A stretch of DNA of 64,000 nt, taken from a phage. The DNA lies in NCBI GenBank assembly GCA_018027755.1, contig GCA_018027755.1_4098.1; one strand, 5' to 3'. The notes beneath the pieces were generated by a model that made no database searches, was not told the origin of the DNA, and saw only the letters and a program-made list of their open reading frames with translations. Shown in pieces: positions 1 to 64,000 of this stretch; the first letter of the stretch is position 1, and each line of letters opens with the position of its first letter. The translations under genes and the position numbers were made by a program.

Positions 1-254
1 ATTTCAAAGATGGTACTATTCAATCTATCAGTACTGAATATGAATATCAATGGACTGAGTACTTCACTTATGGATCGCGTAATACATTGATGGCTTCACG
101 TAGTAAATTGGAAGAAGTACTGACTCGTATGAATGAACGCGAACGTCAATTTTATGACAAACCAGAAATGTGGAGTTCAACTTACATTGACCGTATTGAC
201 TATGTTATTATGACTCCAATCTTTGACACTGCTTACTATGATTCTTTGAAATAA
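1..254 (+). CDS. hypothetical protein, 3' portion (5' end outside window)
   Basis: Frame open from window edge to TAA at 252-254; co-oriented with downstream genes. Confidence 0.4.
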   Translation, partial: FKDGTIQSISTEYEYQWTEYFTYGSRNTLMASRSKLEEVLTRMNERERQFYDKPEMWSSTYIDRIDYVIMTPIFDTAYYDSLK

Positions 255-265
255 GGATAACTTAT

Positions 266-442
266 ATGAAACTACGTACTCGTAATCGACTGATGGATGC
301 ACTGTACCATGAACAGCTTTCACTGAATGAAGTGAAGCGACAGTTAATGTACACATATCTGTTACCCGCTCGCATTGCAAAACAACGTGCTAAAGAATTG
401 CTGAAAGAAGCAATCGAGTACTGGGAATCTGATTCGTACTAA
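266..442 (+). CDS. hypothetical small protein (58 aa)
   Basis: ATG 266 after AAGGA; below 60-aa track cutoff, read directly from sequence. Confidence 0.4.
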   Translation: MKLRTRNRLMDALYHEQLSLNEVKRQLMYTYLLPARIAKQRAKELLKEAIEYWESDSY

Positions 443-470
443 TTGTCACGTTAATTAAGTGAGGCGATAA

Positions 471-722
471 ATGAAAATTTTATTAGTTCTAATACTACTA
501 ATTGTTTTACCATTTACGTTAGTATCCCCTGAACTTGCATGGAATGTGTTTGTGTACTTACTATGTACTATTGTAGTAAATGGTATCTTGTTCTTAGTTC
601 TATTCATAAATGGAATAGGACACGGTGGAGGATGGACCAGTACTGCTGATATTGTACATAAAACCACTATGTCTTTATTTGTAGTGTGGAATTTATTCTG
701 GACTTGGTTTGTGTTCTTCTAA
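471..722 (+). CDS. small hydrophobic membrane protein (83 aa)
   Basis: ORF track; translation almost entirely L/I/V/F-rich. Confidence 0.5.
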   Translation: MKILLVLILLIVLPFTLVSPELAWNVFVYLLCTIVVNGILFLVLFINGIGHGGGWTSTADIVHKTTMSLFVVWNLFWTWFVFF

Positions 723-733
723 TTAAAAAAAAT

Positions 734-1105
734 ATGAATATAGATTTGAAAGGTGCAACACGAACTGTCATACTCATTGGGGAATATGCTATCAAGATTC
801 CAACCTTTAAAAGTTGGAAGCTATTCTTAACAGGGATGATAGCTAACCTCAATGAACGTTCGTGGATGCAGTACTCCAAGCGTAGTAATAGTGGTATCTG
901 CCCTACGTTGTGGTCATCATGTACTGGACTAGTAACTGTACAGAAACGTTGTAAGCCAGTACAACATAGGGGTTTATTTTGGGTGGAGTTGTGTGCTTTA
1001 GCATTGGATTCAGAGTTAAGTACTGACTTCTTCTATTCAGATGCGAAGCCAGAAAACTTTGGGTATCTGTGTGGTAAGTTGGTTAAACTTGATTATGGAG
1101 ATTAA
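734..1105 (+). CDS. small protein-kinase-like protein
   Basis: Motifs IGEYAIKIP, DAKPENFG, KLVKLDYG resemble kinase Lys/catalytic-loop/DFG-like segments; start placed at internal ATG of track ORF 686..1105. Confidence 0.4.
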   Translation: MNIDLKGATRTVILIGEYAIKIPTFKSWKLFLTGMIANLNERSWMQYSKRSNSGICPTLWSSCTGLVTVQKRCKPVQHRGLFWVELCALALDSELSTDFFYSDAKPENFGYLCGKLVKLDYGD

Positions 1106-1106
1106 T

Positions 1107-1376
1107 ATGTACGCACTGTATAATAAAGAAAAGAAACGATTTGCTAAGGTTGAAATTTCGATTGATACATTTGACATGTTGGAGTACTGTATTGTAACGG
1201 ACTTATATGCTAACTTGTATTACGTTCTTGATGACGTATCAGTACTGCAACGATTGCTTGAGAATTCCAAAAGTCAATGCCAGGACATCCATGATGGTTC
1301 ATCTTATGAAACACCTGAGTGTCCCCACGGGCAACTCGATGGGTATGAGATTGTTAAGTTGGGAATTGTTGAGTAA
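1107..1376 (+). CDS. hypothetical protein
   Basis: ATG 1107 overlaps upstream stop (TAATATG); track ORF 1041..1376 trimmed. Confidence 0.5.
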   Translation: MYALYNKEKKRFAKVEISIDTFDMLEYCIVTDLYANLYYVLDDVSVLQRLLENSKSQCQDIHDGSSYETPECPHGQLDGYEIVKLGIVE

Positions 1377-1382
1377 AAGGTA

Positions 1383-1411
1383 TTGACACCGTACTCATTT
1401 AACTGTATTAT
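1383..1411 (+). promoter_or_regulatory. sigma70-like promoter (TTGACA-N17-TATTAT, TG-extended)
   Basis: -35 at 1383-1388, -10 at 1406-1411, 30 bp upstream of ATG 1442. Confidence 0.5.
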
Positions 1412-1441
1412 GTATGTACACCAACTAATGAGGAATCGGAA

Positions 1442-1801
1442 ATGGCATCTTTATCTGAAATCACTGAACTGAATCCACTGGTAATTAGTACTGTTCAACG
1501 CACCAAGACGTTTTACTTCCGTCCTGCTGATGGATGGAAACGTGGAATGAATGGTGACTATCGAGTACTGGAAGATTCGCTCATCGAGCGTATCAACTCT
1601 GAACTACAGAAGTATGAAGGTGTTAAAGTTGTCCGTTCAACTTCTCGTTATTTTGAGTACTACATTGAGTCTTCAACTGTAAATGAAAACTCATCATTCT
1701 CGGTGGATAACACTGATATTCTTCGCAATGCAGTTGGTTTGCTATGCAACATTGCAGAAGAAATGGGATTAACTATCACCACAATGAGTGAGTTAGAATA
1801 G
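1442..1801 (+). CDS. hypothetical protein (119 aa)
   Basis: ORF track; GAGGAA RBS; promoter upstream. Confidence 0.6.
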   Translation: MASLSEITELNPLVISTVQRTKTFYFRPADGWKRGMNGDYRVLEDSLIERINSELQKYEGVKVVRSTSRYFEYYIESSTVNENSSFSVDNTDILRNAVGLLCNIAEEMGLTITTMSELE

Positions 1802-1805
1802 AATA

Positions 1806-1850
1806 AAAAAAGGGTTGACTTAGGTCGGCCCTTTTGCTATTATATCTATA
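1806..1850 (+). promoter_or_regulatory. composite element: A-run + hairpin overlapping TTGACT-N17-TATTAT promoter
   Basis: AGGGTTGAC..GTCGGCCCT stem between A-run and T-run; -35 1815-1820, -10 1838-1843; same element recurs at 35585, 39262, 42529, 45286. Confidence 0.5.
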
Positions 1851-1871
1851 TCGAAACGAAGGAGACAAACC

Positions 1872-2645
1872 ATGACCCGTCAAGAGAAAGCAATCCAAAT
1901 CGAAAAAAACTTCAATAGCATGATGGCTGCACTGGAATGCCTTCTTGATACACAAGCTAACTCTATCAACTCTCTGATCGTATCAGGTAAAGGTGGTGTT
2001 GGTAAAACTTATAACGTTGACCAACGGTTGCAGAAAGCTGATGATAACTTTGAAATCGACTACAAGAAAATCAGTGGTAAAGTAACTACTTTGGGTCTGT
2101 ACGAAGCACTGTATCGTTCACGTCATGCCGCATCAGTACTGTTACTTGATGACGTTGATATCTTCTCTGACGAGACTAATATTGATTTGCTTAAAGCTGT
2201 GTTGGATACGTCAGAGAAGCGTGTAGTTTCTTACGCGACTTCTGCTAAGTACCTGGAACAGCAGGGTATCCCTAAGCAGTTTGAATTCCGTGGTAAAGTA
2301 ATCTTTCTGACTAACAAAAACCTGTCACAGATTGCTAAAGGTAAAAGCAGCTTAGCACCACACATCGATGCACTGATCACTCGTAGTATCTTTGTTGACC
2401 TGCAACTGTTCACCAACGAAGAAGTGATGATTCACATTGAGAACATCATGAACAAAACTAACATCCTTGAAAACAATGGTGTTAACAAAAATGGTTGTAA
2501 AGCAATCCTGAATTGGATGCTGAACAACGAAGAACGTTTGCGTAGTCCATCACTGCGTATGCCAGTACTGATCGCTGGTTTGTATAATAAATTCCCATAC
2601 GATTGGGAATCAATGGCAGAGAATATGTTCCTTGAGAAAATTTAA
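1872..2645 (+). CDS. P-loop NTPase (deviant Walker A, ParA/MinD-like signature)
   Basis: SGKGGVGKTY Walker A and hydrophobic-LLLDDVD Walker B in translation; GGAGA RBS. Confidence 0.6.
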   Translation: MTRQEKAIQIEKNFNSMMAALECLLDTQANSINSLIVSGKGGVGKTYNVDQRLQKADDNFEIDYKKISGKVTTLGLYEALYRSRHAASVLLLDDVDIFSDETNIDLLKAVLDTSEKRVVSYATSAKYLEQQGIPKQFEFRGKVIFLTNKNLSQIAKGKSSLAPHIDALITRSIFVDLQLFTNEEVMIHIENIMNKTNILENNGVNKNGCKAILNWMLNNEERLRSPSLRMPVLIAGLYNKFPYDWESMAENMFLEKI

Positions 2646-2654
2646 TTACATGTA

Positions 2655-2683
2655 TTGACAGTACTACACTATGGTAGTACTAT
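2655..2683 (+). promoter_or_regulatory. sigma70-like promoter (TTGACA-N17-TACTAT)
   Basis: -35 2655-2660, -10 2678-2683; GGAG RBS then ATG 2713. Confidence 0.45.
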
Positions 2684-2712
2684 AACTTAATATTCACCAC
2701 CGGAGATACGAT

Positions 2713-3051
2713 ATGCTTGAGTTTTTTAATTCAGATACAATGATTAGTATTACTTTGATTTATCTGTTTGGTTTTTTCTTTTATCATGCACTGGTTGTAG
2801 TACTGTGGTATTTTAAAAAGAAAATTGTTTTTAAACTGTATCCAGTAAGGAATTCATCACTAGTTCTTTACACACTAGTTCAAGGTTTGTTTGCAATTGT
2901 TGGTCTTATGGCACACTTAATTTATTGTGCCAATCCTCACTTGAACTCAATCTCACAATATATTGTATTCTTTGGGTTGTTCATTTGGTTAGTTGTATAC
3001 TTAATCCATCTCATTATTCATGGTAGAGATAAAATTCGCGGAGACTTCTAA
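2713..3051 (+). CDS. small polytopic membrane protein, tandem family M
   Basis: ORF track; multiple hydrophobic segments; first of 7 abutting membrane ORFs. Confidence 0.6.
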   Translation: MLEFFNSDTMISITLIYLFGFFFYHALVVVLWYFKKKIVFKLYPVRNSSLVLYTLVQGLFAIVGLMAHLIYCANPHLNSISQYIVFFGLFIWLVVYLIHLIIHGRDKIRGDF

Positions 3052-3398
3052 TGTTTGAAGCTTATCTTGAGTTTTTAAGGAGTAGTTCAGTTGCACATTC
3101 ACTTGCAGGGATTATTCTAACAACTTATGTATCATTTTGGGTAGTTATGTTTCTAGGATGGTATTTTAAACGACAATTCTATAAACGTAATGGTGAAGAT
3201 TTTATGAATTCTGCCATTAATCAATCGTTGTTTGCATCAACATTGATTGCATGTATTGTAGCAACACTCACAGGAAAGGTACTACCAGCTTTTTCCGCAG
3301 TTTACGGCACACTTGGGATGATATGTTTAACTTTTATATTGACCATTAAAATTTGTTGTGTTATGATTGAACTTCGAAATAAGATACCGGAGGAATGA
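3051..3398 (+). CDS. small polytopic membrane protein, tandem family M
   Basis: ORF track; start overlaps upstream stop; hydrophobic segments. Confidence 0.6.
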   Translation: MFEAYLEFLRSSSVAHSLAGIILTTYVSFWVVMFLGWYFKRQFYKRNGEDFMNSAINQSLFASTLIACIVATLTGKVLPAFSAVYGTLGMICLTFILTIKICCVMIELRNKIPEE

Positions 3399-3733
3399 TG
3401 GAGTACTTTATTGATTTACTGCCGTGGTATATGAAAGTTAGTACTTTGTACTATATTATTAGTGCTGGATTCTACTTTCTGATGTGGTTCTTTAAACGAC
3501 CAATTTCAGTATTCATCGCTGATAACATGCTGCAATTAAAATTACACGCATGGTTTGGTATGGCGATGATTATGCCTATTATTCACTACTCAATGATTAG
3601 TAGAGGTTTCCGTTCTAATGGTGAACCAATTGTATTAGTATTCTATTGGGGTTCAACTATTGCATATGTAAGTTTGTTGTTGTTCCCAGTCGTTCATAAG
3701 TTACGTGCTAAAGTTCCTGATGCGAGGTACTAA
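3395..3733 (+). CDS. small polytopic membrane protein, tandem family M
   Basis: ORF track; ATGA overlap with upstream gene; hydrophobic segments. Confidence 0.6.
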   Translation: MMEYFIDLLPWYMKVSTLYYIISAGFYFLMWFFKRPISVFIADNMLQLKLHAWFGMAMIMPIIHYSMISRGFRSNGEPIVLVFYWGSTIAYVSLLLFPVVHKLRAKVPDARY

Positions 3734-4047
3734 TGGATATAGTAACATTGATTTACACGTTGTATTCATTCTATTTCATTATGTGTTGGGTTGGATTTTT
3801 ATTTGTACTCAAGATGTTTGATTATGTTGAAAAACAGATAAAAGAATTTTGTATTCCTTTTATCGGTTCAACCATTATTAGTGTTTCTTGTGTGTATTTT
3901 TTGGTTTTTGATCCACCAGATAACACTGCAATGATTGACTTGATGTTACTACCAACAACTGTTACTTTTTTATGTAGTCTGATGCCGCCGATTAGCCGTG
4001 GACTAACAGAATTTAGACGCAATCAAAAGCGTAAACGAGGGATGTAA
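3733..4047 (+). CDS. small polytopic membrane protein, tandem family M
   Basis: ORF track; C-terminus KRKRG shared with next gene. Confidence 0.6.
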   Translation: MDIVTLIYTLYSFYFIMCWVGFLFVLKMFDYVEKQIKEFCIPFIGSTIISVSCVYFLVFDPPDNTAMIDLMLLPTTVTFLCSLMPPISRGLTEFRRNQKRKRGM

Positions 4048-4415
4048 TGGAAATTGCTCTTATTATCTTAACTGCTATGCTGTTTATTAGTACTGTGGTT
4101 ATAATTGGTAAATTCTTTTGTGTATCATTTTTAGAAACGGTATACGATGAAATTGCTGATGATTATGAATTACAAGCCGGATTTTTCATTACGTATTGGC
4201 TTAGTTTATTTTGTCTAGTCATTGCTTGGATTTTACATATCTTTAAATGGGGTATGGTAGACGGTGATCCTATTATGGCAATTATTGTTCTAGTGTTTGG
4301 TATCCTTGGTGGTGCAGTGCATAATCTAATGGTTATCTGGCAAACTGTTCAATATGTTTTGGTTCCCTATTTCGAAAAGATGCACAGTACAATTAAAAAA
4401 CGTAAACGAGGTTAG
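4047..4415 (+). CDS. small polytopic membrane protein, tandem family M
   Basis: ORF track; C-terminus KKRKRG; hydrophobic segments. Confidence 0.6.
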   Translation: MEIALIILTAMLFISTVVIIGKFFCVSFLETVYDEIADDYELQAGFFITYWLSLFCLVIAWILHIFKWGMVDGDPIMAIIVLVFGILGGAVHNLMVIWQTVQYVLVPYFEKMHSTIKKRKRG

Positions 4416-4416
4416 T

Positions 4417-4779
4417 ATGAACGGGATAGAATTATCTTTCGTTGGTCAATTACTAGTAATGGCGTATACATTTATCTTCTCACTGAATGCATTCGTGTGC
4501 ATTGGGAAGTACTTCCATAAGCGACCATTATCAAATATATATGATGTAATCCAAAAGAGATATAGTCCAGCATATACTGTGTTGGGTACAGTATTCAATT
4601 TTGGTTTTATTGTATTAATAATTGGACTGTTCACATCCTCTTTGAATACAATAACCTTCGGTCTTATGATATGTTCATTGGTATTAGCCGTAATTATATG
4701 TTGTTTAGTACTGCACCTTGTGGTACTATTGTATATAAAGATCTCTGAAATCCACCAACGTTTGGGTATGAGGAAATAA
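4417..4779 (+). CDS. small polytopic membrane protein, tandem family M
   Basis: Track ORF 4354..4779 trimmed to ATG 4417 after CGAGG RBS. Confidence 0.55.
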   Translation: MNGIELSFVGQLLVMAYTFIFSLNAFVCIGKYFHKRPLSNIYDVIQKRYSPAYTVLGTVFNFGFIVLIIGLFTSSLNTITFGLMICSLVLAVIICCLVLHLVVLLYIKISEIHQRLGMRK

Positions 4780-4780
4780 T

Positions 4781-5152
4781 ATGAGTTACCGTGAGATATT
4801 TTCCATTATTTCAATTATTATGTTCAGTACTGGAACACTGGTATGGTTATTATACTTCTTCTGTATTAATCCAGTGTATAATATGTTATGTAATATTAAA
4901 TCAAGTGCCGGATATATCACTTTTATGGTCTTTATGGGATATTATTGTCTAAGCATTTTAGGTGTTGTTTTGGTTGTTATATTTGATGTGGGACCAAATA
5001 GTGATGGTATGGAAATACATGAATTAATAACCATGTTTGGATGTATGATACCAACAGCACTACTGTTTGTAGCTACTTGTAGTGGATTGATAAAATTATA
5101 TAATTATTTAAAATCCATTCATAATTCCATTCATAATAAGCGTATGTCATAA
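4781..5152 (+). CDS. small polytopic membrane protein, tandem family M
   Basis: ORF track; GAGGAA RBS; hydrophobic segments. Confidence 0.6.
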   Translation: MSYREIFSIISIIMFSTGTLVWLLYFFCINPVYNMLCNIKSSAGYITFMVFMGYYCLSILGVVLVVIFDVGPNSDGMEIHELITMFGCMIPTALLFVATCSGLIKLYNYLKSIHNSIHNKRMS

Positions 5153-5158
5153 TAAAAA

Positions 5159-5182
5159 ATCCAGTACTATTAAGTACTGGAT
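5159..5182 (+). other. perfect stem-loop ATCCAGTAC-N6-GTACTGGAT
   Basis: 9-bp inverted repeat built from two AGTACT hexamers between genes; no T-run. Confidence 0.35.
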
Positions 5183-5194
5183 GTATAAGGAGTT

Positions 5195-5857
5195 ATGATG
5201 AAATCAAAATTAGGTTTGTTTTATAAAAACTATTTTGTTAAACAACGTAAATTTATAAAAAAATATTTCTCTGGCGAGAAGTCTAGTCCTATAATCTTTA
5301 AAAGACCAAGTTATAATACTTACTTAGCTGGTGCTAAACAGTCTAAGAAATTTATTACTCTTTTACATAAAAACAAAATTAAAGCTTCTTATGTTGAAAC
5401 GAGAAGAAACTCATCAATAACTCCTGGTGATTTTATTGAGTACGGATGTTTCAATATTAAGTACAATGATAATACATACTTTATGGATATTGATTGTAAT
5501 ACATCCAATCTTTTTAACATTGTAGTAAATCCATTAAAACAATATAATGTTTATGGTGATTCTATTATCAAATTAATCAAAAACAAAGATAGCTTTGATT
5601 TTGAAATAAATGTTTTAGATGATAATTTTGACGAAGTACCAGTAAACCCTGAAATCTGTGATATTTTAAACAGTTTAAAAGGTAGTACCTACAATATATC
5701 ATCTGATTTAATGTTTCAGTACTCATTAATCCATAAAGATATTGAAAAGTATATTGAATGCTCCAGAATTTTGAATTTTCTCTATGATGAATTTAAAAAG
5801 AGTTCTAAAATAACTGCATACACTTTGTACAATATTCCTAAAATGGTGAATCTTTAA
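5195..5857 (+). CDS. hypothetical protein (220 aa), basic N-terminus
   Basis: ORF track; AAGGAG RBS. Confidence 0.6.
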   Translation: MMKSKLGLFYKNYFVKQRKFIKKYFSGEKSSPIIFKRPSYNTYLAGAKQSKKFITLLHKNKIKASYVETRRNSSITPGDFIEYGCFNIKYNDNTYFMDIDCNTSNLFNIVVNPLKQYNVYGDSIIKLIKNKDSFDFEINVLDDNFDEVPVNPEICDILNSLKGSTYNISSDLMFQYSLIHKDIEKYIECSRILNFLYDEFKKSSKITAYTLYNIPKMVNL

Positions 5858-6261
5858 CAAATACAGTACTGGCAACTCCACCGTCTGTAATATATTGTCC
5901 AGTACTGTAAATTTGTATACCATCGGTTAAGTAAGTTCTGTATAAAGTTGCTGTAACATATACGTTATTCATATTCATCTCTATTGGTAGTACACATTTG
6001 GTATAGGCCGACACATCTGTTTGTGTACCTATACCCAATTGACCTGCGTTATCGCCTGTGTTATTACCAGTTGCGTAAACACCCAATGAAGTTATAATAT
6101 GATTAGAAAAATATGAATAACCCAAACTCTTGAGATTCTCTACTGTACAACGTACCATCTGACATAAGGGCAAAAACTGTCGTATCAGATGAAGCTATTT
6201 TTGTAACAGAAGGTTGTATGTTCTTTTTTGATGATGTGATAATTCTTCGAAAGGGTAGCAT
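5838..6261 (-). pseudogene. decayed MLPF-leader RCC1-like paralog (frameshifted, truncated)
   Basis: ATG 6261 after GGAGG gives MLPFRRIITSS..DGTLYSRE then stop after about 53 codons; GQLGIG-containing continuation is in another frame (track ORF 5838..6173). Confidence 0.55.
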
Positions 6262-6353
6262 TGTATCCTCCAAATGTAAATCGTTATTATATTTAGGACA
6301 AAAAAATGCCAGTACAAGGCACTGGCATAAAATCTAAGCAGAAGGCATATCCT

Positions 6354-6464
6354 TCATCTTAATAAATGAAAATTGTGTACCAGTATTTGTGGTTCCAATT
6401 TCTTTATTTCAGGAAGAGTTGGTTTAATATTTCCGTACTTTAACATTCTTCCAAAAGGTAACAT
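6354..6464 (-). pseudogene. MLPF-leader stub (36 codons)
   Basis: Canonical cassette upstream; MLPFGRMLKYGNIKP.. terminates after 36 codons. Confidence 0.5.
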
Positions 6465-6539
6465 AAATCCCTCCTTTATTCATTATACTATATTTAATAC
6501 AAAAAAAAAGAAAAGCCAGTATCAAGTACTGGCCCTATA
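6465..6539 (-). promoter_or_regulatory. array cassette boundary (terminator hairpin + TATAAT + AAGGAGG)
   Basis: Minus-strand reading: GCCAGTA..TACTGGC hairpin, T-run, TATAGTATAATGAATAAAGGAGG, ATG. Confidence 0.55.
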
Positions 6540-7889
6540 TTATTGTAAAGGTATTTCAGTCAAGGTACTATATGTTGTGCCATTATACACACCACGCCAG
6601 TATAATTTACCTTCAGTACTAACCACTAATAATCCATATGTTGTAAACCCAAGAGTACCACCAACATACATAGCATCTTTGATTTTAATACCAATGTCTT
6701 CATATGTAAATGAAGCGACTGCTCCCGCTTGCCATGAAGGACTAGCATAGTAATCACTATAAACACCATGTGCTTTATATATTGATGTTGTTCCGGGTTC
6801 AAAAATTACAGTTCCACAGTAGTTCATTCGTATTTTGGTACTGGATGAAGTTGGTACATTTATACCTACATCATCTTTAATCCCTGTAGTTAGGACGTTA
6901 AAACCACCCGCTACACGGTTGACGTCATTCGCACCGATTAGAAACATACCAACGTTGTAGCCCATATAATACACACTACTTGTACCATTCCAGAAAGAAA
7001 AACCACCACCATTACCACAGCGATATAGTTGTGAATTTGAGCAGTACATCATGCCTTCGTTTGTTGCATCAAAATCATCTGCTGTTCCGATTACAGCCAC
7101 TGTAGTCCACGTTTTAATCACTTGGTTTGTACTAGCTGGTTTTTGTATACCATATCGTATATTATATCCCTTACCTACGATTGTACCATCTTCTAATTTG
7201 GCATAAAGTACAGGTCTATTACCAACAAAATACACATTATTATGTGACATGTCTATTGTGCATCTTAATGAAACTGCTTTTTGTGTCAATTGATTATCTT
7301 TAGTAAAAGAAGTAAAGTAGTAATCTGATGTGGAGTTGTTTATTAAACCTTGAATCGACAAACCCATATACCAGATTTCACCATTAGTGTTCAATGCTGC
7401 CAAAATACAACTATATTTTGAAGTGTATGCTGGGGTTAATGATGTTGCTGGACCTTTATCATATCCACCACAGAATACCATTTCCACAACTTCACCTACG
7501 TTAGAAAAATAAGAAGATACATTTATAAAACCATTTGTTATAAAAGGTGCTGTAGTTATACTTGAATGTGTGAATATTCCATTTGCATATACACCACAAA
7601 AATGATATGAACCATCATTATCTTTAACTATTATTCCATTTGATAGTAGCCAAAAATTGTTTACATTTTTTCGTACTAATTCAATTCCTGTACCATTGGT
7701 TGGTGTTATACCAAAAGAAACATATTTTGTTTGACCAATACCATATAAATTTCCATTTGATGCTAATATTGCACCAAACCAATTACCACCACCATTCCTA
7801 TCATGACCCATACCAATGGAGTCGAATTTCTTCACAGTAGAGGCTTCAACTTTATTTCCGTACTTAACCATTCTCGCAAAAGGTAACAT
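6540..7889 (-). CDS. MLPF-leader RCC1-like beta-propeller repeat protein (449 aa)
   Basis: ORF track; leader MLPFARMVKYGN; G/T/S/N/Y-rich with RCC1-like G-x-N-x-x-G-Q/E/K-L/F-G-x-G repeats. Confidence 0.75.
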   Translation of the reverse strand: MLPFARMVKYGNKVEASTVKKFDSIGMGHDRNGGGNWFGAILASNGNLYGIGQTKYVSFGITPTNGTGIELVRKNVNNFWLLSNGIIVKDNDGSYHFCGVYANGIFTHSSITTAPFITNGFINVSSYFSNVGEVVEMVFCGGYDKGPATSLTPAYTSKYSCILAALNTNGEIWYMGLSIQGLINNSTSDYYFTSFTKDNQLTQKAVSLRCTIDMSHNNVYFVGNRPVLYAKLEDGTIVGKGYNIRYGIQKPASTNQVIKTWTTVAVIGTADDFDATNEGMMYCSNSQLYRCGNGGGFSFWNGTSSVYYMGYNVGMFLIGANDVNRVAGGFNVLTTGIKDDVGINVPTSSSTKIRMNYCGTVIFEPGTTSIYKAHGVYSDYYASPSWQAGAVASFTYEDIGIKIKDAMYVGGTLGFTTYGLLVVSTEGKLYWRGVYNGTTYSTLTEIPLQ

Positions 7890-7959
7890 AATTCCCTCCT
7901 TTATTCATTATACTATATTTAACCAAAAAGAAAAGCCAGTACAGAGTACTGGCATTGTA
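7890..7959 (-). promoter_or_regulatory. array cassette boundary (terminator hairpin + TATAAT + AAGGAGG)
   Basis: Same conserved cassette as at 6465. Confidence 0.55.
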
Positions 7960-9093
7960 TTAAGGTTTATTTTTATAATTAATTTCTACATAGTTACGTT
8001 GTGTTCCAGTATATCCTGGAACATTCCCTATATTTCCATTACCTGCACCAAACAGACGTTCTCCGACTGCAAAATATGTCCCATAGAAACAACCATCAAA
8101 CACAGGAACATCATTATAATTTGATATGTAATTATCCATTGAATCCATTCTAGTGTATGCAGTCAGAGTTACATTTGTACCTATACCATATGCACCATAA
8201 GGGTTAGTACCAGCAACATAATACCCAGTGGGTGTACATATTACTGGTGAATTTGCCCCTGATCTCGTGTGGATAAATCTAAATGTACCTTCAGGTACTG
8301 GTGCTTCTTTACTGAATAATGTTGTAGCTACTACTGGGTAATCAATACCATAACTATTACCACTCAACCACGTTTTACCATCACTATCTTTGAATAATGA
8401 ACAGGATTGTGTGCATCCGAACAGATTCAAATTGGTTACATTTGGAAATTTACTAATTTGTGTATATACCAGAACTGTGGTTGCGGCAGCACTACCAAGT
8501 TGTCCACGACCATTATCACCCGCACTGTACATGTACCCATCGGTCTTTAATATTATACTAGCGTTTCCTAAAATATCAAAATCAACAACATCCGTTTGTG
8601 TTAATGTAGCTATAGGATAACGAAAATTCACTGCCTCACCAGTACCAAATTGACAATTGGTGTTTACCCCACATCCATATAAGTTGCCGTTTTGCATTAA
8701 TATAAACAAACCTGTTGTCATTTTAATTTTCTTAATATTAAGAATATCTATATCTTGGAATATGTGTGTTACATTTACAAATGTGGTTGAGTTAACAGTA
8801 CTTGAACCATAATAAGAACCGTTCCCGCTACCAAAGAATTCATCGCCTTTTCTGTACATTGCACATAGACTGCCACCCCATACATCATCAACTCCAGTGT
8901 CAATTTGAATAACTGAAGTAACACTAGTTGTTGCACCAGTGCCAAGTTCACCACCTGAATTGAATCCAAAACCATACAAATCTCCACTTTCGGTGAGCAC
9001 CAAAACACTGTTATTGGTTGTGCATGAAATCTTTTTGATATTATTAGATGGTCTTTTATTTCCGTACTTAACCATTCTTGCAAAAGGTAACAT
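7960..9093 (-). CDS. MLPF-leader RCC1-like beta-propeller repeat protein (377 aa)
   Basis: ORF track; leader MLPFARMVKYGN; SGDLYGFGFNSGGELGTG-type repeats. Confidence 0.75.
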   Translation of the reverse strand: MLPFARMVKYGNKRPSNNIKKISCTTNNSVLVLTESGDLYGFGFNSGGELGTGATTSVTSVIQIDTGVDDVWGGSLCAMYRKGDEFFGSGNGSYYGSSTVNSTTFVNVTHIFQDIDILNIKKIKMTTGLFILMQNGNLYGCGVNTNCQFGTGEAVNFRYPIATLTQTDVVDFDILGNASIILKTDGYMYSAGDNGRGQLGSAAATTVLVYTQISKFPNVTNLNLFGCTQSCSLFKDSDGKTWLSGNSYGIDYPVVATTLFSKEAPVPEGTFRFIHTRSGANSPVICTPTGYYVAGTNPYGAYGIGTNVTLTAYTRMDSMDNYISNYNDVPVFDGCFYGTYFAVGERLFGAGNGNIGNVPGYTGTQRNYVEINYKNKP

Positions 9094-9166
9094 GATTTCT
9101 CTCCTTTATCCATTATACTATATTTAATACAAATAAGAAAGCCAGTACAGAGTACTGGCTTTTACA
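9094..9166 (-). promoter_or_regulatory. array cassette boundary
   Basis: Conserved hairpin/T-run/TATAAT/AAGGAG cassette. Confidence 0.55.
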
Positions 9167-10357
9167 TTACAATTGTCTAGGTGTATCCAGAACATATCTA
9201 TTTGTTTTAGGACCACCATCATCATAAGTTCCGGTTGAATATATATTTTTCATATCAGCAGTTAGGAAAGTACGTAACGACCCTCGATATATTTTTATTT
9301 TATCATACATAGAATATGTTATTTCTGACGGCAATGGACATGCAGTAAATTTACCAATGGTAACATTAGAACCAACACCCAATGAACCAGCATAACTACT
9401 CGCATTTAAACCTGTTGCATATACACCAGTACTCGTAACTAGTATACTAGATTGTGCTGGGTATCCAGTATGGATTGAATAATAAGTACCGGGTGGTAAT
9501 GTAGCACTATTATTTCCTAAAACTCCATTAACAGTGCTAGATGTAGTTTTATTTCCCCATGCCCCATTATTAGCGTTACCACCTACTAGGAACTGACGTG
9601 CTCCTGTACTTGGATTCTCTACTAAAGCACTGACAGCACCAAATGAACAAACAGTATATTGTAATGTTTTTGTATATGTGGTACTTGGCTTATACAAAGT
9701 ATATTCATTAAATGGTGTCCATGTGGTACTAGTACTTATGCCAGATGTACTACCACCAATATATAAATTATTTTGTGTATCAAAAAACATTGCACAGTAA
9801 TTTGTTGACTGTATTTGTGCAATATCTACATCTGGTGTTACCGCTTTAACAAATGAACCATCTGATATTTGATAAGTAGTTCCTGTACCATCTGCGAATT
9901 GTCTAGCACTATTCCACCCTGTACTCCATATTGTATTATTATCCATTAAGAAAGTAAACCATGTAGTACCTGCATACATCTGTTTAATTGAAGTACTTGA
10001 ACTTTGTTTGTACAATTTTTCAATATATTGGTTATAACTTAAAAATGATGTAGTACTAGTTTCTAAACCAATATGACTACCATATCCACAATAAAAATAA
10101 TTTAAGTCCTTATCTTGAACTAACAAAGTTCCTTGTGTCATCCAGCAATCTTTGACATTTTCTCTAATTAATGTCCACGACCTTACTGCATTATTATTTC
10201 CTCTACCAAACTTCCCAAAACTATTACTGCCTCGTGCGTATAGTTGACCGTCGGTATAAAGTACAACAACCTCAGTATCAGTTGGTATTATTTTCTTAAT
10301 TTGTAGTGGTACAGGCACAATATTCCCATAATTCATCATTCTTGCAAAAGGTAACAT
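9167..10357 (-). CDS. MLPF-leader RCC1-like beta-propeller repeat protein (396 aa)
   Basis: ORF track; leader MLPFARMMNYGN; body near-identical to 13612..14802. Confidence 0.75.
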   Translation of the reverse strand: MLPFARMMNYGNIVPVPLQIKKIIPTDTEVVVLYTDGQLYARGSNSFGKFGRGNNNAVRSWTLIRENVKDCWMTQGTLLVQDKDLNYFYCGYGSHIGLETSTTSFLSYNQYIEKLYKQSSSTSIKQMYAGTTWFTFLMDNNTIWSTGWNSARQFADGTGTTYQISDGSFVKAVTPDVDIAQIQSTNYCAMFFDTQNNLYIGGSTSGISTSTTWTPFNEYTLYKPSTTYTKTLQYTVCSFGAVSALVENPSTGARQFLVGGNANNGAWGNKTTSSTVNGVLGNNSATLPPGTYYSIHTGYPAQSSILVTSTGVYATGLNASSYAGSLGVGSNVTIGKFTACPLPSEITYSMYDKIKIYRGSLRTFLTADMKNIYSTGTYDDGGPKTNRYVLDTPRQL

Positions 10358-10436
10358 AATTCCCCTCCTTATTCATTATACTATATTTAATACAAATAAG
10401 AAAGCCAGTATCAAGTACTGGCATAGTTTTATAGTA
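10358..10436 (-). promoter_or_regulatory. array cassette boundary
   Basis: Conserved cassette. Confidence 0.55.
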
Positions 10437-11546
10437 TCATTTCGGCATTGTAATTGCAGACCATGAGTTCGTGGTAATAGGACCTGGCACATACAAAAAA
10501 GAACCACAAGCATAAATTTGATTATTACCATCAAATACTATACTAAAATGTGCACATGTGTATAATGCTGATTTTTCTGGGTTGTAATTATCTAAAGTTA
10601 GTGTATTGGTGAATCTACTCAAACCACCACCAGAACCATTTCTACCAAATTCACCAGTACTATATATCTTTCCTTCGGTTGTTGCGTACATATTAACATA
10701 TGAAGTTGCACTTGATTTTGATATTTTATGTATCTTACTATCAATAGTAGTGGAGTTAAATGCAAATGGATATACTTGTGTGTTCGTTGTAATACCGTTA
10801 CCAAGTTGACCAACATACTGCCAACCTGCGTTGTATATATTGCTGGCTGAATAAGCAAGAGTACCAGTACTGTTACCACCAAATAGTTTAACACTTGTTA
10901 ACCTTCTTACTAGTGTAGTATACTGTCCGGGACTTACGCCAAGTGAACCATACCCACTGCTCCCGCAACCGAGAAGTTCATTATTTGATGTTAATATTAA
11001 TGTGTTATTCTGTGTACCCAATATATCAAGGACTGTATTAGCTCCGGTATTAACAACTGAAACAAAAGTACTCTGAGCCGTGGAATACCCACCACCGAGT
11101 GAATAGTTACCATTCATGCCTCTACCATAAACAATCGAACCACTAGCATCAACGTAGTGCATTGTATCTGCACCAATTGATATCATTTTAATATTAGATA
11201 TATGTGGAAATGAAGAAGTAACATTCAAACCACCCAACGGAATCATAGTATTTCCTGTGCCTAATTGTGTGGTAACTCCATGCATTATGAATTCTTCACC
11301 CTTGAGATAAAGAATATTGTACGCACCAGCCCATGCATCAGTAACACCTTCTGAAATTAATATCCAAGTATTTCTTGTTGCTGTATTTTCAACGTTTAAC
11401 TGCAAATACGTATTAACCCCACAACCATAAAGTGAGCCATCGCCATAGAGGACGTACAAATTATCAAGACCGCACAGTACTTTCTTTATCTTTGGAGCTT
11501 CAGGTGCAATATTTCCGTACTTAACCATTCTTGCAAAAGGTAACAT
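10437..11546 (-). CDS. MLPF-leader RCC1-like beta-propeller repeat protein (369 aa)
   Basis: Track ORF trimmed to MLPF ATG; AGGAGTG RBS only 8 nt after upstream gene stop. Confidence 0.7.
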   Translation of the reverse strand: MLPFARMVKYGNIAPEAPKIKKVLCGLDNLYVLYGDGSLYGCGVNTYLQLNVENTATRNTWILISEGVTDAWAGAYNILYLKGEEFIMHGVTTQLGTGNTMIPLGGLNVTSSFPHISNIKMISIGADTMHYVDASGSIVYGRGMNGNYSLGGGYSTAQSTFVSVVNTGANTVLDILGTQNNTLILTSNNELLGCGSSGYGSLGVSPGQYTTLVRRLTSVKLFGGNSTGTLAYSASNIYNAGWQYVGQLGNGITTNTQVYPFAFNSTTIDSKIHKISKSSATSYVNMYATTEGKIYSTGEFGRNGSGGGLSRFTNTLTLDNYNPEKSALYTCAHFSIVFDGNNQIYACGSFLYVPGPITTNSWSAITMPK

Positions 11547-11554
11547 ATTCACTC

Positions 11555-12730
11555 CTATTCTGGTAAAATCATTTTCTTCATTTTAACTTGTTGTGTACCT
11601 GGACTCTGTTCCTGAAACATAGACCCGTTACCACACCAGTACACCTCATTAGTACCCACTAACGCGTATAACACACCAGAACCACCTTGTACTGAAAATG
11701 CATTAACATCTGGTGCAACATCCATATCCTCATATTGTACCTGGTGGTAATAAGATCTTTCTGATGCAGTAGTAACAGGCCAACCAAGAGGAACACCACT
11801 ACCACATGTATAAAGTTTACCATTCTGTGTCATTGCCATTATAAAATAATTCAAACTGTGATTGTTCATCGACCCAGCATCTGGTATAATACCACTAATT
11901 GCAGGAGTGGTACTAAATGGACTCATGATAATAGTAGTGTCGCCATACCCTATTCCTAAACAATAATCAGTGTTTTTTCCAGCAGTATATACATTAATCT
12001 TATTTCTATTGGATGTAAGTACTGAAGTGGTTTCAGGAGTACATGAAATACCAATAACTGTTCCAGATATATCAGTACTTACCGTAAATGTCGAAAGTTT
12101 AGAAGAACCTGACCCTAAGTTGTAACTTGCGTTATTCCCACATCTGTAGTATTGATTATTTTTAACATAATGGAAAGCATCCCCAGCCGTTGTTCCCGCA
12201 ATTATAGTAACTCCAGTAGCAATCTGAATTGGCGTTGTTTTTCTACCAGTAACACCCAATGCACCTCCTGTATTACGCCCAATCCCATATAAGTCCCCAT
12301 TACTTAACAAAATCAATAACGCACCATTTGATGCAGTAGTTTCAGTAGCAGCTATATCTACTACTGTAGTAAGTGCTGGTATTGTAGACAATAAAGATGT
12401 GATATTAGTCCATCCAGGAACTGGTGATGCAGATACACCGACATAACCCATTTGACCAGCTAAGTAAAATTCTCCGTCAGTCGTAAGTATAATTGTTGCT
12501 GCAAAGAAGCACCAAACATTAGAAACTTTATATGGACACTGTACCCACCCATTTTGCACATACGCAGTGCTATTATTTCCTAGCATATAGTGTGCACCAT
12601 TTCCACGTAGATATAAGTTACCACTATCAAATAACATACCCATATGTGATGGAGATGTACTTATCTTCATAACACCTGAAGGTGCTGGAACTCTGTTTCC
12701 GTACTTAACCATTCTTGCAAAAGGTAACAT
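11555..12730 (-). CDS. MLPF-leader RCC1-like beta-propeller repeat protein (391 aa)
   Basis: Track ORF trimmed to MLPF ATG after AAGGAGG; leader MLPFARMVKYGN. Confidence 0.7.
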   Translation of the reverse strand: MLPFARMVKYGNRVPAPSGVMKISTSPSHMGMLFDSGNLYLRGNGAHYMLGNNSTAYVQNGWVQCPYKVSNVWCFFAATIILTTDGEFYLAGQMGYVGVSASPVPGWTNITSLLSTIPALTTVVDIAATETTASNGALLILLSNGDLYGIGRNTGGALGVTGRKTTPIQIATGVTIIAGTTAGDAFHYVKNNQYYRCGNNASYNLGSGSSKLSTFTVSTDISGTVIGISCTPETTSVLTSNRNKINVYTAGKNTDYCLGIGYGDTTIIMSPFSTTPAISGIIPDAGSMNNHSLNYFIMAMTQNGKLYTCGSGVPLGWPVTTASERSYYHQVQYEDMDVAPDVNAFSVQGGSGVLYALVGTNEVYWCGNGSMFQEQSPGTQQVKMKKMILPE

Positions 12731-12801
12731 ATTTCCTCCTTTATTCATTATACTATATTTAATACAAAAAGAAATGCCAGTATCAAGTACTGGCCTATAT
12801 T
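12731..12801 (-). promoter_or_regulatory. array cassette boundary
   Basis: Conserved cassette. Confidence 0.55.
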
Positions 12802-13539
12802 TTAGACTGAATTGTTAGGATAATATCTCCCACGTCCCCATATTATTCGCACAGCACCACCACCAGCAGCCGTATAAGAAAAATTATCCCATATACTACC
12901 ACCACCACCATACATCTTACCAGCACCACCACTACCAGCACCACCATTATATGAACCATCGTATCTACCGCCAATACCATTAGCACCTTGAACAATGATA
13001 CCAGTACCACCACCCGTACCAATGAACGAGGTATTATAGAATGCACCACCACCACCGCCGCCGCCAGCACCATTTTCACCAGTGATTGCATCTCCGTTAC
13101 CACCTTTACCAGTGTAGCCACCAGCACCACCACCAATGACTGCACCACCACTTACACCAGCGTTGCCCCCATTACCACCACCATCATTAATAGCGTTAGC
13201 AGCTTTCCCACCTAGTCCACCAACCCTATATTCACCAGTGAAGCTAACACATAGTTTTTCAGTTCCACGATATAAACCGTTTTCAACTGCTGTAGTAGTG
13301 TTGGGATGTGTAAGAGAAACACTTAAGTACTCACCACTAGTAACCGGAATATTATTACGCCACGATAAGCCGCCGCCAGCACCACGTTGACCACCCGGCG
13401 AAATAACACATACTGATATTTCGGTAACGCTAGCAGGAACTGTAAATTGTGTTGTTCCTATTGTCGTGATTAATTGTTCACCATGTGGCTTATATTCAAT
13501 TTCATTCCCGTACTTAATCATTCTTCCAAAAGGTAACAT
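12802..13539 (-). CDS. MLPF-leader glycine-rich protein (245 aa)
   Basis: ORF track; leader MLPFGRMIKYGN but body is Gly-rich (runs of GGG/GxG) and unlike the RCC1-like paralogs. Confidence 0.7.
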   Translation of the reverse strand: MLPFGRMIKYGNEIEYKPHGEQLITTIGTTQFTVPASVTEISVCVISPGGQRGAGGGLSWRNNIPVTSGEYLSVSLTHPNTTTAVENGLYRGTEKLCVSFTGEYRVGGLGGKAANAINDGGGNGGNAGVSGGAVIGGGAGGYTGKGGNGDAITGENGAGGGGGGGAFYNTSFIGTGGGTGIIVQGANGIGGRYDGSYNGGAGSGGAGKMYGGGGSIWDNFSYTAAGGGAVRIIWGRGRYYPNNSV

Positions 13540-13611
13540 AATTCCCTCCTTTATTCATTATAATATATTTAATACAAAAAAGAAAAGCCAGTACAAAGTA
13601 CTGGCATTATA
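13540..13611 (-). promoter_or_regulatory. array cassette boundary
   Basis: Conserved cassette. Confidence 0.55.
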
Positions 13612-14802
13612 TTATAACTGTCTTGGAGTATCCAGTACATATCTATTTGTACGAGGACCACCATCATCATCAGTTCCTGTTGAATATATATTTTTCATAT
13701 CAGCAGTTAGGAAAGTACGATACGAACCGCGATATATTTTAATTTTATCATACATAGAATATGTTATTTCTGACGGCAATGGACATGCAGTAAATTTACC
13801 AATGGTAACATTAGAACCAACACCCAATGTGCCAGCATAACTACTCGCATTTAAACCAGTTGCATATACACCTGCACTCGTAACTAGTATACTAGATTGT
13901 GTTGGGTATCCAGTATGAATTGAATACAAAGTACCGGGTGGTAAGGTTGTACTATTATTTCCTAAAACTCCATTAACAGTGCTAGATGTAGTTTTATTTC
14001 CCCATGCTCCATTATTAGCTAATCCACCAACTAGAAACTGACGTGCTCCTGTATTTGGATTCTCCACCAAAGCACTGACTGAACCCATTGAGCATCCAGT
14101 GTATTGTAACGTTTTTGTGTATGTGGTACTTGGCTGATATAAAGTATATTCATTATATAAAGTCCATGTAGTGCTGGAACTTATACCGGATGTACCACCA
14201 CCAATATATAAATTATTTTGTGTATCAAAAAACATTGCACAGCTATTTGTTGACATTATTTGTGCAATATCAACATCTGGTGTTACAGCTTTAACAAATG
14301 AACCATCGGTTATTTGTTGAGTTTTTCCAGTACCATCAGCGAATTGTTTAGCCCCACTCCACCCAGTACTCCATATTGTATTATTATCCATTAAGAAAGT
14401 AAACCATGTAGTACCTGCATACATCTGTTTAATTGAAGTACTTGAACTTTGTTTGTACAATTTTTCAATATATTGGTTATAACTTAAAAATGATGTAGTA
14501 CTAGTTTCTAAACCAATATAACCACCATAGCCACAATAAAAATAATTTAAGTCCTTATCTTGTACTAACAAAGTTCCTTCTGACATCCAACAATCGTTAA
14601 CGTTTTCTCTAATTAATGTCCATGTTCTTAATGCAGTGTTGTTTCCTCTCCCAAACTTCCCAAAACTATTATTGCCTCGTGCGTATAGTTGACCATCAGT
14701 ATAAAGTACAACAACATCACTATTGATTGGTATTATTTTCTTAATTTGAAGAGGCTCAGGTGTAATATTTCCATAATCAAACATTCTAACAAAAGGTAAC
14801 AT
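13612..14802 (-). CDS. MLPF-leader RCC1-like beta-propeller repeat protein (396 aa)
   Basis: Track ORF 13612..14859 trimmed to MLPF ATG; leader MLPFVRMFDYGN; body near-identical to 9167..10357. Confidence 0.75.
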   Translation of the reverse strand: MLPFVRMFDYGNITPEPLQIKKIIPINSDVVVLYTDGQLYARGNNSFGKFGRGNNTALRTWTLIRENVNDCWMSEGTLLVQDKDLNYFYCGYGGYIGLETSTTSFLSYNQYIEKLYKQSSSTSIKQMYAGTTWFTFLMDNNTIWSTGWSGAKQFADGTGKTQQITDGSFVKAVTPDVDIAQIMSTNSCAMFFDTQNNLYIGGGTSGISSSTTWTLYNEYTLYQPSTTYTKTLQYTGCSMGSVSALVENPNTGARQFLVGGLANNGAWGNKTTSSTVNGVLGNNSTTLPPGTLYSIHTGYPTQSSILVTSAGVYATGLNASSYAGTLGVGSNVTIGKFTACPLPSEITYSMYDKIKIYRGSYRTFLTADMKNIYSTGTDDDGGPRTNRYVLDTPRQL

Positions 14803-14873
14803 ATTTCCTCCTTTATTCATTATACTATATTTAATACAAAAAAGAAAAGCCAGTATCAAGTACTGGCCTATAT
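14803..14873 (-). promoter_or_regulatory. array cassette boundary
   Basis: Conserved cassette. Confidence 0.55.
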
Positions 14874-16043
14874 TTAAACTGGCGAATCTAATATAAATTC
14901 TAAACTACTAATGCCACCATATGTGACATCTGTTCCCGTGCTATATACAAAATTACCATCAGTTATATAAGTTCGGTTATAACTACCTGCCATCTGTGAC
15001 TTACTATAATCAAACCCATCAGGTACGATTGCTTTGGTATATACTAATGCATTAGTAGATGTACCAATACCTAACATACCAGCTTGTGTAGATTGATTGT
15101 AGCCGCAACAATATATACCATCTGTTGTAGCAATAACTTGGTTATAATATGAAGTATTGTTAGCAATGCTTACTACATCACCAGGTGGCATTAGTGATGC
15201 TGTTTGTACCTCAAATGCTCTATAATCTTTGAGAGAACCATCTTTCCCATCTGCTTGTGCACCAAATATTCTTGAACCACCATTTGCGATGATAGTTTTA
15301 CCAGTGGGATCAGTGCCTATTGCCATTGCCATTGAAGTACCATTATTCACATAGTACTTTATATTAATTGTATTACTTAAGCTGGTAGGAGCACCATAAT
15401 ATATATTATATAACTTACTTCCTGAACTTGTAACTGCATTGACTCTTCCTGTATAAAATAACCATCCTTGGTTTGTAACATAACCGTGCATTAAATTACT
15501 TGCAAACAATTTAACAGGTAATTGATTTGCTGCGGTAGGAACAGTACTTTTGACGAATCTACCAGAAACATGGTTAATTGTTGTCCCATCACCCAACTGA
15601 CCATCCGACCCTACTCCAGTACTCCATATTGTTTGGTCTGATAGTAACACACTTGTAGTCTGATAACTAACGGCTATATCTAATATTGGTAATGTTAATG
15701 TATTGAATATAGGCATAGCAGATGTCCATATTGATACTCCTGACCCTTTCATACCAACAGTTGTTGAACTTCCACTGTACCATATTTCATTATTGCTTTT
15801 CTTAACAACTATCGACGTGGCTCCCATCCAAAAATCTTCAACACCAGAAGTACTAAAAGTCCATGTAGTAACAGTATTTTTGTGACCTAAACCCAAAATA
15901 CCATATGCATTATCACCACGCACATATAAATCACCACTGTTTGTTAAAACAGCAACATTATAGTTGTTAGCAAGTATTTTTTTAATATTTGGTTTAGCAG
16001 GTGCAATATTCCCGTAATCAAACAATCTCACAAAAGGTAACAT
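14874..16043 (-). CDS. MLPF-leader RCC1-like beta-propeller repeat protein (389 aa)
   Basis: Track ORF trimmed to MLPF ATG; leader MLPFVRLFDYGN; SGDLYVRGDNAYGILGLG repeats. Confidence 0.7.
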   Translation of the reverse strand: MLPFVRLFDYGNIAPAKPNIKKILANNYNVAVLTNSGDLYVRGDNAYGILGLGHKNTVTTWTFSTSGVEDFWMGATSIVVKKSNNEIWYSGSSTTVGMKGSGVSIWTSAMPIFNTLTLPILDIAVSYQTTSVLLSDQTIWSTGVGSDGQLGDGTTINHVSGRFVKSTVPTAANQLPVKLFASNLMHGYVTNQGWLFYTGRVNAVTSSGSKLYNIYYGAPTSLSNTINIKYYVNNGTSMAMAIGTDPTGKTIIANGGSRIFGAQADGKDGSLKDYRAFEVQTASLMPPGDVVSIANNTSYYNQVIATTDGIYCCGYNQSTQAGMLGIGTSTNALVYTKAIVPDGFDYSKSQMAGSYNRTYITDGNFVYSTGTDVTYGGISSLEFILDSPV

Positions 16044-16114
16044 AATTCCTCCTTTATTCATTATACTATATTTACCCCAAAAAGAAATGCCAGTACTTGA
16101 GTACTGGCATTATG
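16044..16114 (-). promoter_or_regulatory. array cassette boundary
   Basis: Conserved cassette. Confidence 0.55.
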
Positions 16115-17224
16115 TTATTTTGGTAAATCAATTTTAGTAAAGACTGCAACATCTGCACTTGCACCTGGAATGGCGTAATACGATCCAGTACTATATACAT
16201 TCCCGTCTTTGGTTAATAATGATGTTAATCCGTCACTAAAAGCAACATCACTAATCTCACTAACTTCTACAGGTAATTGTAAATTAGCAGCACTATAGAT
16301 AGCACCCGTTTGAGAATTGTTTAATCCCAAACCACGGTTTCCCCCAATACCTTTCTGATATGCACTAGTTAATATAATTTGCGTAGCCGTGCTTGTTGCC
16401 TCTGAATTTGTCATAAACAAAGGTGAATTATTAGGTAAAGTACTTACAGGAACTGCTTTGAATGTAGTTGAATCTGAACTAAGAAAGTTTGGAGTTGTAC
16501 CACATGTGAAATATGATGTACCATTATAGTAATTGAGTGTATGTCCACCAATAGCTGCATCTATTACACCAGAACTACGCAGTCCCCAAATGTTAACTTG
16601 TGTTCTGTTCCCTGTGCCATGTAATCCACGGTCATTCCACCCTGAACTATATAACTTATTATCTATGCTAATATACATACTATCATTAGGAGTAGACATA
16701 ACTTTACGCACATTAGAAGCACATAGTGTTAATGTATATATTGATGAAGAACCAATCCCCAATACACCACGGTATCCATTAGCCCCAGCACCATAGAGTA
16801 CTGAACTTGAACTGAGTACAAATATTACACCACCATTGCATACAATATTAGCAATTTGATTCACAGGAATTGTATTTGTAAACCACTCCGTTCTATCAAC
16901 TAATGTAGTACTGTAAGAAGTTGTTGATGATGATGTGAACCAAAATGTTTCACCTGATGTCCATATCGTATTGTCATTTTTAATAATAACAAGTGTTCGT
17001 CCTCCAGTGAAAAAATTAGAAACATCTGCACTTACTAATGTCCAAGAAGATACCGTGTTTTTATTACCATTTCCAGATTCACCACCTTGATTTCTGCCTA
17101 TGTAATACAATTCATGTGAATCAGTCAATACGAATTGACCTTGAGTAGAAGCACCAACTTTAATTATATTTTTAGGACCAGAGGTAATATTCCCATAATC
17201 AAATAGTCTTACAAAAGGTAACAT
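16115..17224 (-). CDS. MLPF-leader RCC1-like beta-propeller repeat protein (369 aa)
   Basis: Track ORF trimmed to MLPF ATG; leader MLPFVRLFDYGN; RBS 8 nt after upstream gene stop. Confidence 0.7.
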   Translation of the reverse strand: MLPFVRLFDYGNITSGPKNIIKVGASTQGQFVLTDSHELYYIGRNQGGESGNGNKNTVSSWTLVSADVSNFFTGGRTLVIIKNDNTIWTSGETFWFTSSSTTSYSTTLVDRTEWFTNTIPVNQIANIVCNGGVIFVLSSSSVLYGAGANGYRGVLGIGSSSIYTLTLCASNVRKVMSTPNDSMYISIDNKLYSSGWNDRGLHGTGNRTQVNIWGLRSSGVIDAAIGGHTLNYYNGTSYFTCGTTPNFLSSDSTTFKAVPVSTLPNNSPLFMTNSEATSTATQIILTSAYQKGIGGNRGLGLNNSQTGAIYSAANLQLPVEVSEISDVAFSDGLTSLLTKDGNVYSTGSYYAIPGASADVAVFTKIDLPK

Positions 17225-17232
17225 AATTCCTC

Positions 17233-18435
17233 CTATTGTTGCCATAACTGCGTTGGCATTAATGTTAGTGTAGTAATACTATAAGTGCCATCAGGCAATC
17301 TACCACCATTACCATTCCAGCCACCACATGCATATAATTTATAATCTTTAGTAATTATTATGGTTCTGCTCCAATCTTTAGATGCCATAAGAACATTGTC
17401 ATAACCACCACTTATTGCATTAAGATTAAAAATATTCCAAGTCCTAACTAATGTATTAGTTCCATTACCTTCTTGACCGTATCCGTTAGCACCACTACTT
17501 CTAACATATGGTGCGTATTGTGCCATAGGTGCACCAATTGATGCATTTCCCATATTACTTGGACAAATAAAAGTACTGTACTTACTTACATCAACCGTGA
17601 CCGATGTGTTCCTAATTGGTGTTAGCTGATTTACCGATGTAGTCGTACCATTACCAGCTTGTCCAGTACTGTTAGCCCCGCTATAATATACAGGCCCACC
17701 AGTAGTAAACCACCAAGTAACATCGTATGTAGTACTAATATGTTCGACATCACTCATCACATATTTGTTCAAATATATCATAGAACTAGCACCACAACCA
17801 CTTTCACCGAAGTTATCCTTACCACAAAACCATGCCTTTTTATTTGATTTAATATAGTGCGTTCCTTGTAATGAACATGCCATATGTGTAACTTCACCCA
17901 TATTAGTCATAACTGTTAGTGTAGGTATGGAATTTTGATTACCAGACCCACATTCACCATTGGTATTTCTTCCACACGCAATTACTCTACCATCGGTTAA
18001 TAATATTCTAGTACTTTCACCTATATATACACTCTTGATCATATTAGCCATAACACCAATTTTATTAAATGAAGCAGTAACATCAGTCCATGTTCTCAAA
18101 TAACCATTAACAGGTGTTGCATCTCCATAATCAGAAAATGCACCAACCGACCCAGTGTAGTATATTTTATTATCCAAATCAATCATCAATGAACCTTGAA
18201 CACCAAGCCAAAAGGCTGCACATCGCGTTGCAAGTACTGTAAATGACGCAACTGCTGCTGAATTCCCAAGACCAAATTGATAAAAGTTATTACTACCATA
18301 ACCATATAAAGTATTAGTTGGGCTATGTAGATACATACAGTTTGTATAATGTTGTTGTAAAACATCTGAGAACTCTACAGGTTCTGGACCTGGTGCAATA
18401 TTTGCGTACTTAACCATTCGTGCAAAAGGTAACAT
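17233..18435 (-). CDS. MLPF-leader RCC1-like beta-propeller repeat protein (400 aa)
   Basis: ORF track; leader MLPFARMVKYAN. Confidence 0.7.
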   Translation of the reverse strand: MLPFARMVKYANIAPGPEPVEFSDVLQQHYTNCMYLHSPTNTLYGYGSNNFYQFGLGNSAAVASFTVLATRCAAFWLGVQGSLMIDLDNKIYYTGSVGAFSDYGDATPVNGYLRTWTDVTASFNKIGVMANMIKSVYIGESTRILLTDGRVIACGRNTNGECGSGNQNSIPTLTVMTNMGEVTHMACSLQGTHYIKSNKKAWFCGKDNFGESGCGASSMIYLNKYVMSDVEHISTTYDVTWWFTTGGPVYYSGANSTGQAGNGTTTSVNQLTPIRNTSVTVDVSKYSTFICPSNMGNASIGAPMAQYAPYVRSSGANGYGQEGNGTNTLVRTWNIFNLNAISGGYDNVLMASKDWSRTIIITKDYKLYACGGWNGNGGRLPDGTYSITTLTLMPTQLWQQ

Positions 18436-18507
18436 ATTTCCCTCCTTTATTCATTATACTATATTTAATACAAAAAGAAATGCCAGTATCAAGTACTGGC
18501 ATAGTAT
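18436..18507 (-). promoter_or_regulatory. array cassette boundary
   Basis: Conserved cassette. Confidence 0.55.
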
Positions 18508-19635
18508 TCAAAAAGGTAAATCAATTTGCTTAGTAATAATAGTATCTAACGGTATTGAACACAATGAGAAATTCTTTCCACCCGTATTTTTAGGATTATA
18601 TCCATTCATCCATACATTATTACCTTCGTAAAATGTATTCCAGTATAAAGACCCACTATATCGTGTATTCGAATTGAACGATGTAAAATTGAATTCTTGA
18701 AATGCTGTAAAATATGGAAGGGAACTTGAACTACTTCCCGTAAATGGGGTATGCCCAGTTGCTATTAGTTTGTTTGTATCTGCATTAATTAAAAATACAA
18801 CACTAGTCGAATAGTCCAACGAATCAGGATGATATATATTACTCATATCACCTATAGTAAAACCAACATCAAAAACTTTACTATGTGCACCACTACCAGC
18901 AAAAGTAGTTCCAGTTGCATATATTTTATTATCAGATGTTATCATTACAAAACCAACACCAGAAACAAAACTGCATTTTATATCATAAGATATATCATCA
19001 AACAACGGAACAAATGTGGTTGCATCACCCGATGTTGCTTTAACTTGAAAGCTGTTATTTGAACCTGAACCATATACAGTTCCATCGTTTTTAATCTTAA
19101 ACAATGTATCGCCAAGGTAACCGCCAAATATATTATCCACATTAGTGTCAAGTACAGTCCACGCTGAAACATAATTTTTATGTCCTAAACCTAATGCACC
19201 ACTTCGATTCCATCCTCTTCCATAAAGTGTTCCGTCTTTCATTAATATAAATGCTGTATAACCACATAACATTTTTTTAATTTGGGTAACATCTATACCA
19301 GTGAAATACACAGCCCAGTCAGTATATCCTTGTTGGAAAGTATTAGAATTCGTGAATGCATATGTTGAACCTGAACCATATATTTTATCACCTTTAATAA
19401 CAACGGAAAACGATCCTAACCATAAGTCATCAACTTCAGTTGTGATTTGTTGAACTGCTCCTAACGATACAAACTTTGTACTTAAACCCGCATTATAGTT
19501 TGAATCTTCACCGTGTGCATATACAGTGCCATCTTGCATTAGAAACATTTCAAGAGTGTAACTAACAACACTTTTCTTTATATTATTAACTTCGATTATA
19601 TTCCCATAATCAAACATTCTAACAAAAGGTAACAT
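18508..19635 (-). CDS. MLPF-leader RCC1-like beta-propeller repeat protein (375 aa)
   Basis: ORF track; leader MLPFVRMFDYGN. Confidence 0.7.
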   Translation of the reverse strand: MLPFVRMFDYGNIIEVNNIKKSVVSYTLEMFLMQDGTVYAHGEDSNYNAGLSTKFVSLGAVQQITTEVDDLWLGSFSVVIKGDKIYGSGSTYAFTNSNTFQQGYTDWAVYFTGIDVTQIKKMLCGYTAFILMKDGTLYGRGWNRSGALGLGHKNYVSAWTVLDTNVDNIFGGYLGDTLFKIKNDGTVYGSGSNNSFQVKATSGDATTFVPLFDDISYDIKCSFVSGVGFVMITSDNKIYATGTTFAGSGAHSKVFDVGFTIGDMSNIYHPDSLDYSTSVVFLINADTNKLIATGHTPFTGSSSSSLPYFTAFQEFNFTSFNSNTRYSGSLYWNTFYEGNNVWMNGYNPKNTGGKNFSLCSIPLDTIITKQIDLPF

Positions 19636-19707
19636 AATTCCCTCCTTTATTCATTATACTTTATTTAATACAAATAAGAATTCCTGTATCGAGTACTGGC
19701 ATTCAAT
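19636..19707 (-). promoter_or_regulatory. array cassette boundary
   Basis: Conserved cassette. Confidence 0.55.
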
Positions 19708-20856
19708 TTATTGTAAAAAGGACATATCTACTTCTGTATAACTAAGAATGTTTTGACCAGCAATTCCACCCATTACTACTATTGCATACCCACAATAATA
19801 TAATTTCCCAGTGTCCGTAAGTATAAGTGAACCAGAAGGTGTTCTTACCAAATTACACGAACTATTAAAAGAAGTATACGAAGGAGTATAGGAGTACTGA
19901 TTAATATTATTACCAACACCTAATTGACCACCCCTATTCGAACCAGATGCATAAAGTACTTCATCTGCTTTGACAATATGTGATGCCATGTTAGCAACAC
20001 ATGCATATACACCATATACCCCTGTACTCAATAATGTAGGAGTCTTGTATTGAATATCAGTACTAGTAGATGTTCCACCTGTGCCAAATTCATTACCATA
20101 TTGTGCTCCGTACTGCTTCCCACATGCGTACAAATTATTATCCGATTTGATAAAAAATGTACTCTGATAACTTACATCAAAATCTATAACATCCGAAGAA
20201 ATCATCGTTACCCCAGTAATCGAAGTTTGATTACCAGTACCCAACTGGTAGTAATAGTTAAAACCACAACCCCATAAAGTATTATCTTCTCGCAAATAAA
20301 TGTTACCAACAGCCTTTTTAACAGATGTTATAGTACTGACCTTCTTGAATGTATTAAATGAATCAATGTTAGTACCATCTCCAAAGGAGGATATGTTCGA
20401 TGCGTTATTAGCACCACAACAATATAATGTCCCATCCTTCAGTACTAAATTTACCTTCATATCATTAAAACTGCTCATGTACTCAATATCAGATACACTA
20501 ATACCACCTGATGTTATCCACGTAGTACAGTCCGTCCATAACGTCTTCCTATCAGTTACCCCAGTAAATGCCTTCGTGTTACCAGTGATAAACACTTTAC
20601 CAGTACCCTTTTCTTCATACAATTGACAATCACTACTGTTATCTTCCAATAAAACCCTCTGTACATTCTCTGCACAAAGAATAAATTTACTCGAAGCTAC
20701 TCCTGTACCAGTACCCCAATTCGTCGCAGAAGATGCATACAACTTGTGTGTTAGTGTATCATGCAAATACATAGAACCACTAGAATATATTTTAAAACGC
20801 CCTTCTTTCTCAGGTATAATATTCCCATAATCAAACATTCTAACAAAAGGTAACAT
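19708..20856 (-). CDS. MLPF-leader RCC1-like beta-propeller repeat protein (382 aa)
   Basis: Track ORF trimmed to MLPF ATG; leader MLPFVRMFDYGN. Confidence 0.7.
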   Translation of the reverse strand: MLPFVRMFDYGNIIPEKEGRFKIYSSGSMYLHDTLTHKLYASSATNWGTGTGVASSKFILCAENVQRVLLEDNSSDCQLYEEKGTGKVFITGNTKAFTGVTDRKTLWTDCTTWITSGGISVSDIEYMSSFNDMKVNLVLKDGTLYCCGANNASNISSFGDGTNIDSFNTFKKVSTITSVKKAVGNIYLREDNTLWGCGFNYYYQLGTGNQTSITGVTMISSDVIDFDVSYQSTFFIKSDNNLYACGKQYGAQYGNEFGTGGTSTSTDIQYKTPTLLSTGVYGVYACVANMASHIVKADEVLYASGSNRGGQLGVGNNINQYSYTPSYTSFNSSCNLVRTPSGSLILTDTGKLYYCGYAIVVMGGIAGQNILSYTEVDMSFLQ

Positions 20857-20958
20857 ATTTCCTCCTTTATTCATTATATCATATTTACCCCATAAACAAA
20901 ACCCTTGACAACCTTCCAGTACTGATGTACTATAGAAGGAATATAAGGAGAACTACAC
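20857..20958. promoter_or_regulatory. divergent promoter region
   Basis: Minus-strand cassette promoter/RBS for 19708..20856; plus-strand TTGACA-N17-TACTAT and TAAGGAG before ATG 20959. Confidence 0.5.
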
Positions 20959-21186
20959 ATGACAAATACTCTTAAGTACTACCTCAATACTCTAAATGAA
21001 CTAGAGTACGCGAAGTTTCTCGCGGATAGTTCGTGGCTAATTGAGCTAAAAACACATAACAGTACTGGATGTAACCTAATGCTGAACAATGCACTTGATA
21101 CCCTTGTAGTGAGTATTTTACACAGCAACATCTGCGGGGATAGAAACAAACAATTATCAAAAATCTTAGTACTGCTATCTATATGA
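20959..21186 (+). CDS. small protein, tandem family A
   Basis: ORF track; first of a run of 59-75-aa paralogs. Confidence 0.5.
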   Translation: MTNTLKYYLNTLNELEYAKFLADSSWLIELKTHNSTGCNLMLNNALDTLVVSILHSNICGDRNKQLSKILVLLSI

Positions 21187-21386
21187 ATATCGAACAGTAC
21201 TACATCGATGCACTACCAACAAAAGGTCTACGTGAAAGCCTACTGCATACACAAACTAATTTCAAACACCTCAAACGTAGCCCTAAACTCCTGAACTCGT
21301 ACAGGAATAATAACATAAGAAATGCTTTACAAGGGGTAGAATGTATGCAATACTATTACATCCTTACCCTATTAATCGAGTACTAA
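21183..21386 (+). CDS. small protein, tandem family A
   Basis: ORF track; ATGA overlap; C-terminal L-x-L-I-x-Y-like tail. Confidence 0.55.
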   Translation: MNIEQYYIDALPTKGLRESLLHTQTNFKHLKRSPKLLNSYRNNNIRNALQGVECMQYYYILTLLIEY

Positions 21387-21387
21387 T

Positions 21388-21597
21388 ATGAATACTGAAC
21401 ATAAAGAATTCTACACCAAATACCTTAGCAACGAAGAACAATTGTTTCTAAGGAGTGTATCACCTGTAAGTACCAATACTCAATTCGGTAGAGATTGCTT
21501 TAATAATTGTATACGTAGTACTCTAGAAGCAATCGAATGCAATAACAAAAATATTATGTACTCAGGTTTAATAGGACTAATATATTTCTATGAATAA
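21388..21597 (+). CDS. small protein, tandem family A
   Basis: ORF track; MNTEHKEFYTKYLS..; close paralog of 24340..24549. Confidence 0.6.
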   Translation: MNTEHKEFYTKYLSNEEQLFLRSVSPVSTNTQFGRDCFNNCIRSTLEAIECNNKNIMYSGLIGLIYFYE

Positions 21598-21784
21598 TCA
21601 TAAAGATTTCTATTGTAGTAAACTACCCAAACAAGAACAGCTATCATTCTCTTTAGCACCACCTATGAGAAAGGATAATCTGTATTATAATTACGATTTC
21701 AGGATGGTGACACGTTATGCAATAGAACATCAGTTCCCTGAAACTAAGTACCGCTCTATCCTGAACCTCATCTTTAAGTTCTAA
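21590..21784 (+). CDS. small protein, tandem family A
   Basis: ORF track; MNNHKDFY.. N-terminus. Confidence 0.55.
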   Translation: MNNHKDFYCSKLPKQEQLSFSLAPPMRKDNLYYNYDFRMVTRYAIEHQFPETKYRSILNLIFKF

Positions 21785-21836
21785 AAGGTACACCAGGGAC
21801 CGAGTACTTTAATATAGTAAGGCTAATTACATTATA

Positions 21837-22022
21837 ATGAATCATATAAGCTACTACTACCAACAACTATCCGACAGAGACAAGTACAGTCACAACTCCC
21901 ATGTGTGGTACTACAAACGCGGCAGTATAAGAGACAAACAACATTACTTCTGTATTTCTATTAAAGAAGCACTGACAACTAAGTACACGTACCGAGCAGT
22001 ACTTAAACTAATCTCTATTTGA
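21837..22022 (+). CDS. small protein, tandem family A
   Basis: ORF track; ..YTYRAVLKLISI tail. Confidence 0.55.
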   Translation: MNHISYYYQQLSDRDKYSHNSHVWYYKRGSIRDKQHYFCISIKEALTTKYTYRAVLKLISI

Positions 22023-22030
22023 GGTAATAT

Positions 22031-22216
22031 ATGAATACATTTGAGTACTATACCAATAAACTATCTATGCCTGAAAGATCTCATCTCTATGTGTGGAGAA
22101 ATGCGTATAAAAGCGGCAATAAACTTATACAAAGAAATTCCCTTACAGTGTGTACAAATTTAATTAAAGCAGAGTACCGCACATATATTGAAGTACTGAA
22201 GCTGATAGCAATCTAA
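22031..22216 (+). CDS. small protein, tandem family A
   Basis: ORF track; ..YIEVLKLIAI tail. Confidence 0.55.
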   Translation: MNTFEYYTNKLSMPERSHLYVWRNAYKSGNKLIQRNSLTVCTNLIKAEYRTYIEVLKLIAI

Positions 22217-22224
22217 GGTACTCT

Positions 22225-22404
22225 ATGCAAGAATTCTATATCTATAACCTCCAGCACAAAGATAGATACAACTATAATAAATTCCAAAGGTACTACACAG
22301 TCGGGAACAAAAGAGATAAAAAACGATACTTTCTATCATGTACAGTAGAAGCACAAAACGAAAAGTACACGTACAGAGAAGTACTGAAACTCATCTCTAT
22401 GTAA
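22225..22404 (+). CDS. small protein, tandem family A (59 aa)
   Basis: Below track cutoff; MQEFYIYNLQ..YTYREVLKLISM read from sequence. Confidence 0.5.
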   Translation: MQEFYIYNLQHKDRYNYNKFQRYYTVGNKRDKKRYFLSCTVEAQNEKYTYREVLKLISM

Positions 22405-22412
22405 GGAATAAT

Positions 22413-22592
22413 ATGCAAGAATACTATATAGAACACATAAGCATTAAAGACCGTTTCATGTACGACACCTTCGTGAAGTACTACAACCTGGCAACTAACA
22501 GTACTAAAAATATTAATCTCAATAGCTGCATTCATCACGCACTAACAAAAGATAATCCCTTCAGGGAAATCCTCGCACTAGCATCTGTATAA
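22413..22592 (+). CDS. small protein, tandem family A (59 aa)
   Basis: Track ORF 22338..22592 trimmed to MQEYYIEHIS.. Confidence 0.5.
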   Translation: MQEYYIEHISIKDRFMYDTFVKYYNLATNSTKNINLNSCIHHALTKDNPFREILALASV

Positions 22593-22602
22593 AGGAAACC
22601 AA

Positions 22603-23262
22603 ATGAAACTTAATGCACACAGCAAACAATACCTTAAGCACTTTAAGTACCTCAACAGTATTCAAGCAGAATCTTTTACACCAGCATATACGTATCACCC
22701 TAATGTACTAAAGAAACGAAATAAAAAGAAAAAATCCAGAAATGTTCTCGTATCTAAGAACCTCAAATCGTACTTGAAGAAAAATAATATAGCTCTTGCT
22801 TTTATTAATATCTATAATACTGATTTAAAAGTATTGAGTACTAATACCAGCACAAAAGCACTAAAGAATGCATCTATCTATATACACATGGATAATATCC
22901 CGTGCACTATAATTCTATCTTTCGGGAATGTATACTTCTTCGGGAATTGTAATAGCACCCATGATATCAGTACTGCACAATTCCAAATCGGAGATATGTA
23001 CTGCATGGGTTCAGAAAAAATACACGATAACATGCACTTCTTCCAAAAGCAACGTACTAACGAAACTGATACAGTACTGCAATTCCTCAAAGAATTACAA
23101 AACAAAGAATTATCCGAGGAAGAAGAATTCATGTACAGTACTGTAATCGATAATCCAGAACTCTATAAAAACGCGTACAAACTAACAAAACATGTACAGG
23201 AACTTATCAGTACTGATAAGAAATTTCATCACCTCATTACGTATATTTCAAACTATGTATAA
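22603..23262 (+). CDS. hypothetical protein (219 aa)
   Basis: ORF track; GGAAAC RBS; no similarity to flanking family A. Confidence 0.55.
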   Translation: MKLNAHSKQYLKHFKYLNSIQAESFTPAYTYHPNVLKKRNKKKKSRNVLVSKNLKSYLKKNNIALAFINIYNTDLKVLSTNTSTKALKNASIYIHMDNIPCTIILSFGNVYFFGNCNSTHDISTAQFQIGDMYCMGSEKIHDNMHFFQKQRTNETDTVLQFLKELQNKELSEEEEFMYSTVIDNPELYKNAYKLTKHVQELISTDKKFHHLITYISNYV

Positions 23263-23386
23263 AGAATACTAAAATTATCTATAATGAATTAATGAAAGAA
23301 TGTATTAAAGGTGCTATTAACCCTAAAGATACGTATGACTTGTACTATGCAGTACTAACCCTTGTTTTCACGAAATAACACATAAT

Positions 23387-23578
23387 ATGAATAACCACAA
23401 AGAATACTACATAGAGAAACTCCCAATGTATCTCCAACACCTTGTACCAACAGAACCATTGGGTATAGAAAAAAACTACGAAAAAGACTACTTCATTCAG
23501 TGCACTAAATCCTCGATATATATTGAAGACTATAATCGAGTACTGTATCACATCCTTTTACTAATATATAGGTACTAA
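23387..23578 (+). CDS. small protein, tandem family A
   Basis: ORF track; MNNHKEYYIEKLP...LLLIYRY. Confidence 0.6.
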   Translation: MNNHKEYYIEKLPMYLQHLVPTEPLGIEKNYEKDYFIQCTKSSIYIEDYNRVLYHILLLIYRY

Positions 23579-23579
23579 T

Positions 23580-23762
23580 ATGCACAAAGAATACTACACA
23601 CAATTTCTCCCCAGCATTTTTGAACACTACGCCAGATACAAAGTCCCTATGGATAACGATTTGGCAGTACTGGGATTCAATAACTGCATAGAACGAAGTA
23701 TAGAAAATAGTAGTAGTTATGACCAGCTATATAACACTATCCTACTTATATTCAGGTACTAA
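23580..23762 (+). CDS. small protein, tandem family A
   Basis: ORF track; MHKEYYTQFLP...ILLIFRY. Confidence 0.6.
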   Translation: MHKEYYTQFLPSIFEHYARYKVPMDNDLAVLGFNNCIERSIENSSSYDQLYNTILLIFRY

Positions 23763-23763
23763 T

Positions 23764-23952
23764 ATGCATAAAGAATACTACACAAAATATTTCCCAATGT
23801 ACCTCAGTACTAATCTATTAGATAAACCTCGCGGTATCAATGCACAAAACGATAAAGTGTACTTTACTATGTGCACTAAAGCATGTATACTAGATTTTGA
23901 CAGCTATCATCGAGTACTGTATCATACCCTGTACCTAGCTTTCGTATTCTAA
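23764..23952 (+). CDS. small protein, tandem family A
   Basis: Track ORF 23719..23952 trimmed to MHKEYYTKYFP.. Confidence 0.55.
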   Translation: MHKEYYTKYFPMYLSTNLLDKPRGINAQNDKVYFTMCTKACILDFDSYHRVLYHTLYLAFVF

Positions 23953-23961
23953 AAGAACAAT

Positions 23962-24147
23962 ATGCATAAAGAATTCTACTTAAGCCATCTCGATCTAAAC
24001 TCCCAAATGCTTATACCACTAATCCCAATAGATATCAAGGATAAGAAAAATACCGAACAATTCATTTACCATACACAGTGTGCGATCACCCCAAATTACA
24101 TTCCATATGAATTGTACTACATTATCGCCCTAATATATAGGTACTAA
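23962..24147 (+). CDS. small protein, tandem family A
   Basis: ORF track; MHKEFYLSHL...ALIYRY. Confidence 0.6.
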   Translation: MHKEFYLSHLDLNSQMLIPLIPIDIKDKKNTEQFIYHTQCAITPNYIPYELYYIIALIYRY

Positions 24148-24148
24148 T

Positions 24149-24334
24149 ATGCATAGAGAATACTACACACAATTTGTTAAAGGGAACTACAAACATGCCG
24201 TACCCAGAACCCCTTTAAATTCTCATGACCCAAGTACTATATTCTTGTTTAATGACGCAATACGTACAGTACTCAATACTAAAGATGAAGATGTGCAGTA
24301 CGTATTCTTACTATTACTTATATACAGACACTAA
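24149..24334 (+). CDS. small protein, tandem family A
   Basis: ORF track; MHREYYTQFV...LLLIYRH. Confidence 0.6.
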   Translation: MHREYYTQFVKGNYKHAVPRTPLNSHDPSTIFLFNDAIRTVLNTKDEDVQYVFLLLLIYRH

Positions 24335-24339
24335 CTAAT

Positions 24340-24549
24340 ATGAATAAAGAACATAAAGAATTCTACTCCAAATACATAAGCCCCTCAGAACAAATGTTTC
24401 TAAGAACTACTCCACCTTTAAGTACTAATACATTTTTCGGCAGAGTATGCTACAATAATTGTATTCAAATGACTTTAAACGCAAACGAAGATGGTAACAG
24501 TACTAACCTGTACTCAGGTATCATAGGTATACTATTCCTGTATGAATAA
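24340..24549 (+). CDS. small protein, tandem family A
   Basis: ORF track; paralog of 21388..21597. Confidence 0.6.
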   Translation: MNKEHKEFYSKYISPSEQMFLRTTPPLSTNTFFGRVCYNNCIQMTLNANEDGNSTNLYSGIIGILFLYE

Positions 24550-24730
24550 TTTCAAAGACTTCTATTTGAATACACTACCTACTGTACTTTCTCTAAGTGC
24601 TCAATGTAAAATCCCGCTGGATAATGCTTACGCCAGATATAGCTATTCCATAACTGTTAATCGATGTATAGAGAATCATTGCAGTACTAACCAGTACTAT
24701 AACATAATCCTACTTATATTCAGGTACTAA
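24542..24730 (+). CDS. small protein, tandem family A
   Basis: ORF track; MNNFKDFYLNTLP...ILLIFRY. Confidence 0.6.
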   Translation: MNNFKDFYLNTLPTVLSLSAQCKIPLDNAYARYSYSITVNRCIENHCSTNQYYNIILLIFRY

Positions 24731-24731
24731 T

Positions 24732-24914
24732 ATGAATAAAGAACATAAAGAATTCTATATACGAAAACTAACATTCGTCCCCGTAAGAATATATAAAGAA
24801 TGCGACCCAAGATTATACCTATGGCACTTCAATGAGTGCATAAAAGATTCTATATACCATAAGAACTATAAAGAACAATTGTGCTCAGTACTAACACTAG
24901 TACTATCATATTAA
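24732..24914 (+). CDS. small protein, tandem family A
   Basis: ORF track; MNKEHKEFYIRKL.. Confidence 0.6.
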   Translation: MNKEHKEFYIRKLTFVPVRIYKECDPRLYLWHFNECIKDSIYHKNYKEQLCSVLTLVLSY

Positions 24915-24929
24915 TTAATAGAGAATACT

Positions 24930-25121
24930 ATGTATAAAAACTTCTATATAAGTAAACTAAAAGAAAATGAACAAGTATGGATTAGATCTATAATTCCACT
25001 GGCATTTAATAGATATGCATTTAACAGATGTACCGAGATTGCTATAGACCCTTATAATATTAAAGAGAATGTACAGTATAATCAGTACTACTATATCTTA
25101 ATGCTTATATATAGAAAGTAA
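24930..25121 (+). CDS. small protein, tandem family A
   Basis: ORF track; MYKNFYISKL...LMLIYRK. Confidence 0.55.
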   Translation: MYKNFYISKLKENEQVWIRSIIPLAFNRYAFNRCTEIAIDPYNIKENVQYNQYYYILMLIYRK

Positions 25122-25532
25122 TTAAACACATAGAGACAGGGGAAGCTCCTAGTGAACAACCTTTATGTACAGGCGAATTGTTAAAATTCAGCCTGGACAA
25201 ATGCGATCACTAGGATTCTCCCCAGGCTAAACCCCGTAATCATAGGTAGTCATAAGTAATCATATATAAACATTTATATGAGCACCGTAGAATCACAGAA
25301 TGATTATATATGATTCAGTACTGATTAGTATAGACAAGATTGCTCAAGAATGCACGGAAATGTGTGTGAATGATTCAGTACTGATATCCCACTAAGTAGG
25401 CAGAGGAAGTCTGCCGTACTTTGTAGTTTCCAAGCTCCTTTTCCATTTTGCAAATTACATCAAATGTAATCAAAAGTAATCACACAATGATTAGTACTGA
25501 ATTATTACTTTCACCTTAATTACAATTACCCT

Positions 25533-25550
25533 TTTACCCTTCGGGGTAAA
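25533..25550 (+). other. stem-loop with TTCG tetraloop
   Basis: TTTACCC-TTCG-GGGTAAA perfect inverted repeat in ORF-free hub. Confidence 0.35.
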
Positions 25551-26169
25551 ATTCCATTACCCCTTGAGGCTCCAGCAAAAAGTTGGTTAGTACTCCATCC
25601 TAAATCTCGATCCTAAAAATTTTGGAGTACCTATGAAATAAAAGTTGGATCTTCGAAAGTTGAAATTTACGTTGGGACGTTTATGATTTGTGGGATATAA
25701 TGATGTTTGTAGTCGGGTAGTTCTCAAGAATATCAGTACTGAATGATGAAAGAAAGCTATTGACTTTATGATTCAGTACTGTATAATGTTTTACATAGAG
25801 AGATGAGTTGCCGCAAACAATTCATTCACTCTACTTCCTGTCGTGAGACAGTACAGAAAGATAGTTCCTCCTATGGGTGGTACATCTTTTAGAACCTCTT
25901 TTTTCGTAATATGAACAGTACTGATATTAACAGAATGGTGTCAGTACTGATTTTAATTTAATGCATTATGCCACCAGCACAAGCTGGTGGATTCCCTCTA
26001 ACAGTATTCAGTACTACATGATGGTCTTCATCCTCCTAGGGTAACATAGTGAGGGCTATGATGGCAGTACTGAATACTCCCTTTCAAAAGATAGATCTAT
26101 GGTATAGTACTGACGGATTTTGGGCGTAGTTACCCTGGATGGATTTTGGGCGTAGATATGTCTAGCCCT

Positions 26170-26320
26170 CCAGAAGTCTGGAAGTAAAGATGGCTATCCA
26201 TCTAGACGGCTAAACGGCTAGATTTCTGGATGGCTGGATGGCTGGATGGCTGGATGGCTAGACGTTTGGACGGCTAAACGGCTAGATGGTTACACGTCTG
26301 GAAGTATAGACGGCTAAATC
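26170..26320. repeat. iteron-like tandem/symmetric repeat block
   Basis: CTGGATGG x4 in tandem (26226-26258) flanked by repeated GACGGCTAAACGGCTAGA and TCTGGAAGTA-AGA-GGCTA units. Confidence 0.6.
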
Positions 26321-26499
26321 AAAATTTTATTTTGTTTTTTCCAATAGTTCCCCTACCGCGTGGGGATAGTTTCCCCGCAGTATCTGGAGTTAGATTTTTC
26401 TGAATCTGGAATCATTATCTTATAAACTGGGGGCAATGTCAACGACCTGGTCGGATATTTTTAAAAATTTTTTCAGTACTGAATTTTGGGCGTAACTAT

Positions 26500-26514
26500 G
26501 CACCCGGTGGGCTT
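26500..26514 (+). repeat. motif-2 copy (GCACCCGGTGGGyT)
   Basis: Reverse complement of motif-1 core; preceded by GAATTTTGGGCGTAA. Confidence 0.5.
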
Positions 26515-26661
26515 GAGTCTTTCTCGACTTGATGGAACTATTATACAGTACTGAAAAAATAAAGCAATACCCTGGAAGCAAAAAAATTTTAATTAATTTG
26601 CTTGCTATCCTGGGCCGGACTATGGTACTATATTTCAGTACTGAGAAAGTGCGTTTGCCTG

Positions 26662-26681
26662 CTAGGGTGCGGGAGTGTATC
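26662..26681 (+). repeat. motif-1 copy (..AGGGTGCGGGAGTGTATC)
   Basis: Conserved 20-25-nt element, one of 7 copies. Confidence 0.5.
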
Positions 26682-26715
26682 CTTTTTTTATATCTTGAAT
26701 TTTGGGCGTAATTCC

Positions 26716-26730
26716 GCACCCCCTGGGGTT
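26716..26730 (+). repeat. motif-2 copy
   Basis: GCACCCCCTGGGGTT; about 50 nt downstream of motif-1 copy. Confidence 0.45.
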
Positions 26731-26936
26731 TCCGCTTTCTCGCGTCTATGTAGTAATTATACGCTTTTTCAGGATCAAGTCAATACCTAAAAACAAAATA
26801 ATTGAAAATAATTTAACGCGTTTAAACGGCCCGTAAAGCCCTGGAATGATTGGAATGGTGCAAATGTATAGCTTAGGTGTATTAATGCGTTAGAATGCGT
26901 CTGAGGCCGTTTTACGGGGTATAGGGATGATTTAGT

Positions 26937-27031
26937 GGATTGATTCAGTACTGAATAATAGTACTCCTATATAGAAAGATAGTTCCCCTGGATTGATTCA
27001 GTACTGAATAATAGTTCCCCTATATAGAAAG
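26937..27031 (+). repeat. about 42-bp direct repeat x2 containing palindrome TCAGTACTGA
   Basis: GGATTGATTCAGTACTGAATAATAGT.CC.TATATAGAAAG at 26937 and 26990, just upstream of first early promoter. Confidence 0.6.
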
Positions 27032-27063
27032 AAAACTATTTTAAAAGTATTTGTAGAAAGTAC

Positions 27064-27091
27064 TTGCACAGTACTGAAAAAAGCGTATAAT
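27064..27091 (+). promoter_or_regulatory. early promoter (TTGCAC-N16-TATAAT)
   Basis: -35 27064-27069, -10 27086-27091; followed by GTTTTACATC and GGGAA-CAC-TTCCC hairpin. Confidence 0.6.
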
Positions 27092-27145
27092 GTTTTACAT
27101 CGAGAGCGGGAACACTTCCCTACTCACTTTTAAGAGATTAAAACG

Positions 27146-27508
27146 ATGGCGACTCAAATCACTAAAATCATTGCTAACCTGGTTAACTTCCGCGACGATA
27201 TGAAAGATCTTCCGGCGGCAACGGTTAAAACTCACATTGACGCATACCGCGAACTGATTAAAATGCTGCCGCTTAAGCGTGAACAATACGCCGCCACCGT
27301 GATGCTTGATGCGATGATCCATAAGATGATCGCCAGTGATTTGACGATGGTTTATCAGTATATGGGCGAAAATTTCGCGGTGTATAGTAAACCAGTACCA
27401 GGAATGGAAAGTACAGAAGTATTACACGGTTTAAATTTAAAACAAGATGCATGGGATAATATGCCTCGTTTCCTGGTATGGGCTGACAGTGGCAAAATTT
27501 ACGAATAA
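27146..27508 (+). CDS. hypothetical protein (120 aa)
   Basis: ORF track; promoter + 5' hairpin upstream; E. coli-like codons. Confidence 0.65.
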   Translation: MATQITKIIANLVNFRDDMKDLPAATVKTHIDAYRELIKMLPLKREQYAATVMLDAMIHKMIASDLTMVYQYMGENFAVYSKPVPGMESTEVLHGLNLKQDAWDNMPRFLVWADSGKIYE

Positions 27509-27522
27509 GTTTTAGAAAGTAC

Positions 27523-27550
27523 TTGCAAACTAAGTTTAAAAGCGTATAAT
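27523..27550 (+). promoter_or_regulatory. early promoter (TTGCAA-N16-TATAAT)
   Basis: -35 27523-27528, -10 27545-27550. Confidence 0.6.
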
Positions 27551-27564
27551 GTTTTACATCAGGT

Positions 27565-27579
27565 GGGGAATAGTTCCCC
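27565..27579 (+). promoter_or_regulatory. 5'-proximal leader hairpin
   Basis: GGGGAA-TAG-TTCCCC immediately after predicted start site, before AGAGGA RBS. Confidence 0.5.
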
Positions 27580-27600
27580 ACTATATAAGAGGATTAAAAA

Positions 27601-27840
27601 ATGGCTAAATCAAAAATGTTCTTAGGTCACAAAAACAAAACTCATTGGAATGTAAGCCTTTGGATTAATAACGATGAGTCATTGTACCGGTTGGCCCTGG
27701 ACTTTATTGCCGCCAATACTAATCGCAATGATGCGGCCCGTCATATGATGTTATTTTTAGAACAGACTGGACAAGATAAAACACCGGACGGATTCAAATA
27801 TAGCACTACTGCGATCCGTGCGGCGATGGTTGGAATGTAA
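27601..27840 (+). CDS. hypothetical protein (79 aa), paralog of 29645..29884
   Basis: ORF track; shares GHKNKTHWNVSLWINNDESLYR and TPDGFKYSTTAIRAAMVGM with 29645..29884. Confidence 0.7.
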   Translation: MAKSKMFLGHKNKTHWNVSLWINNDESLYRLALDFIAANTNRNDAARHMMLFLEQTGQDKTPDGFKYSTTAIRAAMVGM

Positions 27841-27926
27841 TAGAATTTATTTAAAGTACTATCATTTTTTTGCGATAGTACTTTATAATAGTGTTTTATT
27901 CATACACCAACGATAAGGGCAACAGC

Positions 27927-28193
27927 ATGAATATTAAGTATTTTGCGACGCGTGAACAAGCTCGGATCGCCGCTCGCCAGGACGGGGCAACGTTTAAAGA
28001 TATGGGCGTACAATCGGAACGTGGTAAACGTTGGGCCATTGTAAAGCGTAGTACCGCCAGATCATTACAGTACTGGTTAGCGGCCTTAAAAAGTCCCGAT
28101 AGTGTATCGCGTCGAGTGGTAGAAATAAAGCTCGACCGAAAGGGCAACCGCGTGACCGTGTACCGTACTAAAAAGATTGCAGTACTTGAATAA
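27927..28193 (+). CDS. hypothetical protein (88 aa), paralog of 40612..41016
   Basis: Track ORF trimmed to ATG 27927; KYFATREQARIAAR and DRKGNRVTVY shared with 40612..41016. Confidence 0.6.
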   Translation: MNIKYFATREQARIAARQDGATFKDMGVQSERGKRWAIVKRSTARSLQYWLAALKSPDSVSRRVVEIKLDRKGNRVTVYRTKKIAVLE

Positions 28194-28200
28194 AAAGTAC

Positions 28201-28228
28201 TTGCAAACTATGTTTAATGGCGTATAAT
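28201..28228 (+). promoter_or_regulatory. early promoter (TTGCAA-N16-TATAAT)
   Basis: -35 28201-28206, -10 28223-28228. Confidence 0.6.
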
Positions 28229-28242
28229 GTTTTACATCGAGA

Positions 28243-28259
28243 GCGGGAACACTTCCCGC
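28243..28259 (+). promoter_or_regulatory. 5'-proximal leader hairpin
   Basis: GCGGGAA-CAC-TTCCCGC. Confidence 0.5.
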
Positions 28260-28281
28260 CTATAACCTGGAGTAATAAAAA

Positions 28282-28512
28282 ATGACTAATATGTATATGA
28301 CTGAAGTTAAAACCGTAAAAGATACTACCACGAATAAAACTACTTACTTACAGCGGATCTGCGGTGTATGGCAACGTATCAGCAAATCAAAGTACTTTAA
28401 ATTAACATCATATGCAAATCGTTCGGATTCATTCAGTACTGAAATAAAAGGTAATAAAGTACACCAATACGGCACTTATTATTATTACAGCCTGGACGCG
28501 ATTGCAGTATAA
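28282..28512 (+). CDS. hypothetical protein (76 aa)
   Basis: ORF track; GGAG RBS. Confidence 0.6.
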   Translation: MTNMYMTEVKTVKDTTTNKTTYLQRICGVWQRISKSKYFKLTSYANRSDSFSTEIKGNKVHQYGTYYYYSLDAIAV

Positions 28513-28545
28513 TCATATTTTTTGAAAAATTTACAATTGCCGGTA

Positions 28546-28574
28546 TTGACTTATTTTGTCAGTACTGGCATAAT
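28546..28574 (+). promoter_or_regulatory. promoter (TTGACT-N17-CATAAT) driving an ORF-less unit
   Basis: -35 28546-28551, -10 28569-28574; downstream about 150 nt carries motif-1 and motif-2 and ends in a T-run. Confidence 0.45.
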
Positions 28575-28597
28575 GTATTCATTGGCAGATAAGCCGT

Positions 28598-28622
28598 AGC
28601 CCATAGGGTGCGGGAGTGTATC
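28598..28622 (+). repeat. motif-1 copy
   Basis: AGCCCATAGGGTGCGGGAGTGTATC. Confidence 0.5.
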
Positions 28623-28666
28623 TATAGAAAAATTAGTTTAGTATAGTTACAATTGTGCACCCGGTG

Positions 28667-28680
28667 GGTTAGCTGTTGTC
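28667..28680 (+). repeat. motif-2 copy
   Basis: GCACCCGGTGGGTT. Confidence 0.5.
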
Positions 28681-28764
28681 ATGGGGTATATTATGCCAGT
28701 ACTTGATAATGCTGTCAATACTTTTTTTTAATATTCAGTACTGAAAACTATTTTTAAAAAGTAC

Positions 28765-28792
28765 TTGTAAACTATGTTTAAAGGCGTATAAT
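28765..28792 (+). promoter_or_regulatory. upstream promoter P1 (TTGTAA-N16-TATAAT)
   Basis: First of two tandem promoters before 28943. Confidence 0.5.
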
Positions 28793-28801
28793 GTTTTACA
28801 T

Positions 28802-28881
28802 CAGGACGGGGAACGAAATAAGTAACTTCCCGTTAAGTAGCCCAGGAGTAAGGCACACGAAAAACTCCCCTGATAAAATAG
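28802..28881 (+). ncRNA. candidate about 80-nt leader/small RNA element, copy 1
   Basis: CAGGACGGGGAACGAAATAAG...CTCCCCTGATAAAATAG between promoters P1 and P2; second copy at 39430..39508 before an unrelated gene. Confidence 0.35.
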
Positions 28882-28882
28882 T

Positions 28883-28910
28883 TTGACAATAGAAAGTAAA
28901 AGCGTATAAT
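28883..28910 (+). promoter_or_regulatory. promoter P2 (TTGACA-N16-TATAAT)
   Basis: -35 28883-28888, -10 28905-28910. Confidence 0.6.
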
Positions 28911-28942
28911 ACTTACATCAACTACTGAATGAGGGTTACAAA

Positions 28943-29554
28943 ATGAAAACTATCACTACTACTACTTTTGTTATGGCTTTTTCTGAACTGAACGCAGAAC
29001 AAAAAACGGCGGCTATCGAACTGGTTCGGGATCGTGAGCGTTCATGTGAGGATAATTTCTTTGCTGAGGGCGTTATCGAGTACTATAAAGAAACAGTACT
29101 ACCAGAATACGGCATAGATGAAGCTGAATTGCAATACAGTGGTTTTTGGTCGCAAGGTGACGGTGCATCAATCAGTACTAACCACGTTGACGCTGAGAAG
29201 TTTTTACGCAAGGTTAAGGCGTTAACGAAATATCGTTCAATCCGTCACCTGTTGAACGAGGATGATTTAGAAATGAGTGTAGAACGTTTCCAATCACGCT
29301 ACGCACACGAAAACACGGTAGGCGGTTGCGTTGATACTCGCTACACTGATTTAACTGTAAAACAGGCGGCATTGGCTGAGGATCTGGAAAACTTACTGAC
29401 TGATGCGATCCGTGAATTATCTCGTAAGTTGTACCGTGATTTAGAGAATGCATATGAGGATCAATTCACTACTGAAAACATCGTAGCACTGATTGAGGGT
29501 AACGAATATCAATTCAATGTGATTGATGGCGTAGTAGAATCAATCGAATATTAA
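28943..29554 (+). CDS. hypothetical protein (203 aa), acidic
   Basis: ORF track; GAGGG RBS; only a weak ISTNH motif reminiscent of ArdA, not called. Confidence 0.65.
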   Translation: MKTITTTTFVMAFSELNAEQKTAAIELVRDRERSCEDNFFAEGVIEYYKETVLPEYGIDEAELQYSGFWSQGDGASISTNHVDAEKFLRKVKALTKYRSIRHLLNEDDLEMSVERFQSRYAHENTVGGCVDTRYTDLTVKQAALAEDLENLLTDAIRELSRKLYRDLENAYEDQFTTENIVALIEGNEYQFNVIDGVVESIEY

Positions 29555-29566
29555 TTTAAAAAGTAC

Positions 29567-29594
29567 TTGCATACTAAGTTTAAAAGCGTATAAT
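29567..29594 (+). promoter_or_regulatory. early promoter (TTGCAT-N16-TATAAT)
   Basis: -35 29567-29572, -10 29589-29594. Confidence 0.6.
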
Positions 29595-29607
29595 ACTTTA
29601 TATCGAG

Positions 29608-29626
29608 GCGGGGAGTGGTTCCCCGC
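29608..29626 (+). promoter_or_regulatory. 5'-proximal leader hairpin
   Basis: GCGGGGA-GTGGT-TCCCCGC. Confidence 0.5.
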
Positions 29627-29644
29627 TCAAACGAGGATTTAAAA

Positions 29645-29884
29645 ATGGCTAGTACTAAAACTTATAACGGACACAAAAACAAAACTCATTGGAATGTAAG
29701 CCTTTGGATCAATAACGATGAATCATTATACCGGATTGCTCAAAATTGCATCGCACAAAGTAGAACTAAAGATATTGCTGCGGAATGTATGTACCGCAGA
29801 TTAAAAGCCAACGGTACTACTACAACGCCGGACGGCTTTAAGTATAGCACTACTGCGATCCGTGCTGCAATGGTTGGAATGTAA
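29645..29884 (+). CDS. hypothetical protein (79 aa), paralog of 27601..27840
   Basis: Track ORF trimmed to ATG 29645 after GAGGA RBS. Confidence 0.7.
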   Translation: MASTKTYNGHKNKTHWNVSLWINNDESLYRIAQNCIAQSRTKDIAAECMYRRLKANGTTTTPDGFKYSTTAIRAAMVGM

Positions 29885-29941
29885 TATTCAGTACTGAGAT
29901 AATGGCGGGTAATAGTTCCCGCCTTTACTGAGGGTTATCTA

Positions 29942-30202
29942 ATGAGTAAAGTAATTAGCTATACAGCACTAAGCAAGACATTATCTATTAGCCAGTGCAC
30001 CGATGGTTATTGGCTATTTGATGAAACGCGTGGCATGAATTTAGCCATGCGTGCAAAAACTGCTGAGGCGGCGTATCTTGAAGCATTGGAATACTACCAG
30101 GAACGTTTAAAGGAAGTAGAAGAAGATTATAAAAGCCTCAAAGCGAAAGTAGATCATTTCGTCGGTCAATTCATCGAGGAAGACGACGACAAACAATATT
30201 GA
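29942..30202 (+). CDS. hypothetical protein (86 aa)
   Basis: ORF track; GAGGG RBS; leader hairpin upstream. Confidence 0.6.
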   Translation: MSKVISYTALSKTLSISQCTDGYWLFDETRGMNLAMRAKTAEAAYLEALEYYQERLKEVEEDYKSLKAKVDHFVGQFIEEDDDKQY

Positions 30203-30210
30203 AAAAGTAC

Positions 30211-30238
30211 TTGCAATTAGTTTTCAGTACTGTATAAT
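30211..30238 (+). promoter_or_regulatory. early promoter (TTGCAA-N16-TATAAT, TG-extended)
   Basis: -35 30211-30216, -10 30233-30238. Confidence 0.6.
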
Positions 30239-30250
30239 GGTTTACATCAA

Positions 30251-30270
30251 AGGGAGAAATGGTTCTCCCT
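30251..30270 (+). promoter_or_regulatory. 5'-proximal leader hairpin
   Basis: AGGGAGAA-ATGG-TTCTCCCT. Confidence 0.5.
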
Positions 30271-30288
30271 GGTAATGAGGAAAATAAA

Positions 30289-30510
30289 ATGGCTAATATC
30301 ACTACTCTTTCCCAACTGGAAGCACTGGTGAAATCTATGCGGGAACATGCCGACAAAATCGGCGTACAAGATCCAGCCGTTTGCTTCTGCGACGAATTGA
30401 ATGATGATACCCTGGTAATAGCAGAAGTCCAGGACGTTTCTAACTATTCCTCGCGTTACACTGGCGGCGTAGCAAATAAAGGCGACTTCTGTTTATACCT
30501 TACAAAATAA
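30289..30510 (+). CDS. hypothetical protein (73 aa)
   Basis: Track ORF trimmed to ATG 30289 after GAGGAAAA. Confidence 0.6.
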   Translation: MANITTLSQLEALVKSMREHADKIGVQDPAVCFCDELNDDTLVIAEVQDVSNYSSRYTGGVANKGDFCLYLTK

Positions 30511-30586
30511 CAACGCGGGGAGATAATAACTCCCCGTTACTTTTTCAGTACTGAATCATTTAATAGACGGATCTCGGCACCCGGTG

Positions 30587-30600
30587 GGTTAGTGACTGTT
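30587..30600 (+). repeat. motif-2 copy
   Basis: GCACCCGGTGGGTT. Confidence 0.5.
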
Positions 30601-30678
30601 TCGTCTTGATGTAGTAATTATGCCAGTACTGGATGCACTTGTCAACAACTATTTTTCAAATACTTTTTATTAAAATAC

Positions 30679-30706
30679 TTGCAATTAGTTTTTAAACGCG
30701 TATAAT
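30679..30706 (+). promoter_or_regulatory. early promoter (TTGCAA-N16-TATAAT)
   Basis: -35 30679-30684, -10 30701-30706. Confidence 0.6.
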
Positions 30707-30716
30707 GTTTTGCATA

Positions 30717-30733
30717 GGGGGAGCGGTTCCCCC
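30717..30733 (+). promoter_or_regulatory. 5'-proximal leader hairpin
   Basis: GGGGGA-GCGGT-TCCCCC; identical leader reused at 31039. Confidence 0.5.
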
Positions 30734-30754
30734 TGGTAACTAAGGAATAATAAA

Positions 30755-30991
30755 ATGCTTGAACAAATCAAATCAACGACTTCGAATGTAACGGGAACGG
30801 TAGCACACTTTACTAGTGATGAATCGCGGGGCGTACCCTATTGTGCTGTACATGTAAACACTGATGGCAACTACTGGTTTACTGTTTACGGATCATATTC
30901 CTTTGGACGACCAGGGCATCAAAAAATTCTGGATAAAGTACAGCCAACGGGTAAAAATATCACTGCTGAAATGTTTTATAAAAAATCATAA
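30755..30991 (+). CDS. hypothetical protein (78 aa)
   Basis: ORF track; AAGGAA RBS. Confidence 0.6.
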   Translation: MLEQIKSTTSNVTGTVAHFTSDESRGVPYCAVHVNTDGNYWFTVYGSYSFGRPGHQKILDKVQPTGKNITAEMFYKKS

Positions 30992-30996
30992 AGTAC

Positions 30997-31024
30997 TTGA
31001 TAATAGTTTTTAGTACTGTATAAT
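30997..31024 (+). promoter_or_regulatory. early promoter (TTGATA-N16-TATAAT, TG-extended)
   Basis: -35 30997-31002, -10 31019-31024. Confidence 0.55.
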
Positions 31025-31038
31025 ATTTTACATCGCAA

Positions 31039-31055
31039 GGGGGAGCGGTTCCCCC
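31039..31055 (+). promoter_or_regulatory. 5'-proximal leader hairpin
   Basis: GGGGGA-GCGGT-TCCCCC. Confidence 0.5.
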
Positions 31056-31075
31056 TGGTAACTAAGGATAATCAA

Positions 31076-31375
31076 ATGAAAATTGCAATCATCGCCCTGG
31101 CTTTATCTGTTTCCTCTTTCGCTGTTAATGCGTCATTAGATGTAAGTAGTGAAAAATTCATTCAGTGCACTGTTGCAATGACCGATGAAAGTACTGGCGA
31201 GATTGTATTAAAGGATTTAGAGATCAAGCCGGAAGCATTTAAAAACGGCCCGTTCCATGAAGAAGACGAAAACGGTAGTACAACAATTTATTATGATGCC
31301 AGTACTAAACGCGGTTCGGTCACTGTAATGGATACTGAGAAAGTAACTCATACTGGCGTTATTAATTGCCGTTGA
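31076..31375 (+). CDS. small secreted/periplasmic protein (signal-peptide-like N-terminus)
   Basis: ORF track; MKIAIIALALSVSSFAVNAS.. hydrophobic leader. Confidence 0.6.
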   Translation: MKIAIIALALSVSSFAVNASLDVSSEKFIQCTVAMTDESTGEIVLKDLEIKPEAFKNGPFHEEDENGSTTIYYDASTKRGSVTVMDTEKVTHTGVINCR

Positions 31376-31396
31376 TAGATACTACGGGGTAACATC

Positions 31397-31627
31397 ATGA
31401 CTAAGCGAATTGTTTTACTTAACGAAAGCAGTACTACACAACTACTTAACGCCGTGCATTATGATATTGAAACGAGCGTTAATCTTATCAGTACTGTCGT
31501 ACTGTTGGACACTGGAAAGGTCGCCAATGATAAAGCGATTGCAGGTATACTAACGGATCTTGAGCCTGGTAGCAGTGCACCAATAACGTTAAATGGTAAA
31601 GTGTTTAATATTTTACTCACTGATTAA
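31397..31627 (+). CDS. hypothetical protein (76 aa)
   Basis: ORF track; terminator immediately downstream. Confidence 0.6.
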   Translation: MTKRIVLLNESSTTQLLNAVHYDIETSVNLISTVVLLDTGKVANDKAIAGILTDLEPGSSAPITLNGKVFNILLTD

Positions 31628-31633
31628 GTACAT

Positions 31634-31663
31634 AGCCCACCTGGTGGGCTTTTTTTGTTTTTG
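31634..31663 (+). terminator. intrinsic terminator
   Basis: AGCCCACC-TGGTGGGCT hairpin followed by TTTTTTTGTTTTT. Confidence 0.7.
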
Positions 31664-31861
31664 TAGTATCGTAGTACTGAGATACTTTGAAAATAGTTTT
31701 AAGAAAGTAGTTGACATTACCGCAGAAAAGCGTAGAATGTATTACATCAAGACGGGGAGCACTAAGTAGACCGCCAGTAAGTCGAACGAAAAACTGGACA
31801 CGTCGAGAAAACTTTGATACACTAACCAACGTAAACTAAACTTTAATTGAGGATTTATAAA

Positions 31862-32344
31862 ATGGCTAATGTAAAATCATTCATCAAAGCACTGGTAGCA
31901 AATGAAACTAACGTCGCGGCTGAGATCCTGGCTGAACTGGATAACGATACCATGAAAGCGGTACGCAATAATTTTAACATCGCGTACAGTACTGCGAAAG
32001 AACTACAAGCAAATAAAGCGGCAGAAATTGAAGCGGCAAAGGCGGCCCGTGAAGCAGAACTACAAGCAACAATTGAAAGTATTCAGGCGGCAGTAGTTGG
32101 ATTGGATCTGGAAGTAGTTACAGAGATGGCACAAAAAGCCCTGGCGAAAAAGTACGGTGAAGATAAGCCAGAAGTAAAAGCTAAAAAATGGATTCAAGAA
32201 CGTGTAGCGGTAGTACTTGATAACGGGGAAGAATATCTGATTCCGGTGCGTGGTAACTGCATTGCGGTAGTACTGGATGCGATTAACTCCAGTGGTATGA
32301 CTCGCGAGGAATGGATCGAAGCTCATCGCAAAGTTGAAGCATAA
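31862..32344 (+). CDS. hypothetical protein (160 aa), Ala/Glu-rich coiled-coil-like N-terminus
   Basis: Track ORF trimmed to ATG 31862 after GAGGA RBS. Confidence 0.6.
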   Translation: MANVKSFIKALVANETNVAAEILAELDNDTMKAVRNNFNIAYSTAKELQANKAAEIEAAKAAREAELQATIESIQAAVVGLDLEVVTEMAQKALAKKYGEDKPEVKAKKWIQERVAVVLDNGEEYLIPVRGNCIAVVLDAINSSGMTREEWIEAHRKVEA

Positions 32345-32365
32345 CAATTAAAGTACTGAATCACT

Positions 32366-32392
32366 AGCCCACCTTAAACAGTGGGCTTTTTT
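32366..32392 (+). terminator. intrinsic terminator
   Basis: AGCCCAC-CTTAAACA-GTGGGCT hairpin followed by TTTTTTG. Confidence 0.65.
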
Positions 32393-32619
32393 GTGTCTAT
32401 CGTTTACCAGGCCACCAGCACCGCCTAGAAACGATTCTAACGCATTAAACTGATTATCTGATGCATTGCCCTAGCTGGTGGCGTTAAAGTCGTTAGAATG
32501 CGATTGAGAGCGTTTAAAGTATTTTGCAAAAAGTAATAAAAAGTACTTGCACGATTAAGAGATTAGCGTATAATTAATTACATCAAGGTAAGACACCTTA
32601 ACTAACTGAGGATATAAAG

Positions 32620-32772
32620 ATGAATACTTATGACCTGGATTGTTTTACTTTACAAGTAATGTCAGTATGCAGTAAGAAAGATTGGTCATCAAAGGAATTT
32701 AAAGCAGTTATCGCGTGTGCAAAACACGGCAAGACTATCAATGAAACGGCATCAATCATTGATAAACTTTAA
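32620..32772 (+). CDS. hypothetical small protein (50 aa)
   Basis: Below track cutoff; promoter and GAGGA RBS upstream; read from sequence. Confidence 0.45.
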   Translation: MNTYDLDCFTLQVMSVCSKKDWSSKEFKAVIACAKHGKTINETASIIDKL

Positions 32773-32842
32773 AAAATAGTTTGACAATAGTTTTAAGTAC
32801 TGGCATAATACATACATCAACTACTGAATAGGAATCAAAACA

Positions 32843-33070
32843 ATGGCTATCGTAATCGCTTATGTAACTGGTACTACTGGCACTTCTTCTACTGTTGCTG
32901 TAATTACCAACAAGAAAGGTGCGGAATTACATTCTGCAATGGATACCTGGGCGGTAAATGAGTTCGGTCAGTGGGCAAGTGTAGCATATGTTGAAACCTA
33001 TCAAGTGCCAACCATTAGCTTAACGGATCTCGGTGTAGATCGTATCCTTTGCCTGGATGAATTAAATTAA
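32843..33070 (+). CDS. hypothetical protein (75 aa)
   Basis: ORF track; TAGGAA RBS. Confidence 0.6.
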   Translation: MAIVIAYVTGTTGTSSTVAVITNKKGAELHSAMDTWAVNEFGQWASVAYVETYQVPTISLTDLGVDRILCLDELN

Positions 33071-33157
33071 AAAAGTACTTGCAAAGTAAGTTGGATAAAG
33101 TATAATACATTACATCAAGGGGAGAAAATGGTTCTCCCCACTAAGAGGAAACTAAAA

Positions 33158-33301
33158 ATGAAAACTTGTCAATGTGGTAAAAAATCTATTACTGGTTTGA
33201 AACGGGGCGTTGCTCTTTGTCAGTATCACTATAACGCTCAGGTATGGGGTAAAGAGTGGGCCGACCAGGTGGAAGCAGTAAAGAAAGCAAAAAGTAAGTA
33301 A
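33158..33301 (+). CDS. small Cys-containing protein (47 aa), possible zinc ribbon
   Basis: Below track cutoff; promoter + leader hairpin + AGAGGAAA RBS; MKTCQCGKK...CQYHY. Confidence 0.45.
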   Translation: MKTCQCGKKSITGLKRGVALCQYHYNAQVWGKEWADQVEAVKKAKSK

Positions 33302-33382
33302 AATTATTATCACAGTACTATTGACATAGATTGATAGTACTGGCATAATAGATTTTATCAAGACAACTAAGAGGAAACAATA

Positions 33383-33595
33383 ATGGCTATCATCACAAAA
33401 ATCAAAGTAAACAAATCACTGGTTAAGCTGGAAGAAGTGAAAGAAGGTTATAAAGTATCGTGGTGCGGCATGTATCGGATTTTTACAGATGTTGACGATG
33501 CAATCAATTACTACACTGACACGGTAAAAAACTTTGTTCGTGCTGATGTGGTTATGGCAGTGGCAACACACAAAGCATCGAAAGAAAGTAAGTAA
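33383..33595 (+). CDS. hypothetical protein (70 aa), paralog of 36530..36709
   Basis: ORF track; MAIITKIK..; shared upstream promoter sequence with 33677 and 36530 genes. Confidence 0.6.
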   Translation: MAIITKIKVNKSLVKLEEVKEGYKVSWCGMYRIFTDVDDAINYYTDTVKNFVRADVVMAVATHKASKESK

Positions 33596-33676
33596 AAATA
33601 TTATCACAGTACTATTGACATAGTTTGATAGTACTGGCATAATAGATTTTATCAAGACAACTAAGAGGAAATTAAA

Positions 33677-34021
33677 ATGGCTAATATCAACACTATCGCA
33701 AAACAAAATATCAACCTGTCTTCTGTTGAAGTTGTACATATTGCCGCTCGGCGTTGGTTCCAGGCTTCATATGGTAACACTTATTTCTCTTTAAGTGTAG
33801 ACGTAGAAATTGATGGTAATTTTATTGAAGTAGTAAACGTGCCGTTCCAATATGGATACGGGGATCACTTTGACACTGTAGCAATGGAAGAATTTAGCAA
33901 GGTTATTAATATGGAAGATAAAGAGTTTTTACGCGGTTCTTATCTTTCCCGTTTTTGCCGTGACAATAATATCACTGTTTACAGTTCGGTAACTGATGTT
34001 AAACGCAAAAAAGATCTTTAA
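33677..34021 (+). CDS. hypothetical protein (114 aa), paralog of 40202..40525
   Basis: ORF track; shared GNTY, YGYG and C-terminal DVKRKKD. Confidence 0.65.
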   Translation: MANINTIAKQNINLSSVEVVHIAARRWFQASYGNTYFSLSVDVEIDGNFIEVVNVPFQYGYGDHFDTVAMEEFSKVINMEDKEFLRGSYLSRFCRDNNITVYSSVTDVKRKKDL

Positions 34022-34101
34022 TTAGCTTTACTTTATGCAGATACTTTGATATAGTGTCTGCATAGGGGAAAGAAATTAAATTAACTTAAGAGGATCGTAT
34101 A

Positions 34102-34371
34102 ATGAAAAATATCAGTACTTTAATCGATGCAGGTACTCATGTTCGTCGGTCTATGGTTGCAACCAGTACTACAAAACAAGTAGCGAGCGGTTATCTTGTA
34201 TTTGTGCACGATGGTAAACTCCTGGAACGTTCAATCAATTTTGATGTTAAAAACAATTGCCGTTTTATTATCTTTCGCCGTGAACAATATAAGATCGACA
34301 TTCCAGCGAAGCCCATTAGCGGTGCGTACAACGTGCAATCATTGTTTGAACGTCAACCATACACCTATTAA
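34102..34371 (+). CDS. hypothetical protein (89 aa)
   Basis: ORF track; AGAGGA RBS. Confidence 0.6.
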   Translation: MKNISTLIDAGTHVRRSMVATSTTKQVASGYLVFVHDGKLLERSINFDVKNNCRFIIFRREQYKIDIPAKPISGAYNVQSLFERQPYTY

Positions 34372-34422
34372 TCAAAACATCGTTAGCGGTCGATTTAGGC
34401 CGCTTATATTGGGGATTATACC

Positions 34423-34695
34423 ATGAACGTTAATCAAGTACTGAATGAGATCGAAAGCATCATTAAACCGATGAAGCGTACTGATGCTATGTTAACACCG
34501 GAAGAATGCCGCCTTTATGAGCGTTACAGCGTCGAACAAGTCCAGGCAATGGCTATGGCTACCCCAGCCGTTAAACAGCCTGAGAACGCGTTACAGGACG
34601 TTACAGGGGATTATATCATCAATCCAGTACTAGGGAAGATGGCTGCAATCACCGAAGATCAACAAGACTACTTAAGCCAGTACTTAAAAGGTTAA
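34423..34695 (+). CDS. hypothetical protein (90 aa)
   Basis: ORF track. Confidence 0.55.
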   Translation: MNVNQVLNEIESIIKPMKRTDAMLTPEECRLYERYSVEQVQAMAMATPAVKQPENALQDVTGDYIINPVLGKMAAITEDQQDYLSQYLKG

Positions 34696-34700
34696 TTAAT

Positions 34701-34910
34701 ATGCTTACTGTACAGGATAAGATCGACATCTTAAAGGTTAATATGTATGTGATTGATGCAGTACCTGGTAAAGTATTTGCATACGATGACAGTACTGTAA
34801 GCGATTTCTACTATAGCCAGGACGTGGGGGATCTTTCTGTACAGTCGGTTATTGAAAACGTAGTTAATGCAGCGTATGAGCATTTACTTTCAAATAGTAC
34901 TTGCAATTAG
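34701..34910 (+). CDS. hypothetical protein (69 aa)
   Basis: ORF track; starts 5 nt after upstream stop. Confidence 0.55.
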   Translation: MLTVQDKIDILKVNMYVIDAVPGKVFAYDDSTVSDFYYSQDVGDLSVQSVIENVVNAAYEHLLSNSTCN

Positions 34911-34979
34911 TTTTTAAACGCGTATAATGTTTTACATGAAGGGGAGAAATGATTCTCCCCACTAATTAAGGAATATGAA

Positions 34980-35126
34980 ATGAAAGCATCAAAAAAGAGT
35001 AATACTAAGAAAGCACGTTCAACCTTAGATGGGGTATTCCCTTTACGTTTCGTTGATGAAGTAGTTTCCTACCCGCCGGGCCTTACTCCTGAGATGGTAG
35101 AAAGTTTGCGTAAATCTAAAAAATAG
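34980..35126 (+). CDS. hypothetical small protein (48 aa)
   Basis: Below track cutoff; promoter + leader hairpin upstream. Confidence 0.4.
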   Translation: MKASKKSNTKKARSTLDGVFPLRFVDEVVSYPPGLTPEMVESLRKSKK

Positions 35127-35207
35127 TACTTGCAATTAGTTTTCAGTACTGTATAATAGTTTACATGAAGGGGAGAAATGATTCTCCCCAATAACAGGAG
35201 AAACAAA

Positions 35208-35360
35208 ATGAAACAATACAACGCTCGGTTTGATGTTACTATCGGTAACGGCAAAGGTCAATTCTCTTTCAGTACTCGCCGCAGTTATACAGAAAACTTC
35301 CTGCGTAATTGTGCACTGACCGCCGCACAAATTAAACATTACTTCCAGGCTAAAAAATGA
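35208..35360 (+). CDS. hypothetical small protein (50 aa)
   Basis: Track ORF trimmed to ATG 35208 after CAGGAG RBS. Confidence 0.5.
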   Translation: MKQYNARFDVTIGNGKGQFSFSTRRSYTENFLRNCALTAAQIKHYFQAKK

Positions 35361-35446
35361 AATCATTAGCTTATTACAGTTCAGCGGTGATCGGTGCATT
35401 GATCGCGGCATTGTTAGTAACCTATCTATTCTTTATGGTGATTTAA
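35357..35446 (+). CDS. hydrophobic micro-protein (29 aa)
   Basis: ATGA overlap with upstream gene; MKSLAYYSSAVIGALIAALLVTYLFFMVI single TM-like helix. Confidence 0.35.
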   Translation: MKSLAYYSSAVIGALIAALLVTYLFFMVI

Positions 35447-35581
35447 ATGAATCCTAACGGTTTAATTTACAGTACTCCTAAAACGAAAGCAGATAAAGCG
35501 AAAGCACGTAAAGCGAAAGTAAAGGAGTACATTAAGCAAGGCATGACGCGAAAGGCGGCAGTACTGAAAGCTAAAAAATAA
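35447..35581 (+). CDS. basic micro-protein (44 aa)
   Basis: TAAATGA coupling; Lys/Ala-rich. Confidence 0.35.
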   Translation: MNPNGLIYSTPKTKADKAKARKAKVKEYIKQGMTRKAAVLKAKK

Positions 35582-35584
35582 ATG

Positions 35585-35625
35585 AAAAAAGTGGTTGACT
35601 TCGGTCAGCCATTTTGCTATTATAT
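35585..35625 (+). promoter_or_regulatory. composite element: A-run + hairpin overlapping TTGACT-N17-TATTAT promoter
   Basis: Same element as 1806; followed by motif-1 copy and a second promoter. Confidence 0.5.
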
Positions 35626-35647
35626 ATTCATTGAGAGATAGCTCACT

Positions 35648-35672
35648 AGCCCACCGGGTGCATAAGTGTATC
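35648..35672 (+). repeat. motif-1 copy
   Basis: AGCCCACCGGGTGCATAAGTGTATC. Confidence 0.5.
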
Positions 35673-35795
35673 TATTATATAAGTATTGAGTACTGAAAAC
35701 TATTTTTAAAAAGTACTTGCAAACTATCTCAATTGGCGTATAATGTTTTACATCGCAAGGGGAAACGGTTTCCCCTGGTAATAAGGAAACAAATC

Positions 35796-36137
35796 ATGAC
35801 TATCTCAATTGCTCAATCTAACTTTGAAAATGAAATCATCGCCCAGGCACTGCGTTTAAATGATGGTCGGGCCGAAATTAATTACGGTTTCAATTCAGGC
35901 GGTTGTGAAAACTATCAGTACTTTGTAACGGCTGATGGCGGTGTCCTGGGTATCAATACAGTTATTGTAAACATCCAAAAAATTAATTTCAATGATCCAG
36001 ACGATAGCCAGTTTTACATTGTAGGCGTAGACGTGAACTATGAGGATGACTCACTAACTGATGATCACACTGGCGAGCGGTTAGAAAGTGCATACGGTGA
36101 AGATGATTATCAGTCCGGTCCAGAAGATTTCGAATAA
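35796..36137 (+). CDS. hypothetical protein (113 aa), acidic C-terminus
   Basis: Track ORF trimmed to ATG 35796 after AAGGAAAC. Confidence 0.6.
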   Translation: MTISIAQSNFENEIIAQALRLNDGRAEINYGFNSGGCENYQYFVTADGGVLGINTVIVNIQKINFNDPDDSQFYIVGVDVNYEDDSLTDDHTGERLESAYGEDDYQSGPEDFE

Positions 36138-36233
36138 TATAAAAAAATAGTTTGACAATAGATTATAGTACTGTATAATAGTTTACATCAAGGGGAGAAA
36201 AACTTCTCCCCACTAACAGAGAGAGAAAACAAA

Positions 36234-36446
36234 ATGGCTAATATCCGGTCGAAATTAAAAAATGCAAAACAAGTTTTATTTTCAGATCATGAATACTTTA
36301 ATAAAGATATTACAGGAGTTACAAGTATCAAGGAAGTAAAAGAAAAAACCGGTGTTTTGTGTGATGTGCGATTAGTTGGGACATTTGGGAATAACGTGCT
36401 ATATCGCTGCGGTGATTACAATTTTACACTGACTATCATTAACTAA
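36234..36446 (+). CDS. hypothetical protein (70 aa)
   Basis: ORF track; promoter + leader hairpin upstream. Confidence 0.6.
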   Translation: MANIRSKLKNAKQVLFSDHEYFNKDITGVTSIKEVKEKTGVLCDVRLVGTFGNNVLYRCGDYNFTLTIIN

Positions 36447-36529
36447 AAATATTATCACAGTACTATTGACATAGTTTGATAGTACTGACATAATAACTTT
36501 TATCAACTACACTACTAAGGAATTAAAAA

Positions 36530-36709
36530 ATGGCTATCATCGCAAAAACTGAAATCGTTGGTCTGGATTCTATCATCATGACGTTTGAAGATCAAAAAGG
36601 TATGTATGTAGTTTCCTATGGTGATTATGTTCGGGAGTATGAAACGGTAGACGAAGCCTTTGAAAGTTATATTCGCCAGGTGAATAAAGCATACGACGAC
36701 TACCGCTAA
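36530..36709 (+). CDS. hypothetical protein (59 aa), paralog of 33383..33595
   Basis: Below track cutoff; MAIIAKTEIVGL..; same upstream promoter sequence. Confidence 0.5.
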   Translation: MAIIAKTEIVGLDSIIMTFEDQKGMYVVSYGDYVREYETVDEAFESYIRQVNKAYDDYR

Positions 36710-36810
36710 AATATATTACCAGTACTATTAAATCTATTGACAACGTTTGATAGTACTGTATAATAAGTTTTATAAACAGTAATTAACTTAACCTAAGAGA
36801 GAGAAACAAA

Positions 36811-36954
36811 ATGATCGCACTGGATTCATTCATCGACGCAGTACTGGCAAAAACTGGCGAGGATCTGACCGCAGAACAATACGCGATGATCGAGCAATGT
36901 CAGCAAAACGGTAAATCGGTGAAAGATACTGTTAAGATTATCCGCAAGATGTAA
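36811..36954 (+). CDS. hypothetical small protein (47 aa)
   Basis: Below track cutoff; AGAGAGAGAAAC leader then ATG. Confidence 0.4.
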   Translation: MIALDSFIDAVLAKTGEDLTAEQYAMIEQCQQNGKSVKDTVKIIRKM

Positions 36955-36960
36955 TATTAT

Positions 36961-36986
36961 AGCCCACTGGTTAACGCTGGTGGGCT
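36961..36986 (+). terminator. probable intrinsic terminator (weak T-tract)
   Basis: AGCCCAC-TGGTTAACGC-TGGTGGGCT hairpin; contains a GCTGGTGG octamer. Confidence 0.45.
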
Positions 36987-37059
36987 TTAATCATTTACCC
37001 TATACAATGCCAGTACTAAACCGTTTATCTCGTTAGAATGCGTTACAGGACGTTTAACA

Positions 37060-37257
37060 ATGATTAGCATGAAATCAGTACAAAAACAAATAGAAACATT
37101 ATCAAAAATTAAACGTAAACAGTACTCCTTAGAATATACAATCAATGGTAACTATCATCTAATGAAAGAAAATAATTTTATAGTCATTGATGAATCATTG
37201 CAAATCATTAGTATAGTACTGAAAGCATTAATCAATGACAGAAAAAAATTAAAATAA
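37060..37257 (+). CDS. hypothetical protein (65 aa)
   Basis: ORF track; AT-rich, weak RBS. Confidence 0.4.
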   Translation: MISMKSVQKQIETLSKIKRKQYSLEYTINGNYHLMKENNFIVIDESLQIISIVLKALINDRKKLK

Positions 37258-37317
37258 TCTATTGACAATATCATCCAGTACTGGCATAATACTTACATCA
37301 AGACGAGAACGTCACTA

Positions 37318-37342
37318 ACCCATAGGGTGCACAAATGTAACT
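37318..37342 (+). repeat. motif-1 copy (diverged)
   Basis: AACCCATAGGGTGCACAAATGTAAC. Confidence 0.4.
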
Positions 37343-37586
37343 ATATAATATCGTTCAATAAATGATCAAAAAAGTACTGGATCAATTTAACATAAGGAGT
37401 ATAATTCTGATCAATTCTTGATCAAAGGCAATATACGCAGTTGAATTTATATAGACAATACAAAGGCGTTACTATCCGTGGTAATGCTGGTGGATATGTA
37501 GTATCATATGGTTTGAATAAGATTAGCACTAGTAGTATTATTGTAGCATTACAGTACTATAGTATTTTTATAATGAGGTTAAAATA

Positions 37587-37844
37587 ATGGCAGTAGGATA
37601 CGCGAAAGACGGGGCCGAACAAGACGAGATTCACGCAGTGATTCAGGCCGCCGTTAACCACGCTAGAAAGCAAATTAACGCACAAAGAGAATCACTGGTA
37701 CATTGCCTCGACTGCGGCGATAAAATCCCTGAGAATCGACGCCAGGCCGTTATAGGGTGCATGTATTGTATTACTTGCCAGGAGGATCATGATAGTACTT
37801 TTAAAAGAGATCCGCGTAATTGTTGGCATAGATCTATGAGATAA
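37587..37844 (+). CDS. TraR/DksA-family C4 zinc-finger protein
   Basis: INAQRESLVHCLDCGDKIPENRR....CMYCITCQ matches TraR-type CxxC-N17-CxxC pattern. Confidence 0.65.
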   Translation: MAVGYAKDGAEQDEIHAVIQAAVNHARKQINAQRESLVHCLDCGDKIPENRRQAVIGCMYCITCQEDHDSTFKRDPRNCWHRSMR

Positions 37845-37907
37845 AAAGTATTGACAGTACTGAAAGATAGTGTATAATGTTTTATATCTTAACTGAGGAT
37901 AGTAATC

Positions 37908-38264
37908 ATGGGAATACAACATATCACGCGTACTACTGACAATGGAGAGATCACTGGTTATCAGGTACAGGGCAAAGTAGCACAATTGCAGTACTGGTTT
38001 GTTAAACGTGGAATCATTGCACCGGATCTTGATTATGACCGTGTAGCGTTTATTGATTCTCTTTATGTTGATCCTGATAGTCGGGGCAATGGTGAAGGTA
38101 ACGAATTAATGAATGCCTTTATTGATGCCGCCGGTGATTCAGATTGTATCATCTTAGAATGCGATACGGGAGAAGATAACGCCTTTAATCTTAAAGAATG
38201 GTACGAAGGTTTCGGATTCGAGGTATTGATAGATAGTGAATATCCTATCATGATTTTATCATAG
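37908..38264 (+). CDS. GNAT-family N-acetyltransferase-like protein
   Basis: IDSLYVDPDSRGNGEGNELM resembles GNAT acetyl-CoA motif (V-x-P-x-x-R-G-x-G); promoter upstream. Confidence 0.45.
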   Translation: MGIQHITRTTDNGEITGYQVQGKVAQLQYWFVKRGIIAPDLDYDRVAFIDSLYVDPDSRGNGEGNELMNAFIDAAGDSDCIILECDTGEDNAFNLKEWYEGFGFEVLIDSEYPIMILS

Positions 38265-38336
38265 TACTTGCATTTAGTTTTCAGTACTGTTATAGTACTT
38301 ACATCAAGGGGAAACGTCTTCCCCTACTAAGAGGAA

Positions 38337-38531
38337 ATGAAAATGGAAAACTTATCAAGTATTTTAGTACAAGATGATTTTGGCAATCCTGGTAGTGCTA
38401 TCATTGTTCGGGGTAATAAAGCAACGTTTGTTATTGCTGGTGGGCCAGTACAGCGTAGCATTAAAAATAATGCTGTTACCATTAATAATGTACGCTATCG
38501 CTTAGATAAAGAATTGATTCATAAACTTTAA
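38337..38531 (+). CDS. hypothetical protein (64 aa)
   Basis: ORF track; leader hairpin + AGAGGAAA RBS. Confidence 0.6.
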   Translation: MKMENLSSILVQDDFGNPGSAIIVRGNKATFVIAGGPVQRSIKNNAVTINNVRYRLDKELIHKL

Positions 38532-38615
38532 AAAGTATTTGACAATAGATTATAGTGCTGTATAATAAGTTACATGAAGGGGTGAAATGATTCTCCCCAC
38601 TAAGAGGAAAGAAAA

Positions 38616-38828
38616 ATGCAAGGTCAACTAATCGTTCGTAAATGGTCTGATACTAACGAAAAACCGTGGGATGTACAATACATCGGACCGGATGGGGTAT
38701 CACGTTATCAGCCTGGCGTAACGCATAGTACTGAGCAATTCGCAAACGCTCACCGCGAACGCCTGTTAGAATCCATGAAACAGGGATTCTGTGAAAAATT
38801 CATTCAAGATCATTGGCTGAAAGATTAA
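38616..38828 (+). CDS. hypothetical protein (70 aa)
   Basis: ORF track; leader hairpin + AGAGGAAA RBS. Confidence 0.6.
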   Translation: MQGQLIVRKWSDTNEKPWDVQYIGPDGVSRYQPGVTHSTEQFANAHRERLLESMKQGFCEKFIQDHWLKD

Positions 38829-38845
38829 TATAAGGAGTACAGCTT

Positions 38846-38938
38846 ATGCAAATGAATCCGATGATTATTGTTTTAGCTGTACTTATGATCATTCATGCAA
38901 TAGTAGAAGTATTAACGCAATCAGGAGTAATAAAATGA
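38846..38938 (+). CDS. hydrophobic micro-protein (30 aa)
   Basis: AAGGAG RBS; MQMNPMIIVLAVLMIIHAIVEVL.. Confidence 0.35.
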   Translation: MQMNPMIIVLAVLMIIHAIVEVLTQSGVIK

Positions 38939-39108
38939 TTCAAGTAGAATTATCAGTACTGAAAGATCTGTTTTATCGGTTAGGTACTACTGGCGAGTAT
39001 CCTAAAAGTGATACCGCAAAACTTTTTGTATCACTCGACTTATGGCAACGCGAACAATTAGTAATGTCCTGGCGTAAAGGTAAAGCAGATAGCGAGGTGA
39101 AAGCATGA
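38935..39108 (+). CDS. hypothetical small protein (57 aa)
   Basis: ATGA overlap with upstream micro-ORF. Confidence 0.4.
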   Translation: MIQVELSVLKDLFYRLGTTGEYPKSDTAKLFVSLDLWQREQLVMSWRKGKADSEVKA

Positions 39109-39254
39109 AAGAATTCTTATTCGAAGTAGTGTTTCAAGGTGTCGGTAGTAACCAACTGATTCGCTCAAGTGGTTACAATGTTAACCAGGCATGGAATAAC
39201 ATTAAACAAATGTACCCGAACGCTATCACCTATCGCAACCCGAAACAAGTTTAA
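39105..39254 (+). CDS. hypothetical small protein (49 aa)
   Basis: ATGA overlap; followed by composite terminator/promoter element. Confidence 0.4.
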   Translation: MKEFLFEVVFQGVGSNQLIRSSGYNVNQAWNNIKQMYPNAITYRNPKQV

Positions 39255-39261
39255 AAATAAT

Positions 39262-39303
39262 TGAAAAAGGGATTGACACCGGTCAGTCCCTTTGCTATTA
39301 TAT
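39262..39303 (+). promoter_or_regulatory. composite element: A-run + hairpin overlapping TTGACA-N17-TATTAT promoter
   Basis: AGGGATTGAC-ACCG-GTCAGTCCCT; -35 39273-39278, -10 39296-39301. Confidence 0.5.
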
Positions 39304-39320
39304 ACGCATAGAAACAAATC

Positions 39321-39345
39321 AGCCCACAGGGTGCATAAATGTATC
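39321..39345 (+). repeat. motif-1 copy
   Basis: AGCCCACAGGGTGCATAAATGTATC, followed by a GCTGGTGG octamer. Confidence 0.5.
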
Positions 39346-39429
39346 TATTGTTTGCTGGTGGCTAGTACTGAAAACTATTTTTAAAAAAGTACTTGCATTG
39401 TACTTAGAATCAAGTATAATGTTTTACAT

Positions 39430-39508
39430 CAGGACGGGGAACGAAACAAGTAACCCCGTTAAGTAGTCCAGGAGTAAGACATACGAAAAACTCCCCTGAT
39501 AAAATAGT
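39430..39508 (+). ncRNA. candidate about 80-nt leader/small RNA element, copy 2
   Basis: Near-identical to 28802..28881, again between tandem promoters. Confidence 0.35.
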
Positions 39509-39569
39509 TTGACAATAGAAATTAAACGAGTATAATACTTACATCAACCACTGATAAGGAAACATAAAA

Positions 39570-39845
39570 ATGCGGATTCTACTGACAGCTAACGAAATCG
39601 AACAAGTACTGACTACTAACCTGGAAGACTGGAAACGTGAAGCAGATATCCAGGCGGTTCAATGGCTTAACGATAAGTTAACGCCGGATGACTTAAGCAA
39701 GATTGTAGATCCTCAATTCTACGAAGATATTCACGACACCGCGTTAAGCGTCGAGGATGTACTTGATAAGCACTACATTGATACTGATTTACATGTTTAC
39801 GGTCGTAAAAACTTTATCACTATTCACGACATTTACAATACTTAA
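39570..39845 (+). CDS. hypothetical protein (91 aa)
   Basis: ORF track; AAGGAAAC RBS. Confidence 0.6.
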   Translation: MRILLTANEIEQVLTTNLEDWKREADIQAVQWLNDKLTPDDLSKIVDPQFYEDIHDTALSVEDVLDKHYIDTDLHVYGRKNFITIHDIYNT

Positions 39846-39932
39846 GTATTGACAAAGTATCTTAGTACTGTATAATAGTTTACATCAAGGCGGGGAAATG
39901 GTTCCCCTCCTAACTAAAAGAGAGAAATTAAA

Positions 39933-40115
39933 ATGGCTAAGTGCACTATCTGTAAGAAAGAAATCGTATTAGTTCCAAGTGCCCGTGAACGTGCCGCTCG
40001 GTTCGGTGGCAAAGCGTCAGACTATACAAAAATGTTTACTGCCCATGCAGATTGCCAGGTAGCAAAACGTTCACAAGAAAGCGTAGAATTAATGCGTAAA
40101 CTTTCCAAAAAATAA
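39933..40115 (+). CDS. small Cys-containing protein (60 aa)
   Basis: ORF track; MAKCTICKK...HADC; promoter + leader hairpin. Confidence 0.55.
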   Translation: MAKCTICKKEIVLVPSARERAARFGGKASDYTKMFTAHADCQVAKRSQESVELMRKLSKK

Positions 40116-40201
40116 GTATTGACAAAGTATCTTAGTACTGTATAATAGTTTACATCAAGTGAGGGGAAACGGTTCCCCTCCTAACAGAGAGAGAAATAAA
40201 A

Positions 40202-40525
40202 ATGGCTATGATCCTTACCCAGAAAGTGGAATTGAAAATTGTAACCTCCTTTGACATTAAAGTTAATCGCTGGACTGATCGGAACGGCAATACTTACCAC
40301 TCTTGCTACGTGTCTGCATTGATTGGTGATCGTTGGGAAGACCTGGGACACGAAACTTTTACATACGGTTACGGTACGCAAGGCGAATACACGGGCTTGG
40401 AGATCATTAAAGAAACCGTTATAGGTTTCAACCCGAAAGAAAAAGTTATTCACCGCATCGAAAAAGAGATTAACAAAGAAATAACAGTTCGCTACTACGA
40501 TGTAAAACGTAAGAAAGACATGTAA
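40202..40525 (+). CDS. hypothetical protein (107 aa), paralog of 33677..34021
   Basis: ORF track; C-terminal DVKRKKDM. Confidence 0.65.
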   Translation: MAMILTQKVELKIVTSFDIKVNRWTDRNGNTYHSCYVSALIGDRWEDLGHETFTYGYGTQGEYTGLEIIKETVIGFNPKEKVIHRIEKEINKEITVRYYDVKRKKDM

Positions 40526-40611
40526 TAGAATCCATTTAAAGTACTATTTGACATTACACAGATAGTACTTTATAATAGACTCTAACTTGTAGTACTAACT
40601 CAACTAATAGG

Positions 40612-41016
40612 ATGTATACCATGATTACTAAATTCTACGCTACCCGTGAAGCTGCCCGTATTGTTGCACGCGAGGAAGGAGCAGCATTTAAAGACATGGG
40701 AACGACAGCACCGAAAGGTCAACGCTGGGCCGTACAGTTCAAAGAAATCTCTGATATTGTGAATTCACCTGAGCCAGTACTGACAGCAGCAGAACTAAAA
40801 CGAGCGGATATGCTGGCGGCAATACTTGACGCTCAAGATGAATTTATCGCTGATTCTGATATCAAAGTACAGGTAAACCACACCGCATGGACTCACGCGG
40901 ATCACCTGGCAAACCTTAAGCGTCCAAGTGAACTGATTCGCAACCAGAAAGAGATCCGACACGACCGTAAGGGTAATCGTGTAACAGTATACAGTAAACG
41001 CCGCCAGGTTATCTAA
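40612..41016 (+). CDS. hypothetical protein (134 aa), paralog of 27927..28193
   Basis: ORF track; shared N- and C-terminal blocks with extra central insert. Confidence 0.6.
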   Translation: MYTMITKFYATREAARIVAREEGAAFKDMGTTAPKGQRWAVQFKEISDIVNSPEPVLTAAELKRADMLAAILDAQDEFIADSDIKVQVNHTAWTHADHLANLKRPSELIRNQKEIRHDRKGNRVTVYSKRRQVI

Positions 41017-41038
41017 TAACTTGCAGTACTAACAACAC

Positions 41039-41064
41039 GGCGGGATCAGTTCCCGCCTTTTTTA
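41039..41064 (+). terminator. intrinsic terminator
   Basis: GGCGGGA-TCAGT-TCCCGCC hairpin followed by TTTTTTA. Confidence 0.65.
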
Positions 41065-41077
41065 TAGGACAAACAAA

Positions 41078-41332
41078 ATGATTAAGGTTCAACTATATAA
41101 AGATAACATCTTACGGGTACACTATAAAGCACCGAAGAGAATCATCACAAAGGCCGTACAGCTTGCTAATGAGTTTATTAATGGTAACCTATTACCAAGG
41201 AAGTTAAGCAACGGGAAACTGCGTGTAATCGACGTGGACACTAACAACAGGATAGTAATCGAGAACACAGGAAAAATAAACCTTTATGAACACCAACAAT
41301 ATAATAAGAAAATAAAACTAATATCACGTTGA
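41078..41332 (+). CDS. hypothetical protein (84 aa)
   Basis: ORF track. Confidence 0.55.
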   Translation: MIKVQLYKDNILRVHYKAPKRIITKAVQLANEFINGNLLPRKLSNGKLRVIDVDTNNRIVIENTGKINLYEHQQYNKKIKLISR

Positions 41333-41385
41333 CAGTACTCAAATGTTTTAGTACTATGTACACATACCAACACGGGAGAAACAAA

Positions 41386-41604
41386 ATGAAATTATCTAAA
41401 ATCGAAAAAACAACTATTGATGTAGCAGTTAAGCACGGTTATACCTTTCGTAATGATTCACATTTTACCAATTTTCAACAAGGACAGAGAACTATTAAAA
41501 AACTAATTGACAAAGGCTTATTAGTTAAAGTAGATAACGGTAACGGTGTGGAGTATCAACCAACACAGGACGCATTTTATTTTAAGAAATATAATATTAT
41601 CTAA
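41386..41604 (+). CDS. hypothetical protein (72 aa)
   Basis: Track ORF trimmed to ATG 41386; TTGACA-N17-TACTAT promoter at about 41334. Confidence 0.55.
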   Translation: MKLSKIEKTTIDVAVKHGYTFRNDSHFTNFQQGQRTIKKLIDKGLLVKVDNGNGVEYQPTQDAFYFKKYNII

Positions 41605-41662
41605 TTGACAGTACTCAAATGTTTTAGTACTATATGTACATACCAACACGGGGAAAAACAAA

Positions 41663-41905
41663 ATGATTACTTTAGAAAAACGTATCAAAGAAACTACATC
41701 GCTGGTGGAATTGTTAACAGTACTCAAATGTAAAACAACACCATTCAGCACGCCGGACTTTATTAATATGGTTGATGTTAATGGTCGCTATCGTATCACG
41801 GTCGAACAAGGAGCGGCGAAAGTATTCAGTACTAAAAACACTAAGGAAGTGATCCACGCCGTTAATGTTAAAAAAGTAGTTGCCATTGATAGTAAAGTAC
41901 TGTAA
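41663..41905 (+). CDS. hypothetical protein (80 aa)
   Basis: ORF track; upstream region duplicates that of 41386 gene. Confidence 0.55.
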   Translation: MITLEKRIKETTSLVELLTVLKCKTTPFSTPDFINMVDVNGRYRITVEQGAAKVFSTKNTKEVIHAVNVKKVVAIDSKVL

Positions 41906-41936
41906 GATAGTTTCATTAACTCAAGGAGTAAATGCA

Positions 41937-42521
41937 ATGCGTAATTATACTAAATTCATCCGTACACTGTCAGAAATGGAAACCAACAAAGAGATCCTTT
42001 CAGCTTGTCGGTTAGCTGGCCTGGAGATCATCGGTGCTGGTTCTTCCCGTATAGTATTCGCTTTAAATGATCGGTTAGTGATTAAGGTCGCGAATTGTGA
42101 TGCGGGTGTCGAACAAAATGAAACTGAATGTAAGGTATGGAATTTTTTAGACTATGACCGCCCTCAGTTGAAACAGTACTTTGCAAAGGTGCATATGCAT
42201 TTATGCGATCCTGATAATATGTTTATCGTTATGGATCGGTTGAGTACTGCAAGCAAAGGCAGTGTGAAGCACGTTAACGCGTGCAATGAATTAAAGTACA
42301 ATATTAAACGTAATGCAATCGAACGCCAGCACCGCTTTGCTGATGCACTACAACACGTTGATGATACATTATCAACACTAACGATAAGAGATATCAGAAA
42401 ACAGAATATCGGCCAGGATCGTAATGGCCTTATTAAAGTACTTGATTACGGTTTAACCCGCAATATCTGGAATCAGTACTATAAAAAGCGTGATGTGGCA
42501 GCAAGTAAGGTAACACGATAA
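41937..42521 (+). CDS. protein-kinase-like protein (194 aa)
   Basis: Track ORF trimmed to ATG 41937 after AAGGAG; IIGAGSSRIVF (Gly loop), VIKV, IRDIRKQN, KVLDYG resemble kinase motifs. Confidence 0.45.
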   Translation: MRNYTKFIRTLSEMETNKEILSACRLAGLEIIGAGSSRIVFALNDRLVIKVANCDAGVEQNETECKVWNFLDYDRPQLKQYFAKVHMHLCDPDNMFIVMDRLSTASKGSVKHVNACNELKYNIKRNAIERQHRFADALQHVDDTLSTLTIRDIRKQNIGQDRNGLIKVLDYGLTRNIWNQYYKKRDVAASKVTR

Positions 42522-42528
42522 AAAAGAT

Positions 42529-42570
42529 TAAAAAAGGGATTGACTCCGGTCAGTCCCTTTGCTATTATAT
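42529..42570 (+). promoter_or_regulatory. composite element: A-run + hairpin overlapping TTGACT-N17-TATTAT promoter
   Basis: -35 42540-42545, -10 42563-42568. Confidence 0.5.
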
Positions 42571-42592
42571 ATCCATTGAGAGATAACTCACT

Positions 42593-42617
42593 GACCCATA
42601 GGGTGCGGAAGTGTATC
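42593..42617 (+). repeat. motif-1 copy
   Basis: GACCCATAGGGTGCGGAAGTGTATC. Confidence 0.5.
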
Positions 42618-42742
42618 TATTATATAAGTATTCAGTACTGAAAACTATTTTTAAAAAAGTACTTGCATTGTACTTAGAATCAAGTATAATGTTTTATATC
42701 GAGAGGGGGAAATGGTTCTCCCTGGCAATAAGGAATAAAATC

Positions 42743-42964
42743 ATGACTACAATGACTTGCATTTACGCTTCCAATCGTCTGAATGATGCGGCCTTTAATG
42801 TTGATTCAGAATATCAATGTTATCGGGATGAAAATAAAAAAGTTTTTGTAGTTGATAATAATGGTTTCCATATTGAATTACAATCCGGCTTCACTGGTGT
42901 TGATGGTAAATCAGTATGGGGCGTACAGGATGATAAAGGTACATATCATTTTAAACGTAATTAA
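42743..42964 (+). CDS. hypothetical protein (73 aa)
   Basis: Track ORF 42611..42964 trimmed to ATG after promoter, leader hairpin and AAGGAA RBS. Confidence 0.55.
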   Translation: MTTMTCIYASNRLNDAAFNVDSEYQCYRDENKKVFVVDNNGFHIELQSGFTGVDGKSVWGVQDDKGTYHFKRN

Positions 42965-43048
42965 GTATTTGACAAAGTATCTTAGTACTGTATAATAGTT
43001 TACATCAAGGGGAGAATAGTTCTCCCCGATACTAAAAGGAATAAAATC

Positions 43049-43456
43049 ATGACTACTACCAATCAAGCTCGGAACATCACCAACGATAAAAATCATGCTG
43101 CAATGGTCGCTGGTTACATTGAAGCTATGCAATTCAGTACTGTACACAATGAGAACGGCGAATACCTGGAAGATTATGAATTATCAGAGCAAGCCCATCA
43201 AGCGGCAGTGATTGCATGTTCACGTTTCCTTGCTGTACATGGTGAAGATATGGAAACAGTACAAAAACACCATAATCCTGATTATACTTATAGTCATGCA
43301 GGTCATGATCTCTTTCTTACTCGCGAAGGTCACGGCACTGGTTTTTGGGATCGTGATATCGGTCACTATGATGATATATTCACTAAGTACTGCGAAGAAA
43401 TCAACGTTTGCGATCCCTATGTAGGCGATGATAATCTAATCTATATGGGCGAATAA
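43049..43456 (+). CDS. hypothetical protein (135 aa), His-rich
   Basis: ORF track; leader hairpin + AAGGAA RBS. Confidence 0.6.
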   Translation: MTTTNQARNITNDKNHAAMVAGYIEAMQFSTVHNENGEYLEDYELSEQAHQAAVIACSRFLAVHGEDMETVQKHHNPDYTYSHAGHDLFLTREGHGTGFWDRDIGHYDDIFTKYCEEINVCDPYVGDDNLIYMGE

Positions 43457-43544
43457 AAGTATTTGACAAAGTATATCAGTACTGTATAATAGTTTACATC
43501 AAGGGGAGAATAGTTCTCCCCCACCAATAAAAGGAAACAAAATT

Positions 43545-43817
43545 ATGTCCAGCTACTCCGCTACTATGATCATTAAAGATATGAACGGTAATCCTACTTC
43601 TGCTGGTGGATCATTTGGAAACATTAATTTAGATGGGCGGTTATCCATGCAATCAGCCATCGATACAGCGAAAGAAGTTTTTAAGAATGAATGTACTGTA
43701 AGCAAGCTGGATTATATGGGATTCGCTATCGAGAAAACTAATCGTTTTGTGAACTACAAAAATCCACTGATGATTGATACTAACCTGAAAGCTAACGAAG
43801 TGGAATACTTATTATGA
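43545..43817 (+). CDS. hypothetical protein (90 aa)
   Basis: ORF track. Confidence 0.6.
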   Translation: MSSYSATMIIKDMNGNPTSAGGSFGNINLDGRLSMQSAIDTAKEVFKNECTVSKLDYMGFAIEKTNRFVNYKNPLMIDTNLKANEVEYLL

Positions 43818-44005
43818 CAGTTGAAGAAGTTAAAAAAGTACTGGCAGTACTACGCTATCATAATCATTGCAAGGTGAAGAATGATCCTGATTATCTCGAT
43901 TCATCCCTGGAAGAGGATACACTACAAGCAATAAGCCATATGCAAAAAATGCTTAAGCGTATGACCGAAAAGAATAGACCGGACTATATCGGAAATAAAA
44001 TTTAA
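43814..44005 (+). CDS. hypothetical protein (63 aa)
   Basis: ORF track; ATGA overlap. Confidence 0.55.
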   Translation: MTVEEVKKVLAVLRYHNHCKVKNDPDYLDSSLEEDTLQAISHMQKMLKRMTEKNRPDYIGNKI

Positions 44006-44091
44006 AAAGTACTTGCATTGTAGTTAGATTAACGTATAATGTTTTATATCGAGAGGGGAAATGGTTTCCCCTCAAGTCCAGGAGATACACC

Positions 44092-44355
44092 ATGAACACT
44101 ATCGAAATCACTATCAATGCACACGTATACGACAACGTAGTACTGCAAACTACTATGACCGCTAATGATACCAGTACTTTGCGGAATACTGTTATTAGTG
44201 CCGTATGTGCTGCAATCGGTGATGTTGCCCTGGAAAATGCAGAACATATCAACAACGGTTTCACTATGTGCAAACGTGATAACGCAAAACATATCATCGT
44301 GGAAGGTTACGGCGGTGTAGAATTTAATGTTTATATGAAAAAAGTATTTGCATAA
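44092..44355 (+). CDS. hypothetical protein (87 aa)
   Basis: ORF track. Confidence 0.6.
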   Translation: MNTIEITINAHVYDNVVLQTTMTANDTSTLRNTVISAVCAAIGDVALENAEHINNGFTMCKRDNAKHIIVEGYGGVEFNVYMKKVFA

Positions 44356-44422
44356 TAACTAAAACAAAGTATAATGTTTTGCATAGGGGGAGATATCCTC
44401 CCCCACTAAAAGGAGTAATAAA

Positions 44423-44647
44423 ATGGCTAACTTTGATGAACTGATGCGGGAAGTAGCTACCCTGGCAGAAGAGAAGAAATCATTCGATTCTATCTATAAC
44501 ACCTCTTACCGTGATTCAGTACTGGCATGTACTCAGGATCAAAAAGATGAACTAATCGCCACATATCATGAAGCATGGAAGTACTACCGCCAATGGGAGA
44601 AAGAAGAAAGCGAGTCTACCATCAACGGCATCAATAATCTAATCTAA
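44423..44647 (+). CDS. hypothetical protein (74 aa)
   Basis: ORF track. Confidence 0.6.
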   Translation: MANFDELMREVATLAEEKKSFDSIYNTSYRDSVLACTQDQKDELIATYHEAWKYYRQWEKEESESTINGINNLI

Positions 44648-44723
44648 AAGTTTTATTTCAGTACTATTGACATAGCTTGATAGTACTGATGTAATAACTT
44701 TACTAACTACAAGGGGAAACATA

Positions 44724-44981
44724 ATGGAACAGTTCACACAATATCGGGTAAATCCTCAAGCTATGGCCTACGTAGAAGACCATAAAACGTTACCAGTACT
44801 GCAACCAGTTAAAGGCCATATCTATCGTGCAATGTCGTGGAGTACGGCCCAGGATGGCTATAAAACCGTAGCTGTCGGTATGTACTGCGGTAATGGTGAA
44901 TGGTTTGATCCAAATAATCCGGTCGCCGTTGACAGTACTGAAAAAATGAAATGGGCCGACTACATCGAAGATATTTCATAA
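44724..44981 (+). CDS. hypothetical protein (85 aa)
   Basis: ORF track. Confidence 0.6.
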   Translation: MEQFTQYRVNPQAMAYVEDHKTLPVLQPVKGHIYRAMSWSTAQDGYKTVAVGMYCGNGEWFDPNNPVAVDSTEKMKWADYIEDIS

Positions 44982-45071
44982 AAACTATTTGACAGTACTA
45001 ACCAGTAATGTATAATGTTTTACATAGAGCGGGGGAATAGTTCTCCCGCCAATAGTTTGGAGTAAAACATT

Positions 45072-45272
45072 ATGTCTATCGCTATCGCCCTGGTTGAAGT
45101 ACTGAAAGAAGCTAAAGCCAACCTTATCGATGTACAGATTAAGGAATTGCAAAACGGCTTAATCGGCTGCACTTGTACCGCTGGCGGTGCGGCAGACTAT
45201 CGAGAACACGAATCACTCGAATCACTGGTTCGGTATCTTACCATGATCGTTGATGATTGGAGAATCATCTAA
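45072..45272 (+). CDS. hypothetical protein (66 aa)
   Basis: ORF track. Confidence 0.55.
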   Translation: MSIAIALVEVLKEAKANLIDVQIKELQNGLIGCTCTAGGAADYREHESLESLVRYLTMIVDDWRII

Positions 45273-45285
45273 CAAAAAAAGAATA

Positions 45286-45327
45286 AAAAAAGGGATTGAC
45301 TCCGGTCAGTCCCTTTGCTATTATATA
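45286..45327 (+). promoter_or_regulatory. composite element: A-run + hairpin overlapping TTGACT-N17-TATTAT promoter
   Basis: -35 45297-45302, -10 45320-45325. Confidence 0.5.
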
Positions 45328-45343
45328 CGCATAGACAAAAACT

Positions 45344-45368
45344 AGCCCACAGGGTGCATAAGTGTATC
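45344..45368 (+). repeat. motif-1 copy
   Basis: AGCCCACAGGGTGCATAAGTGTATC, followed by a GCTGGTGG octamer. Confidence 0.5.
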
Positions 45369-45519
45369 CAAAATATATAGTTAATAACGGTGAGTAACTA
45401 TCTGCTGGTGGAGTGAAAACTATTAATAAAAAAAGTATTGACAAAGTATATCAGTACTGCGATAATGTATCTCGTAGGGCGGCAATGGTGCGACGGCCCA
45501 CAAAGTTAGGAGATTCAAA

Positions 45520-45852
45520 ATGACTACTTCAATCGCTATCGTTAAAGCTTTCATCCGTACTAATGTTTCCTCTGTATTCATCGACGGCCTCGACCGTAAC
45601 GTAGAATACTCAATCATTATCGCACAAACGGCAAACGGTTCTCGGTACATCCTTAATGATAGTGAAGCAAATCACTACTACTTCACTAAAGCCACTGGCT
45701 TTAAACGCATCGATGCTGATGTAGTATACGCTAAGATGAATAAGCTGGTAGATAAGATTAACGCTAAAGGTACTATAGATTTACAGTACTGGACCGAAAC
45801 CGATCCAGAATATGGATCTCACCGCTACCTGAATCCAGGTATTAAAATGTAA
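45520..45852 (+). CDS. hypothetical protein (110 aa)
   Basis: ORF track; AGGAG RBS. Confidence 0.6.
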   Translation: MTTSIAIVKAFIRTNVSSVFIDGLDRNVEYSIIIAQTANGSRYILNDSEANHYYFTKATGFKRIDADVVYAKMNKLVDKINAKGTIDLQYWTETDPEYGSHRYLNPGIKM

Positions 45853-45941
45853 AAAGTACTTGCATAGTACTTAGAATCAAGTATAATGTTTTACATAGAG
45901 AGGGGGAAATGGTTCTCCCTCCTAAATTAAGGAGTTTTATC

Positions 45942-46343
45942 ATGACCTTCTCAATCAATTCCTTCGCTGACGTTTTAGTACTGGCTCGGACTTTCGGTAA
46001 AGATGCACTGGAGTACGCTGTAAGTAATGGTACTATCCAACCGGAACAGTGCCGCATCATTGGAAACTGCAAACGTTGGGCGGTATCCAATACTATTGCA
46101 CTGGAAAACTTCCACGATGGCAACAATGAATATTCTGTTGATGTAGTATTCGAAGCCGTTGATCTCGGCGGTATCTATAATACTAACCTGAATGATGTGC
46201 GTATCGTTCGCACGGGGTTCGGTGCTTATGATGTATCTATTCGTGAAGCTATGAACACCGGATACATTAGCAAGGACTTACTTGCTCACATCATGCAGCT
46301 GTGTACGGAACGTAACGAAGCACGTACTATCTTAGGGCTGTAA
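45942..46343 (+). CDS. hypothetical protein (133 aa)
   Basis: Track ORF trimmed to ATG 45942 after AAGGAG. Confidence 0.6.
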   Translation: MTFSINSFADVLVLARTFGKDALEYAVSNGTIQPEQCRIIGNCKRWAVSNTIALENFHDGNNEYSVDVVFEAVDLGGIYNTNLNDVRIVRTGFGAYDVSIREAMNTGYISKDLLAHIMQLCTERNEARTILGL

Positions 46344-46411
46344 GCAATACACATCACCAAACATCATAGGCCGCTCTCTAGCGGCCTTAACTATATCAGG
46401 AGGGCATACAT

Positions 46412-46621
46412 ATGTTCTATACAGTATACAGCGTTCTAGGCACTATTGCAGGCGTACATGATAACGTCAATGATGCTATGCGTACAGTACTGCAACAGGT
46501 TCCACTAAAGCCTAAGACCATTAAGCAGATGACAGCACGACTAACCAGGGCGACCGATGGCGTGGAAGTATGGCAGGACTACGGGGATACACAGATAATC
46601 GTAAGCGTAACGAAGGATTAA
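46412..46621 (+). CDS. hypothetical protein (69 aa)
   Basis: ORF track; AGGAGGG RBS. Confidence 0.6.
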   Translation: MFYTVYSVLGTIAGVHDNVNDAMRTVLQQVPLKPKTIKQMTARLTRATDGVEVWQDYGDTQIIVSVTKD

Positions 46622-46871
46622 TGCGTAAAGGGATCTAGTACTGATTCAGAAAAAAGTCAAGGCGTTTTTAAAATTATGCGTTAAAAAAATGCATAGGTAA
46701 TCCCTTGACTTTTTTGAAATAAAAGGGATTGGACTATGGCAAAATGCGTAGGGGGCTAAAGGGCGGGTAACCTTAGCGACTTCGATAAAGGGGTATTACG
46801 AATAAAATGTTATTGATTTTTTATACGAATCGTATATTATAGGATTGATATTATTTTTTAATGGAGTCCCT

Positions 46872-47069
46872 ATGCGTATTTTAACTAAAGAACAGCACCA
46901 CGAAAGACTTATCAATAACATGGCTATGATAATGTATAAGTCCCATGACCGTGGTATTGCCTATAAGCGTGAATTAATTATGGCACTATTCATTGGAACT
47001 AACTTTCAGGAAAGGTATGTCAACGATTGGATTTGGTATTTAATTGAAGATATAACGAGTAAACTATGA
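46872..47069 (+). CDS. small protein, tandem family B (LGTNYQE motif)
   Basis: Track ORF trimmed to MRILTKEQ; FIGTNFQERYV motif. Confidence 0.6.
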   Translation: MRILTKEQHHERLINNMAMIMYKSHDRGIAYKRELIMALFIGTNFQERYVNDWIWYLIEDITSKL

Positions 47070-47266
47070 AAATGCGTATTTTAAATAAAGAAGAATATCA
47101 ATCACTGTTACGTAAAAACTTCACAAAGATTTATAATACAGACACACACGTAGAACGAATGGAGTTATACCTTTTGATTACTTTGGGAACTAACTATCAG
47201 GAAAGATGGGTGATTCAATATATGGATACATTGAAAAATAAAATATTGTCCACGAGGAAACAATGA
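47066..47266 (+). CDS. small protein, tandem family B
   Basis: ORF track; ATGA overlap; LGTNYQERWV. Confidence 0.65.
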   Translation: MKMRILNKEEYQSLLRKNFTKIYNTDTHVERMELYLLITLGTNYQERWVIQYMDTLKNKILSTRKQ

Positions 47267-47472
47267 AAACTATAACACGAACCCAATCATACGGTCTTAT
47301 CTTGAAATACATGGACTTAATGGTGGATATCAGCAAAGACCTTCCTAAAACTGAAATTGAAGTTGCAAGAGCAGAGATCCGCATGTTGGCTGTACTGAAC
47401 ACAAACCATCAGGAAGATTATGTTGAAGAATGGATTCGATTTTTAATTCAAGATATAAAGAGTAAATTATGA
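47263..47472 (+). CDS. small protein, tandem family B
   Basis: ORF track; LNTNHQEDYV. Confidence 0.6.
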   Translation: MKTITRTQSYGLILKYMDLMVDISKDLPKTEIEVARAEIRMLAVLNTNHQEDYVEEWIRFLIQDIKSKL

Positions 47473-47684
47473 TTATTATAGAAAACTCATATCAATATAC
47501 TGAACGCATCGCTGCCAGACAACTTGAAATCCTCATAATATACGAAGAGACTTCTGATTTAAACTTAGCCGAGGTATTGGAAAATGATATACTATTGGGT
47601 GCATTCTTAGGAACAGACTATCAGAAGTATTATGAGGAAAAGTATTTGTCATCTCTTGAGAAATATATCAGGAGCAAATTATGA
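47469..47684 (+). CDS. small protein, tandem family B
   Basis: ORF track; LGTDYQKYY. Confidence 0.6.
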   Translation: MIIIENSYQYTERIAARQLEILIIYEETSDLNLAEVLENDILLGAFLGTDYQKYYEEKYLSSLEKYIRSKL

Positions 47685-47893
47685 TTTTTTTAACACCAGA
47701 AGAATATAAGAAACGTTTCAATTCCGCACAGGGTGAAATCTTACTTATATACCTTTCAAATGCAGACCTTAACTTATCAAGGGTATTAGAAAAAGATTTA
47801 CTTATGGGTGCATTCCTTGATACAGACTTTCAGGTGTATTATGTAGGGGAATACTTAATTGCACTTCAGAATTATATCAGGAGTAAACTATGA
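47681..47893 (+). CDS. small protein, tandem family B
   Basis: ORF track; close paralog of 47469..47684. Confidence 0.65.
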   Translation: MIFLTPEEYKKRFNSAQGEILLIYLSNADLNLSRVLEKDLLMGAFLDTDFQVYYVGEYLIALQNYIRSKL

Positions 47894-48117
47894 AACATTT
47901 AAGTAACTCCGAGAAGAATAAAATTATCGTTGCTGCAATAAACAAATATTTTACACTTCCTCACAAAGAAGGTTTATGTGTAAGGGAACACAGGATAAAC
48001 ACCACCGATAAACGCATGATGGCTGTACTGGGGACGAACTTCCAGGAAGAGTATGTTATTGCACACATAGTTGCACTCAAGAATTACATTATGGACAAAT
48101 GTAATGAACATCATTAA
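47890..48117 (+). CDS. small protein, tandem family B
   Basis: ORF track; LGTNFQEEYV. Confidence 0.65.
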   Translation: MKHLSNSEKNKIIVAAINKYFTLPHKEGLCVREHRINTTDKRMMAVLGTNFQEEYVIAHIVALKNYIMDKCNEHH

Positions 48118-48328
48118 TAACTTTGAATACGAGGCCCGTGCTAAGAGTGCCAGAAAAAAAGAGAACACCATTTACTTCACTATGATGTACTTACAATGGA
48201 CTGAAATTGAAGAAAAGGTTGCTGAAGTATGGATGTTGGAATTCATGGGGACGCAGTATCAGAATAGGTTTGCGGGTGAGTATATCAATGTTCTTATGAA
48301 ACAAATAGAAAGAAAGGAAAAGAACTAA
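48104..48328 (+). CDS. small protein, tandem family B
   Basis: Track ORF trimmed to MNIINNFEYE; MGTQYQNRF. Confidence 0.55.
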   Translation: MNIINNFEYEARAKSARKKENTIYFTMMYLQWTEIEEKVAEVWMLEFMGTQYQNRFAGEYINVLMKQIERKEKN

Positions 48329-48486
48329 TGGTTTTCATTAACATATCTGACCAACTCGATACTAAACTAGAAGTCGAGCAGAGTGAGGGAGGGATGTTGT
48401 ACTTTCTTGGAACTTCTCATCAGAATTTTTATATCCATGAACACATAGTTGCACTCACAAATCTAATAAGGGATAAATGTAAATGA
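48328..48486 (+). CDS. small protein, tandem family B (52 aa)
   Basis: Below track cutoff; FLGTSHQNFY motif. Confidence 0.5.
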   Translation: MVFINISDQLDTKLEVEQSEGGMLYFLGTSHQNFYIHEHIVALTNLIRDKCK

Positions 48487-48740
48487 AACACTTGACGAAC
48501 GATGAATATTCACTTAGAATTCGAAAGCTCACCCCAGAAGCAAGAGTAATCTACGATGACGATGCACTTTCATGGAACGAGATGAAAGTTAAAGTTCATG
48601 AGCTATGGTTGCTGTACTTTGTGGGAACCCAATATCAAGAGAAATATTGTACCGATTATCTTGAACAACTAATGGATCTTATACAGATAAAACTAAATGA
48701 ACGAATTGTGGAAAAATATGAAAACTTTATCAAGCACTGA
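48483..48740 (+). CDS. small protein, tandem family B
   Basis: ORF track; VGTQYQEKY. Confidence 0.65.
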   Translation: MKHLTNDEYSLRIRKLTPEARVIYDDDALSWNEMKVKVHELWLLYFVGTQYQEKYCTDYLEQLMDLIQIKLNERIVEKYENFIKH

Positions 48741-48969
48741 GTATCAAACTGCCCTCTTCTCCCTTCTAAACACCCTCCGCACGAACAATAAACTTTATAA
48801 TTCCCGTGAAGCTGATATCGTCAACGCTGATGTATATCTTAATAAATTCATAGGGACTAACTATCAAGAACTGTTCACTCTACGATATATCGCTGCATTG
48901 AGAAACGAAATATCAGATAAAACCCGTCAAGCCAGAAGAGAATGGAATAAACAATGCGACACAGACTAA
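48718..48969 (+). CDS. small protein, tandem family B
   Basis: Track ORF trimmed to MKTLSSTEY; IGTNYQELF. Confidence 0.6.
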   Translation: MKTLSSTEYQTALFSLLNTLRTNNKLYNSREADIVNADVYLNKFIGTNYQELFTLRYIAALRNEISDKTRQARREWNKQCDTD

Positions 48970-49205
48970 ATCACAAAATGTATTGTAAACTATTACAGAC
49001 ACTGGCACAGAAACACTATGACACGGTATCTGGAATATTACCCTATGATATCATGCGTTTACTTCACTGTGAGGCCGAGATGCTTGTACTGATGACTGGC
49101 ACAGATAAAAACGCAATTGCCAAATCTATAGATATGTTCATCGATGCACACTGCCAACACATTAGAACCGAGATATGGAGACGTGAGAATGAAAATCCTG
49201 ACTGA
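48954..49205 (+). CDS. small protein, tandem family B (divergent)
   Basis: ORF track; MTGTDKNAIAK in motif position. Confidence 0.5.
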   Translation: MRHRLNHKMYCKLLQTLAQKHYDTVSGILPYDIMRLLHCEAEMLVLMTGTDKNAIAKSIDMFIDAHCQHIRTEIWRRENENPD

Positions 49206-49404
49206 GCATGAGTATTACAATAGGTTAAGAACTATACAAGGAAAAGTCTCGTGGACTTTTTTAGATAATTCTATTGCAGAAGCGGACCGATGTGTTATAA
49301 TAGCTGAAATGAAGCTATTACTCTTCATTGGGACAAACTATCAAAGTATCTACATAGACGCATGGTTAAGCAGCTTACGTCTGAAGTCGGTGAGTTTAAA
49401 ATGA
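49189..49404 (+). CDS. small protein, tandem family B
   Basis: Track ORF trimmed to MKILTEHEY; IGTNYQSIY. Confidence 0.6.
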   Translation: MKILTEHEYYNRLRTIQGKVSWTFLDNSIAEADRCVIIAEMKLLLFIGTNYQSIYIDAWLSSLRLKSVSLK

Positions 49405-49619
49405 GAAAATTAATAGGTTTCGAATATGTTAAGCTTCTACAAACCTGTGGAATCAGAAGGAGAATGATTCAAAAGGATAAAAAAATTGCCGAAGAACGAA
49501 AGTATATAATGATAACTGAACTTTATGTCTTAACACTCTTAGGCACAAACTATCAACACACTTATGTAGACCTATGGATCGATGCACTACAGAAAGAGGT
49601 TAAAAGTAAATGCAAATGA
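49401..49619 (+). CDS. small protein, tandem family B
   Basis: Track ORF trimmed to MRKLIGFEY; LGTNYQHTYV. Confidence 0.6.
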   Translation: MRKLIGFEYVKLLQTCGIRRRMIQKDKKIAEERKYIMITELYVLTLLGTNYQHTYVDLWIDALQKEVKSKCK

Positions 49620-49828
49620 TTAATTTAAGTAAAGATGAATATTATGAACGTCTTGCAAAAACTTATCCAGCACGTAACGCCGTTTATAATAGTAACATTA
49701 TTGAACGCTCAAAGAAGTTGATTGTAGTAAATGAGATTAAGATGCTTTCAGTCTTAGGAACAAACTATCAAGAGAATGCTGTACTGTTGTTAATTGATGC
49801 CCTCCAGAGAGAGATACAAAGTAAATGA
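49610..49828 (+). CDS. small protein, tandem family B
   Basis: ORF track; MQMINLSKDEY; LGTNYQENAV. Confidence 0.65.
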   Translation: MQMINLSKDEYYERLAKTYPARNAVYNSNIIERSKKLIVVNEIKMLSVLGTNYQENAVLLLIDALQREIQSK

Positions 49829-50073
49829 TTCATTTATCTTACCATGATTATCAAAAACGTTTAAATGCATCAAGGGATATAAGGATTCAAATCTTCAATA
49901 ACAAAAAATTGAAACCTGACACCAGAAGAATCAAAATGATAGAAGCAGAGTTATGCAACTTCCTGGGGACGAACTATCAGGCAGGTAAGGTAAAAAACTA
50001 TCTTAGAGAACTAATGATTTGTATCGAAAATAAATGTGAGGTTGATGAACATGCAAATGATCAATTTAAGTAA
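49825..50073 (+). CDS. small protein, tandem family B
   Basis: ORF track; LGTNYQAGKV. Confidence 0.6.
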   Translation: MIHLSYHDYQKRLNASRDIRIQIFNNKKLKPDTRRIKMIEAELCNFLGTNYQAGKVKNYLRELMICIENKCEVDEHANDQFK

Positions 50074-50314
50074 AGATGAATATACCGAGCGTATGACAAA
50101 AATTACGCACAAACGTAATACAATCTATCACAACCCAGAAATCCAACACAGTAAGAAAATGATTATGATGCGTGAGTTAAAGATGGGTGTATTCTTAGGA
50201 ACAAACTATCAAGATACAGAAGTAAATCGCTTAATCGCGGAGTTACTACTGGAAATCAGAGGTAAGCTGTACTTTCATCAAATGACCCAACCACTGAGGT
50301 GTACTGATCGATGA
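50051..50314 (+). CDS. small protein, tandem family B
   Basis: Track ORF trimmed to MQMINLSKDEYTER; paralog of 49610..49828. Confidence 0.6.
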   Translation: MQMINLSKDEYTERMTKITHKRNTIYHNPEIQHSKKMIMMRELKMGVFLGTNYQDTEVNRLIAELLLEIRGKLYFHQMTQPLRCTDR

Positions 50315-50562
50315 ATGCGATGAATATTGTGAATAACATCAGATTAGCAGAAAGATTTGATAGAATTGGGGAAGCACTGAGAAGATACGATAAAGAATAT
50401 GGTCATTTGAGCTTTTCTATAGAAAAGAGATATGAACTTGAAGCAGAGTTTAAAATGCAGAGTCTCTTAGGCACACAGTATCAAAACCAATATATTCAAA
50501 CTTGGATTGATTGTTTAATCCAGACAATTTACGTAAGAAACATTAAATGCAAAATGAAATGA
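50311..50562 (+). CDS. small protein, tandem family B
   Basis: ORF track; LGTQYQNQYI. Confidence 0.6.
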   Translation: MNAMNIVNNIRLAERFDRIGEALRRYDKEYGHLSFSIEKRYELEAEFKMQSLLGTQYQNQYIQTWIDCLIQTIYVRNIKCKMK

Positions 50563-50807
50563 TATACTTAACCTATAATGAATACGTCGAGAGATTAGTT
50601 CGTGCCAAGAGATATACCAATAAACGTCCAATTGACCTAAACCAAACCCCAGCAGAAAGGAGTGCAGAAGTATTATTCCAATCACTACCATATCTTCTGG
50701 GAACTGATAGACAAGAGGAATATGTTGCACGTATGATTAGATATCTTAAAATCACTATTAAGGAAAAAGTAAATGCAAATGCAAATGAAATACTTAACAG
50801 ACGATGA
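50547..50807 (+). CDS. small protein, tandem family B
   Basis: ORF track; LGTDRQEEYV; paralog of next gene. Confidence 0.6.
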   Translation: MQNEMIYLTYNEYVERLVRAKRYTNKRPIDLNQTPAERSAEVLFQSLPYLLGTDRQEEYVARMIRYLKITIKEKVNANANEILNRR

Positions 50808-51030
50808 GTTAAAAGAACGACTAATTAAATCCAGAAAACTTACAAATCAACTTCCAAACGACACAAACAAGTCACATGCCGAAAGGAGTGCAGAAGTTTT
50901 ATACATTCAACTCATGTACTTTCTTGGAACTGACAGACAAGAGTATTACATTGAAAGTATGCTTCGATATCTTAAATTCTCTATAAAGGAAAAGATACAT
51001 GCTCAAGAATTTAAAAATCCTAACAGTTAA
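50773..51030 (+). CDS. small protein, tandem family B
   Basis: ORF track; LGTDRQEYYI. Confidence 0.6.
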   Translation: MQMQMKYLTDDELKERLIKSRKLTNQLPNDTNKSHAERSAEVLYIQLMYFLGTDRQEYYIESMLRYLKFSIKEKIHAQEFKNPNS

Positions 51031-51256
51031 TGAATATCATACGATTGTAATGAAAACTAATAGTGAAATTTCTAAAAAATCAAACCCAAAGTACATACTG
51101 GAACACACATTCGAAGAACGCCAATTAGCTCTAGTTGAAGCAAAACTTCTTGCACTCCTAGGAACAAACTATCAGGAAGAATACATCAGAAAACTAATAT
51201 ACCTTTTAACTAAACACATCAGGAAAAGAAAAAAGCATGAAGCACTTGACAGATGA
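50999..51256 (+). CDS. small protein, tandem family B
   Basis: ORF track; LGTNYQEEYI. Confidence 0.65.
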   Translation: MLKNLKILTVNEYHTIVMKTNSEISKKSNPKYILEHTFEERQLALVEAKLLALLGTNYQEEYIRKLIYLLTKHIRKRKKHEALDR

Positions 51257-51467
51257 TGAACATGGGCTTATAGTAATGGATGTAATCAACATCGAATACA
51301 AAAAGTTGATACGCTACCGTTGTTATGAAGATAAGCAACTCGTTCTAGCAGAACAGAAGTTGTTTCGACTCTTAAACACAAACTTCCAAGCACAATACGA
51401 AGAATCGTATATGTACCTTTTGGCGAGGAAAGCAAAAAGAGATTATGAAAATTTTAAGCAAAGGTGA
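51237..51467 (+). CDS. small protein, tandem family B
   Basis: ORF track; LNTNFQAQY. Confidence 0.6.
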   Translation: MKHLTDDEHGLIVMDVINIEYKKLIRYRCYEDKQLVLAEQKLFRLLNTNFQAQYEESYMYLLARKAKRDYENFKQR

Positions 51468-51660
51468 TTCAGTAATATTACTTATAGAGAGTTCAAGTAA
51501 ATTCTTAAACATAACACTGTCTGATATAGATGAAGATGACAAAGAAGTACTGAGAGCAGATTTAAGAGTACTGTTACATATCGGAACAAACCTACAAGAA
51601 GAATATGTAGAGTGCTACATCAATGAACTTAAAGAATTAGTACTGAGAAAATGCAAATGA
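51445..51660 (+). CDS. small protein, tandem family B
   Basis: ORF track; IGTNLQEEYV. Confidence 0.6.
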   Translation: MKILSKGDSVILLIESSSKFLNITLSDIDEDDKEVLRADLRVLLHIGTNLQEEYVECYINELKELVLRKCK

Positions 51661-51878
51661 AAATCATTACCGATGCAGAATACCTAACAATCATAAATGG
51701 ACTGTTTTTGAAGCTCTTCGTCATTAACACATCAGATATACCAGATATGGATAAAATTATTAAGAGAAATGAAGTCTATGTTCTAGCTACCCTTGGAACG
51801 AACTATCAAGAACACGACATTAAAGATTATATTAATACACTTAAACGAGCGATTGAACTAAAATGCCAAAACCACTAG
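51651..51878 (+). CDS. small protein, tandem family B
   Basis: ORF track; LGTNYQEHDI. Confidence 0.65.
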   Translation: MQMKIITDAEYLTIINGLFLKLFVINTSDIPDMDKIIKRNEVYVLATLGTNYQEHDIKDYINTLKRAIELKCQNH

Positions 51879-52078
51879 GAACAGCAGAATACATTGAACT
51901 AATGGGATTACACTTCTCATCCTTTCAGAAACTTATGCGAGAATCAAAGAATGATTTAGAATATACCATCAGAGGTTCCGATTTAAGAATGCTTCTCACC
52001 CTAGACACAGATTCCCAAGAGCGATTTGTCAATGAGCATATTAGAGCACTTTTAATGGAAATTCAAAGTAAACTATGA
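51863..52078 (+). CDS. small protein, tandem family B
   Basis: ORF track; LDTDSQERFV. Confidence 0.55.
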   Translation: MPKPLGTAEYIELMGLHFSSFQKLMRESKNDLEYTIRGSDLRMLLTLDTDSQERFVNEHIRALLMEIQSKL

Positions 52079-52290
52079 AGGTAATATCAAATCAAGAGTA
52101 CTTGGCACTATTCAGGAAGAATAATCACAAATATATGGCACTTGATTCAAGAACTGATATAAGTGAACTTGAAAAAAATCTTTTGCGTTCAGATATGATA
52201 GTACTGACACTCTTAGGAACACAGCATCAAGAGAGAACTGTTAATTCACACATAGAAATACTTAAGAAGCTTATACAGGAAAAGTTATGA
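52075..52290 (+). CDS. small protein, tandem family B
   Basis: ORF track; LGTQHQERTV. Confidence 0.6.
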   Translation: MKVISNQEYLALFRKNNHKYMALDSRTDISELEKNLLRSDMIVLTLLGTQHQERTVNSHIEILKKLIQEKL

Positions 52291-52508
52291 GAATCATAAC
52301 ACAACAAGATATTCTTAAGTTCACAAGGGTTCATGCATCTGAATTTGATGCTATATTATCAAAAAGTTACAACAACCCTTATACACAAGATGTACACTAC
52401 AATGAATTATGGGTGTATATACTTTTAGGTACAGATCATCAAGAGCAAGCAGTACAGAAGTATTTGTTAGCTTTACGTGATGCTACTGCTAATGGAGTAC
52501 GTGTTTAA
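52287..52508 (+). CDS. small protein, tandem family B
   Basis: ORF track; LGTDHQEQAV. Confidence 0.6.
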   Translation: MRIITQQDILKFTRVHASEFDAILSKSYNNPYTQDVHYNELWVYILLGTDHQEQAVQKYLLALRDATANGVRV

Positions 52509-52509
52509 T

Positions 52510-52752
52510 ATGAAAGTACTGACAGAACTAGAAATGTATCATAGATTTAATAAGTACTATCATTTACTTAAGCCTATACAGAGGATTAAATGTCCATTTG
52601 AAGAGAAACAGGTTTTAATCTATGAGCACAAGTTCTTTGTATCATTAGGTACAGATCAACAAGAGTACTATTTGACGTTGTACTTGATTACATTAATAGA
52701 TTTAATTTACTATAAAACCAAACAAGCTAATAAAGAGAAATATGAAAACTAA
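52510..52752 (+). CDS. small protein, tandem family B
   Basis: Track ORF trimmed to MKVLTELEMY; LGTDQQEYYL. Confidence 0.6.
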   Translation: MKVLTELEMYHRFNKYYHLLKPIQRIKCPFEEKQVLIYEHKFFVSLGTDQQEYYLTLYLITLIDLIYYKTKQANKEKYEN

Positions 52753-53086
52753 TATACAACTCAAGGTATATAAATCATTTGAACATACATATATCAAAAG
52801 TAGTCTATGTAGAGATGTAATGGATTACAAGGGTAAGCCATTCACAATTACTTATGATTCTTATGTTGATGATTTATATATATCATTTGTTAATTACGAA
52901 AATAAAATATACAAGCACGTTGATATTAAAGATTTAAGTACTTTATCTGAAGAGGAATACTTTCAGGAATCATTAGTATGGGATTTAGAGTTTCCTATGC
53001 CATTAGTACATAAGATGATAGTACTAATGAAAGAATCTAAACAGGAGCCTAATGGTGATTATGAAGAACACACAGTTGAGTATTAA
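52742..53086 (+). CDS. tandem family C protein (acidic-aromatic-FQ-x-SL motif)
   Basis: ORF track; SEEEYFQESLVWD. Confidence 0.6.
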   Translation: MKTNIQLKVYKSFEHTYIKSSLCRDVMDYKGKPFTITYDSYVDDLYISFVNYENKIYKHVDIKDLSTLSEEEYFQESLVWDLEFPMPLVHKMIVLMKESKQEPNGDYEEHTVEY

Positions 53087-53456
53087 AAGTACTGATAATA
53101 TTAAGAGTTATACAAGCTCAAGTACTGTGACAATCGAAGTGAATTCTATTAATGCTGGTAATGCAGTAGATAAGTTCTTTATTGCTCAAGGGTACAGGAA
53201 AGATATTCATCAATATTGTTCAGTATATGGGGAGTACAATAGTACTGAAGATATAATTTATTGGTCAACACATCAAGATTATCTAACTAAAATTGGAGTC
53301 CCAGATGTTAGTACTTTATCTGAAGAAGAATACTTTCAGTACAGCTTAATATGTGATGTACCTATACCTTTAGGGTTAATCAAGGGTATACAGGAAGAGG
53401 TTCATAAGCTTAAATCCATGAGTAAAGGTACTTTCATTAGAACAGTGCAATACTAG
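53052..53456 (+). CDS. tandem family C protein
   Basis: ORF track; SEEEYFQYSLICD; paralog of previous. Confidence 0.6.
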   Translation: MVIMKNTQLSIKSTDNIKSYTSSSTVTIEVNSINAGNAVDKFFIAQGYRKDIHQYCSVYGEYNSTEDIIYWSTHQDYLTKIGVPDVSTLSEEEYFQYSLICDVPIPLGLIKGIQEEVHKLKSMSKGTFIRTVQY

Positions 53457-53457
53457 C

Positions 53458-53486
53458 TTGACAGTACTTTTCATTACTGATATAGT
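53458..53486 (+). promoter_or_regulatory. sigma70-like promoter (TTGACA-N17-TATAGT)
   Basis: -35 53458-53463, -10 53481-53486, before ATG 53516. Confidence 0.5.
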
Positions 53487-53515
53487 ACACTAACGTTAAT
53501 CATAGGGTAAAAATT

Positions 53516-53761
53516 ATGTTAAATTTTTTAAATTTCCTTATCGTTTTGTGTATTGTTCTTGGGATTGCACCATTTGTATTGTATTTCATGGATTCAGATG
53601 AAATGCAGAAGATGAATTGCACAAGGACAGGACAGAGTAGAGAAGAGACGATTCTTATGCCTGTTACGGTTATTGTTAACAACATGCCCATTACAAACAT
53701 GGTCCCTACCCTAACGACAACGTACCAGTACTCTTGTGCTGACGGAGAGAGGTGGAGATGA
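53516..53761 (+). CDS. small membrane-anchored protein (81 aa)
   Basis: ORF track; hydrophobic N-terminal helix; own promoter. Confidence 0.55.
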   Translation: MLNFLNFLIVLCIVLGIAPFVLYFMDSDEMQKMNCTRTGQSREETILMPVTVIVNNMPITNMVPTLTTTYQYSCADGERWR

Positions 53762-54078
53762 AATTTAATATAGCAAAAACATCGAGTATATGTATTTTTG
53801 GTTATGCAGAAGAGTTAGGTGATATTGACATTCTTTTGTACAAAAAGGATGGTGTTATGCATTTCAAGTACCAGGATGAAGAGGCAGACAATTATCTTTT
53901 ACCTAATTTAGTACAAATGCAGGAAGAGGAATTATTCCAGTACAGCTTAGTATACGACATTGATATTTGCACGATGCCAGTACTAATTAGTATTCAAAAA
54001 GTGATGCTCGATATGTATGATAAGCTAATACAAGGTACATCAGGGAGAATCATTGAAATCGATATACAAGACAATTAA
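53752..54078 (+). CDS. tandem family C protein
   Basis: ORF track; EEELFQYSLVYD. Confidence 0.6.
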   Translation: MEMKFNIAKTSSICIFGYAEELGDIDILLYKKDGVMHFKYQDEEADNYLLPNLVQMQEEELFQYSLVYDIDICTMPVLISIQKVMLDMYDKLIQGTSGRIIEIDIQDN

Positions 54079-54271
54079 TCAAGAATGGAAGACCCAAAAG
54101 TACAGGGAATTCAACAGGAATTTTACAAAAGATGCATTGAATTTAAAAACAACAGAGTTTGATATGTTTATTTTTCTTGGAACACGTTCACAAGAACAAT
54201 TTGTTCATTATTATATAAATTCGTTGCGAACGGAGATAGTATGCAAAACACAGGGTATTATAAAAAGGTAA
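54053..54271 (+). CDS. small protein, family B-like (embedded in family C array)
   Basis: ORF track; FLGTRSQEQFV motif. Confidence 0.5.
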   Translation: MKSIYKTINQEWKTQKYREFNRNFTKDALNLKTTEFDMFIFLGTRSQEQFVHYYINSLRTEIVCKTQGIIKR

Positions 54272-54507
54272 ACCAATATTTGTACGCTACAAAGTACAGG
54301 GATTTTTGTTTAAAGGGTGGTGATGAAGATTTTTCTTTGCGATTATCAGAATTTAATCTGTTATTTTATCTTGGTACAAAAGAACAAGAAGAAATGGCAC
54401 AGAAATTTATCAAGCACCTTTTACAAAAAATTAATATGCAAATTTTGATGCTTAAGTTACAGAATGAGATAAATGAATATGAATCCAGAAATAGTTCAGG
54501 ATCTTAA
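54241..54507 (+). CDS. small protein, family B-like
   Basis: ORF track; YLGTKEQEEMA motif. Confidence 0.5.
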   Translation: MQNTGYYKKVNQYLYATKYRDFCLKGGDEDFSLRLSEFNLLFYLGTKEQEEMAQKFIKHLLQKINMQILMLKLQNEINEYESRNSSGS

Positions 54508-54865
54508 AAAAGTAATATTTCTTTTGAATACCAGAAGTGAATTGTATACAGAGTTAAAAGAGATTAATGCATTTTATCAGAATTTTGTAATCCAAGAGTT
54601 CAGTGATTTAATTACAGATGCATTATTTGAATTCTCGGAGAAATACAAAGGAACAGAGTTCAGTGTTAAGAATGTTATTCGTCCAAGTACAAGGAAAATT
54701 ATATTATCACATTTTACATTTGACAATAAAGATTTATTCAGTCATAATCCAAGTACAGCTTTATATTTTATTCCTGATTCAGACAAAAATCATCCTATTC
54801 ATTACGGATGGATTTTGTCATATATAGTACAAGGAAAGGAGTATCCTATTAAATGGAAAGATTAG
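54473..54865 (+). CDS. hypothetical protein (130 aa)
   Basis: ORF track; no family motif. Confidence 0.5.
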   Translation: MNMNPEIVQDLKKVIFLLNTRSELYTELKEINAFYQNFVIQEFSDLITDALFEFSEKYKGTEFSVKNVIRPSTRKIILSHFTFDNKDLFSHNPSTALYFIPDSDKNHPIHYGWILSYIVQGKEYPIKWKD

Positions 54866-55013
54866 GGCGATTAGATTATTACACAATTAATACAAATTAT
54901 TTGTTGAGTAATATAAAATCCGATTACAAAATATGGATAAAGAACAGAGATAGCATGTGTTATGAATTTTATTTAGATTATGCTATCAAACGATTTTTAA
55001 GAGAAGAACATTA

Positions 55014-55217
55014 ATGCAAAAGATTAATACGATAACATTAAATGCATTACAGGATTCATTATTAGATAGTATTAAGATGTATTACAATATACATTTGAAG
55101 GGTGGTATTGATAATTACGATTATTATTTGAGTTTAATTACATTTGAGCACCTTTCAGTACAGGACAGGATTATACATCCTACAAATCCTAGGTATCCAT
55201 CGATAGGTAAATTATGA
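55014..55217 (+). CDS. hypothetical protein (67 aa)
   Basis: ORF track. Confidence 0.45.
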   Translation: MQKINTITLNALQDSLLDSIKMYYNIHLKGGIDNYDYYLSLITFEHLSVQDRIIHPTNPRYPSIGKL

Positions 55218-55762
55218 ATGAGATAGATTTATTAGCACACAAGATAAGTACAATAATGCTTATCCTCAATAACAACCATCCTATATCGCAGATAGATGGA
55301 ATCCTGAGTCAGAGGACAGGTGGTAGTTTATATTTGTCCATAAACGCAGATATCGCAAGGAAATACATTGATATTGATGTTGAAATCGAATATGATACAA
55401 CGGGGATTGTTGATGTAGGAGCATTAATCAGTTCAAATCCAGTATCAGCATCCCCATTGACCAAAGATGTTAGTACAGGATTCGAAGGATATTTGTGGTA
55501 CAATACCAATGATGATTATTTTATATATCAGCATTCCAATACAAATTATGATGAAGACAAATTTCAGTTCATAGACCCTTATGATGAAGCTGAAGTATTT
55601 CAAAAATCATTAATCACAAAACCGCATGAGATGATGTATCTAATGTTATTCAGTACAATGCATTTGAATCCATTAATTAAAGGTTTAAAATTTTATATTC
55701 AATTAAATTTAGTCCATGTAGTTTATGATTTATTAATGCAAGGATATAGTTATGAAGTATAA
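55214..55762 (+). CDS. tandem family C protein
   Basis: ORF track; DEAEVFQKSLITKP. Confidence 0.55.
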   Translation: MNEIDLLAHKISTIMLILNNNHPISQIDGILSQRTGGSLYLSINADIARKYIDIDVEIEYDTTGIVDVGALISSNPVSASPLTKDVSTGFEGYLWYNTNDDYFIYQHSNTNYDEDKFQFIDPYDEAEVFQKSLITKPHEMMYLMLFSTMHLNPLIKGLKFYIQLNLVHVVYDLLMQGYSYEV

Positions 55763-56063
55763 AATGATGTATACCCCAGATATGATTTATGTTGAATTAG
55801 AAGATGATGACGATGGGTGGAATTTGATTTATTCAAGAAGTTCAGGTTGGTACATGGCACATTTAAATGATTCGATAGTTACAGATTATTTTGTAGATTT
55901 CAATACATTATCCGATGAAGAATTGTTCCAACAGCAATTAGTGATTGACACGGGTGGTTATGATGTCTTATTATTAAAAAAGATACAAAAAGCTGTTATT
56001 GATTTTAAGCCCATGATATGGCAAAGGAAATATTATGACCTCGAAGTACCATACCAGCAATGA
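55752..56063 (+). CDS. tandem family C protein
   Basis: ORF track; SDEELFQQQLVID. Confidence 0.6.
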   Translation: MKYKMMYTPDMIYVELEDDDDGWNLIYSRSSGWYMAHLNDSIVTDYFVDFNTLSDEELFQQQLVIDTGGYDVLLLKKIQKAVIDFKPMIWQRKYYDLEVPYQQ

Positions 56064-56601
56064 AATTCAGTACACCTACGCTAATGCAATCCTTATGGGA
56101 CAAAAGTTAGCTTGTATTGTTGCAGCCTTATATAATGCCCAGAAAGATTACAAGCGTCATATCCACAAATGTATTGGTATTATTCCATCGAAGTACAATA
56201 CATATATTGCGTGCACGAGTCATTTTGATAAACGATTCAATACACCTGATACCCCAAATGCCAGTAGTGTTATTGGTCTTTTGGATTTCGCACCTGGTGC
56301 TGTTATTGGAAAGAATGATTTAGAGTACACATGGTATAATAAAAATGCCCCGTTAGTAATGGGAAAATATGATACAGAAACGAATAAAACAATAGAGTAC
56401 AATACATATAAATCAGAGGAAGAATTTTTCCAAGGTTCATTGCTTGTACCAGTGCGTTTGTTGTTTTATAATGTCCTTATTAGTACAGTACACAATAGTC
56501 CATTACACAAGAATCACAAAATTAATTTCAATTTTTGTGCTTATGCGATTGATGGTGTGTATGAGTGTTTAATGGAGGTATTGAGTTATGAAGCTGAATA
56601 A
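56035..56601 (+). CDS. tandem family C protein
   Basis: ORF track; SEEEFFQGSLLV. Confidence 0.6.
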   Translation: MTSKYHTSNEIQYTYANAILMGQKLACIVAALYNAQKDYKRHIHKCIGIIPSKYNTYIACTSHFDKRFNTPDTPNASSVIGLLDFAPGAVIGKNDLEYTWYNKNAPLVMGKYDTETNKTIEYNTYKSEEEFFQGSLLVPVRLLFYNVLISTVHNSPLHKNHKINFNFCAYAIDGVYECLMEVLSYEAE

Positions 56602-56929
56602 TACATTTGATATTAATAAGTTAAGAGAATGGTTTTATAGTATTGAAATTGAAGCCATCCCGTATCATAGATATGAACAATATAATTTAACCAGTATTGA
56701 TATCCGTGAGTTGTACGCGTATTATCAAAGTGCATTAGAGATGCATAAGTTATTTTTGAGTACAGATTTTGTTATAAATTACAATTTTGAGGAATTTAAT
56801 AATTATAATTTAGTACAGAAATATGTAGTAGCAAAGTACATGTACCTTCAAGGAATTACAAGTAATTTGGAATTCAATACAGTCCTGGCTTTAGTTGAGG
56901 TAATTTTATGCAGTACATGTATGATTTAG
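56588..56929 (+). CDS. hypothetical protein (113 aa)
   Basis: ORF track; no clear family motif. Confidence 0.5.
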   Translation: MKLNNTFDINKLREWFYSIEIEAIPYHRYEQYNLTSIDIRELYAYYQSALEMHKLFLSTDFVINYNFEEFNNYNLVQKYVVAKYMYLQGITSNLEFNTVLALVEVILCSTCMI

Positions 56930-57414
56930 AGTTTAGTTTAGATGCTGCCTTTAAATTTGTTCACAAGATAGAAACAATATACAGTACATTATGTGCAATA
57001 CAATCAGTATCATCTGAGTTTGATGTTGGTGAAAAATATCAGGTATGGAATAATACATTTCTAAACAAAGAACGTTGCTCTACGGGGTTTAATATTTTAA
57101 CATTTAATCCCAGCAATTGTTACCCAGAGAAGCATGAACGTTATCCGAATGACGACATGTGGTTTGATTACACAAAAGATGGTGATATGTCATCCCTTGT
57201 AGTTCCTGATGATTTTAATGCCGAAGATTTAACGAAAGAGTGGTGGTTTCAACAGAATTTAGTACACGATGATATTGATTTATTTTTTTATGTAGTATTT
57301 AAAATGCTTTACCACAACAATATATTAAAAGATAGTGTGTTTTTTTCATGTCTATATATTGATGATTTGTACAATGAAATCCAAATCAACATGCCCAGAA
57401 CGCCTGTATCGTAA
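56908..57414 (+). CDS. tandem family C protein
   Basis: ORF track; KEWWFQQNLVHDD. Confidence 0.55.
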   Translation: MQYMYDLEFSLDAAFKFVHKIETIYSTLCAIQSVSSEFDVGEKYQVWNNTFLNKERCSTGFNILTFNPSNCYPEKHERYPNDDMWFDYTKDGDMSSLVVPDDFNAEDLTKEWWFQQNLVHDDIDLFFYVVFKMLYHNNILKDSVFFSCLYIDDLYNEIQINMPRTPVS

Positions 57415-57439
57415 GATATGGGCTTTTTTCGTTTTGGTA

Positions 57440-57468
57440 TTGACAAAGAAGTGCAAAGCTGTTATCAT
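57440..57468 (+). promoter_or_regulatory. sigma70-like promoter (TTGACA-N17-TATCAT)
   Basis: -35 57440-57445, -10 57463-57468; T-run just upstream; AAAGGAG RBS downstream. Confidence 0.45.
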
Positions 57469-57496
57469 GTGTAATCATTTTAAAGGAGAACATATA

Positions 57497-58009
57497 GTGA
57501 GTTTCATAATCCCTAGTACATACGAAGATGCATCAAGTGCAGTTCATAAGATTCATTATATTTTTAATTTAATTATTAGATCTGCAAAAATTAAAATGTA
57601 TGCACCTCTTGTGACAAATAATCGAAATGAAGAAATTTTTATTAGCACAGACAAAATTATTTTTCCATATTTCAATGAAGATATATTGTGGTTCATACAT
57701 TTAGCTGCATTACAAAAATATAAAATGTCAATTCGTAATAATTTGGATATACCGTTATATCATCCTGATATTGGAGAGGATGAATATTTTCAGTACAGTA
57801 CAGTACACCGCCATGAAGATATCTTTGTTGCTATGCTTATTGCTAAATTGAACACCGTTGATTTGGAGTACCACAAATACAATAATAAATCATGTAAGAT
57901 CATAATCCCTGCATTCATAGCTCTTTATGATTATGTGGTGCATAACAAAAAAGATGATACATATGCTTTCAATGAAGAGTATTTGAATTTTTTTAAGGAG
58001 AACATATGA
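57497..58009 (+). CDS. tandem family C protein
   Basis: Track ORF 57335..58009 trimmed to GTG 57497 after AAAGGAG; EDEYFQYSTVH. Confidence 0.5.
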   Translation: MSFIIPSTYEDASSAVHKIHYIFNLIIRSAKIKMYAPLVTNNRNEEIFISTDKIIFPYFNEDILWFIHLAALQKYKMSIRNNLDIPLYHPDIGEDEYFQYSTVHRHEDIFVAMLIAKLNTVDLEYHKYNNKSCKIIIPAFIALYDYVVHNKKDDTYAFNEEYLNFFKENI

Positions 58010-58533
58010 GCAGTGAAGTGCAGAAATCAATGACATTCAATGAAATTGGTGCATTTAAAGATAAGATCATTGATTGCATTGAATACATGATTTGTAGTAA
58101 TATCGAAAGTATCGAGATATTTAACAAGACAAATCGCTCTTACCATATGATGTACATTGCAAACAATAATGGTATCATTCCATTTATTTCGGATAGTACA
58201 ATATGGTACGCATGTGATACGAAAAAAACCACAATAGGTTTACATTCATTTGAGACACATTATGATCTAATTATTCCTGAACATTGTATGCAAGAAGAAG
58301 AATATTTTCAAATGCAATGTATACATTCACCATTAGTGTTGTTTAGTTTATATATTATACCTTATATCACCAAATGTGTTCATGAGAATAAAGCTCCGTG
58401 GAATCATGAATTTGTATCGTTGAAGTTATTGTATAATGTATTAGTAGAATATTATGATTACAGGCACAATGGTACAATCAGTGATGTATGGGATTTTGAA
58501 TCGCTAAGGGTGAAAACATACACAGGTGAATGA
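58006..58533 (+). CDS. tandem family C protein
   Basis: ORF track; EEEYFQMQCIH. Confidence 0.6.
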   Translation: MSSEVQKSMTFNEIGAFKDKIIDCIEYMICSNIESIEIFNKTNRSYHMMYIANNNGIIPFISDSTIWYACDTKKTTIGLHSFETHYDLIIPEHCMQEEEYFQMQCIHSPLVLFSLYIIPYITKCVHENKAPWNHEFVSLKLLYNVLVEYYDYRHNGTISDVWDFESLRVKTYTGE

Positions 58534-59149
58534 TATGACCAGAATTAAAATGTATGATTTGATGCAGTACAGTAAAATTGCCATTCCAGTGCTTAATAAA
58601 GTGCTGGATGCATTCATTGCCAAATACCCTGAGAATTCAGTGTTATGTATTCCATTTAGTGTTCCAGATAAAGATGATATATTCCAAGTGAATGTCAGTA
58701 CACGTGGTATTACATTGCAGCAGAAATATATGGATACGGAATATTATGGAATAAAGTTGGATTCAGTACAGGGTTCTAAATCAGCCTATGATTTTTTTGT
58801 TCCTAATAACATCGAGTCATGGGAAACAAACATTTCAAAGAAAGATGAAAATGATGTTCCTATTAGTGGTGTGTTCAACAATAAAGTTTTTTATTATTAC
58901 GAAACCGACAAATTCCCTGAAGAGTTATATTACAATTCAGAAATGAATGAAGATGTAGATGCATTCATGTTTCAATTATCTTTAGTACATGATATCATTG
59001 ATGTTCAAGAGTTAAGAGCAGAAATCAATTTAGCTAAAGAGTTATCGGACATGCTGCCACCGTTTAGTATGCTTTTTTGTGAAGGAGGTTATTTTTCAAA
59101 AGAAGTGTTTGAACATTTCGTAGATGTTGTAAAAGGGTTGGATATATAG
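58526..59149 (+). CDS. tandem family C protein
   Basis: ORF track; DAFMFQLSLVHD. Confidence 0.55.
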   Translation: MNDMTRIKMYDLMQYSKIAIPVLNKVLDAFIAKYPENSVLCIPFSVPDKDDIFQVNVSTRGITLQQKYMDTEYYGIKLDSVQGSKSAYDFFVPNNIESWETNISKKDENDVPISGVFNNKVFYYYETDKFPEELYYNSEMNEDVDAFMFQLSLVHDIIDVQELRAEINLAKELSDMLPPFSMLFCEGGYFSKEVFEHFVDVVKGLDI

Positions 59150-59150
59150 T

Positions 59151-59345
59151 ATGCTTATAATTGATATTAAACAAAAATACCGTAAGTTTGATTGGTTCAC
59201 CGATAGTTTCCAGCTTGAATTATTACATATGAATATCAGTGAAACATTATGTGCAGAAACACAAGATGAATTTGATGATAGAGTGATGAACATAGTAATG
59301 CTTTCTTGCTTTAAACATTTTGGTTATTTTTTCGGACAGAATTGA
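59151..59345 (+). CDS. hypothetical protein (64 aa)
   Basis: ORF track. Confidence 0.45.
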   Translation: MLIIDIKQKYRKFDWFTDSFQLELLHMNISETLCAETQDEFDDRVMNIVMLSCFKHFGYFFGQN

Positions 59346-59353
59346 GGTAAAAA

Positions 59354-59872
59354 ATGCATCAACACAAGCATCATTCATATGATTTTGCAATTAACATTAT
59401 GAAGTTTATTCGAGCGTTGGAGGATGGGAAGCTTAGTCATAAGTACACCAAAGTAGGTGACAATTGGTTCAGAAATGATGATGATGAGTTCAGAAGTCAT
59501 AAGATTGTTTACAGCAATAATTACAGTGCCAATTACCTACAAGATGTAGTGATGTGTTTTGAATACGTGTTGCAGTTCAGGGGTTCAATCCAAGATGAGT
59601 TGATGGAGAACATGTACATCCGATACCTTCCAATGCTCAAAGATGAAAATGTATTATTAAATTCAATATACCAACGAGTTCGTGAAATTGAGTGCAGGGA
59701 TATATTAGATACAGAAGAATCGTATTTCCAGCAATCCCTGATTTATGCACCTGATTTATTACAGGTACATAATTTGTTTAATACATTACGTCAGAACATC
59801 AGTACAGACATATTTTTGTCATTATCGGATTATGATACATTTGTCAAAGATTTAGAGGAAATAGGTTTATGA
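59354..59872 (+). CDS. tandem family C protein
   Basis: ORF track; EESYFQQSLIYAPD. Confidence 0.6.
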   Translation: MHQHKHHSYDFAINIMKFIRALEDGKLSHKYTKVGDNWFRNDDDEFRSHKIVYSNNYSANYLQDVVMCFEYVLQFRGSIQDELMENMYIRYLPMLKDENVLLNSIYQRVREIECRDILDTEESYFQQSLIYAPDLLQVHNLFNTLRQNISTDIFLSLSDYDTFVKDLEEIGL

Positions 59873-60213
59873 GTCGATTTTCGGTTTATATAGTAAACGT
59901 CAGTAAAGATGGTAGTTTAATTGAATTTGATGTAGTTGATAACAATGATAATTCATATGGTATTAAGGTACAGGACAATAATGTACAGTTCAGTACAAGG
60001 ACAAATTTTGAGAATCCAGTCCAAGTTCCGAATTTCATAGAAGATGAAGCTGCACGATTCCAATACGAAACGGCCTTTGATAATATGCATATGCATATTA
60101 TTATGCAACAAAGTTTAGTTCAATTGCTTCAGGTATTCAGACAAAATATATATGTACATGAAGTGTCGATTAATGGCATTCAAAGTTCCGTTTTGTTCGG
60201 TACAAATATGTAA
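59869..60213 (+). CDS. tandem family C-like protein
   Basis: ORF track; degenerate motif (ARFQYETAF..QQSLVQL). Confidence 0.5.
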   Translation: MSRFSVYIVNVSKDGSLIEFDVVDNNDNSYGIKVQDNNVQFSTRTNFENPVQVPNFIEDEAARFQYETAFDNMHMHIIMQQSLVQLLQVFRQNIYVHEVSINGIQSSVLFGTNM

Positions 60214-60223
60214 GGAAAGTACA

Positions 60224-60775
60224 ATGAGTTCAATGAGTTTATTAGATACATTAGAAAAAGACAGAAGTGCAATTAAGCGTTTAAAAGAGCAAGTACAAAA
60301 GATTGTATACAACGTTGATAAGTTTGAGGTTCCCGGAAGATTTGGTGATATTTCCCATACGGAGATCAAATCCCTTAAGTCAGATTTGTTGATTAAAAAT
60401 AAAAATGGGTTGATTTTAGTTTTGAGTTCAGATATGATGGGGGCAACACATAGTTATAATGCCGTATCGGTGCGTTCCGAGTGTGAAGGTATATATCTAT
60501 CACAGGGTTTCAATAGCGAGACACAGGTTTGTTTTTGTGATGCAGTACATGACCCTATGAAGTTCACGAGAAGTGAAGCCCAAGCGTTATTAGAGCTATC
60601 AGACGAGAGTTTGTTTCAGTACAGTACAATGTATGACAATGATAAGCTTCGTTGTATGTACGCTGTAAAGCATTATACACAGGAGTTTTCTGGATTTGCA
60701 TACCTTTTAGTTAGAACCAATACCAGATATATTGATATGTTAGAAGATTACATCGATAAAGTTGTTAATGTATGA
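60224..60775 (+). CDS. tandem family C protein
   Basis: Track ORF trimmed to ATG 60224 after AAGGAAAG; DESLFQYSTMYD. Confidence 0.55.
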   Translation: MSSMSLLDTLEKDRSAIKRLKEQVQKIVYNVDKFEVPGRFGDISHTEIKSLKSDLLIKNKNGLILVLSSDMMGATHSYNAVSVRSECEGIYLSQGFNSETQVCFCDAVHDPMKFTRSEAQALLELSDESLFQYSTMYDNDKLRCMYAVKHYTQEFSGFAYLLVRTNTRYIDMLEDYIDKVVNV

Positions 60776-60965
60776 TGTATTATTATGTGATGGGATAATG
60801 CTGATGAAAGAGTTATTTGAAGATCAGTTCAATACATATGTGGATAATATTCTTTATTCCAGCCGTGCTAGTCAACGAGGAAATCGTGCTTACAATATTG
60901 ATTACCTATTAGTGGTGCTGAGTTCACAGTACACCTACGCTGTACAGAGGACATATTATGAATAA
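60762..60965 (+). CDS. hypothetical protein (67 aa)
   Basis: ORF track. Confidence 0.45.
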   Translation: MLMYDVLLCDGIMLMKELFEDQFNTYVDNILYSSRASQRGNRAYNIDYLLVVLSSQYTYAVQRTYYE

Positions 60966-61161
60966 TTTTAGAGATGTTGCTAAGGAGAAGTTCAAGTGCA
61001 GTTTAGATTTTGGGTTAAATGATTTTCTGACATGCACAATGTACAGGAATGATGATTATGAGCAATCCGTAATTTCGTTGCACAGATATTTCGAAATAAT
61101 TTACGCAAGATATCTTAGAAGGTTAGAGGGAATAGGGGATTGGTATAATGATTACGTTTGA
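60958..61161 (+). CDS. hypothetical protein (67 aa)
   Basis: ORF track. Confidence 0.45.
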   Translation: MNNFRDVAKEKFKCSLDFGLNDFLTCTMYRNDDYEQSVISLHRYFEIIYARYLRRLEGIGDWYNDYV

Positions 61162-61384
61162 AGAACCAGAAACAATGAGTCCATATACGATGAAAGGTTT
61201 TGAATTCATGATGGATTCAATTTTGAAGAGTTCGTGTTTAGTACACAATCCTGAGCGTGCAACAGTGAGGGAATATCAGGACAATGCATTACAGCGTGTA
61301 ATGAATATGTACAGGAATACGAGTCGCAAGCTTTGTGCGTTGAAAAGGATTGAAGAAATCAAGGTTTCTAGGCTGAATAAATAG
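61148..61384 (+). CDS. hypothetical protein (78 aa)
   Basis: ORF track. Confidence 0.45.
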   Translation: MITFEEPETMSPYTMKGFEFMMDSILKSSCLVHNPERATVREYQDNALQRVMNMYRNTSRKLCALKRIEEIKVSRLNK

Positions 61385-61581
61385 AGACGTTTCATTTTGA
61401 CAGGCCGCAGGGGGGGTCAAAAAAATTTCCGCTGAAAAACATGCTAAGGTATATGTTTAATATAAAGTTTTATATTGTGTTTTTCAGAGTACAGTTCATG
61501 TTTCCTGAAACAAAAAATACCCCGCCGCCGAACGTTCTCCTTATATTGGAGTTTACCTTATTAATTATAGTAGAGATTAAG

Positions 61582-61959
61582 ATGGAAATAAAATATAATG
61601 AATTTTGTGCAAGGACATGGATGTACACTGGTGAGTTAGTTACGCACTCTAACTTATACAAGGGTGATTTAAACTACGCTAGGGACAAGATTTTAAAGTA
61701 CTGGAATGCTGACTTTTATTTGATGGATTTTAGTACTGGGTTTAGGGGTAAAGCAACCGAGATGTTGGACTATACAGTACTTGATGATGCTGCACTGTTT
61801 CAGGAGGCATTAGTATTTGATAAGAAGTACATCTGTACATTAGAAGAGATGATTGAATTACAGCGTAGTATTAAATGTATTCACAGGGAATGTATAGATA
61901 TCTGGTGCAGTACTGGTGAAGATAATTTTTGTAATCATTTCAATCTAGGGGAAGTGTGA
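61582..61959 (+). CDS. tandem family C protein
   Basis: Track ORF 61441..61959 trimmed to MEIKYNEF; DAALFQEALVFDKKY. Confidence 0.5.
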   Translation: MEIKYNEFCARTWMYTGELVTHSNLYKGDLNYARDKILKYWNADFYLMDFSTGFRGKATEMLDYTVLDDAALFQEALVFDKKYICTLEEMIELQRSIKCIHRECIDIWCSTGEDNFCNHFNLGEV

Positions 61960-62315
61960 TGGAATTTGATTTTTTAATATCAGTACATACTTTCAAGCAC
62001 AGTTATCAGTACTTTTGTAATTTAAACAAAGGTGATTTAATGCACAGTGCAAATGAGTATATTCATTACACTCAGGGTAAATTTACATTCATTGATTACA
62101 GTTCATTACAGTATCCACACCAAGATATGCCGGACTATACATTAATGGATACCGCAGAACTATTCCAAGAATCATTAGTATTTGATAAGAAGTACTTGTG
62201 TACATTTGAAGAAGTTATTGCAATACAAAATGAAATGAAAGAGTATGCTGCTTTGCATAAACCCAATGCAAGTATTAATCAAGAATACAAATTCAATTTA
62301 GGAATTCAAGAATGA
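61956..62315 (+). CDS. tandem family C protein
   Basis: ORF track; TAELFQESLVFDKKY; close paralog of neighbours. Confidence 0.65.
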   Translation: MMEFDFLISVHTFKHSYQYFCNLNKGDLMHSANEYIHYTQGKFTFIDYSSLQYPHQDMPDYTLMDTAELFQESLVFDKKYLCTFEEVIAIQNEMKEYAALHKPNASINQEYKFNLGIQE

Positions 62316-62671
62316 CATATGATTATTCTATGTACTATTATAAGTTACCTAAAGGATGGGACTTGTGCTGTAATCTTATTAAGGGCGACTCGGAACATGA
62401 GTTGAGTTTATATATGCATTACAAAGATTCTTGTTTTAAATTTATTCATGTATCACATGACGACTATGACTATGAATCTGAGAGTCTTATAGATTATACA
62501 GTACTGGACGATGGTGAACTATTTCAGGCTGCATTAGTGTTTGATAAGAATAAGTACTCCTGTACATTTGAAGAAATGGTTTCTTTGCAAAATGAAATGA
62601 AGAGATTTGAAAAAGAAAACGTATTTAATCCATCCCCATCAAGAACGAATAATTATTATTTCAATATATGA
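62312..62671 (+). CDS. tandem family C protein
   Basis: ORF track; DGELFQAALVFDKNKY. Confidence 0.65.
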   Translation: MTYDYSMYYYKLPKGWDLCCNLIKGDSEHELSLYMHYKDSCFKFIHVSHDDYDYESESLIDYTVLDDGELFQAALVFDKNKYSCTFEEMVSLQNEMKRFEKENVFNPSPSRTNNYYFNI

Positions 62672-62680
62672 GATTATAAA

Positions 62681-63175
62681 ATGACATTACAGAGTTCATT
62701 GGAAAAAGCAAAGAAGATTCATGAGTACATGAATATGGCAAAAGAAGGTTCAGTTTACGGTGTTTTCAAAGACACAAGTACTCAATATTATGTGCCAGAT
62801 AACCTCCTTTATAATGACTGCTCAGATACAGAAACGTGCGTACTGGATACAGAAACGTGCATACTAGATACCGACCCTAATGATTATGAATGTTTCATTG
62901 ATATGCATAATGAGTACATGGTCTATATTAATGATGCAGATATTACCATATACAGTACTGACTGCGATTCCGATGACATTATAATTCCGAGTGAAGTACT
63001 AGAAGGTCAGTGGGATAGTGAAGAGTATTACTTCCAACAAAGTACTGTATACGATGATGAAGTACTTGAAGTATTAGTTATTATGTGGTACTTTAAAAGT
63101 ATTGGTTCTGGGAACTTCTATTTCGATTACAGATACGTAACGAAAACTGTAGATAACGGTATTAACAGGGGTTGA
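62681..63175 (+). CDS. tandem family C protein
   Basis: ORF track; SEEYYFQQSTVYDDEVLEVLVIMWYF. Confidence 0.65.
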   Translation: MTLQSSLEKAKKIHEYMNMAKEGSVYGVFKDTSTQYYVPDNLLYNDCSDTETCVLDTETCILDTDPNDYECFIDMHNEYMVYINDADITIYSTDCDSDDIIIPSEVLEGQWDSEEYYFQQSTVYDDEVLEVLVIMWYFKSIGSGNFYFDYRYVTKTVDNGINRG

Positions 63176-63176
63176 A

Positions 63177-63647
63177 ATGAGTTTAGAAAGAGCATTAGAG
63201 ATTGCGAAGTTAATTGATTTATGCAGCAAAGAAATTGTAGCAAATTGTCTTAATGGATATCTATTCAAGGAAGGTAAATCATATTGTCGAATGAGATACG
63301 ATGACAGTAGTGAGTACATTCACATGTATGAAGAAAACTTAGATTCTTCTGAAACAACACTCAATGGGTGTGATGTTAATTTGGAAGATAATTACATGTA
63401 CTTCTGTCGTGATGCTGATATTTTAATACAAGATTCTGACATTATATCTGGTGCAGCAGAGAAACATCTTCCGTATTCAGTACTGGATAATGACTGGGGA
63501 AGTGAAGAGTACTACTTCCAGCAGAATACTATCTACGAGGAAGATGTACTTGACAAGCTTGTCATTCTGTGGTACTTTAATAATACAGATTGTCCTAGCT
63601 TCTATTTGGACTTGGATCTACTACGAGTTATTAAAGAGGATATATGA
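63177..63647 (+). CDS. tandem family C protein
   Basis: ORF track; SEEYYFQQNTIYEEDVLDKLVILWYF. Confidence 0.65.
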   Translation: MSLERALEIAKLIDLCSKEIVANCLNGYLFKEGKSYCRMRYDDSSEYIHMYEENLDSSETTLNGCDVNLEDNYMYFCRDADILIQDSDIISGAAEKHLPYSVLDNDWGSEEYYFQQNTIYEEDVLDKLVILWYFNNTDCPSFYLDLDLLRVIKEDI

Positions 63648-64000
63648 GTTTAGCAAGTGCACTTGAACTAGCACACAGAATACATCACTTCCACGATAAC
63701 ATAAAAAGTGGGTTCTATGGTGATAAAGTAAGTGCATTTGGTGATGAGTATTATCTATCAGGTATAAAGACATACTCTGATGATATTTTACTTATGGGAC
63801 AGGATAAAGACAATACTATACAGTACTCTTCATGTAGTCAATATACTAATTTTTTTGTATATATTCCAGGTACTAAGATTACTTTTGACACAACAAATAC
63901 ACCTGTTGACTTCGGGGTACTTGATGGCCCGTGGGGTACTGAAGAGTATTACTTCCAACAGAGTCTCATTTTTAACCAAGAAATTCTTGATTCCTTGGTT
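63644..64000 (+). CDS. tandem family C protein, 5' portion (3' end outside window)
   Basis: ATGA overlap at 63644; TEEYYFQQSLIFNQEILDSLV; open to window edge. Confidence 0.55.
   Translation, partial: MSLASALELAHRIHHFHDNIKSGFYGDKVSAFGDEYYLSGIKTYSDDILLMGQDKDNTIQYSSCSQYTNFFVYIPGTKITFDTTNTPVDFGVLDGPWGTEEYYFQQSLIFNQEILDSLV

Follow-up and report, generated by a model that had tools for sequence, protein, structure and literature searches.

An excess of the palindrome AGTACT in a Rak2-like jumbo coliphage, considered as a possible target of a DNA-binding activity

The hexamer AGTACT occurs at about 13 times the chance level in the window, the 64-kb stretch of DNA analysed here, which belongs to a Rak2-like jumbo coliphage (Asteriusvirus), and its density is kept by conservation of sites together with continual gain of new ones. 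Tentatively, AGTACT may be taken as the selected site of a putative sequence-specific reader of double-stranded DNA, kept at high density genome-wide, with the reader more likely to be on the host side. A common excess in two unrelated phage lineages points to something reading the word on viral DNA. We found no prior description of the excess in the literature.

Abundance and distribution along the window

The initial annotation had judged AGTACT strongly over-represented from counts made by eye, and the effect is larger than it claimed. Exact counting gives 280 copies, against 21.6 expected at order 0, 49.4 under an order-2 Markov model (observed/expected, O/E, 5.7) and 21.2±4.8 in 100 dinucleotide-preserving shuffles, the largest of which held 33. 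The local counts by eye were slightly low (12 copies rather than about 10 in 1..1800, and 9 rather than about 8 in 52500..53460), but the enrichment they reported stands. AGTACT is the commonest hexamer in the window and CAGTACTG, with 63 copies, the commonest octamer.

Whichever frame or strand it is read in, the word contains no stop codon, as its letters directly show, and 172 of the 280 copies lie inside called ORFs, where they are evenly distributed along the genes and occupy all three frames (76/37/59), as had been suggested. Under a codon-aware null the excess does not approach an O/E of 1: synonymous-codon shuffling leaves 59.6±6.3 coding sites (maximum 83) and codon-order shuffling 24.1±5.2. 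Unique core genes carry 60 copies against 20.4±4.2 expected in the related phage 121Q, and 92 against 29.1±4.3 in RaK2. AGTACT density shapes codon choice, and amino-acid choice too. Density is nevertheless higher in non-coding DNA (10/kb versus 3.2/kb in coding DNA of the window), where about 50 of the 108 sites lie in repeated promoter cassettes. The main divisions of the window, which is full of paralogue arrays, are as follows.

1..64000, no strand assigned: window-wide AGTACT excess, 280 sites, extended consensus T-T-n-C-AGTACT-G-n-A-A
25100..27145, no strand assigned: ORF-free hub spanning the direct terminal repeat boundary at 25,395, with short degenerate tandem repeats and 19 AGTACT, 8 of them as TCAGTACTGA
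25395..46773, + strand: counterpart of the direct terminal repeat (DTR), which the assembly collapses, 139 AGTACT, 6.5/kb, O/E 20
46774..52300, + strand: desert 1, 5 AGTACT, 0.9/kb, about 25 small paralogues (phrog_4148) in tandem
53501..60200, + strand: desert 2, 2 AGTACT, 0.3/kb, which is chance level, genes with internal paralogy and unassigned function

The density maximum coincides with the 21-kb DTR. Its placement follows from G17, whose bases 1-20,668 recur without change at 350,150-370,817 and map to window positions 46,773 down to 25,395; experiments on the relative fEgEco12 have confirmed a DTR of 20,993 bp (PMC13070987). By analogy with T5, the DTR probably enters the cell before the rest of the genome. 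It is dense in early promoters of the sigma-70 type (about 45), it holds most of the non-coding AGTACT, and nine co-oriented Chi sites are clustered within it. The palindrome TCAGTACTGA is indeed concentrated in the hub, as first described, with 8 of its 16 window copies in this ORF-free stretch (25.1-27.15 kb), which matches no Rfam family and contains no tRNA. The RCC1 array on the minus strand, which had appeared less enriched, has 3.1/kb against 6.5-7.8/kb.

The distribution is very patchy, a feature that the initial annotation did not mention, and two stretches are at chance level. Desert 1 begins exactly where the DTR ends and corresponds to a gap at 155.5-159.6 kb in 121Q; the counterpart of desert 2 is a gap at 161.8-169.4 kb. 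That 6-7 kb can dispense with AGTACT counts against a selected, genome-wide target.

Promoters, terminators and the shape of the site

AGTACT adjoins the -35 and -10 hexamers of the roughly 45 DTR promoters. The observation that it precedes both hexamers is borne out by 29 window copies of AGTACTTG (AGTACTTGCAA: 7) and 16 of AGTACTG(N)YATAAT (AGTACTGTATAAT: 10). There are 7 copies of TTGACAGTACT. Examples of each arrangement, and of a terminator, are listed.

27518..27550, + strand: promoter type 1, AAAGTACTTGCAA, 16 nt, TATAAT, with AGTACT both abutting and overlapping the -35 hexamer
30206..30238, + strand: promoter type 3, two AGTACT 20 bp apart, AGTACTTGCAATTAGTTTTCAGTACTGTATAAT
33314..33349, + strand: promoter variant with a 22-bp distance between sites, AGTACT-A-TTGACA-N9-AGTACT-GG-CATAAT
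28735..28792, + strand: upstream 12-bp palindrome TTCAGTACTGAA, followed 23 bp later by the promoter-proximal AGTACT
6515..6533, - strand: intrinsic-terminator hairpin between RCC1-like paralogues, GCCAGTA-tcaag-TACTGGC, then a minus-strand T-run

Measured from the first base of the -10 hexamer, type-1 promoters favour an offset of -27 to -30, and 19 window sites have an offset of -7 or -8. The type-3 layout recurs at 30,992/31,012, 35,125/35,145 and 38,263/38,283, and annotated promoters of GAP32 share it, AAA[AGTACT]TTGACA-N10-[AGTACT]TTATAAT. In the 22-bp variant, which recurs at 33,608, 36,459 and 44,660, AGTACT provides the TG of an extended -10 element. A further copy often lies about 23 bp upstream of the DTR promoter sites, and the arrangement with the upstream palindrome is found again at 35,689/35,712, 39,364/39,388 and 42,634/42,658. 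The fixed slots (-27 to -30 and -7/-8) are common to the window, 121Q, RaK2 and GAP32, that is, to three genera. Slots directly upstream of -35 and -10, in A/T-rich UP-like DNA of an early region on a terminal repeat, recall operator-in-promoter layouts and the UP and extended -10 elements of strong early promoters in phages (T4 and T5); in CBB, an ‘UP-like element’ accompanies the RpoD-like promoters (PMC5259590). Unlike those elements, AGTACT is not confined to promoters, most copies (the 172 coding ones) lying outside them; its offsets vary by 1-3 bp, and it departs from both the UP-element and the TGn consensus.

AGTACT also forms part of the terminator stem at 6515..6533, with equivalent hairpins at 7,945, 9,151, 10,414, 12,786, 13,597, 14,859, 16,092/16,100, 18,492 and 19,692; the reported incorporation of the word into hairpins thus holds for the terminator stems of the RCC1 array.

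The flanks of the window sites are symmetric, with C at -1 (46% of sites) and G at +1 (49%), T at -3/-4 and A at +3/+4, and symmetric graded flanks are present in coding sequence as well. Such symmetry is in keeping with a double-stranded-DNA reader that is itself two-fold symmetric, but it would also be expected from self-complementary RNA pairing or from a type II restriction-modification enzyme, which counts against the reader explanation. One-mismatch variants at the outer positions are enriched about 2-fold, which suits graded binding better than recognition by an enzyme that either accepts a site or does not. Helical phasing is absent and, apart from the promoter pairs, closely spaced copies are not in excess, which gives no sign of cooperative arrays. 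Among pairs at most 150 bp apart, Rayleigh power at periods of 3, 9-12 and 21 bp is at most 2.8, giving no quasi-periodic spacing.

Relatives and a second phage lineage

The excess extends over the whole 121Q genome (348.5 kb; 903 copies versus 118 expected), in which each 5-kb bin outside the deserts at 155-160 and 165-170 kb holds at least 5 copies against about 1.7 expected. RaK2 (114 versus 16.6) and GAP32 (253 versus 16.7) share it, whereas the word is absent or depleted in PA5oct (3 versus 13.7), T5 (4 versus 16.3), rV5 (2 versus 14.5), DCP80 (3 versus 7.5) and E. coli (3 versus 11.6). Between the window and 121Q, 81.7% of AGTACT sites are conserved, against 69.5% of composition-matched hexamers, and between orthologues of 121Q and RaK2 positional conservation is 38% against 16%. 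In these orthologues, however, only 22 sites are shared among the 58 and 88 present, the majority being lineage-specific. Conservation above background combined with turnover between genera implies that density is actively maintained, and these comparisons of sequence support the view that the sites behave as selected targets.

An unrelated family of temperate prophages of about 33 kb (Leclercia, Yersinia, Pantoea) carries this motif too, C/G flanks included, except in the prophage cargo region. No proteins shared between the jumbo phages and this family were detected by tblastn. A purely phage-encoded activity is consequently less likely than the initial annotation assumed, and a reader on the host side more likely. 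On the other hand, some 16 AT-rich palindromic hexamers are stop-free in every frame, so that the two lineages may have converged on AGTACT by chance, which counts against a reader.

Candidate readers and alternative explanations

If such a reader exists, AGTACT would be the core of a two-fold symmetric recognition site of about 12 bp (TTnCAGTACTGnAA), held by natural selection at high density over the whole phage genome. Occupied sites may mark or coat the phage DNA, and at early promoters occupancy could modulate host RNA polymerase, a dimer bound at about -38/-17 competing with or touching the alpha-CTD, sigma region 4 and sigma region 3. The reader is more likely to be an Enterobacterales host factor, or a pressure common to the host range, than a protein specific to jumbo phages. 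A host-read AGTACT would have its counterpart in the host Chi sites, likewise used by the phage, that lie co-oriented in the DTR. It seems rather unlikely that the word goes further and serves as a density-coded ‘phage-self’ signal for a conserved putative Enterobacterales DNA-binding or processing protein, with which at least two unrelated phage lineages would have loaded their genomes independently, in the manner of Chi, to recruit or disarm host machinery, the jumbo-phage sites doubling as early-promoter operators of the first-entering repeat. Chi (GCTGGTGG), KOPS and uptake sequences are likewise short words at high density, kept by selection because cellular machinery reads them, but they are asymmetric, orientation-dependent and abundant in the host, whereas AGTACT is symmetric and rare there.

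The suggestion of a binding, modifying or nicking activity that uses AGTACT is strengthened by the selected, symmetric character of the sites; the activity itself did not come to light, whether as a reader, a modifying enzyme or a nickase. The search for a methyltransferase, nicking enzyme or HTH protein yielded no fit: Pfam recognises no DNA-binding domain, HTH or other, in 99 ORFs of the AGTACT-rich parts of the window, and no gene for a ScaI-type methyltransferase or endonuclease occurs in the window or among the annotated 121Q genes. From sequence, binding, modification and nicking are not separable. None of the E. coli proteins tested (SlmA, LexA and TrpR) matches AGTACT, and E. coli, itself depleted in the word, has no evident regulon that uses it. 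The SlmA site of nucleoid occlusion (GTGAGTACTCAC) is also a 12-bp palindrome with an AGTACT centre, and SlmA occurs in the host, but in each half-site SlmA depends on G1, T2, A4 and G5, with position 3 a purine (PMC3020112). In the phage sites the purine position is taken by C and GT is not preferred: G at -1 is found in just 9% of them, against 46% for C, and GTnAGTACTnAC occurs at 0 of the 280 window sites and at 2 of the 903 in 121Q. SlmA was therefore rejected. Two CAGTACTG would lie 18 bp apart in a LexA box (CTG-N10-CAG); the window has no pair, and 121Q five pairs, with that start-to-start distance, which forms no peak, and LexA too was rejected, as was TrpR.

The closest analogue of AGTACT is HIP1 (GCGATCGC) of cyanobacteria and some cyanophages (PMC4390886, PMC5861425), another short palindrome that is many-fold over-represented genome-wide, in all coding frames and in non-coding DNA, that is conserved beyond background yet turning over, and whose function is also unsettled. 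HIP1 is tied to orphan methyltransferases (PMC4390886; PMC5861425), so a methyltransferase or base-modifying enzyme of phage or host might mark AGTACT or its GTAC core, and a high density would be favoured for the protection or regulation that the mark confers on the DNA. This is improbable. The clade does encode two methyltransferases, and RaK2 DNA is reportedly cut only by methylation-insensitive enzymes (PMC3622015), but one is a short Dnmt3-like C5 enzyme, the reported RaK2 methylation maps to CpG, and AGTACT contains no CpG, for which reason the phage CpG methyltransferase was rejected as the AGTACT enzyme. The second belongs to the Dam family, and no orphan methyltransferase recognising AGTACT or its core is evident. 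Ten enzymes cut fEgEco12 DNA as predicted (PMC13070987); the published digests of RaK2 and fEgEco12 used enzymes other than ScaI. No methyltransferase is common to the jumbo phages and the temperate family, and the enriched outer variants fit graded binding better. AGTACT differs from HIP1, a GC-rich octamer and a property of host genomes that their phages share, in being an AT-rich hexamer of enterobacterial phages that the host avoids, with no evident cognate methyltransferase and no detected periodicity.

The phage otherwise avoids short palindromes, as the initial annotation had remarked of phages in general, and to an extreme degree: 24 of the 64 palindromic hexamers, and GCGC, have zero copies in 121Q. 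The temperate family also lacks any GCGC, and nearly the same set of hexamers is missing from it. Restriction avoidance may thus have purged nearly all palindromes, leaving a tolerated, stop-free AGTACT to be reused in terminator stems, hub palindromes, operators and promoter flanks without a dedicated reader. We consider this distinctly unlikely. It leaves unexplained the 172 evenly spread coding sites and the 3-fold excess in core genes; closely paired copies are not in excess; other stop-free AT-rich palindromes (GAATTC, GATATC, GTATAC) are at O/E of about 1; and avoidance of AGTACT by other coliphages and E. coli argues that it is not a generally safe word.

An effect at the level of RNA is very unlikely. 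AGUACU with its C/G flanks would be a self-complementary ‘sticky’ element that structures AU-rich mRNAs against RNase E or Rho, or that an RNA-binding factor binds or cuts. A DNA palindrome does reach mRNA from either transcribed strand, symmetric flanks lengthen the self-complementarity, and nearly the whole genome is transcribed. Yet non-coding DNA has three times the density of coding DNA, many sites precede a -10 hexamer and so stay out of the transcript from that promoter, copies within hairpin distance are not in excess, and no Rfam family matches.

Least probable of all is a non-adaptive origin, in which mutation or very-short-patch-like repair is biased toward AGTACT, or duplicated promoters and paralogues inflate the count: the promoter cassettes and paralogue arrays favour it, as do recently expanded or acquired blocks (deserts, prophage cargo region) that lack the motif, as slow accumulation predicts, but the deamination neighbours AGTATT/AATACT are not depleted (O/E 1.18/0.95 in 121Q, 1.73/1.15 in the window), which led to rejection of VSP-type repair, no repair gene common to both phage families is detectable, a host repair bias should be felt in the host genome too, which is depleted in the word, and the excess is present in single-copy core genes, with AGTACT conserved above background.

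Extent and inheritance of the AGTACT excess

The palindrome AGTACT is the commonest hexamer in the window, with 280 copies against 21.2±4.8 in 100 dinucleotide-preserving shuffles and expectations of 21.6 (order-0) and 49.4 (order-2 Markov); the strong over-representation that had been estimated by eye in the initial annotation is thus borne out by exact counting. The signal is nested (GTAC 647 observed against 209 expected, AGTAC 408 against 72, AGTACT 280 against 22) and extends symmetrically beyond the hexamer: 46% of sites have C at -1 and 49% have G at +1, and T at -3 and -4 and A at +3 and +4 are each found in 43-48%. The whole motif is approximately TTnCAGTACTGnAA, and the commonest octamer is CAGTACTG (63 copies). 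One-mismatch variants are enriched about 2-fold when the change is at an outer position and about 1-fold when it is at an inner one.

By the open reading frame (ORF) calls made here, which cover 83% of the window, 172 sites are coding. They are spread evenly along genes and, as first noticed, over several frames (76/37/59). The excess survives a codon-aware null, since synonymous-codon shuffling gives only 59.6±6.3 coding sites and codon-order shuffling 24.1±5.2; therefore both codon choice and amino-acid sequence are skewed toward AGTACT. Paralogy does not explain the coding excess, because it is also present in 47 single-copy core genes for replication and virion functions, which hold 60 sites against 20.4±4.2 in 121Q and 92 against 29.1±4.3 in RaK2, both jumbo-phage relatives.

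All three thirds of the window match Rak2-like jumbo coliphages of the genus Asteriusvirus by megablast (121Q, PBECO4, G17, CRJP21, phAPEC6 and others), the matches forming mosaic blocks of 88-97% identity. Separately, window 20,001-45,000 has matches in 228 phage records, 13 of them from Campylobacter phages and others from Phapecoctavirus and Justusliebigvirus, and some short segment must therefore be common to phages well outside the Rak2-like group.

AGTACT and GCGC counts in phage and host DNA (AGTACT observed against order-0 expectation)
121Q, whole genome (348.5 kb): AGTACT 903 against 118; GCGC 0 against 291 expected
RaK2 (Klebsiella), syntenic core region: AGTACT 114 against 16.6; GCGC 0
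GAP32 (Cronobacter), first 50 kb: AGTACT 253 against 16.7; GCGC 0
PA5oct (Pseudomonas, more distant): AGTACT 3 against 13.7; GCGC normal
T5: AGTACT 4 against 16.3; GCGC 43 against 77 expected
rV5: AGTACT 2 against 14.5; GCGC 58 against 121 expected
DCP80: AGTACT 3 against 7.5; GCGC 25 against 37 expected
E. coli K-12, 50 kb: AGTACT 3 against 11.6; GCGC 342 against 215 expected

The excess is a clade trait, specific and selected. Ordinary coliphages and the host avoid AGTACT, as expected of a restriction-type palindrome. In 121Q every 5-kb bin holds at least 5 sites, against about 1.7 expected, except in two deserts (155-160 and 165-170 kb), and the site-rich bins include structural and replication genes. 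Of the sites aligned between window and 121Q, which are 91% identical, 81.7% are intact compared with 69.5% of hexamers of the same composition, a surplus seen in coding and non-coding DNA alike. Over the greater distance of the 121Q and RaK2 orthologues (65% amino-acid identity), 22 positions are shared between 58 and 88 sites respectively, amounting to 38% of those in 121Q, against 16% of controls. Density is thus maintained with some positions conserved and most sites peculiar to one lineage. The selected trait appears to be AGTACT density itself.

Genome layout, deserts and promoter slots

Chance density is about 0.33 sites per kb, and the sites are distributed over the window as follows.

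1-5.9 kb, plus strand: small genes; 4.4 AGTACT per kb
5.9-20.9 kb, minus strand: array of twelve RCC1-like paralogues; 3.1 per kb
20.9 kb to the window end, plus strand: small genes, comprising the remaining intervals
20.9-25.4 kb: 7.8 per kb
25,395-46,773: direct terminal repeat (DTR); 6.5 per kb
46.8-52.3 kb: desert 1; 0.9 per kb
52.3-53.5 kb: 8.3 per kb
53.5-60.2 kb: desert 2; 0.3 per kb
60.2-64 kb: 4.2 per kb

The initial annotation was right that the minus-strand array is less enriched (3.1 per kb against 7.8 and 6.5 in the two intervals that follow). It had also described AGTACT in hairpins and in the ORF-free hub, and both are found: non-coding copies build the terminator stems between the RCC1 paralogues, and the hub (25.1-27.15 kb), which spans the DTR boundary, carries them as TCAGTACTGA palindromes.

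The DTR is placed by homology with G17. Comparison of the G17 ends with each other and with the window showed bases 1-20,668 to be identical to 350,150-370,817 and to correspond to window 46,773 down to 25,395; the window therefore holds the repeat (21.4 kb) collapsed in assembly. In the relative fEgEco12, PhageTerm and restriction digests have confirmed a DTR of 20,993 bp (PMC13070987). The boundary at 25,395 locates the hub at a physical genome terminus. Searches of the hub for structured RNA (Rfam) and tRNA found none. Around 26,110-26,720 it contains short degenerate tandem repeats, both of GGATGGCT (near 26,228-26,259) and of units resembling ACGGCTAAACGGCTAGAT, besides four TTTTGGGCGTA copies; such elements could act as signals for the terminus, for packaging or for an origin.

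Desert 1 begins exactly where the DTR ends, and both deserts are also gaps in 121Q (4.1 and 7.6 kb). Desert 1 consists of about 25 small paralogues (65-90 amino acids, phrog_4148) that follow one another head to tail at 46,872-52,290 with overlapping stop and start codons, and paralogues are present in desert 2 too. Against PHROGs and Pfam, the desert ORFs matched solely families without known function.

Sigma-70-type promoters account for about half of the 108 non-coding sites, which fall there into a few fixed slots.

Abutting the -35 hexamer on its upstream side and running into it: AAAAAGTACTTGCAA-N16-TATAAT
Immediately upstream of the -10 hexamer: AGTACTGTATAAT or AGTACTGGCATAAT; in the latter, AGTACT contributes the TG that makes an extended -10
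Overlapping the 3' end of the -35 hexamer: TTGACAGTACT
Both flanks together: sites 20 or 22 bp apart
An additional TTCAGTACTGAA: 23-24 bp further upstream

At least one AGTACT is present in 34 of the 46 promoter-like sequences of the window, in line with the first observation that the word precedes both promoter hexamers. Identical slots are used in 121Q, RaK2 and GAP32, and the promoters annotated by the authors of GAP32 read AAA[AGTACT]TTGACA-N10-[AGTACT]TTATAAT. For CBB, the published account goes no further than RpoD-like promoters "preceded by an UP-like element" (PMC5259590). Most early promoters (window 27,550-27,600 and others) are followed by a conserved leader, GTTTTACATC, then by a short G/C hairpin (GGGGAnnnnTTCCCC type) and a ribosome-binding site, which suggests a shared 5'-UTR element.

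A second lineage and the missing palindromes

A scan of IMG/VR for ATTCAGTACTGAAT returned jumbo phages and a cluster of 25-34-kb contigs in which AGTACT is enriched 10-19-fold and GCGC is absent. Among the genes of these contigs are those for a GpA terminase of lambda type, a portal of the lambda family and a fusion of protease and capsid protein. Related elements of about 33 kb, carrying a large serine recombinase, are integrated as prophages in Leclercia, Yersinia enterocolitica and Pantoea agglomerans. The three prophages are 5-10-fold enriched in AGTACT, lack GCGC and have GC contents of 0.33-0.44, well below the flanking host DNA (0.51 in the Yersinia contig). In that contig the signature changes abruptly at the junction with host DNA. 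The C(-1)/G(+1) flanks are common to the metagenomic/Leclercia branch and the jumbo phages, and a 2-kb minus-strand cargo stretch of the prophages is site-poor, resembling the jumbo-phage deserts. Reverse transcriptase, DUF3800 and HNH genes occur in the variable cargo region of this temperate family.

When 466 temperate-family ORFs were compared by tblastn with the window, with 121Q and with parts of RaK2 and GAP32, no match fell below E = 0.017, and the top weak match was of low complexity. The family is without a close relative among deposited phage genomes; DCP80, the closest annotated phage by terminase (40% identity), does not share the signature (AGTACT 3 against 7.5, GCGC 25).

Short palindromes are the classic words that phages purge from their genomes. 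In line with the initial annotation, this holds for other palindromes here: 24 of the 64 palindromic hexamers, including GGTACC, CTGCAG, CCATGG, GGATCC, GTCGAC and GAGCTC, have no copy in 121Q, where 8-32 of each are expected, and almost the same set is missing from the temperate family. GAATTC, GATATC, CACGTG and GTGCAC are not avoided in 121Q. An enrichment of AGTACT by 8- to 20-fold contradicts the rule. GCGC is absent from the window (63 expected), as from the whole of 121Q, the RaK2 and GAP32 samples and the temperate prophages, which could reflect a GCGC-specific nuclease, either carried by the phage against host DNA or widespread in the host range.

Candidate readers and rival explanations

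The symmetric, graded motif, its selection, its genome-wide density and its fixed promoter slots point to a recognition site for a two-fold symmetric reader of duplex DNA. Selection across three genera, and recurrence in prophages that are unrelated but come from the same host order, likewise point to a reader of phage DNA. Since two unrelated families from one host order have in common the motif, the GCGC gap and the missing palindromes with no detectable genes, a host-side reader, or a pressure shared across that host range, is favoured. At jumbo-phage promoters, the sites at about -38 and -17 coincide with the places contacted by alpha-CTD or sigma region 4 and by sigma region 3, and early transcription from the DTR could be either repressed or helped by a dimer bound there. 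This reading as a whole, a selected site for a symmetric reader with the host side favoured, is the best explanation, though it is held tentatively and at somewhat less than even chances.

The first suggestion, of a sequence-specific activity with AGTACT as its target, stands in so far as the site behaves as selected. Pfam searches of the 99 ORFs of the AGTACT-rich window regions found no DNA-binding domain, the only matches being a DksA/TraR zinc finger, GNAT, a ParE-like domain, AAA_16 and DUFs. Known readers of similar words fared no better. The SlmA site GTGAGTACTCAC shares the AGTACT centre and needs G1, T2, A4, G5 and a purine at position 3 (PMC3020112), yet the required flanks occur in none of the 280 window sites and in 2 of 903 in 121Q. 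LexA boxes formed from paired sites need a spacing of 18 bp, where there is no peak. The TrpR operator consensus contains CTAG/ACTAGT (PMC2811016), and both words are depleted in the phage (observed/expected 0.54 and 0.63). A repair drive of the VSP/Vsr type would deplete AGTATT and AATACT, and neither is depleted.

An unrecognised modification system resembling HIP1, the highly iterated palindrome of cyanobacteria and closest analogue, is an unlikely alternative but the strongest of them. Like HIP1, AGTACT is hyper-abundant, occurs in all frames and is conserved above background; unlike HIP1, it has no evident cognate methyltransferase and no detected periodicity, and the host genome avoids it. 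The methyltransferases found in the clade are a 286-aa Dnmt3-like C5 enzyme, rejected as the AGTACT modifier since the CpG methylation reported for RaK2 DNA misses this word, and a Dam-family enzyme. A plain promoter element and a demonstrable restriction-modification target are both rejected as the class of AGTACT, and the excess is best placed with the iterated palindromes.

AGTACT as a 'permitted palindrome', put to repeated structural use as in the terminator stems and hub palindromes, is rather improbable. A role at the level of RNA is less probable still: sites show no excess of close pairs and no 3-bp or ~10.5-bp periodicity, which argues against RNA hairpins, and equally against cooperative arrays, as the main driver. 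Non-adaptive bias or a duplication artefact is the least probable, the excess persisting in the 47 single-copy core genes.

That the phage does load its DNA with host-read words follows from the E. coli Chi sequence, GCTGGTGG, of which nine copies lie within the DTR (window 25,983-45,404; <0.1 expected), all on one strand and divided between ORFs and intergenic DNA. In 121Q, 9 of 18 Chi copies fall in the equivalent stretch at 136-154 kb. This co-oriented cluster looks like protection of one genome end against RecBCD.

Full-text searches on AGTACT in phages and on the extended palindromes, papers on RaK2, CBB, phAPEC6, Sharanji and fEgEco12, and a 2026 jumbo-phage review yielded no account of the AGTACT excess. 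It could expose a new host-phage interface, in genome marking, protection or early-transcription control, and E. coli with its phages could serve as a tractable laboratory model for the long-unsolved HIP1-type problem. The AGTACT-rich, GCGC-free, low-GC signature could also flag such phages, integrated ones included, in metagenomes.

In core genes the motif is read most often in the frame AGT-ACT. The annotation of 121Q (L002) includes a tRNA-Ser with the unusual anticodon ACT (25,464-25,555) and a tRNA-Thr(TGT) (27,896-27,969); as annotated, the former anticodon would match the AGT codon directly, and the latter tRNA may, more tentatively, be linked to the ACT codon.

Follow-up and report, generated by a model that had tools for sequence, protein, structure and literature searches.

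Two small protein-kinase-like proteins encoded by an Asteriusvirus-type jumbo phage

An Asteriusvirus-type E. coli jumbo phage (PBECO4/121Q/G17 group) encodes two small proteins, ORF1 (the mini form) and ORF2 (the long form), whose kinase-like fold and homology are well supported. Structure models give strong support for a composition limited, in both, to a kinase N-lobe (beta1-beta5 and alphaC) and the first part of the C-lobe, namely alphaE, the catalytic loop, beta7-beta8 and D-Y-G. We lean towards the view that they are diverged paralogs of one phage-borne family, PHROG 4301, and minimal protein-kinase-like enzymes that would be active as Mg-ATP phosphotransferases. The window analysed is the whole 64,000-nucleotide stretch of contig GCA_018027755.1_4098.1.

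Identification of two kinase-like genes

An earlier note had placed ORFs of 123 and 194 aa at 734-1105 and 41937-42521 on the + strand, and both are located there (Table 1). It is hardly conceivable that the motifs arose by chance or that the ORFs are annotation artefacts rather than functional genes. Such a reading could draw on ORF1, for which no Pfam, NCBIfam or PADLOC match was found and which has no obvious Shine-Dalgarno sequence. We rejected it on several grounds. Hundreds of diverged homologs keep both the length and the motifs, and the structure models of the two proteins are confident. Comparison with close relatives revealed purifying selection on both genes (pN/pS of 0.02-0.05 for ORF2 and ~0.3 for ORF1, with few substitutions), and homologs occur in isolated phage genomes (119 for ORF1 and 60 for ORF2).

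Table 1 Positions of the two genes, their kinase-like motifs and nearby signals in the window.
Feature	Position	Strand	Remarks
ORF1, mini kinase-like protein, 123 aa	734..1105	+	ATG 734, TAA 1103-1105
ORF1 Gly-loop remnant G7-A-T-R10	752..763	+	Gly and Arg each 98% conserved in the family
ORF1 K21, beta3 (VAIK-type) lysine	794..796	+	99% conserved; aligned to PKA K72
ORF1 E41, alphaC glutamate	854..856	+	99% conserved; aligned to PKA E91; within predicted helix 28-43
ORF1 catalytic loop D103-A-K-P-E-N108	1040..1057	+	Hanks subdomain VIb, Ser/Thr-kinase type DxKPEN; read from the sequence
ORF1 D120-Y-G122 (DFG equivalent)	1091..1099	+	D 99% conserved; followed only by D123 and the stop codon
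Sigma-70-type promoter, TTGACA, 17 nt, TACTAT	41605..41633	+	Upstream of a two-gene unit (41663-41905 and ORF2)
ORF2 Shine-Dalgarno sequence AAGGAG	41923..41928	+	Read from the sequence
ORF2, long form, 194 aa	41937..42521	+	ATG 41937, TAA 42519-42521
ORF2 Gly-rich loop G33-A-G-S-S-R38	42033..42050	+	
ORF2 K50, beta3 lysine	42084..42086	+	Invariant
ORF2 E64, alphaC glutamate	42126..42128	+	Invariant; within predicted helix 55-73
ORF2 catalytic loop D152-I-R-K-Q-N157	42390..42407	+	D invariant, N at least 90% conserved
ORF2 D170-Y-G172 (DFG equivalent)	42444..42452	+	Invariant
Hairpin downstream of ORF2, terminator-like and promoter-like	42533..42568	+	One of five copies in the window

All the motifs that had been quoted for the two proteins were found: AIKIP (residues 19-23), DAKPEN (103-108) and LDYG (119-122) in ORF1, and IIGAGSSR (31-38), VIKVA (48-52), DIRKQN (152-157) and LDYG (169-172) in ORF2. 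Two elements had been overlooked, a Gly-rich loop remnant in ORF1 (K-G-A-T-R, with G7 and R10) and an alphaC-type Glu in each protein (E41 and E64). With these, there is strong support from the sequences that both proteins keep the residues predicted to bind ATP/Mg and transfer the gamma-phosphate: the Gly loop, the beta3 Lys/alphaC Glu pair, the catalytic Asp, the Asn and the DFG-type Asp. The Lys/Glu pair, the catalytic Asp...Asn and the DFG-type Asp, set in a kinase-like arrangement of N-lobe, hinge, alphaE and beta7-beta8, are structural and sequence features of the protein-kinase-like (PKL) superfamily, and both proteins show them.

In ORF1 there are only Hanks subdomains I-VII, and a single residue follows D-Y-G; 108 of 168 relatives terminate 0-1 residue past the Gly of this motif. 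ORF2 shares this core and carries three additions: a pair of helices at the N-terminus, an alphaD-like insert that separates beta5 from alphaE and, at the C-terminus, a single basic helix, which is formed in the predicted structure by the 22 residues after D-Y-G. Subdomains VIII-XI (activation segment/APE, alphaF and alphaG-I) are absent from both proteins, and ORF1 is without the whole substrate-binding half of a normal kinase. In all well-studied kinases the hydrophobic spines are held in place by the alphaF helix (subdomain IX); its absence therefore counts against the stability or activity of ORF1 as a kinase.

Family membership and conservation

Both proteins matched PHROG 4301 (phrog_4301, labelled unknown function), ORF1 with E 3.5e-42 over profile positions 40-167 of 225 and ORF2 with E 8.1e-42 over positions 13-185. 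Profiles of the mini and long forms also aligned with each other (hhalign, 107 columns, E 2.2e-4) with all motifs in register. The family has 2115 cluster representatives at E<=1e-3 and at least 669 at E<=1e-10 (clusters at 50% identity), and most members among the matches listed are 110-135 aa long with D-Y-G at the end.

In the PDB, the family profile matched only eukaryotic-type protein kinases (MELK, PKA and TTK). Sequence similarity to these known kinases is marginal (E 0.002-0.02), but the register is correct (PKA K72, E91, D166/N171 and D184), and the ORF1 catalytic loop is aligned to HRDLKPEN of all three. The Pfam Pkinase model (PF00069) gave ORF2 17.9 bits, under the gathering cut-off of 31.7, and had no match to ORF1 at E<=10. 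The earlier note had called the proteins very small atypical kinases and had named structure prediction and HMM search as the analyses that could overturn a kinase fold. Both instead bore out the kinase-like fold and the homology; the word kinase, as a statement about activity, keeps the lesser strength given above.

We profiled conservation across 168 representatives, no two of which share more than 50% identity, and the most conserved columns were the motif residues. G7 and R10 each reach 98%, and the beta3 Lys (K21/K50), the alphaC Glu (E41/E64) and the DFG-type Asp (D120/D170, within D-Y-G) each reach 99%. G110 is conserved at 98%, D103 is 79% D and 20% E, and N108 is 80% N and 18% S. The D-to-E and N-to-S changes occur together in 30 sequences of one sub-clade, so the active site looks remodelled rather than decayed. 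DAKPEN is invariant within the ORF1 subfamily, whereas DIRKQN of ORF2 is looser when compared with D-x-K-P-x-N. Relative to GxGxxG, the ORF2 loop (G-A-G-S-S-R) has two Gly and the ORF1 loop (K-G-A-T-R) has one, the family consensus being G-x-[TS]-R-x-V. This cutting down of the loop to one Gly and a family-specific invariant Arg counts against a kinase.

The degenerate Gly loop and the missing alphaF, activation segment and substrate-binding lobe would also suit proteins that perform no phosphotransfer. These would be ATP- or nucleotide-binding pseudokinase-like modules that work through binding, whether as nucleotide sponges, as ATPases, or as decoys or inhibitors of a host defence based on kinases or nucleotides. 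The mini form, being small (110-135 aa), widespread, partnerless and found in accessory regions, resembles known small anti-defence binders. However, the catalytic Asp/Asn and the DFG Asp, which mere binding would not need, are 79-99% conserved, and the paired catalytic-loop changes lead to another carboxylate/polar pair. In addition, tandem relatives with 3-5 long-form modules exist, and each module keeps every catalytic residue. We therefore consider modules of this inactive type improbable, a shade more so than the non-protein kinases discussed below.

The tandem proteins suggest that modules work side by side, and ORF1 stops exactly at its DFG motif with only 1 nt between its stop codon and the next gene (1107-1376, 89-aa product). 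These observations could mean that the mini form is half of a split enzyme, with the C-lobe provided in trans by a second phage protein such as the 89-aa product, by homo-oligomerisation or by a host protein. OspG, whose activity needs bound E2~ubiquitin (PDB 4q5h), offers a precedent. Nevertheless, no neighbour gene of the mini form was conserved beyond closely related groups among 31 viral loci, and the 89-aa protein belongs to a separate PHROG (unknown function) whose linkage to the mini form was not found in other lineages. We rate a split enzyme slightly lower again than an inactive binder.

Genomic context

In vB_Ec-M-J, ORF2 falls within annotated direct terminal repeats, and a relative with 39% identity lies inside the annotated direct terminal repeat of Klebsiella phage fENko-Kae01. 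Consensus sigma-70 promoters surround the gene, and the promoter in Table 1 has an exact duplicate at 41329-41357. Given this position in a direct terminal repeat behind host-type promoters, ORF2 is probably expressed very early and may act on host, possibly defence, proteins.

The mini form is found in many unrelated phages (jumbo, T4-like, N4-like, T1-like and lambdoid). Its relatives also occur in late and structural regions, one of them inside a tail-gene module, and in a Salmonella lambdoid prophage, where the gene lies between the lysis genes and the terminase. They are not consistently early, which argues against one simple takeover role. Other copies occupy accessory-gene regions, one of which includes a Tad2-like neighbour. 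Genes of the ORF1 type probably stand alone as accessory genes and pass from one phage to another, unrelated one.

Some neighbourhoods would fit kinases of non-protein substrates (RNA/tRNA, DNA ends, nucleotides, signalling nucleotides or small molecules), in which the open half-active-site would receive a bulky or non-peptide acceptor. The mini form is directly upstream of an RNA ligase in a T4-like Dhakavirus and one gene from the tRNA cluster in a Tequatrovirus; it adjoins denV in the PaMx25 group and lies two genes upstream of denV in Asteriusviruses. Family members are also basic: the mini form has a median pI of 9.1, and the long form, which has basic C-terminal tails, one of 9.4. However, the gene neighbours vary from lineage to lineage and several of the regions are already known to be hyperplastic, the helical substrate-binding subdomain of APH-type enzymes is missing, and no sequence-level link to ArkI or APH was found. 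To our knowledge, the D-x-K-P-E-N catalytic loop is the signature of Ser/Thr protein kinases and does not occur in APH, choline-kinase, Rio or Bud32 enzymes. We regard non-protein substrates as unlikely, although they are the strongest of the alternatives.

Proposed function and significance

Under the favoured interpretation, in which ORF1 and ORF2 would act as Mg-ATP phosphotransferases, the Ser/Thr-type D-x-K-P-E-N loop makes protein Ser/Thr residues the most likely substrates of the mini form. With no activation segment or substrate-binding lobe, the enzymes might be promiscuous, or be completed or activated by a partner or substrate in the manner of OspG; the mini form might complete its active site by self-association or on the substrate. 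Phosphorylation of host proteins in takeover or anti-defence, which the earlier note had proposed, is a plausible but conjectural role. A bolder proposal, which we put forward tentatively and consider doubtful, is that the ~120-aa mini form is an autonomous active kinase made of subdomains I-VII alone, without alphaF. It would then be the smallest protein-kinase-fold enzyme and would serve phages of many families as a portable weapon that promiscuously phosphorylates host proteins or defence systems, like T7 kinase.

The smallest characterised kinase-fold enzymes have 169-176 residues in their crystallised chains. An active mini form would lower the size limit of the protein-kinase fold to ~110-125 aa and show that a kinase's catalytic half can do without the alphaF-centred C-lobe, a point of interest for fold evolution and for minimisation in design. 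It would also bring a large family into the small group of phage kinases. Should the mini form instead prove to be an inactive binder or a nucleic-acid kinase, this would be informative too. The long form is already known as a putative kinase, being so named in some records and one paper, and the mini form is a stripped-down kinase-like variant that is labelled hypothetical nearly everywhere. Because the family is annotated in this way and has no model in Pfam or NCBIfam, recognising it would directly improve phage annotation.

Comparison with known systems

Hanks-type Ser/Thr kinases (PF00069; PKA, MELK, TTK and PknB) differ from ORF1 and ORF2, which fall under the gathering score, are without subdomains VIII-XI (APE, alphaF-alphaI) and have a reduced Gly loop with a family-specific invariant Arg; the mini form is also without alphaD. 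The archaeal RNA kinase ArkI/Ark1 (AQ578 family), Rio kinases and Bud32 are among the closest known systems. E. coli diacylglycerol kinase DgkA, with 121 aa per subunit, has been called the 'smallest known kinase' (PMC4703834). It is about as large as the mini form, but its fold is unrelated (an integral-membrane trimer), and it serves as a size benchmark only.

The early phage T7 kinase gp0.7 (T7K) is a broad anti-defence enzyme that disarms many defence systems by promiscuous phosphorylation (PMC13645617), and Asteriusviruses also encode a T7K homolog (PMC11895373, PMC13645617). We rejected ORF1 as this homolog, as it is a different gene with a different protein accession. Judging from accession numbers, the T7K homolog of Sharanji (WNN14432.1) is expected ~10 genes upstream of the gene for WNN14422.1, the ORF1 ortholog, and outside the window. 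In T7K, DPV replaces DFG and a DNA-binding/shut-off domain forms the C-terminal part, whereas ORF1 and ORF2 carry D-Y-G and are without a domain of this kind.

The 'minimal' protein kinases OspG and NleH1/2 (type III effectors of Shigella and EPEC/EHEC) and HopBF1 are also among the closest systems. Minimal effector kinases of this kind are defined by a kinase fold truncated after subdomain VII (PMC12756638), and it is in this architecture, as seen in structure and length data, that ORF1 and ORF2 resemble them.

Two homologous kinase-like proteins

Both open reading frames lie where the earlier note had placed them, and the motifs it had named were all read in the sequences: AIKIP, DAKPEN and LDYG in ORF1 (the mini form) and IIGAGSSR, VIKVA, DIRKQN and LDYG in ORF2 (the long form). 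The first 5 kb of the window and its 40-45 kb stretch are 90-97% identical to Asteriusvirus jumbo phages of E. coli (PBECO4, 121Q, G17, Sharanji and phAPEC6-like; genomes of 348-386 kb). BLASTP aligned the two proteins in the C-terminal motif region alone (E 0.013). Both matched PHROG family 4301, of unknown function (E 3.5e-42 for ORF1 and 8.1e-42 for ORF2), and mini-form (A3) and long-form (A5) profiles, built separately, aligned over 107 columns with all motifs in register (E 2.2e-4). By these comparisons of sequence, ORF1 and ORF2 are homologs. No third paralog was found within the window.

Searches of Pfam, NCBIfam and PADLOC returned no match for ORF1 and no above-threshold match for ORF2 or diverse relatives, the weak matches being of generic kinase type. 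ORF2 matched Pfam Pkinase under the gathering score (E 0.002) and, weakly, the kinase defence family PD-T4-6; ten diverse relatives gave sub-threshold matches alone, to the kinase-like families ABC1 and FAM69. Against all PDB sequences, the family profiles found the eukaryotic-type protein kinases MELK, PKA, TTK and CK1 (E 0.002-0.02). The only other matches were two in the weak tail of the larger-profile search (E 0.19 and 0.86). In the alignment with PKA, the family Lys corresponds to K72, the Glu to E91, D-x-K-P-E-N to D166-N171 and D-Y-G to D184-G186.

AlphaFold2 gave confident models of ORF1 (pLDDT 91.8, pTM 0.82) and ORF2 (pLDDT 87.3, pTM 0.84). The ORF1 model comprises beta1-beta3, alphaC (residues 28-43), beta4-beta5, one alphaE-type helix (79-92), the catalytic loop and beta7-beta8, where the chain ends. 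The ORF2 model has, in addition, two N-terminal helices, a further helix inserted between beta5 and alphaE, and one helix at the C-terminus (175-188). The kinase-like reading proposed in the earlier note holds for both proteins, given the in-register profile matches to eukaryotic-type kinases and these models.

Features of the window (nucleotide positions) and conserved residues of the family (ORF1 numbering, n=168)
Feature	Position	Strand	Remark
ORF1, mini form	734-1105	+	123 aa
Site lacking denV and a small neighbouring ORF	about 1380-1440		compared with G17 (locus L004) 1591-2500
257-aa protein	1872-2645	+	Walker A motif (GKGGVGKT); weak AAA_16 match; phrog_1250 (unknown function)
First ORF of the 104-115-aa run	2713-3051		clearly hydrophobic
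Direct terminal repeat	about 25.2-46.8 kb		by co-linearity
ParE_like ORF	41078-41332	+	84 aa; Pfam domain above threshold, E 4.6e-11
Duplicated sigma-70-type promoter, TTGACAGTACTCAAATGTTTTAGTACTAT	41329-41357, 41605-41633	+	exact 29 nt
Shine-Dalgarno site of ORF2, AAGGAG	41923-41928	+	good site, sequence read
ORF2, long form	41937-42521	+	194 aa
35-nt element, AAGGGATTGACTCCGGTCAGTCCCTTTGCTATTAT	1809-1843, 35589-35623, 39267-39301, 42534-42568, 45290-45324	+	five copies
Conserved residue	G7		98%
Conserved residue	R10		98%
Conserved residue	K21		99%
Conserved residue	G34		98%
Conserved residue	N38		98%
Conserved residue	E41		99%
Catalytic-loop residue	D103		79% D, 20% E
Catalytic-loop residue	N108		80% N, 18% S
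Conserved residue	G110		98%
Conserved residue	D120		99%
Conserved residue	Y121		90%

Conservation and truncation

When 1.84 billion cluster representatives were searched exhaustively by profile, 2115 proteins passed a threshold of E<=1e-3, and 669 passed E<=1e-10. Conservation was scored on 168 single-module proteins, taken from the top hits of this search and from two word-index searches. A word-indexed profile search with 143 sequences gained no annotated relatives. When 25 sequences were aligned jointly, the canonical catalytic residues of kinases proved invariant (the Gly-loop G, beta3 K, alphaC E, catalytic D and both the Asp and the Gly of the DFG motif), as did a family-specific R, V, G and N; conservation of the N in the catalytic loop was at least 90%. 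The alignments and predicted models together show homology, a kinase-like fold and a conserved catalytic set in ORF1 and ORF2. In 30 sequences the D-to-E and N-to-S changes of the catalytic loop coincide (E-x-K-x-[DN]-S), which points to an active site that is remodelled rather than dead in these variants. Comparison with close relatives gave ORF2 a pN/pS of 0.02-0.05 and ORF1 one of about 0.3.

The chain ends 0-1 residue past the Gly of D-Y-G in 108 of the 168 relatives and within five residues in about 130. The mini form therefore consists of Hanks subdomains I-VII and nothing else, without the activation segment, the APE motif or alphaF-alphaI. It represents a widespread kinase-fold variant, truncated to an unusual degree and so far unrecognised.

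Rare tandem proteins carry 3-5 long-form modules each, with the catalytic residues complete in every module. The metagenomic examples (P0038, P0084, P0085, P0086 and P0104) are 638-969 aa long; one tandem-module protein lies on a 185-kb contig, and JGI labels one 'Bud32'. In Pseudomonas phage OBP (locus L052, 2441-3262), a mini-kinase domain forms the N-terminal part of a 273-aa protein, followed by a C-terminal extension of ~135 aa.

Distribution and gene neighbourhoods

By tblastn, the mini form occurs in 119 isolated phage genomes, with hosts including Escherichia, Pseudomonas, Aeromonas, Erwinia, Salmonella, Klebsiella, Ralstonia and Serratia. Carriers include jumbo phages, T4-like (Dhakavirus, Tequatrovirus), N4-like Gamaleyavirus and T1-like Nouzillyvirus phages, and Pseudomonas siphoviruses of roughly 58 kb. 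A scan of IMG/VR with the mini-form alignment found it at 31 loci. Structural relatives in BFVD come from phages of Aeromonas, Ralstonia, Sphingobium, Pectobacterium, Pseudomonas and Klebsiella, and the named ones are "uncharacterized" in nearly all cases. The long form was found in 60 genomes, chiefly of enterobacterial jumbo phages. A single scan of representative bacterial and archaeal genomes with the pattern DxKPEN[FY]GY found no relative; so narrow a pattern gives weak evidence that relatives are absent. In a lambdoid prophage of Salmonella enterica, a mini form of 45% identity occupies a slot typical of accessory genes, with the lysis genes on one side and the Nu1 terminase subunit on the other. 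Other copies have a terminase four genes downstream, lie among small accessory genes that include a Tad2-like gene, or sit within a tail-gene module.

The stop codon of an 83-aa hydrophobic ORF precedes the start of ORF1 by 11 nt, and 1 nt separates the stop codon of ORF1 from the next gene, an 89-aa ORF. A less likely rival explanation is that the mini form is part of an enzyme completed in trans. Neighbour clustering of the 31 viral loci revealed no gene kept beside the mini form across lineages, beyond close relatives, and the 89-aa ORF belongs to a separate PHROG to which no function is assigned. We therefore rejected a kinase split with an adjacent gene.

Some neighbours relate to nucleic acids. 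The pyrimidine-dimer glycosylase gene denV lies two genes downstream of ORF1 in the Asteriusviruses G17, Sharanji, CRJP21 and 121Q, and the mini-kinase homolog of PaMx25-like Pseudomonas phages overlaps the beginning of a denV gene of 36% identity. An RNA ligase gene lies directly downstream of the mini form in Dhakavirus IME341, and the mini form of Tequatrovirus PhiZZ30 is one gene away from a tRNA cluster. These adjacencies are few and heterogeneous, and we treat them as a lead rather than a conclusion. The annotation of the IME341 homolog (locus L047, NC_055742, 3501-3845), to which tblastn aligns residues 7-123, covers no more than a 54-aa fragment (3681-3845); the homolog stops 1 nt short of the RNA ligase gene.

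The CRJP21 record labels the 257-aa protein near ORF1 'regulator of chromosome condensation', apparently in error. After this AAA-like gene, CRJP21 and G17 have about five ORFs in a row, each of 104-115 aa, and several bear the same label in CRJP21.

The terminal repeat and predicted expression of ORF2

Orthologs of ORF2 lie within annotated direct terminal repeats (1-21525 in vB_Ec-M-J; 1-19736 in Klebsiella phage fENko-Kae01, whose ortholog is 39% identical), so that several complete records hold two copies of the long form. Co-linearity with vB_Ec-M-J and G17 places the ~21.5-kb Asteriusvirus repeat inside the window, which thus crosses a physical genome end as drawn in other records.

The ORF2 region is rich in sigma-70-type promoters on the + strand, with four perfect 12/12 matches near ORF2. 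The two copies of the 29-nt promoter have near-identical 5' leaders and each heads one of two consecutive small genes; the second copy heads a two-gene unit with ORF2 last. The 35-nt element, for which 0 copies are expected by chance, forms a terminator-like GC-rich hairpin whose 5' arm includes TTGAC as a -35 box, with TATTAT as a -10 box immediately past the stem, and one copy lies 3' of ORF2. In form the element resembles a cassette that joins a terminator to a promoter between early genes. The predicted signals of the ORF2 region fit early transcription by the host polymerase. An ORF with a ParE_like toxin domain lies three genes upstream of ORF2 in this probably early region of the repeat.

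Predicted activity and targets

Conservation of the catalytic residues suggests that ORF1 and ORF2 bind Mg-ATP and transfer phosphate; the rival reading is that they are non-catalytic nucleotide-binding proteins. The D-x-K-P-E-N loop is a Ser/Thr-kinase signature. Its presence in the mini form, with the precedent of active minimal kinases, suggests protein Ser/Thr as the acceptor of phosphate transfer, the rival being that both proteins act on non-protein substrates. If the acceptor is protein, the position of ORF2 and the analogy of the T7 kinase would point to host or defence proteins as targets. Because the C-lobe is missing, substrate recognition must differ from the usual. It could involve promiscuity, self-association or a site completed by a partner or substrate. 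Compensating contacts may come from the family-specific invariant Arg of the Gly loop and from the Asn that lies one turn ahead of the alphaC Glu. We consider the finding real and the kinase-like reading of both proteins to hold, with a putative activity.

Comparison with known kinases

The long form is already recognised as a kinase in annotation. Its orthologs are named "protein kinase domain-containing protein" (ph0011), "serine/threonine-protein kinase PRP4" (fEgEco12), "PknA" (Turkey3), "protein kinase" (K64-1) and "putative protein kinase" (fENko-Kae01), and the Sharanji ortholog, WNN14351.1, was described as "another protein kinase ... function is unknown" (PMC11895373). Orthologs of ORF1 are labelled "hypothetical" in the inspected records; a distant 163-aa relative in Erwinia phage AH04 is labelled "serine/threonine kinase". 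The family was not described in any paper found by searching the literature for its PHROG id, for mini or minimal kinases and for phage kinases.

A T7-kinase homolog has been reported in Asteriusviruses (PMC11895373, PMC13645617). Neither ORF1 nor ORF2 is this protein: in Sharanji it is WNN14432.1, its DFG motif differs, and the ORF1 ortholog is WNN14422.1. Judged by accession number, WNN14432.1 should lie about ten genes upstream of the latter, outside the window.

Among minimal kinases, OspG and NleH have a fold without subdomains VIII-XI (PMC12756638), whereas ArkI keeps subdomains IX and XI (PMC9095486). The smallest characterised kinase-fold proteins, OspG and HopBF1 (crystallised chains of 169 and 176 residues), exceed the mini form in size. 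DgkA, a membrane enzyme of 121 aa termed the smallest known kinase (PMC4703834), equals the mini form in size but is an unrelated protein.
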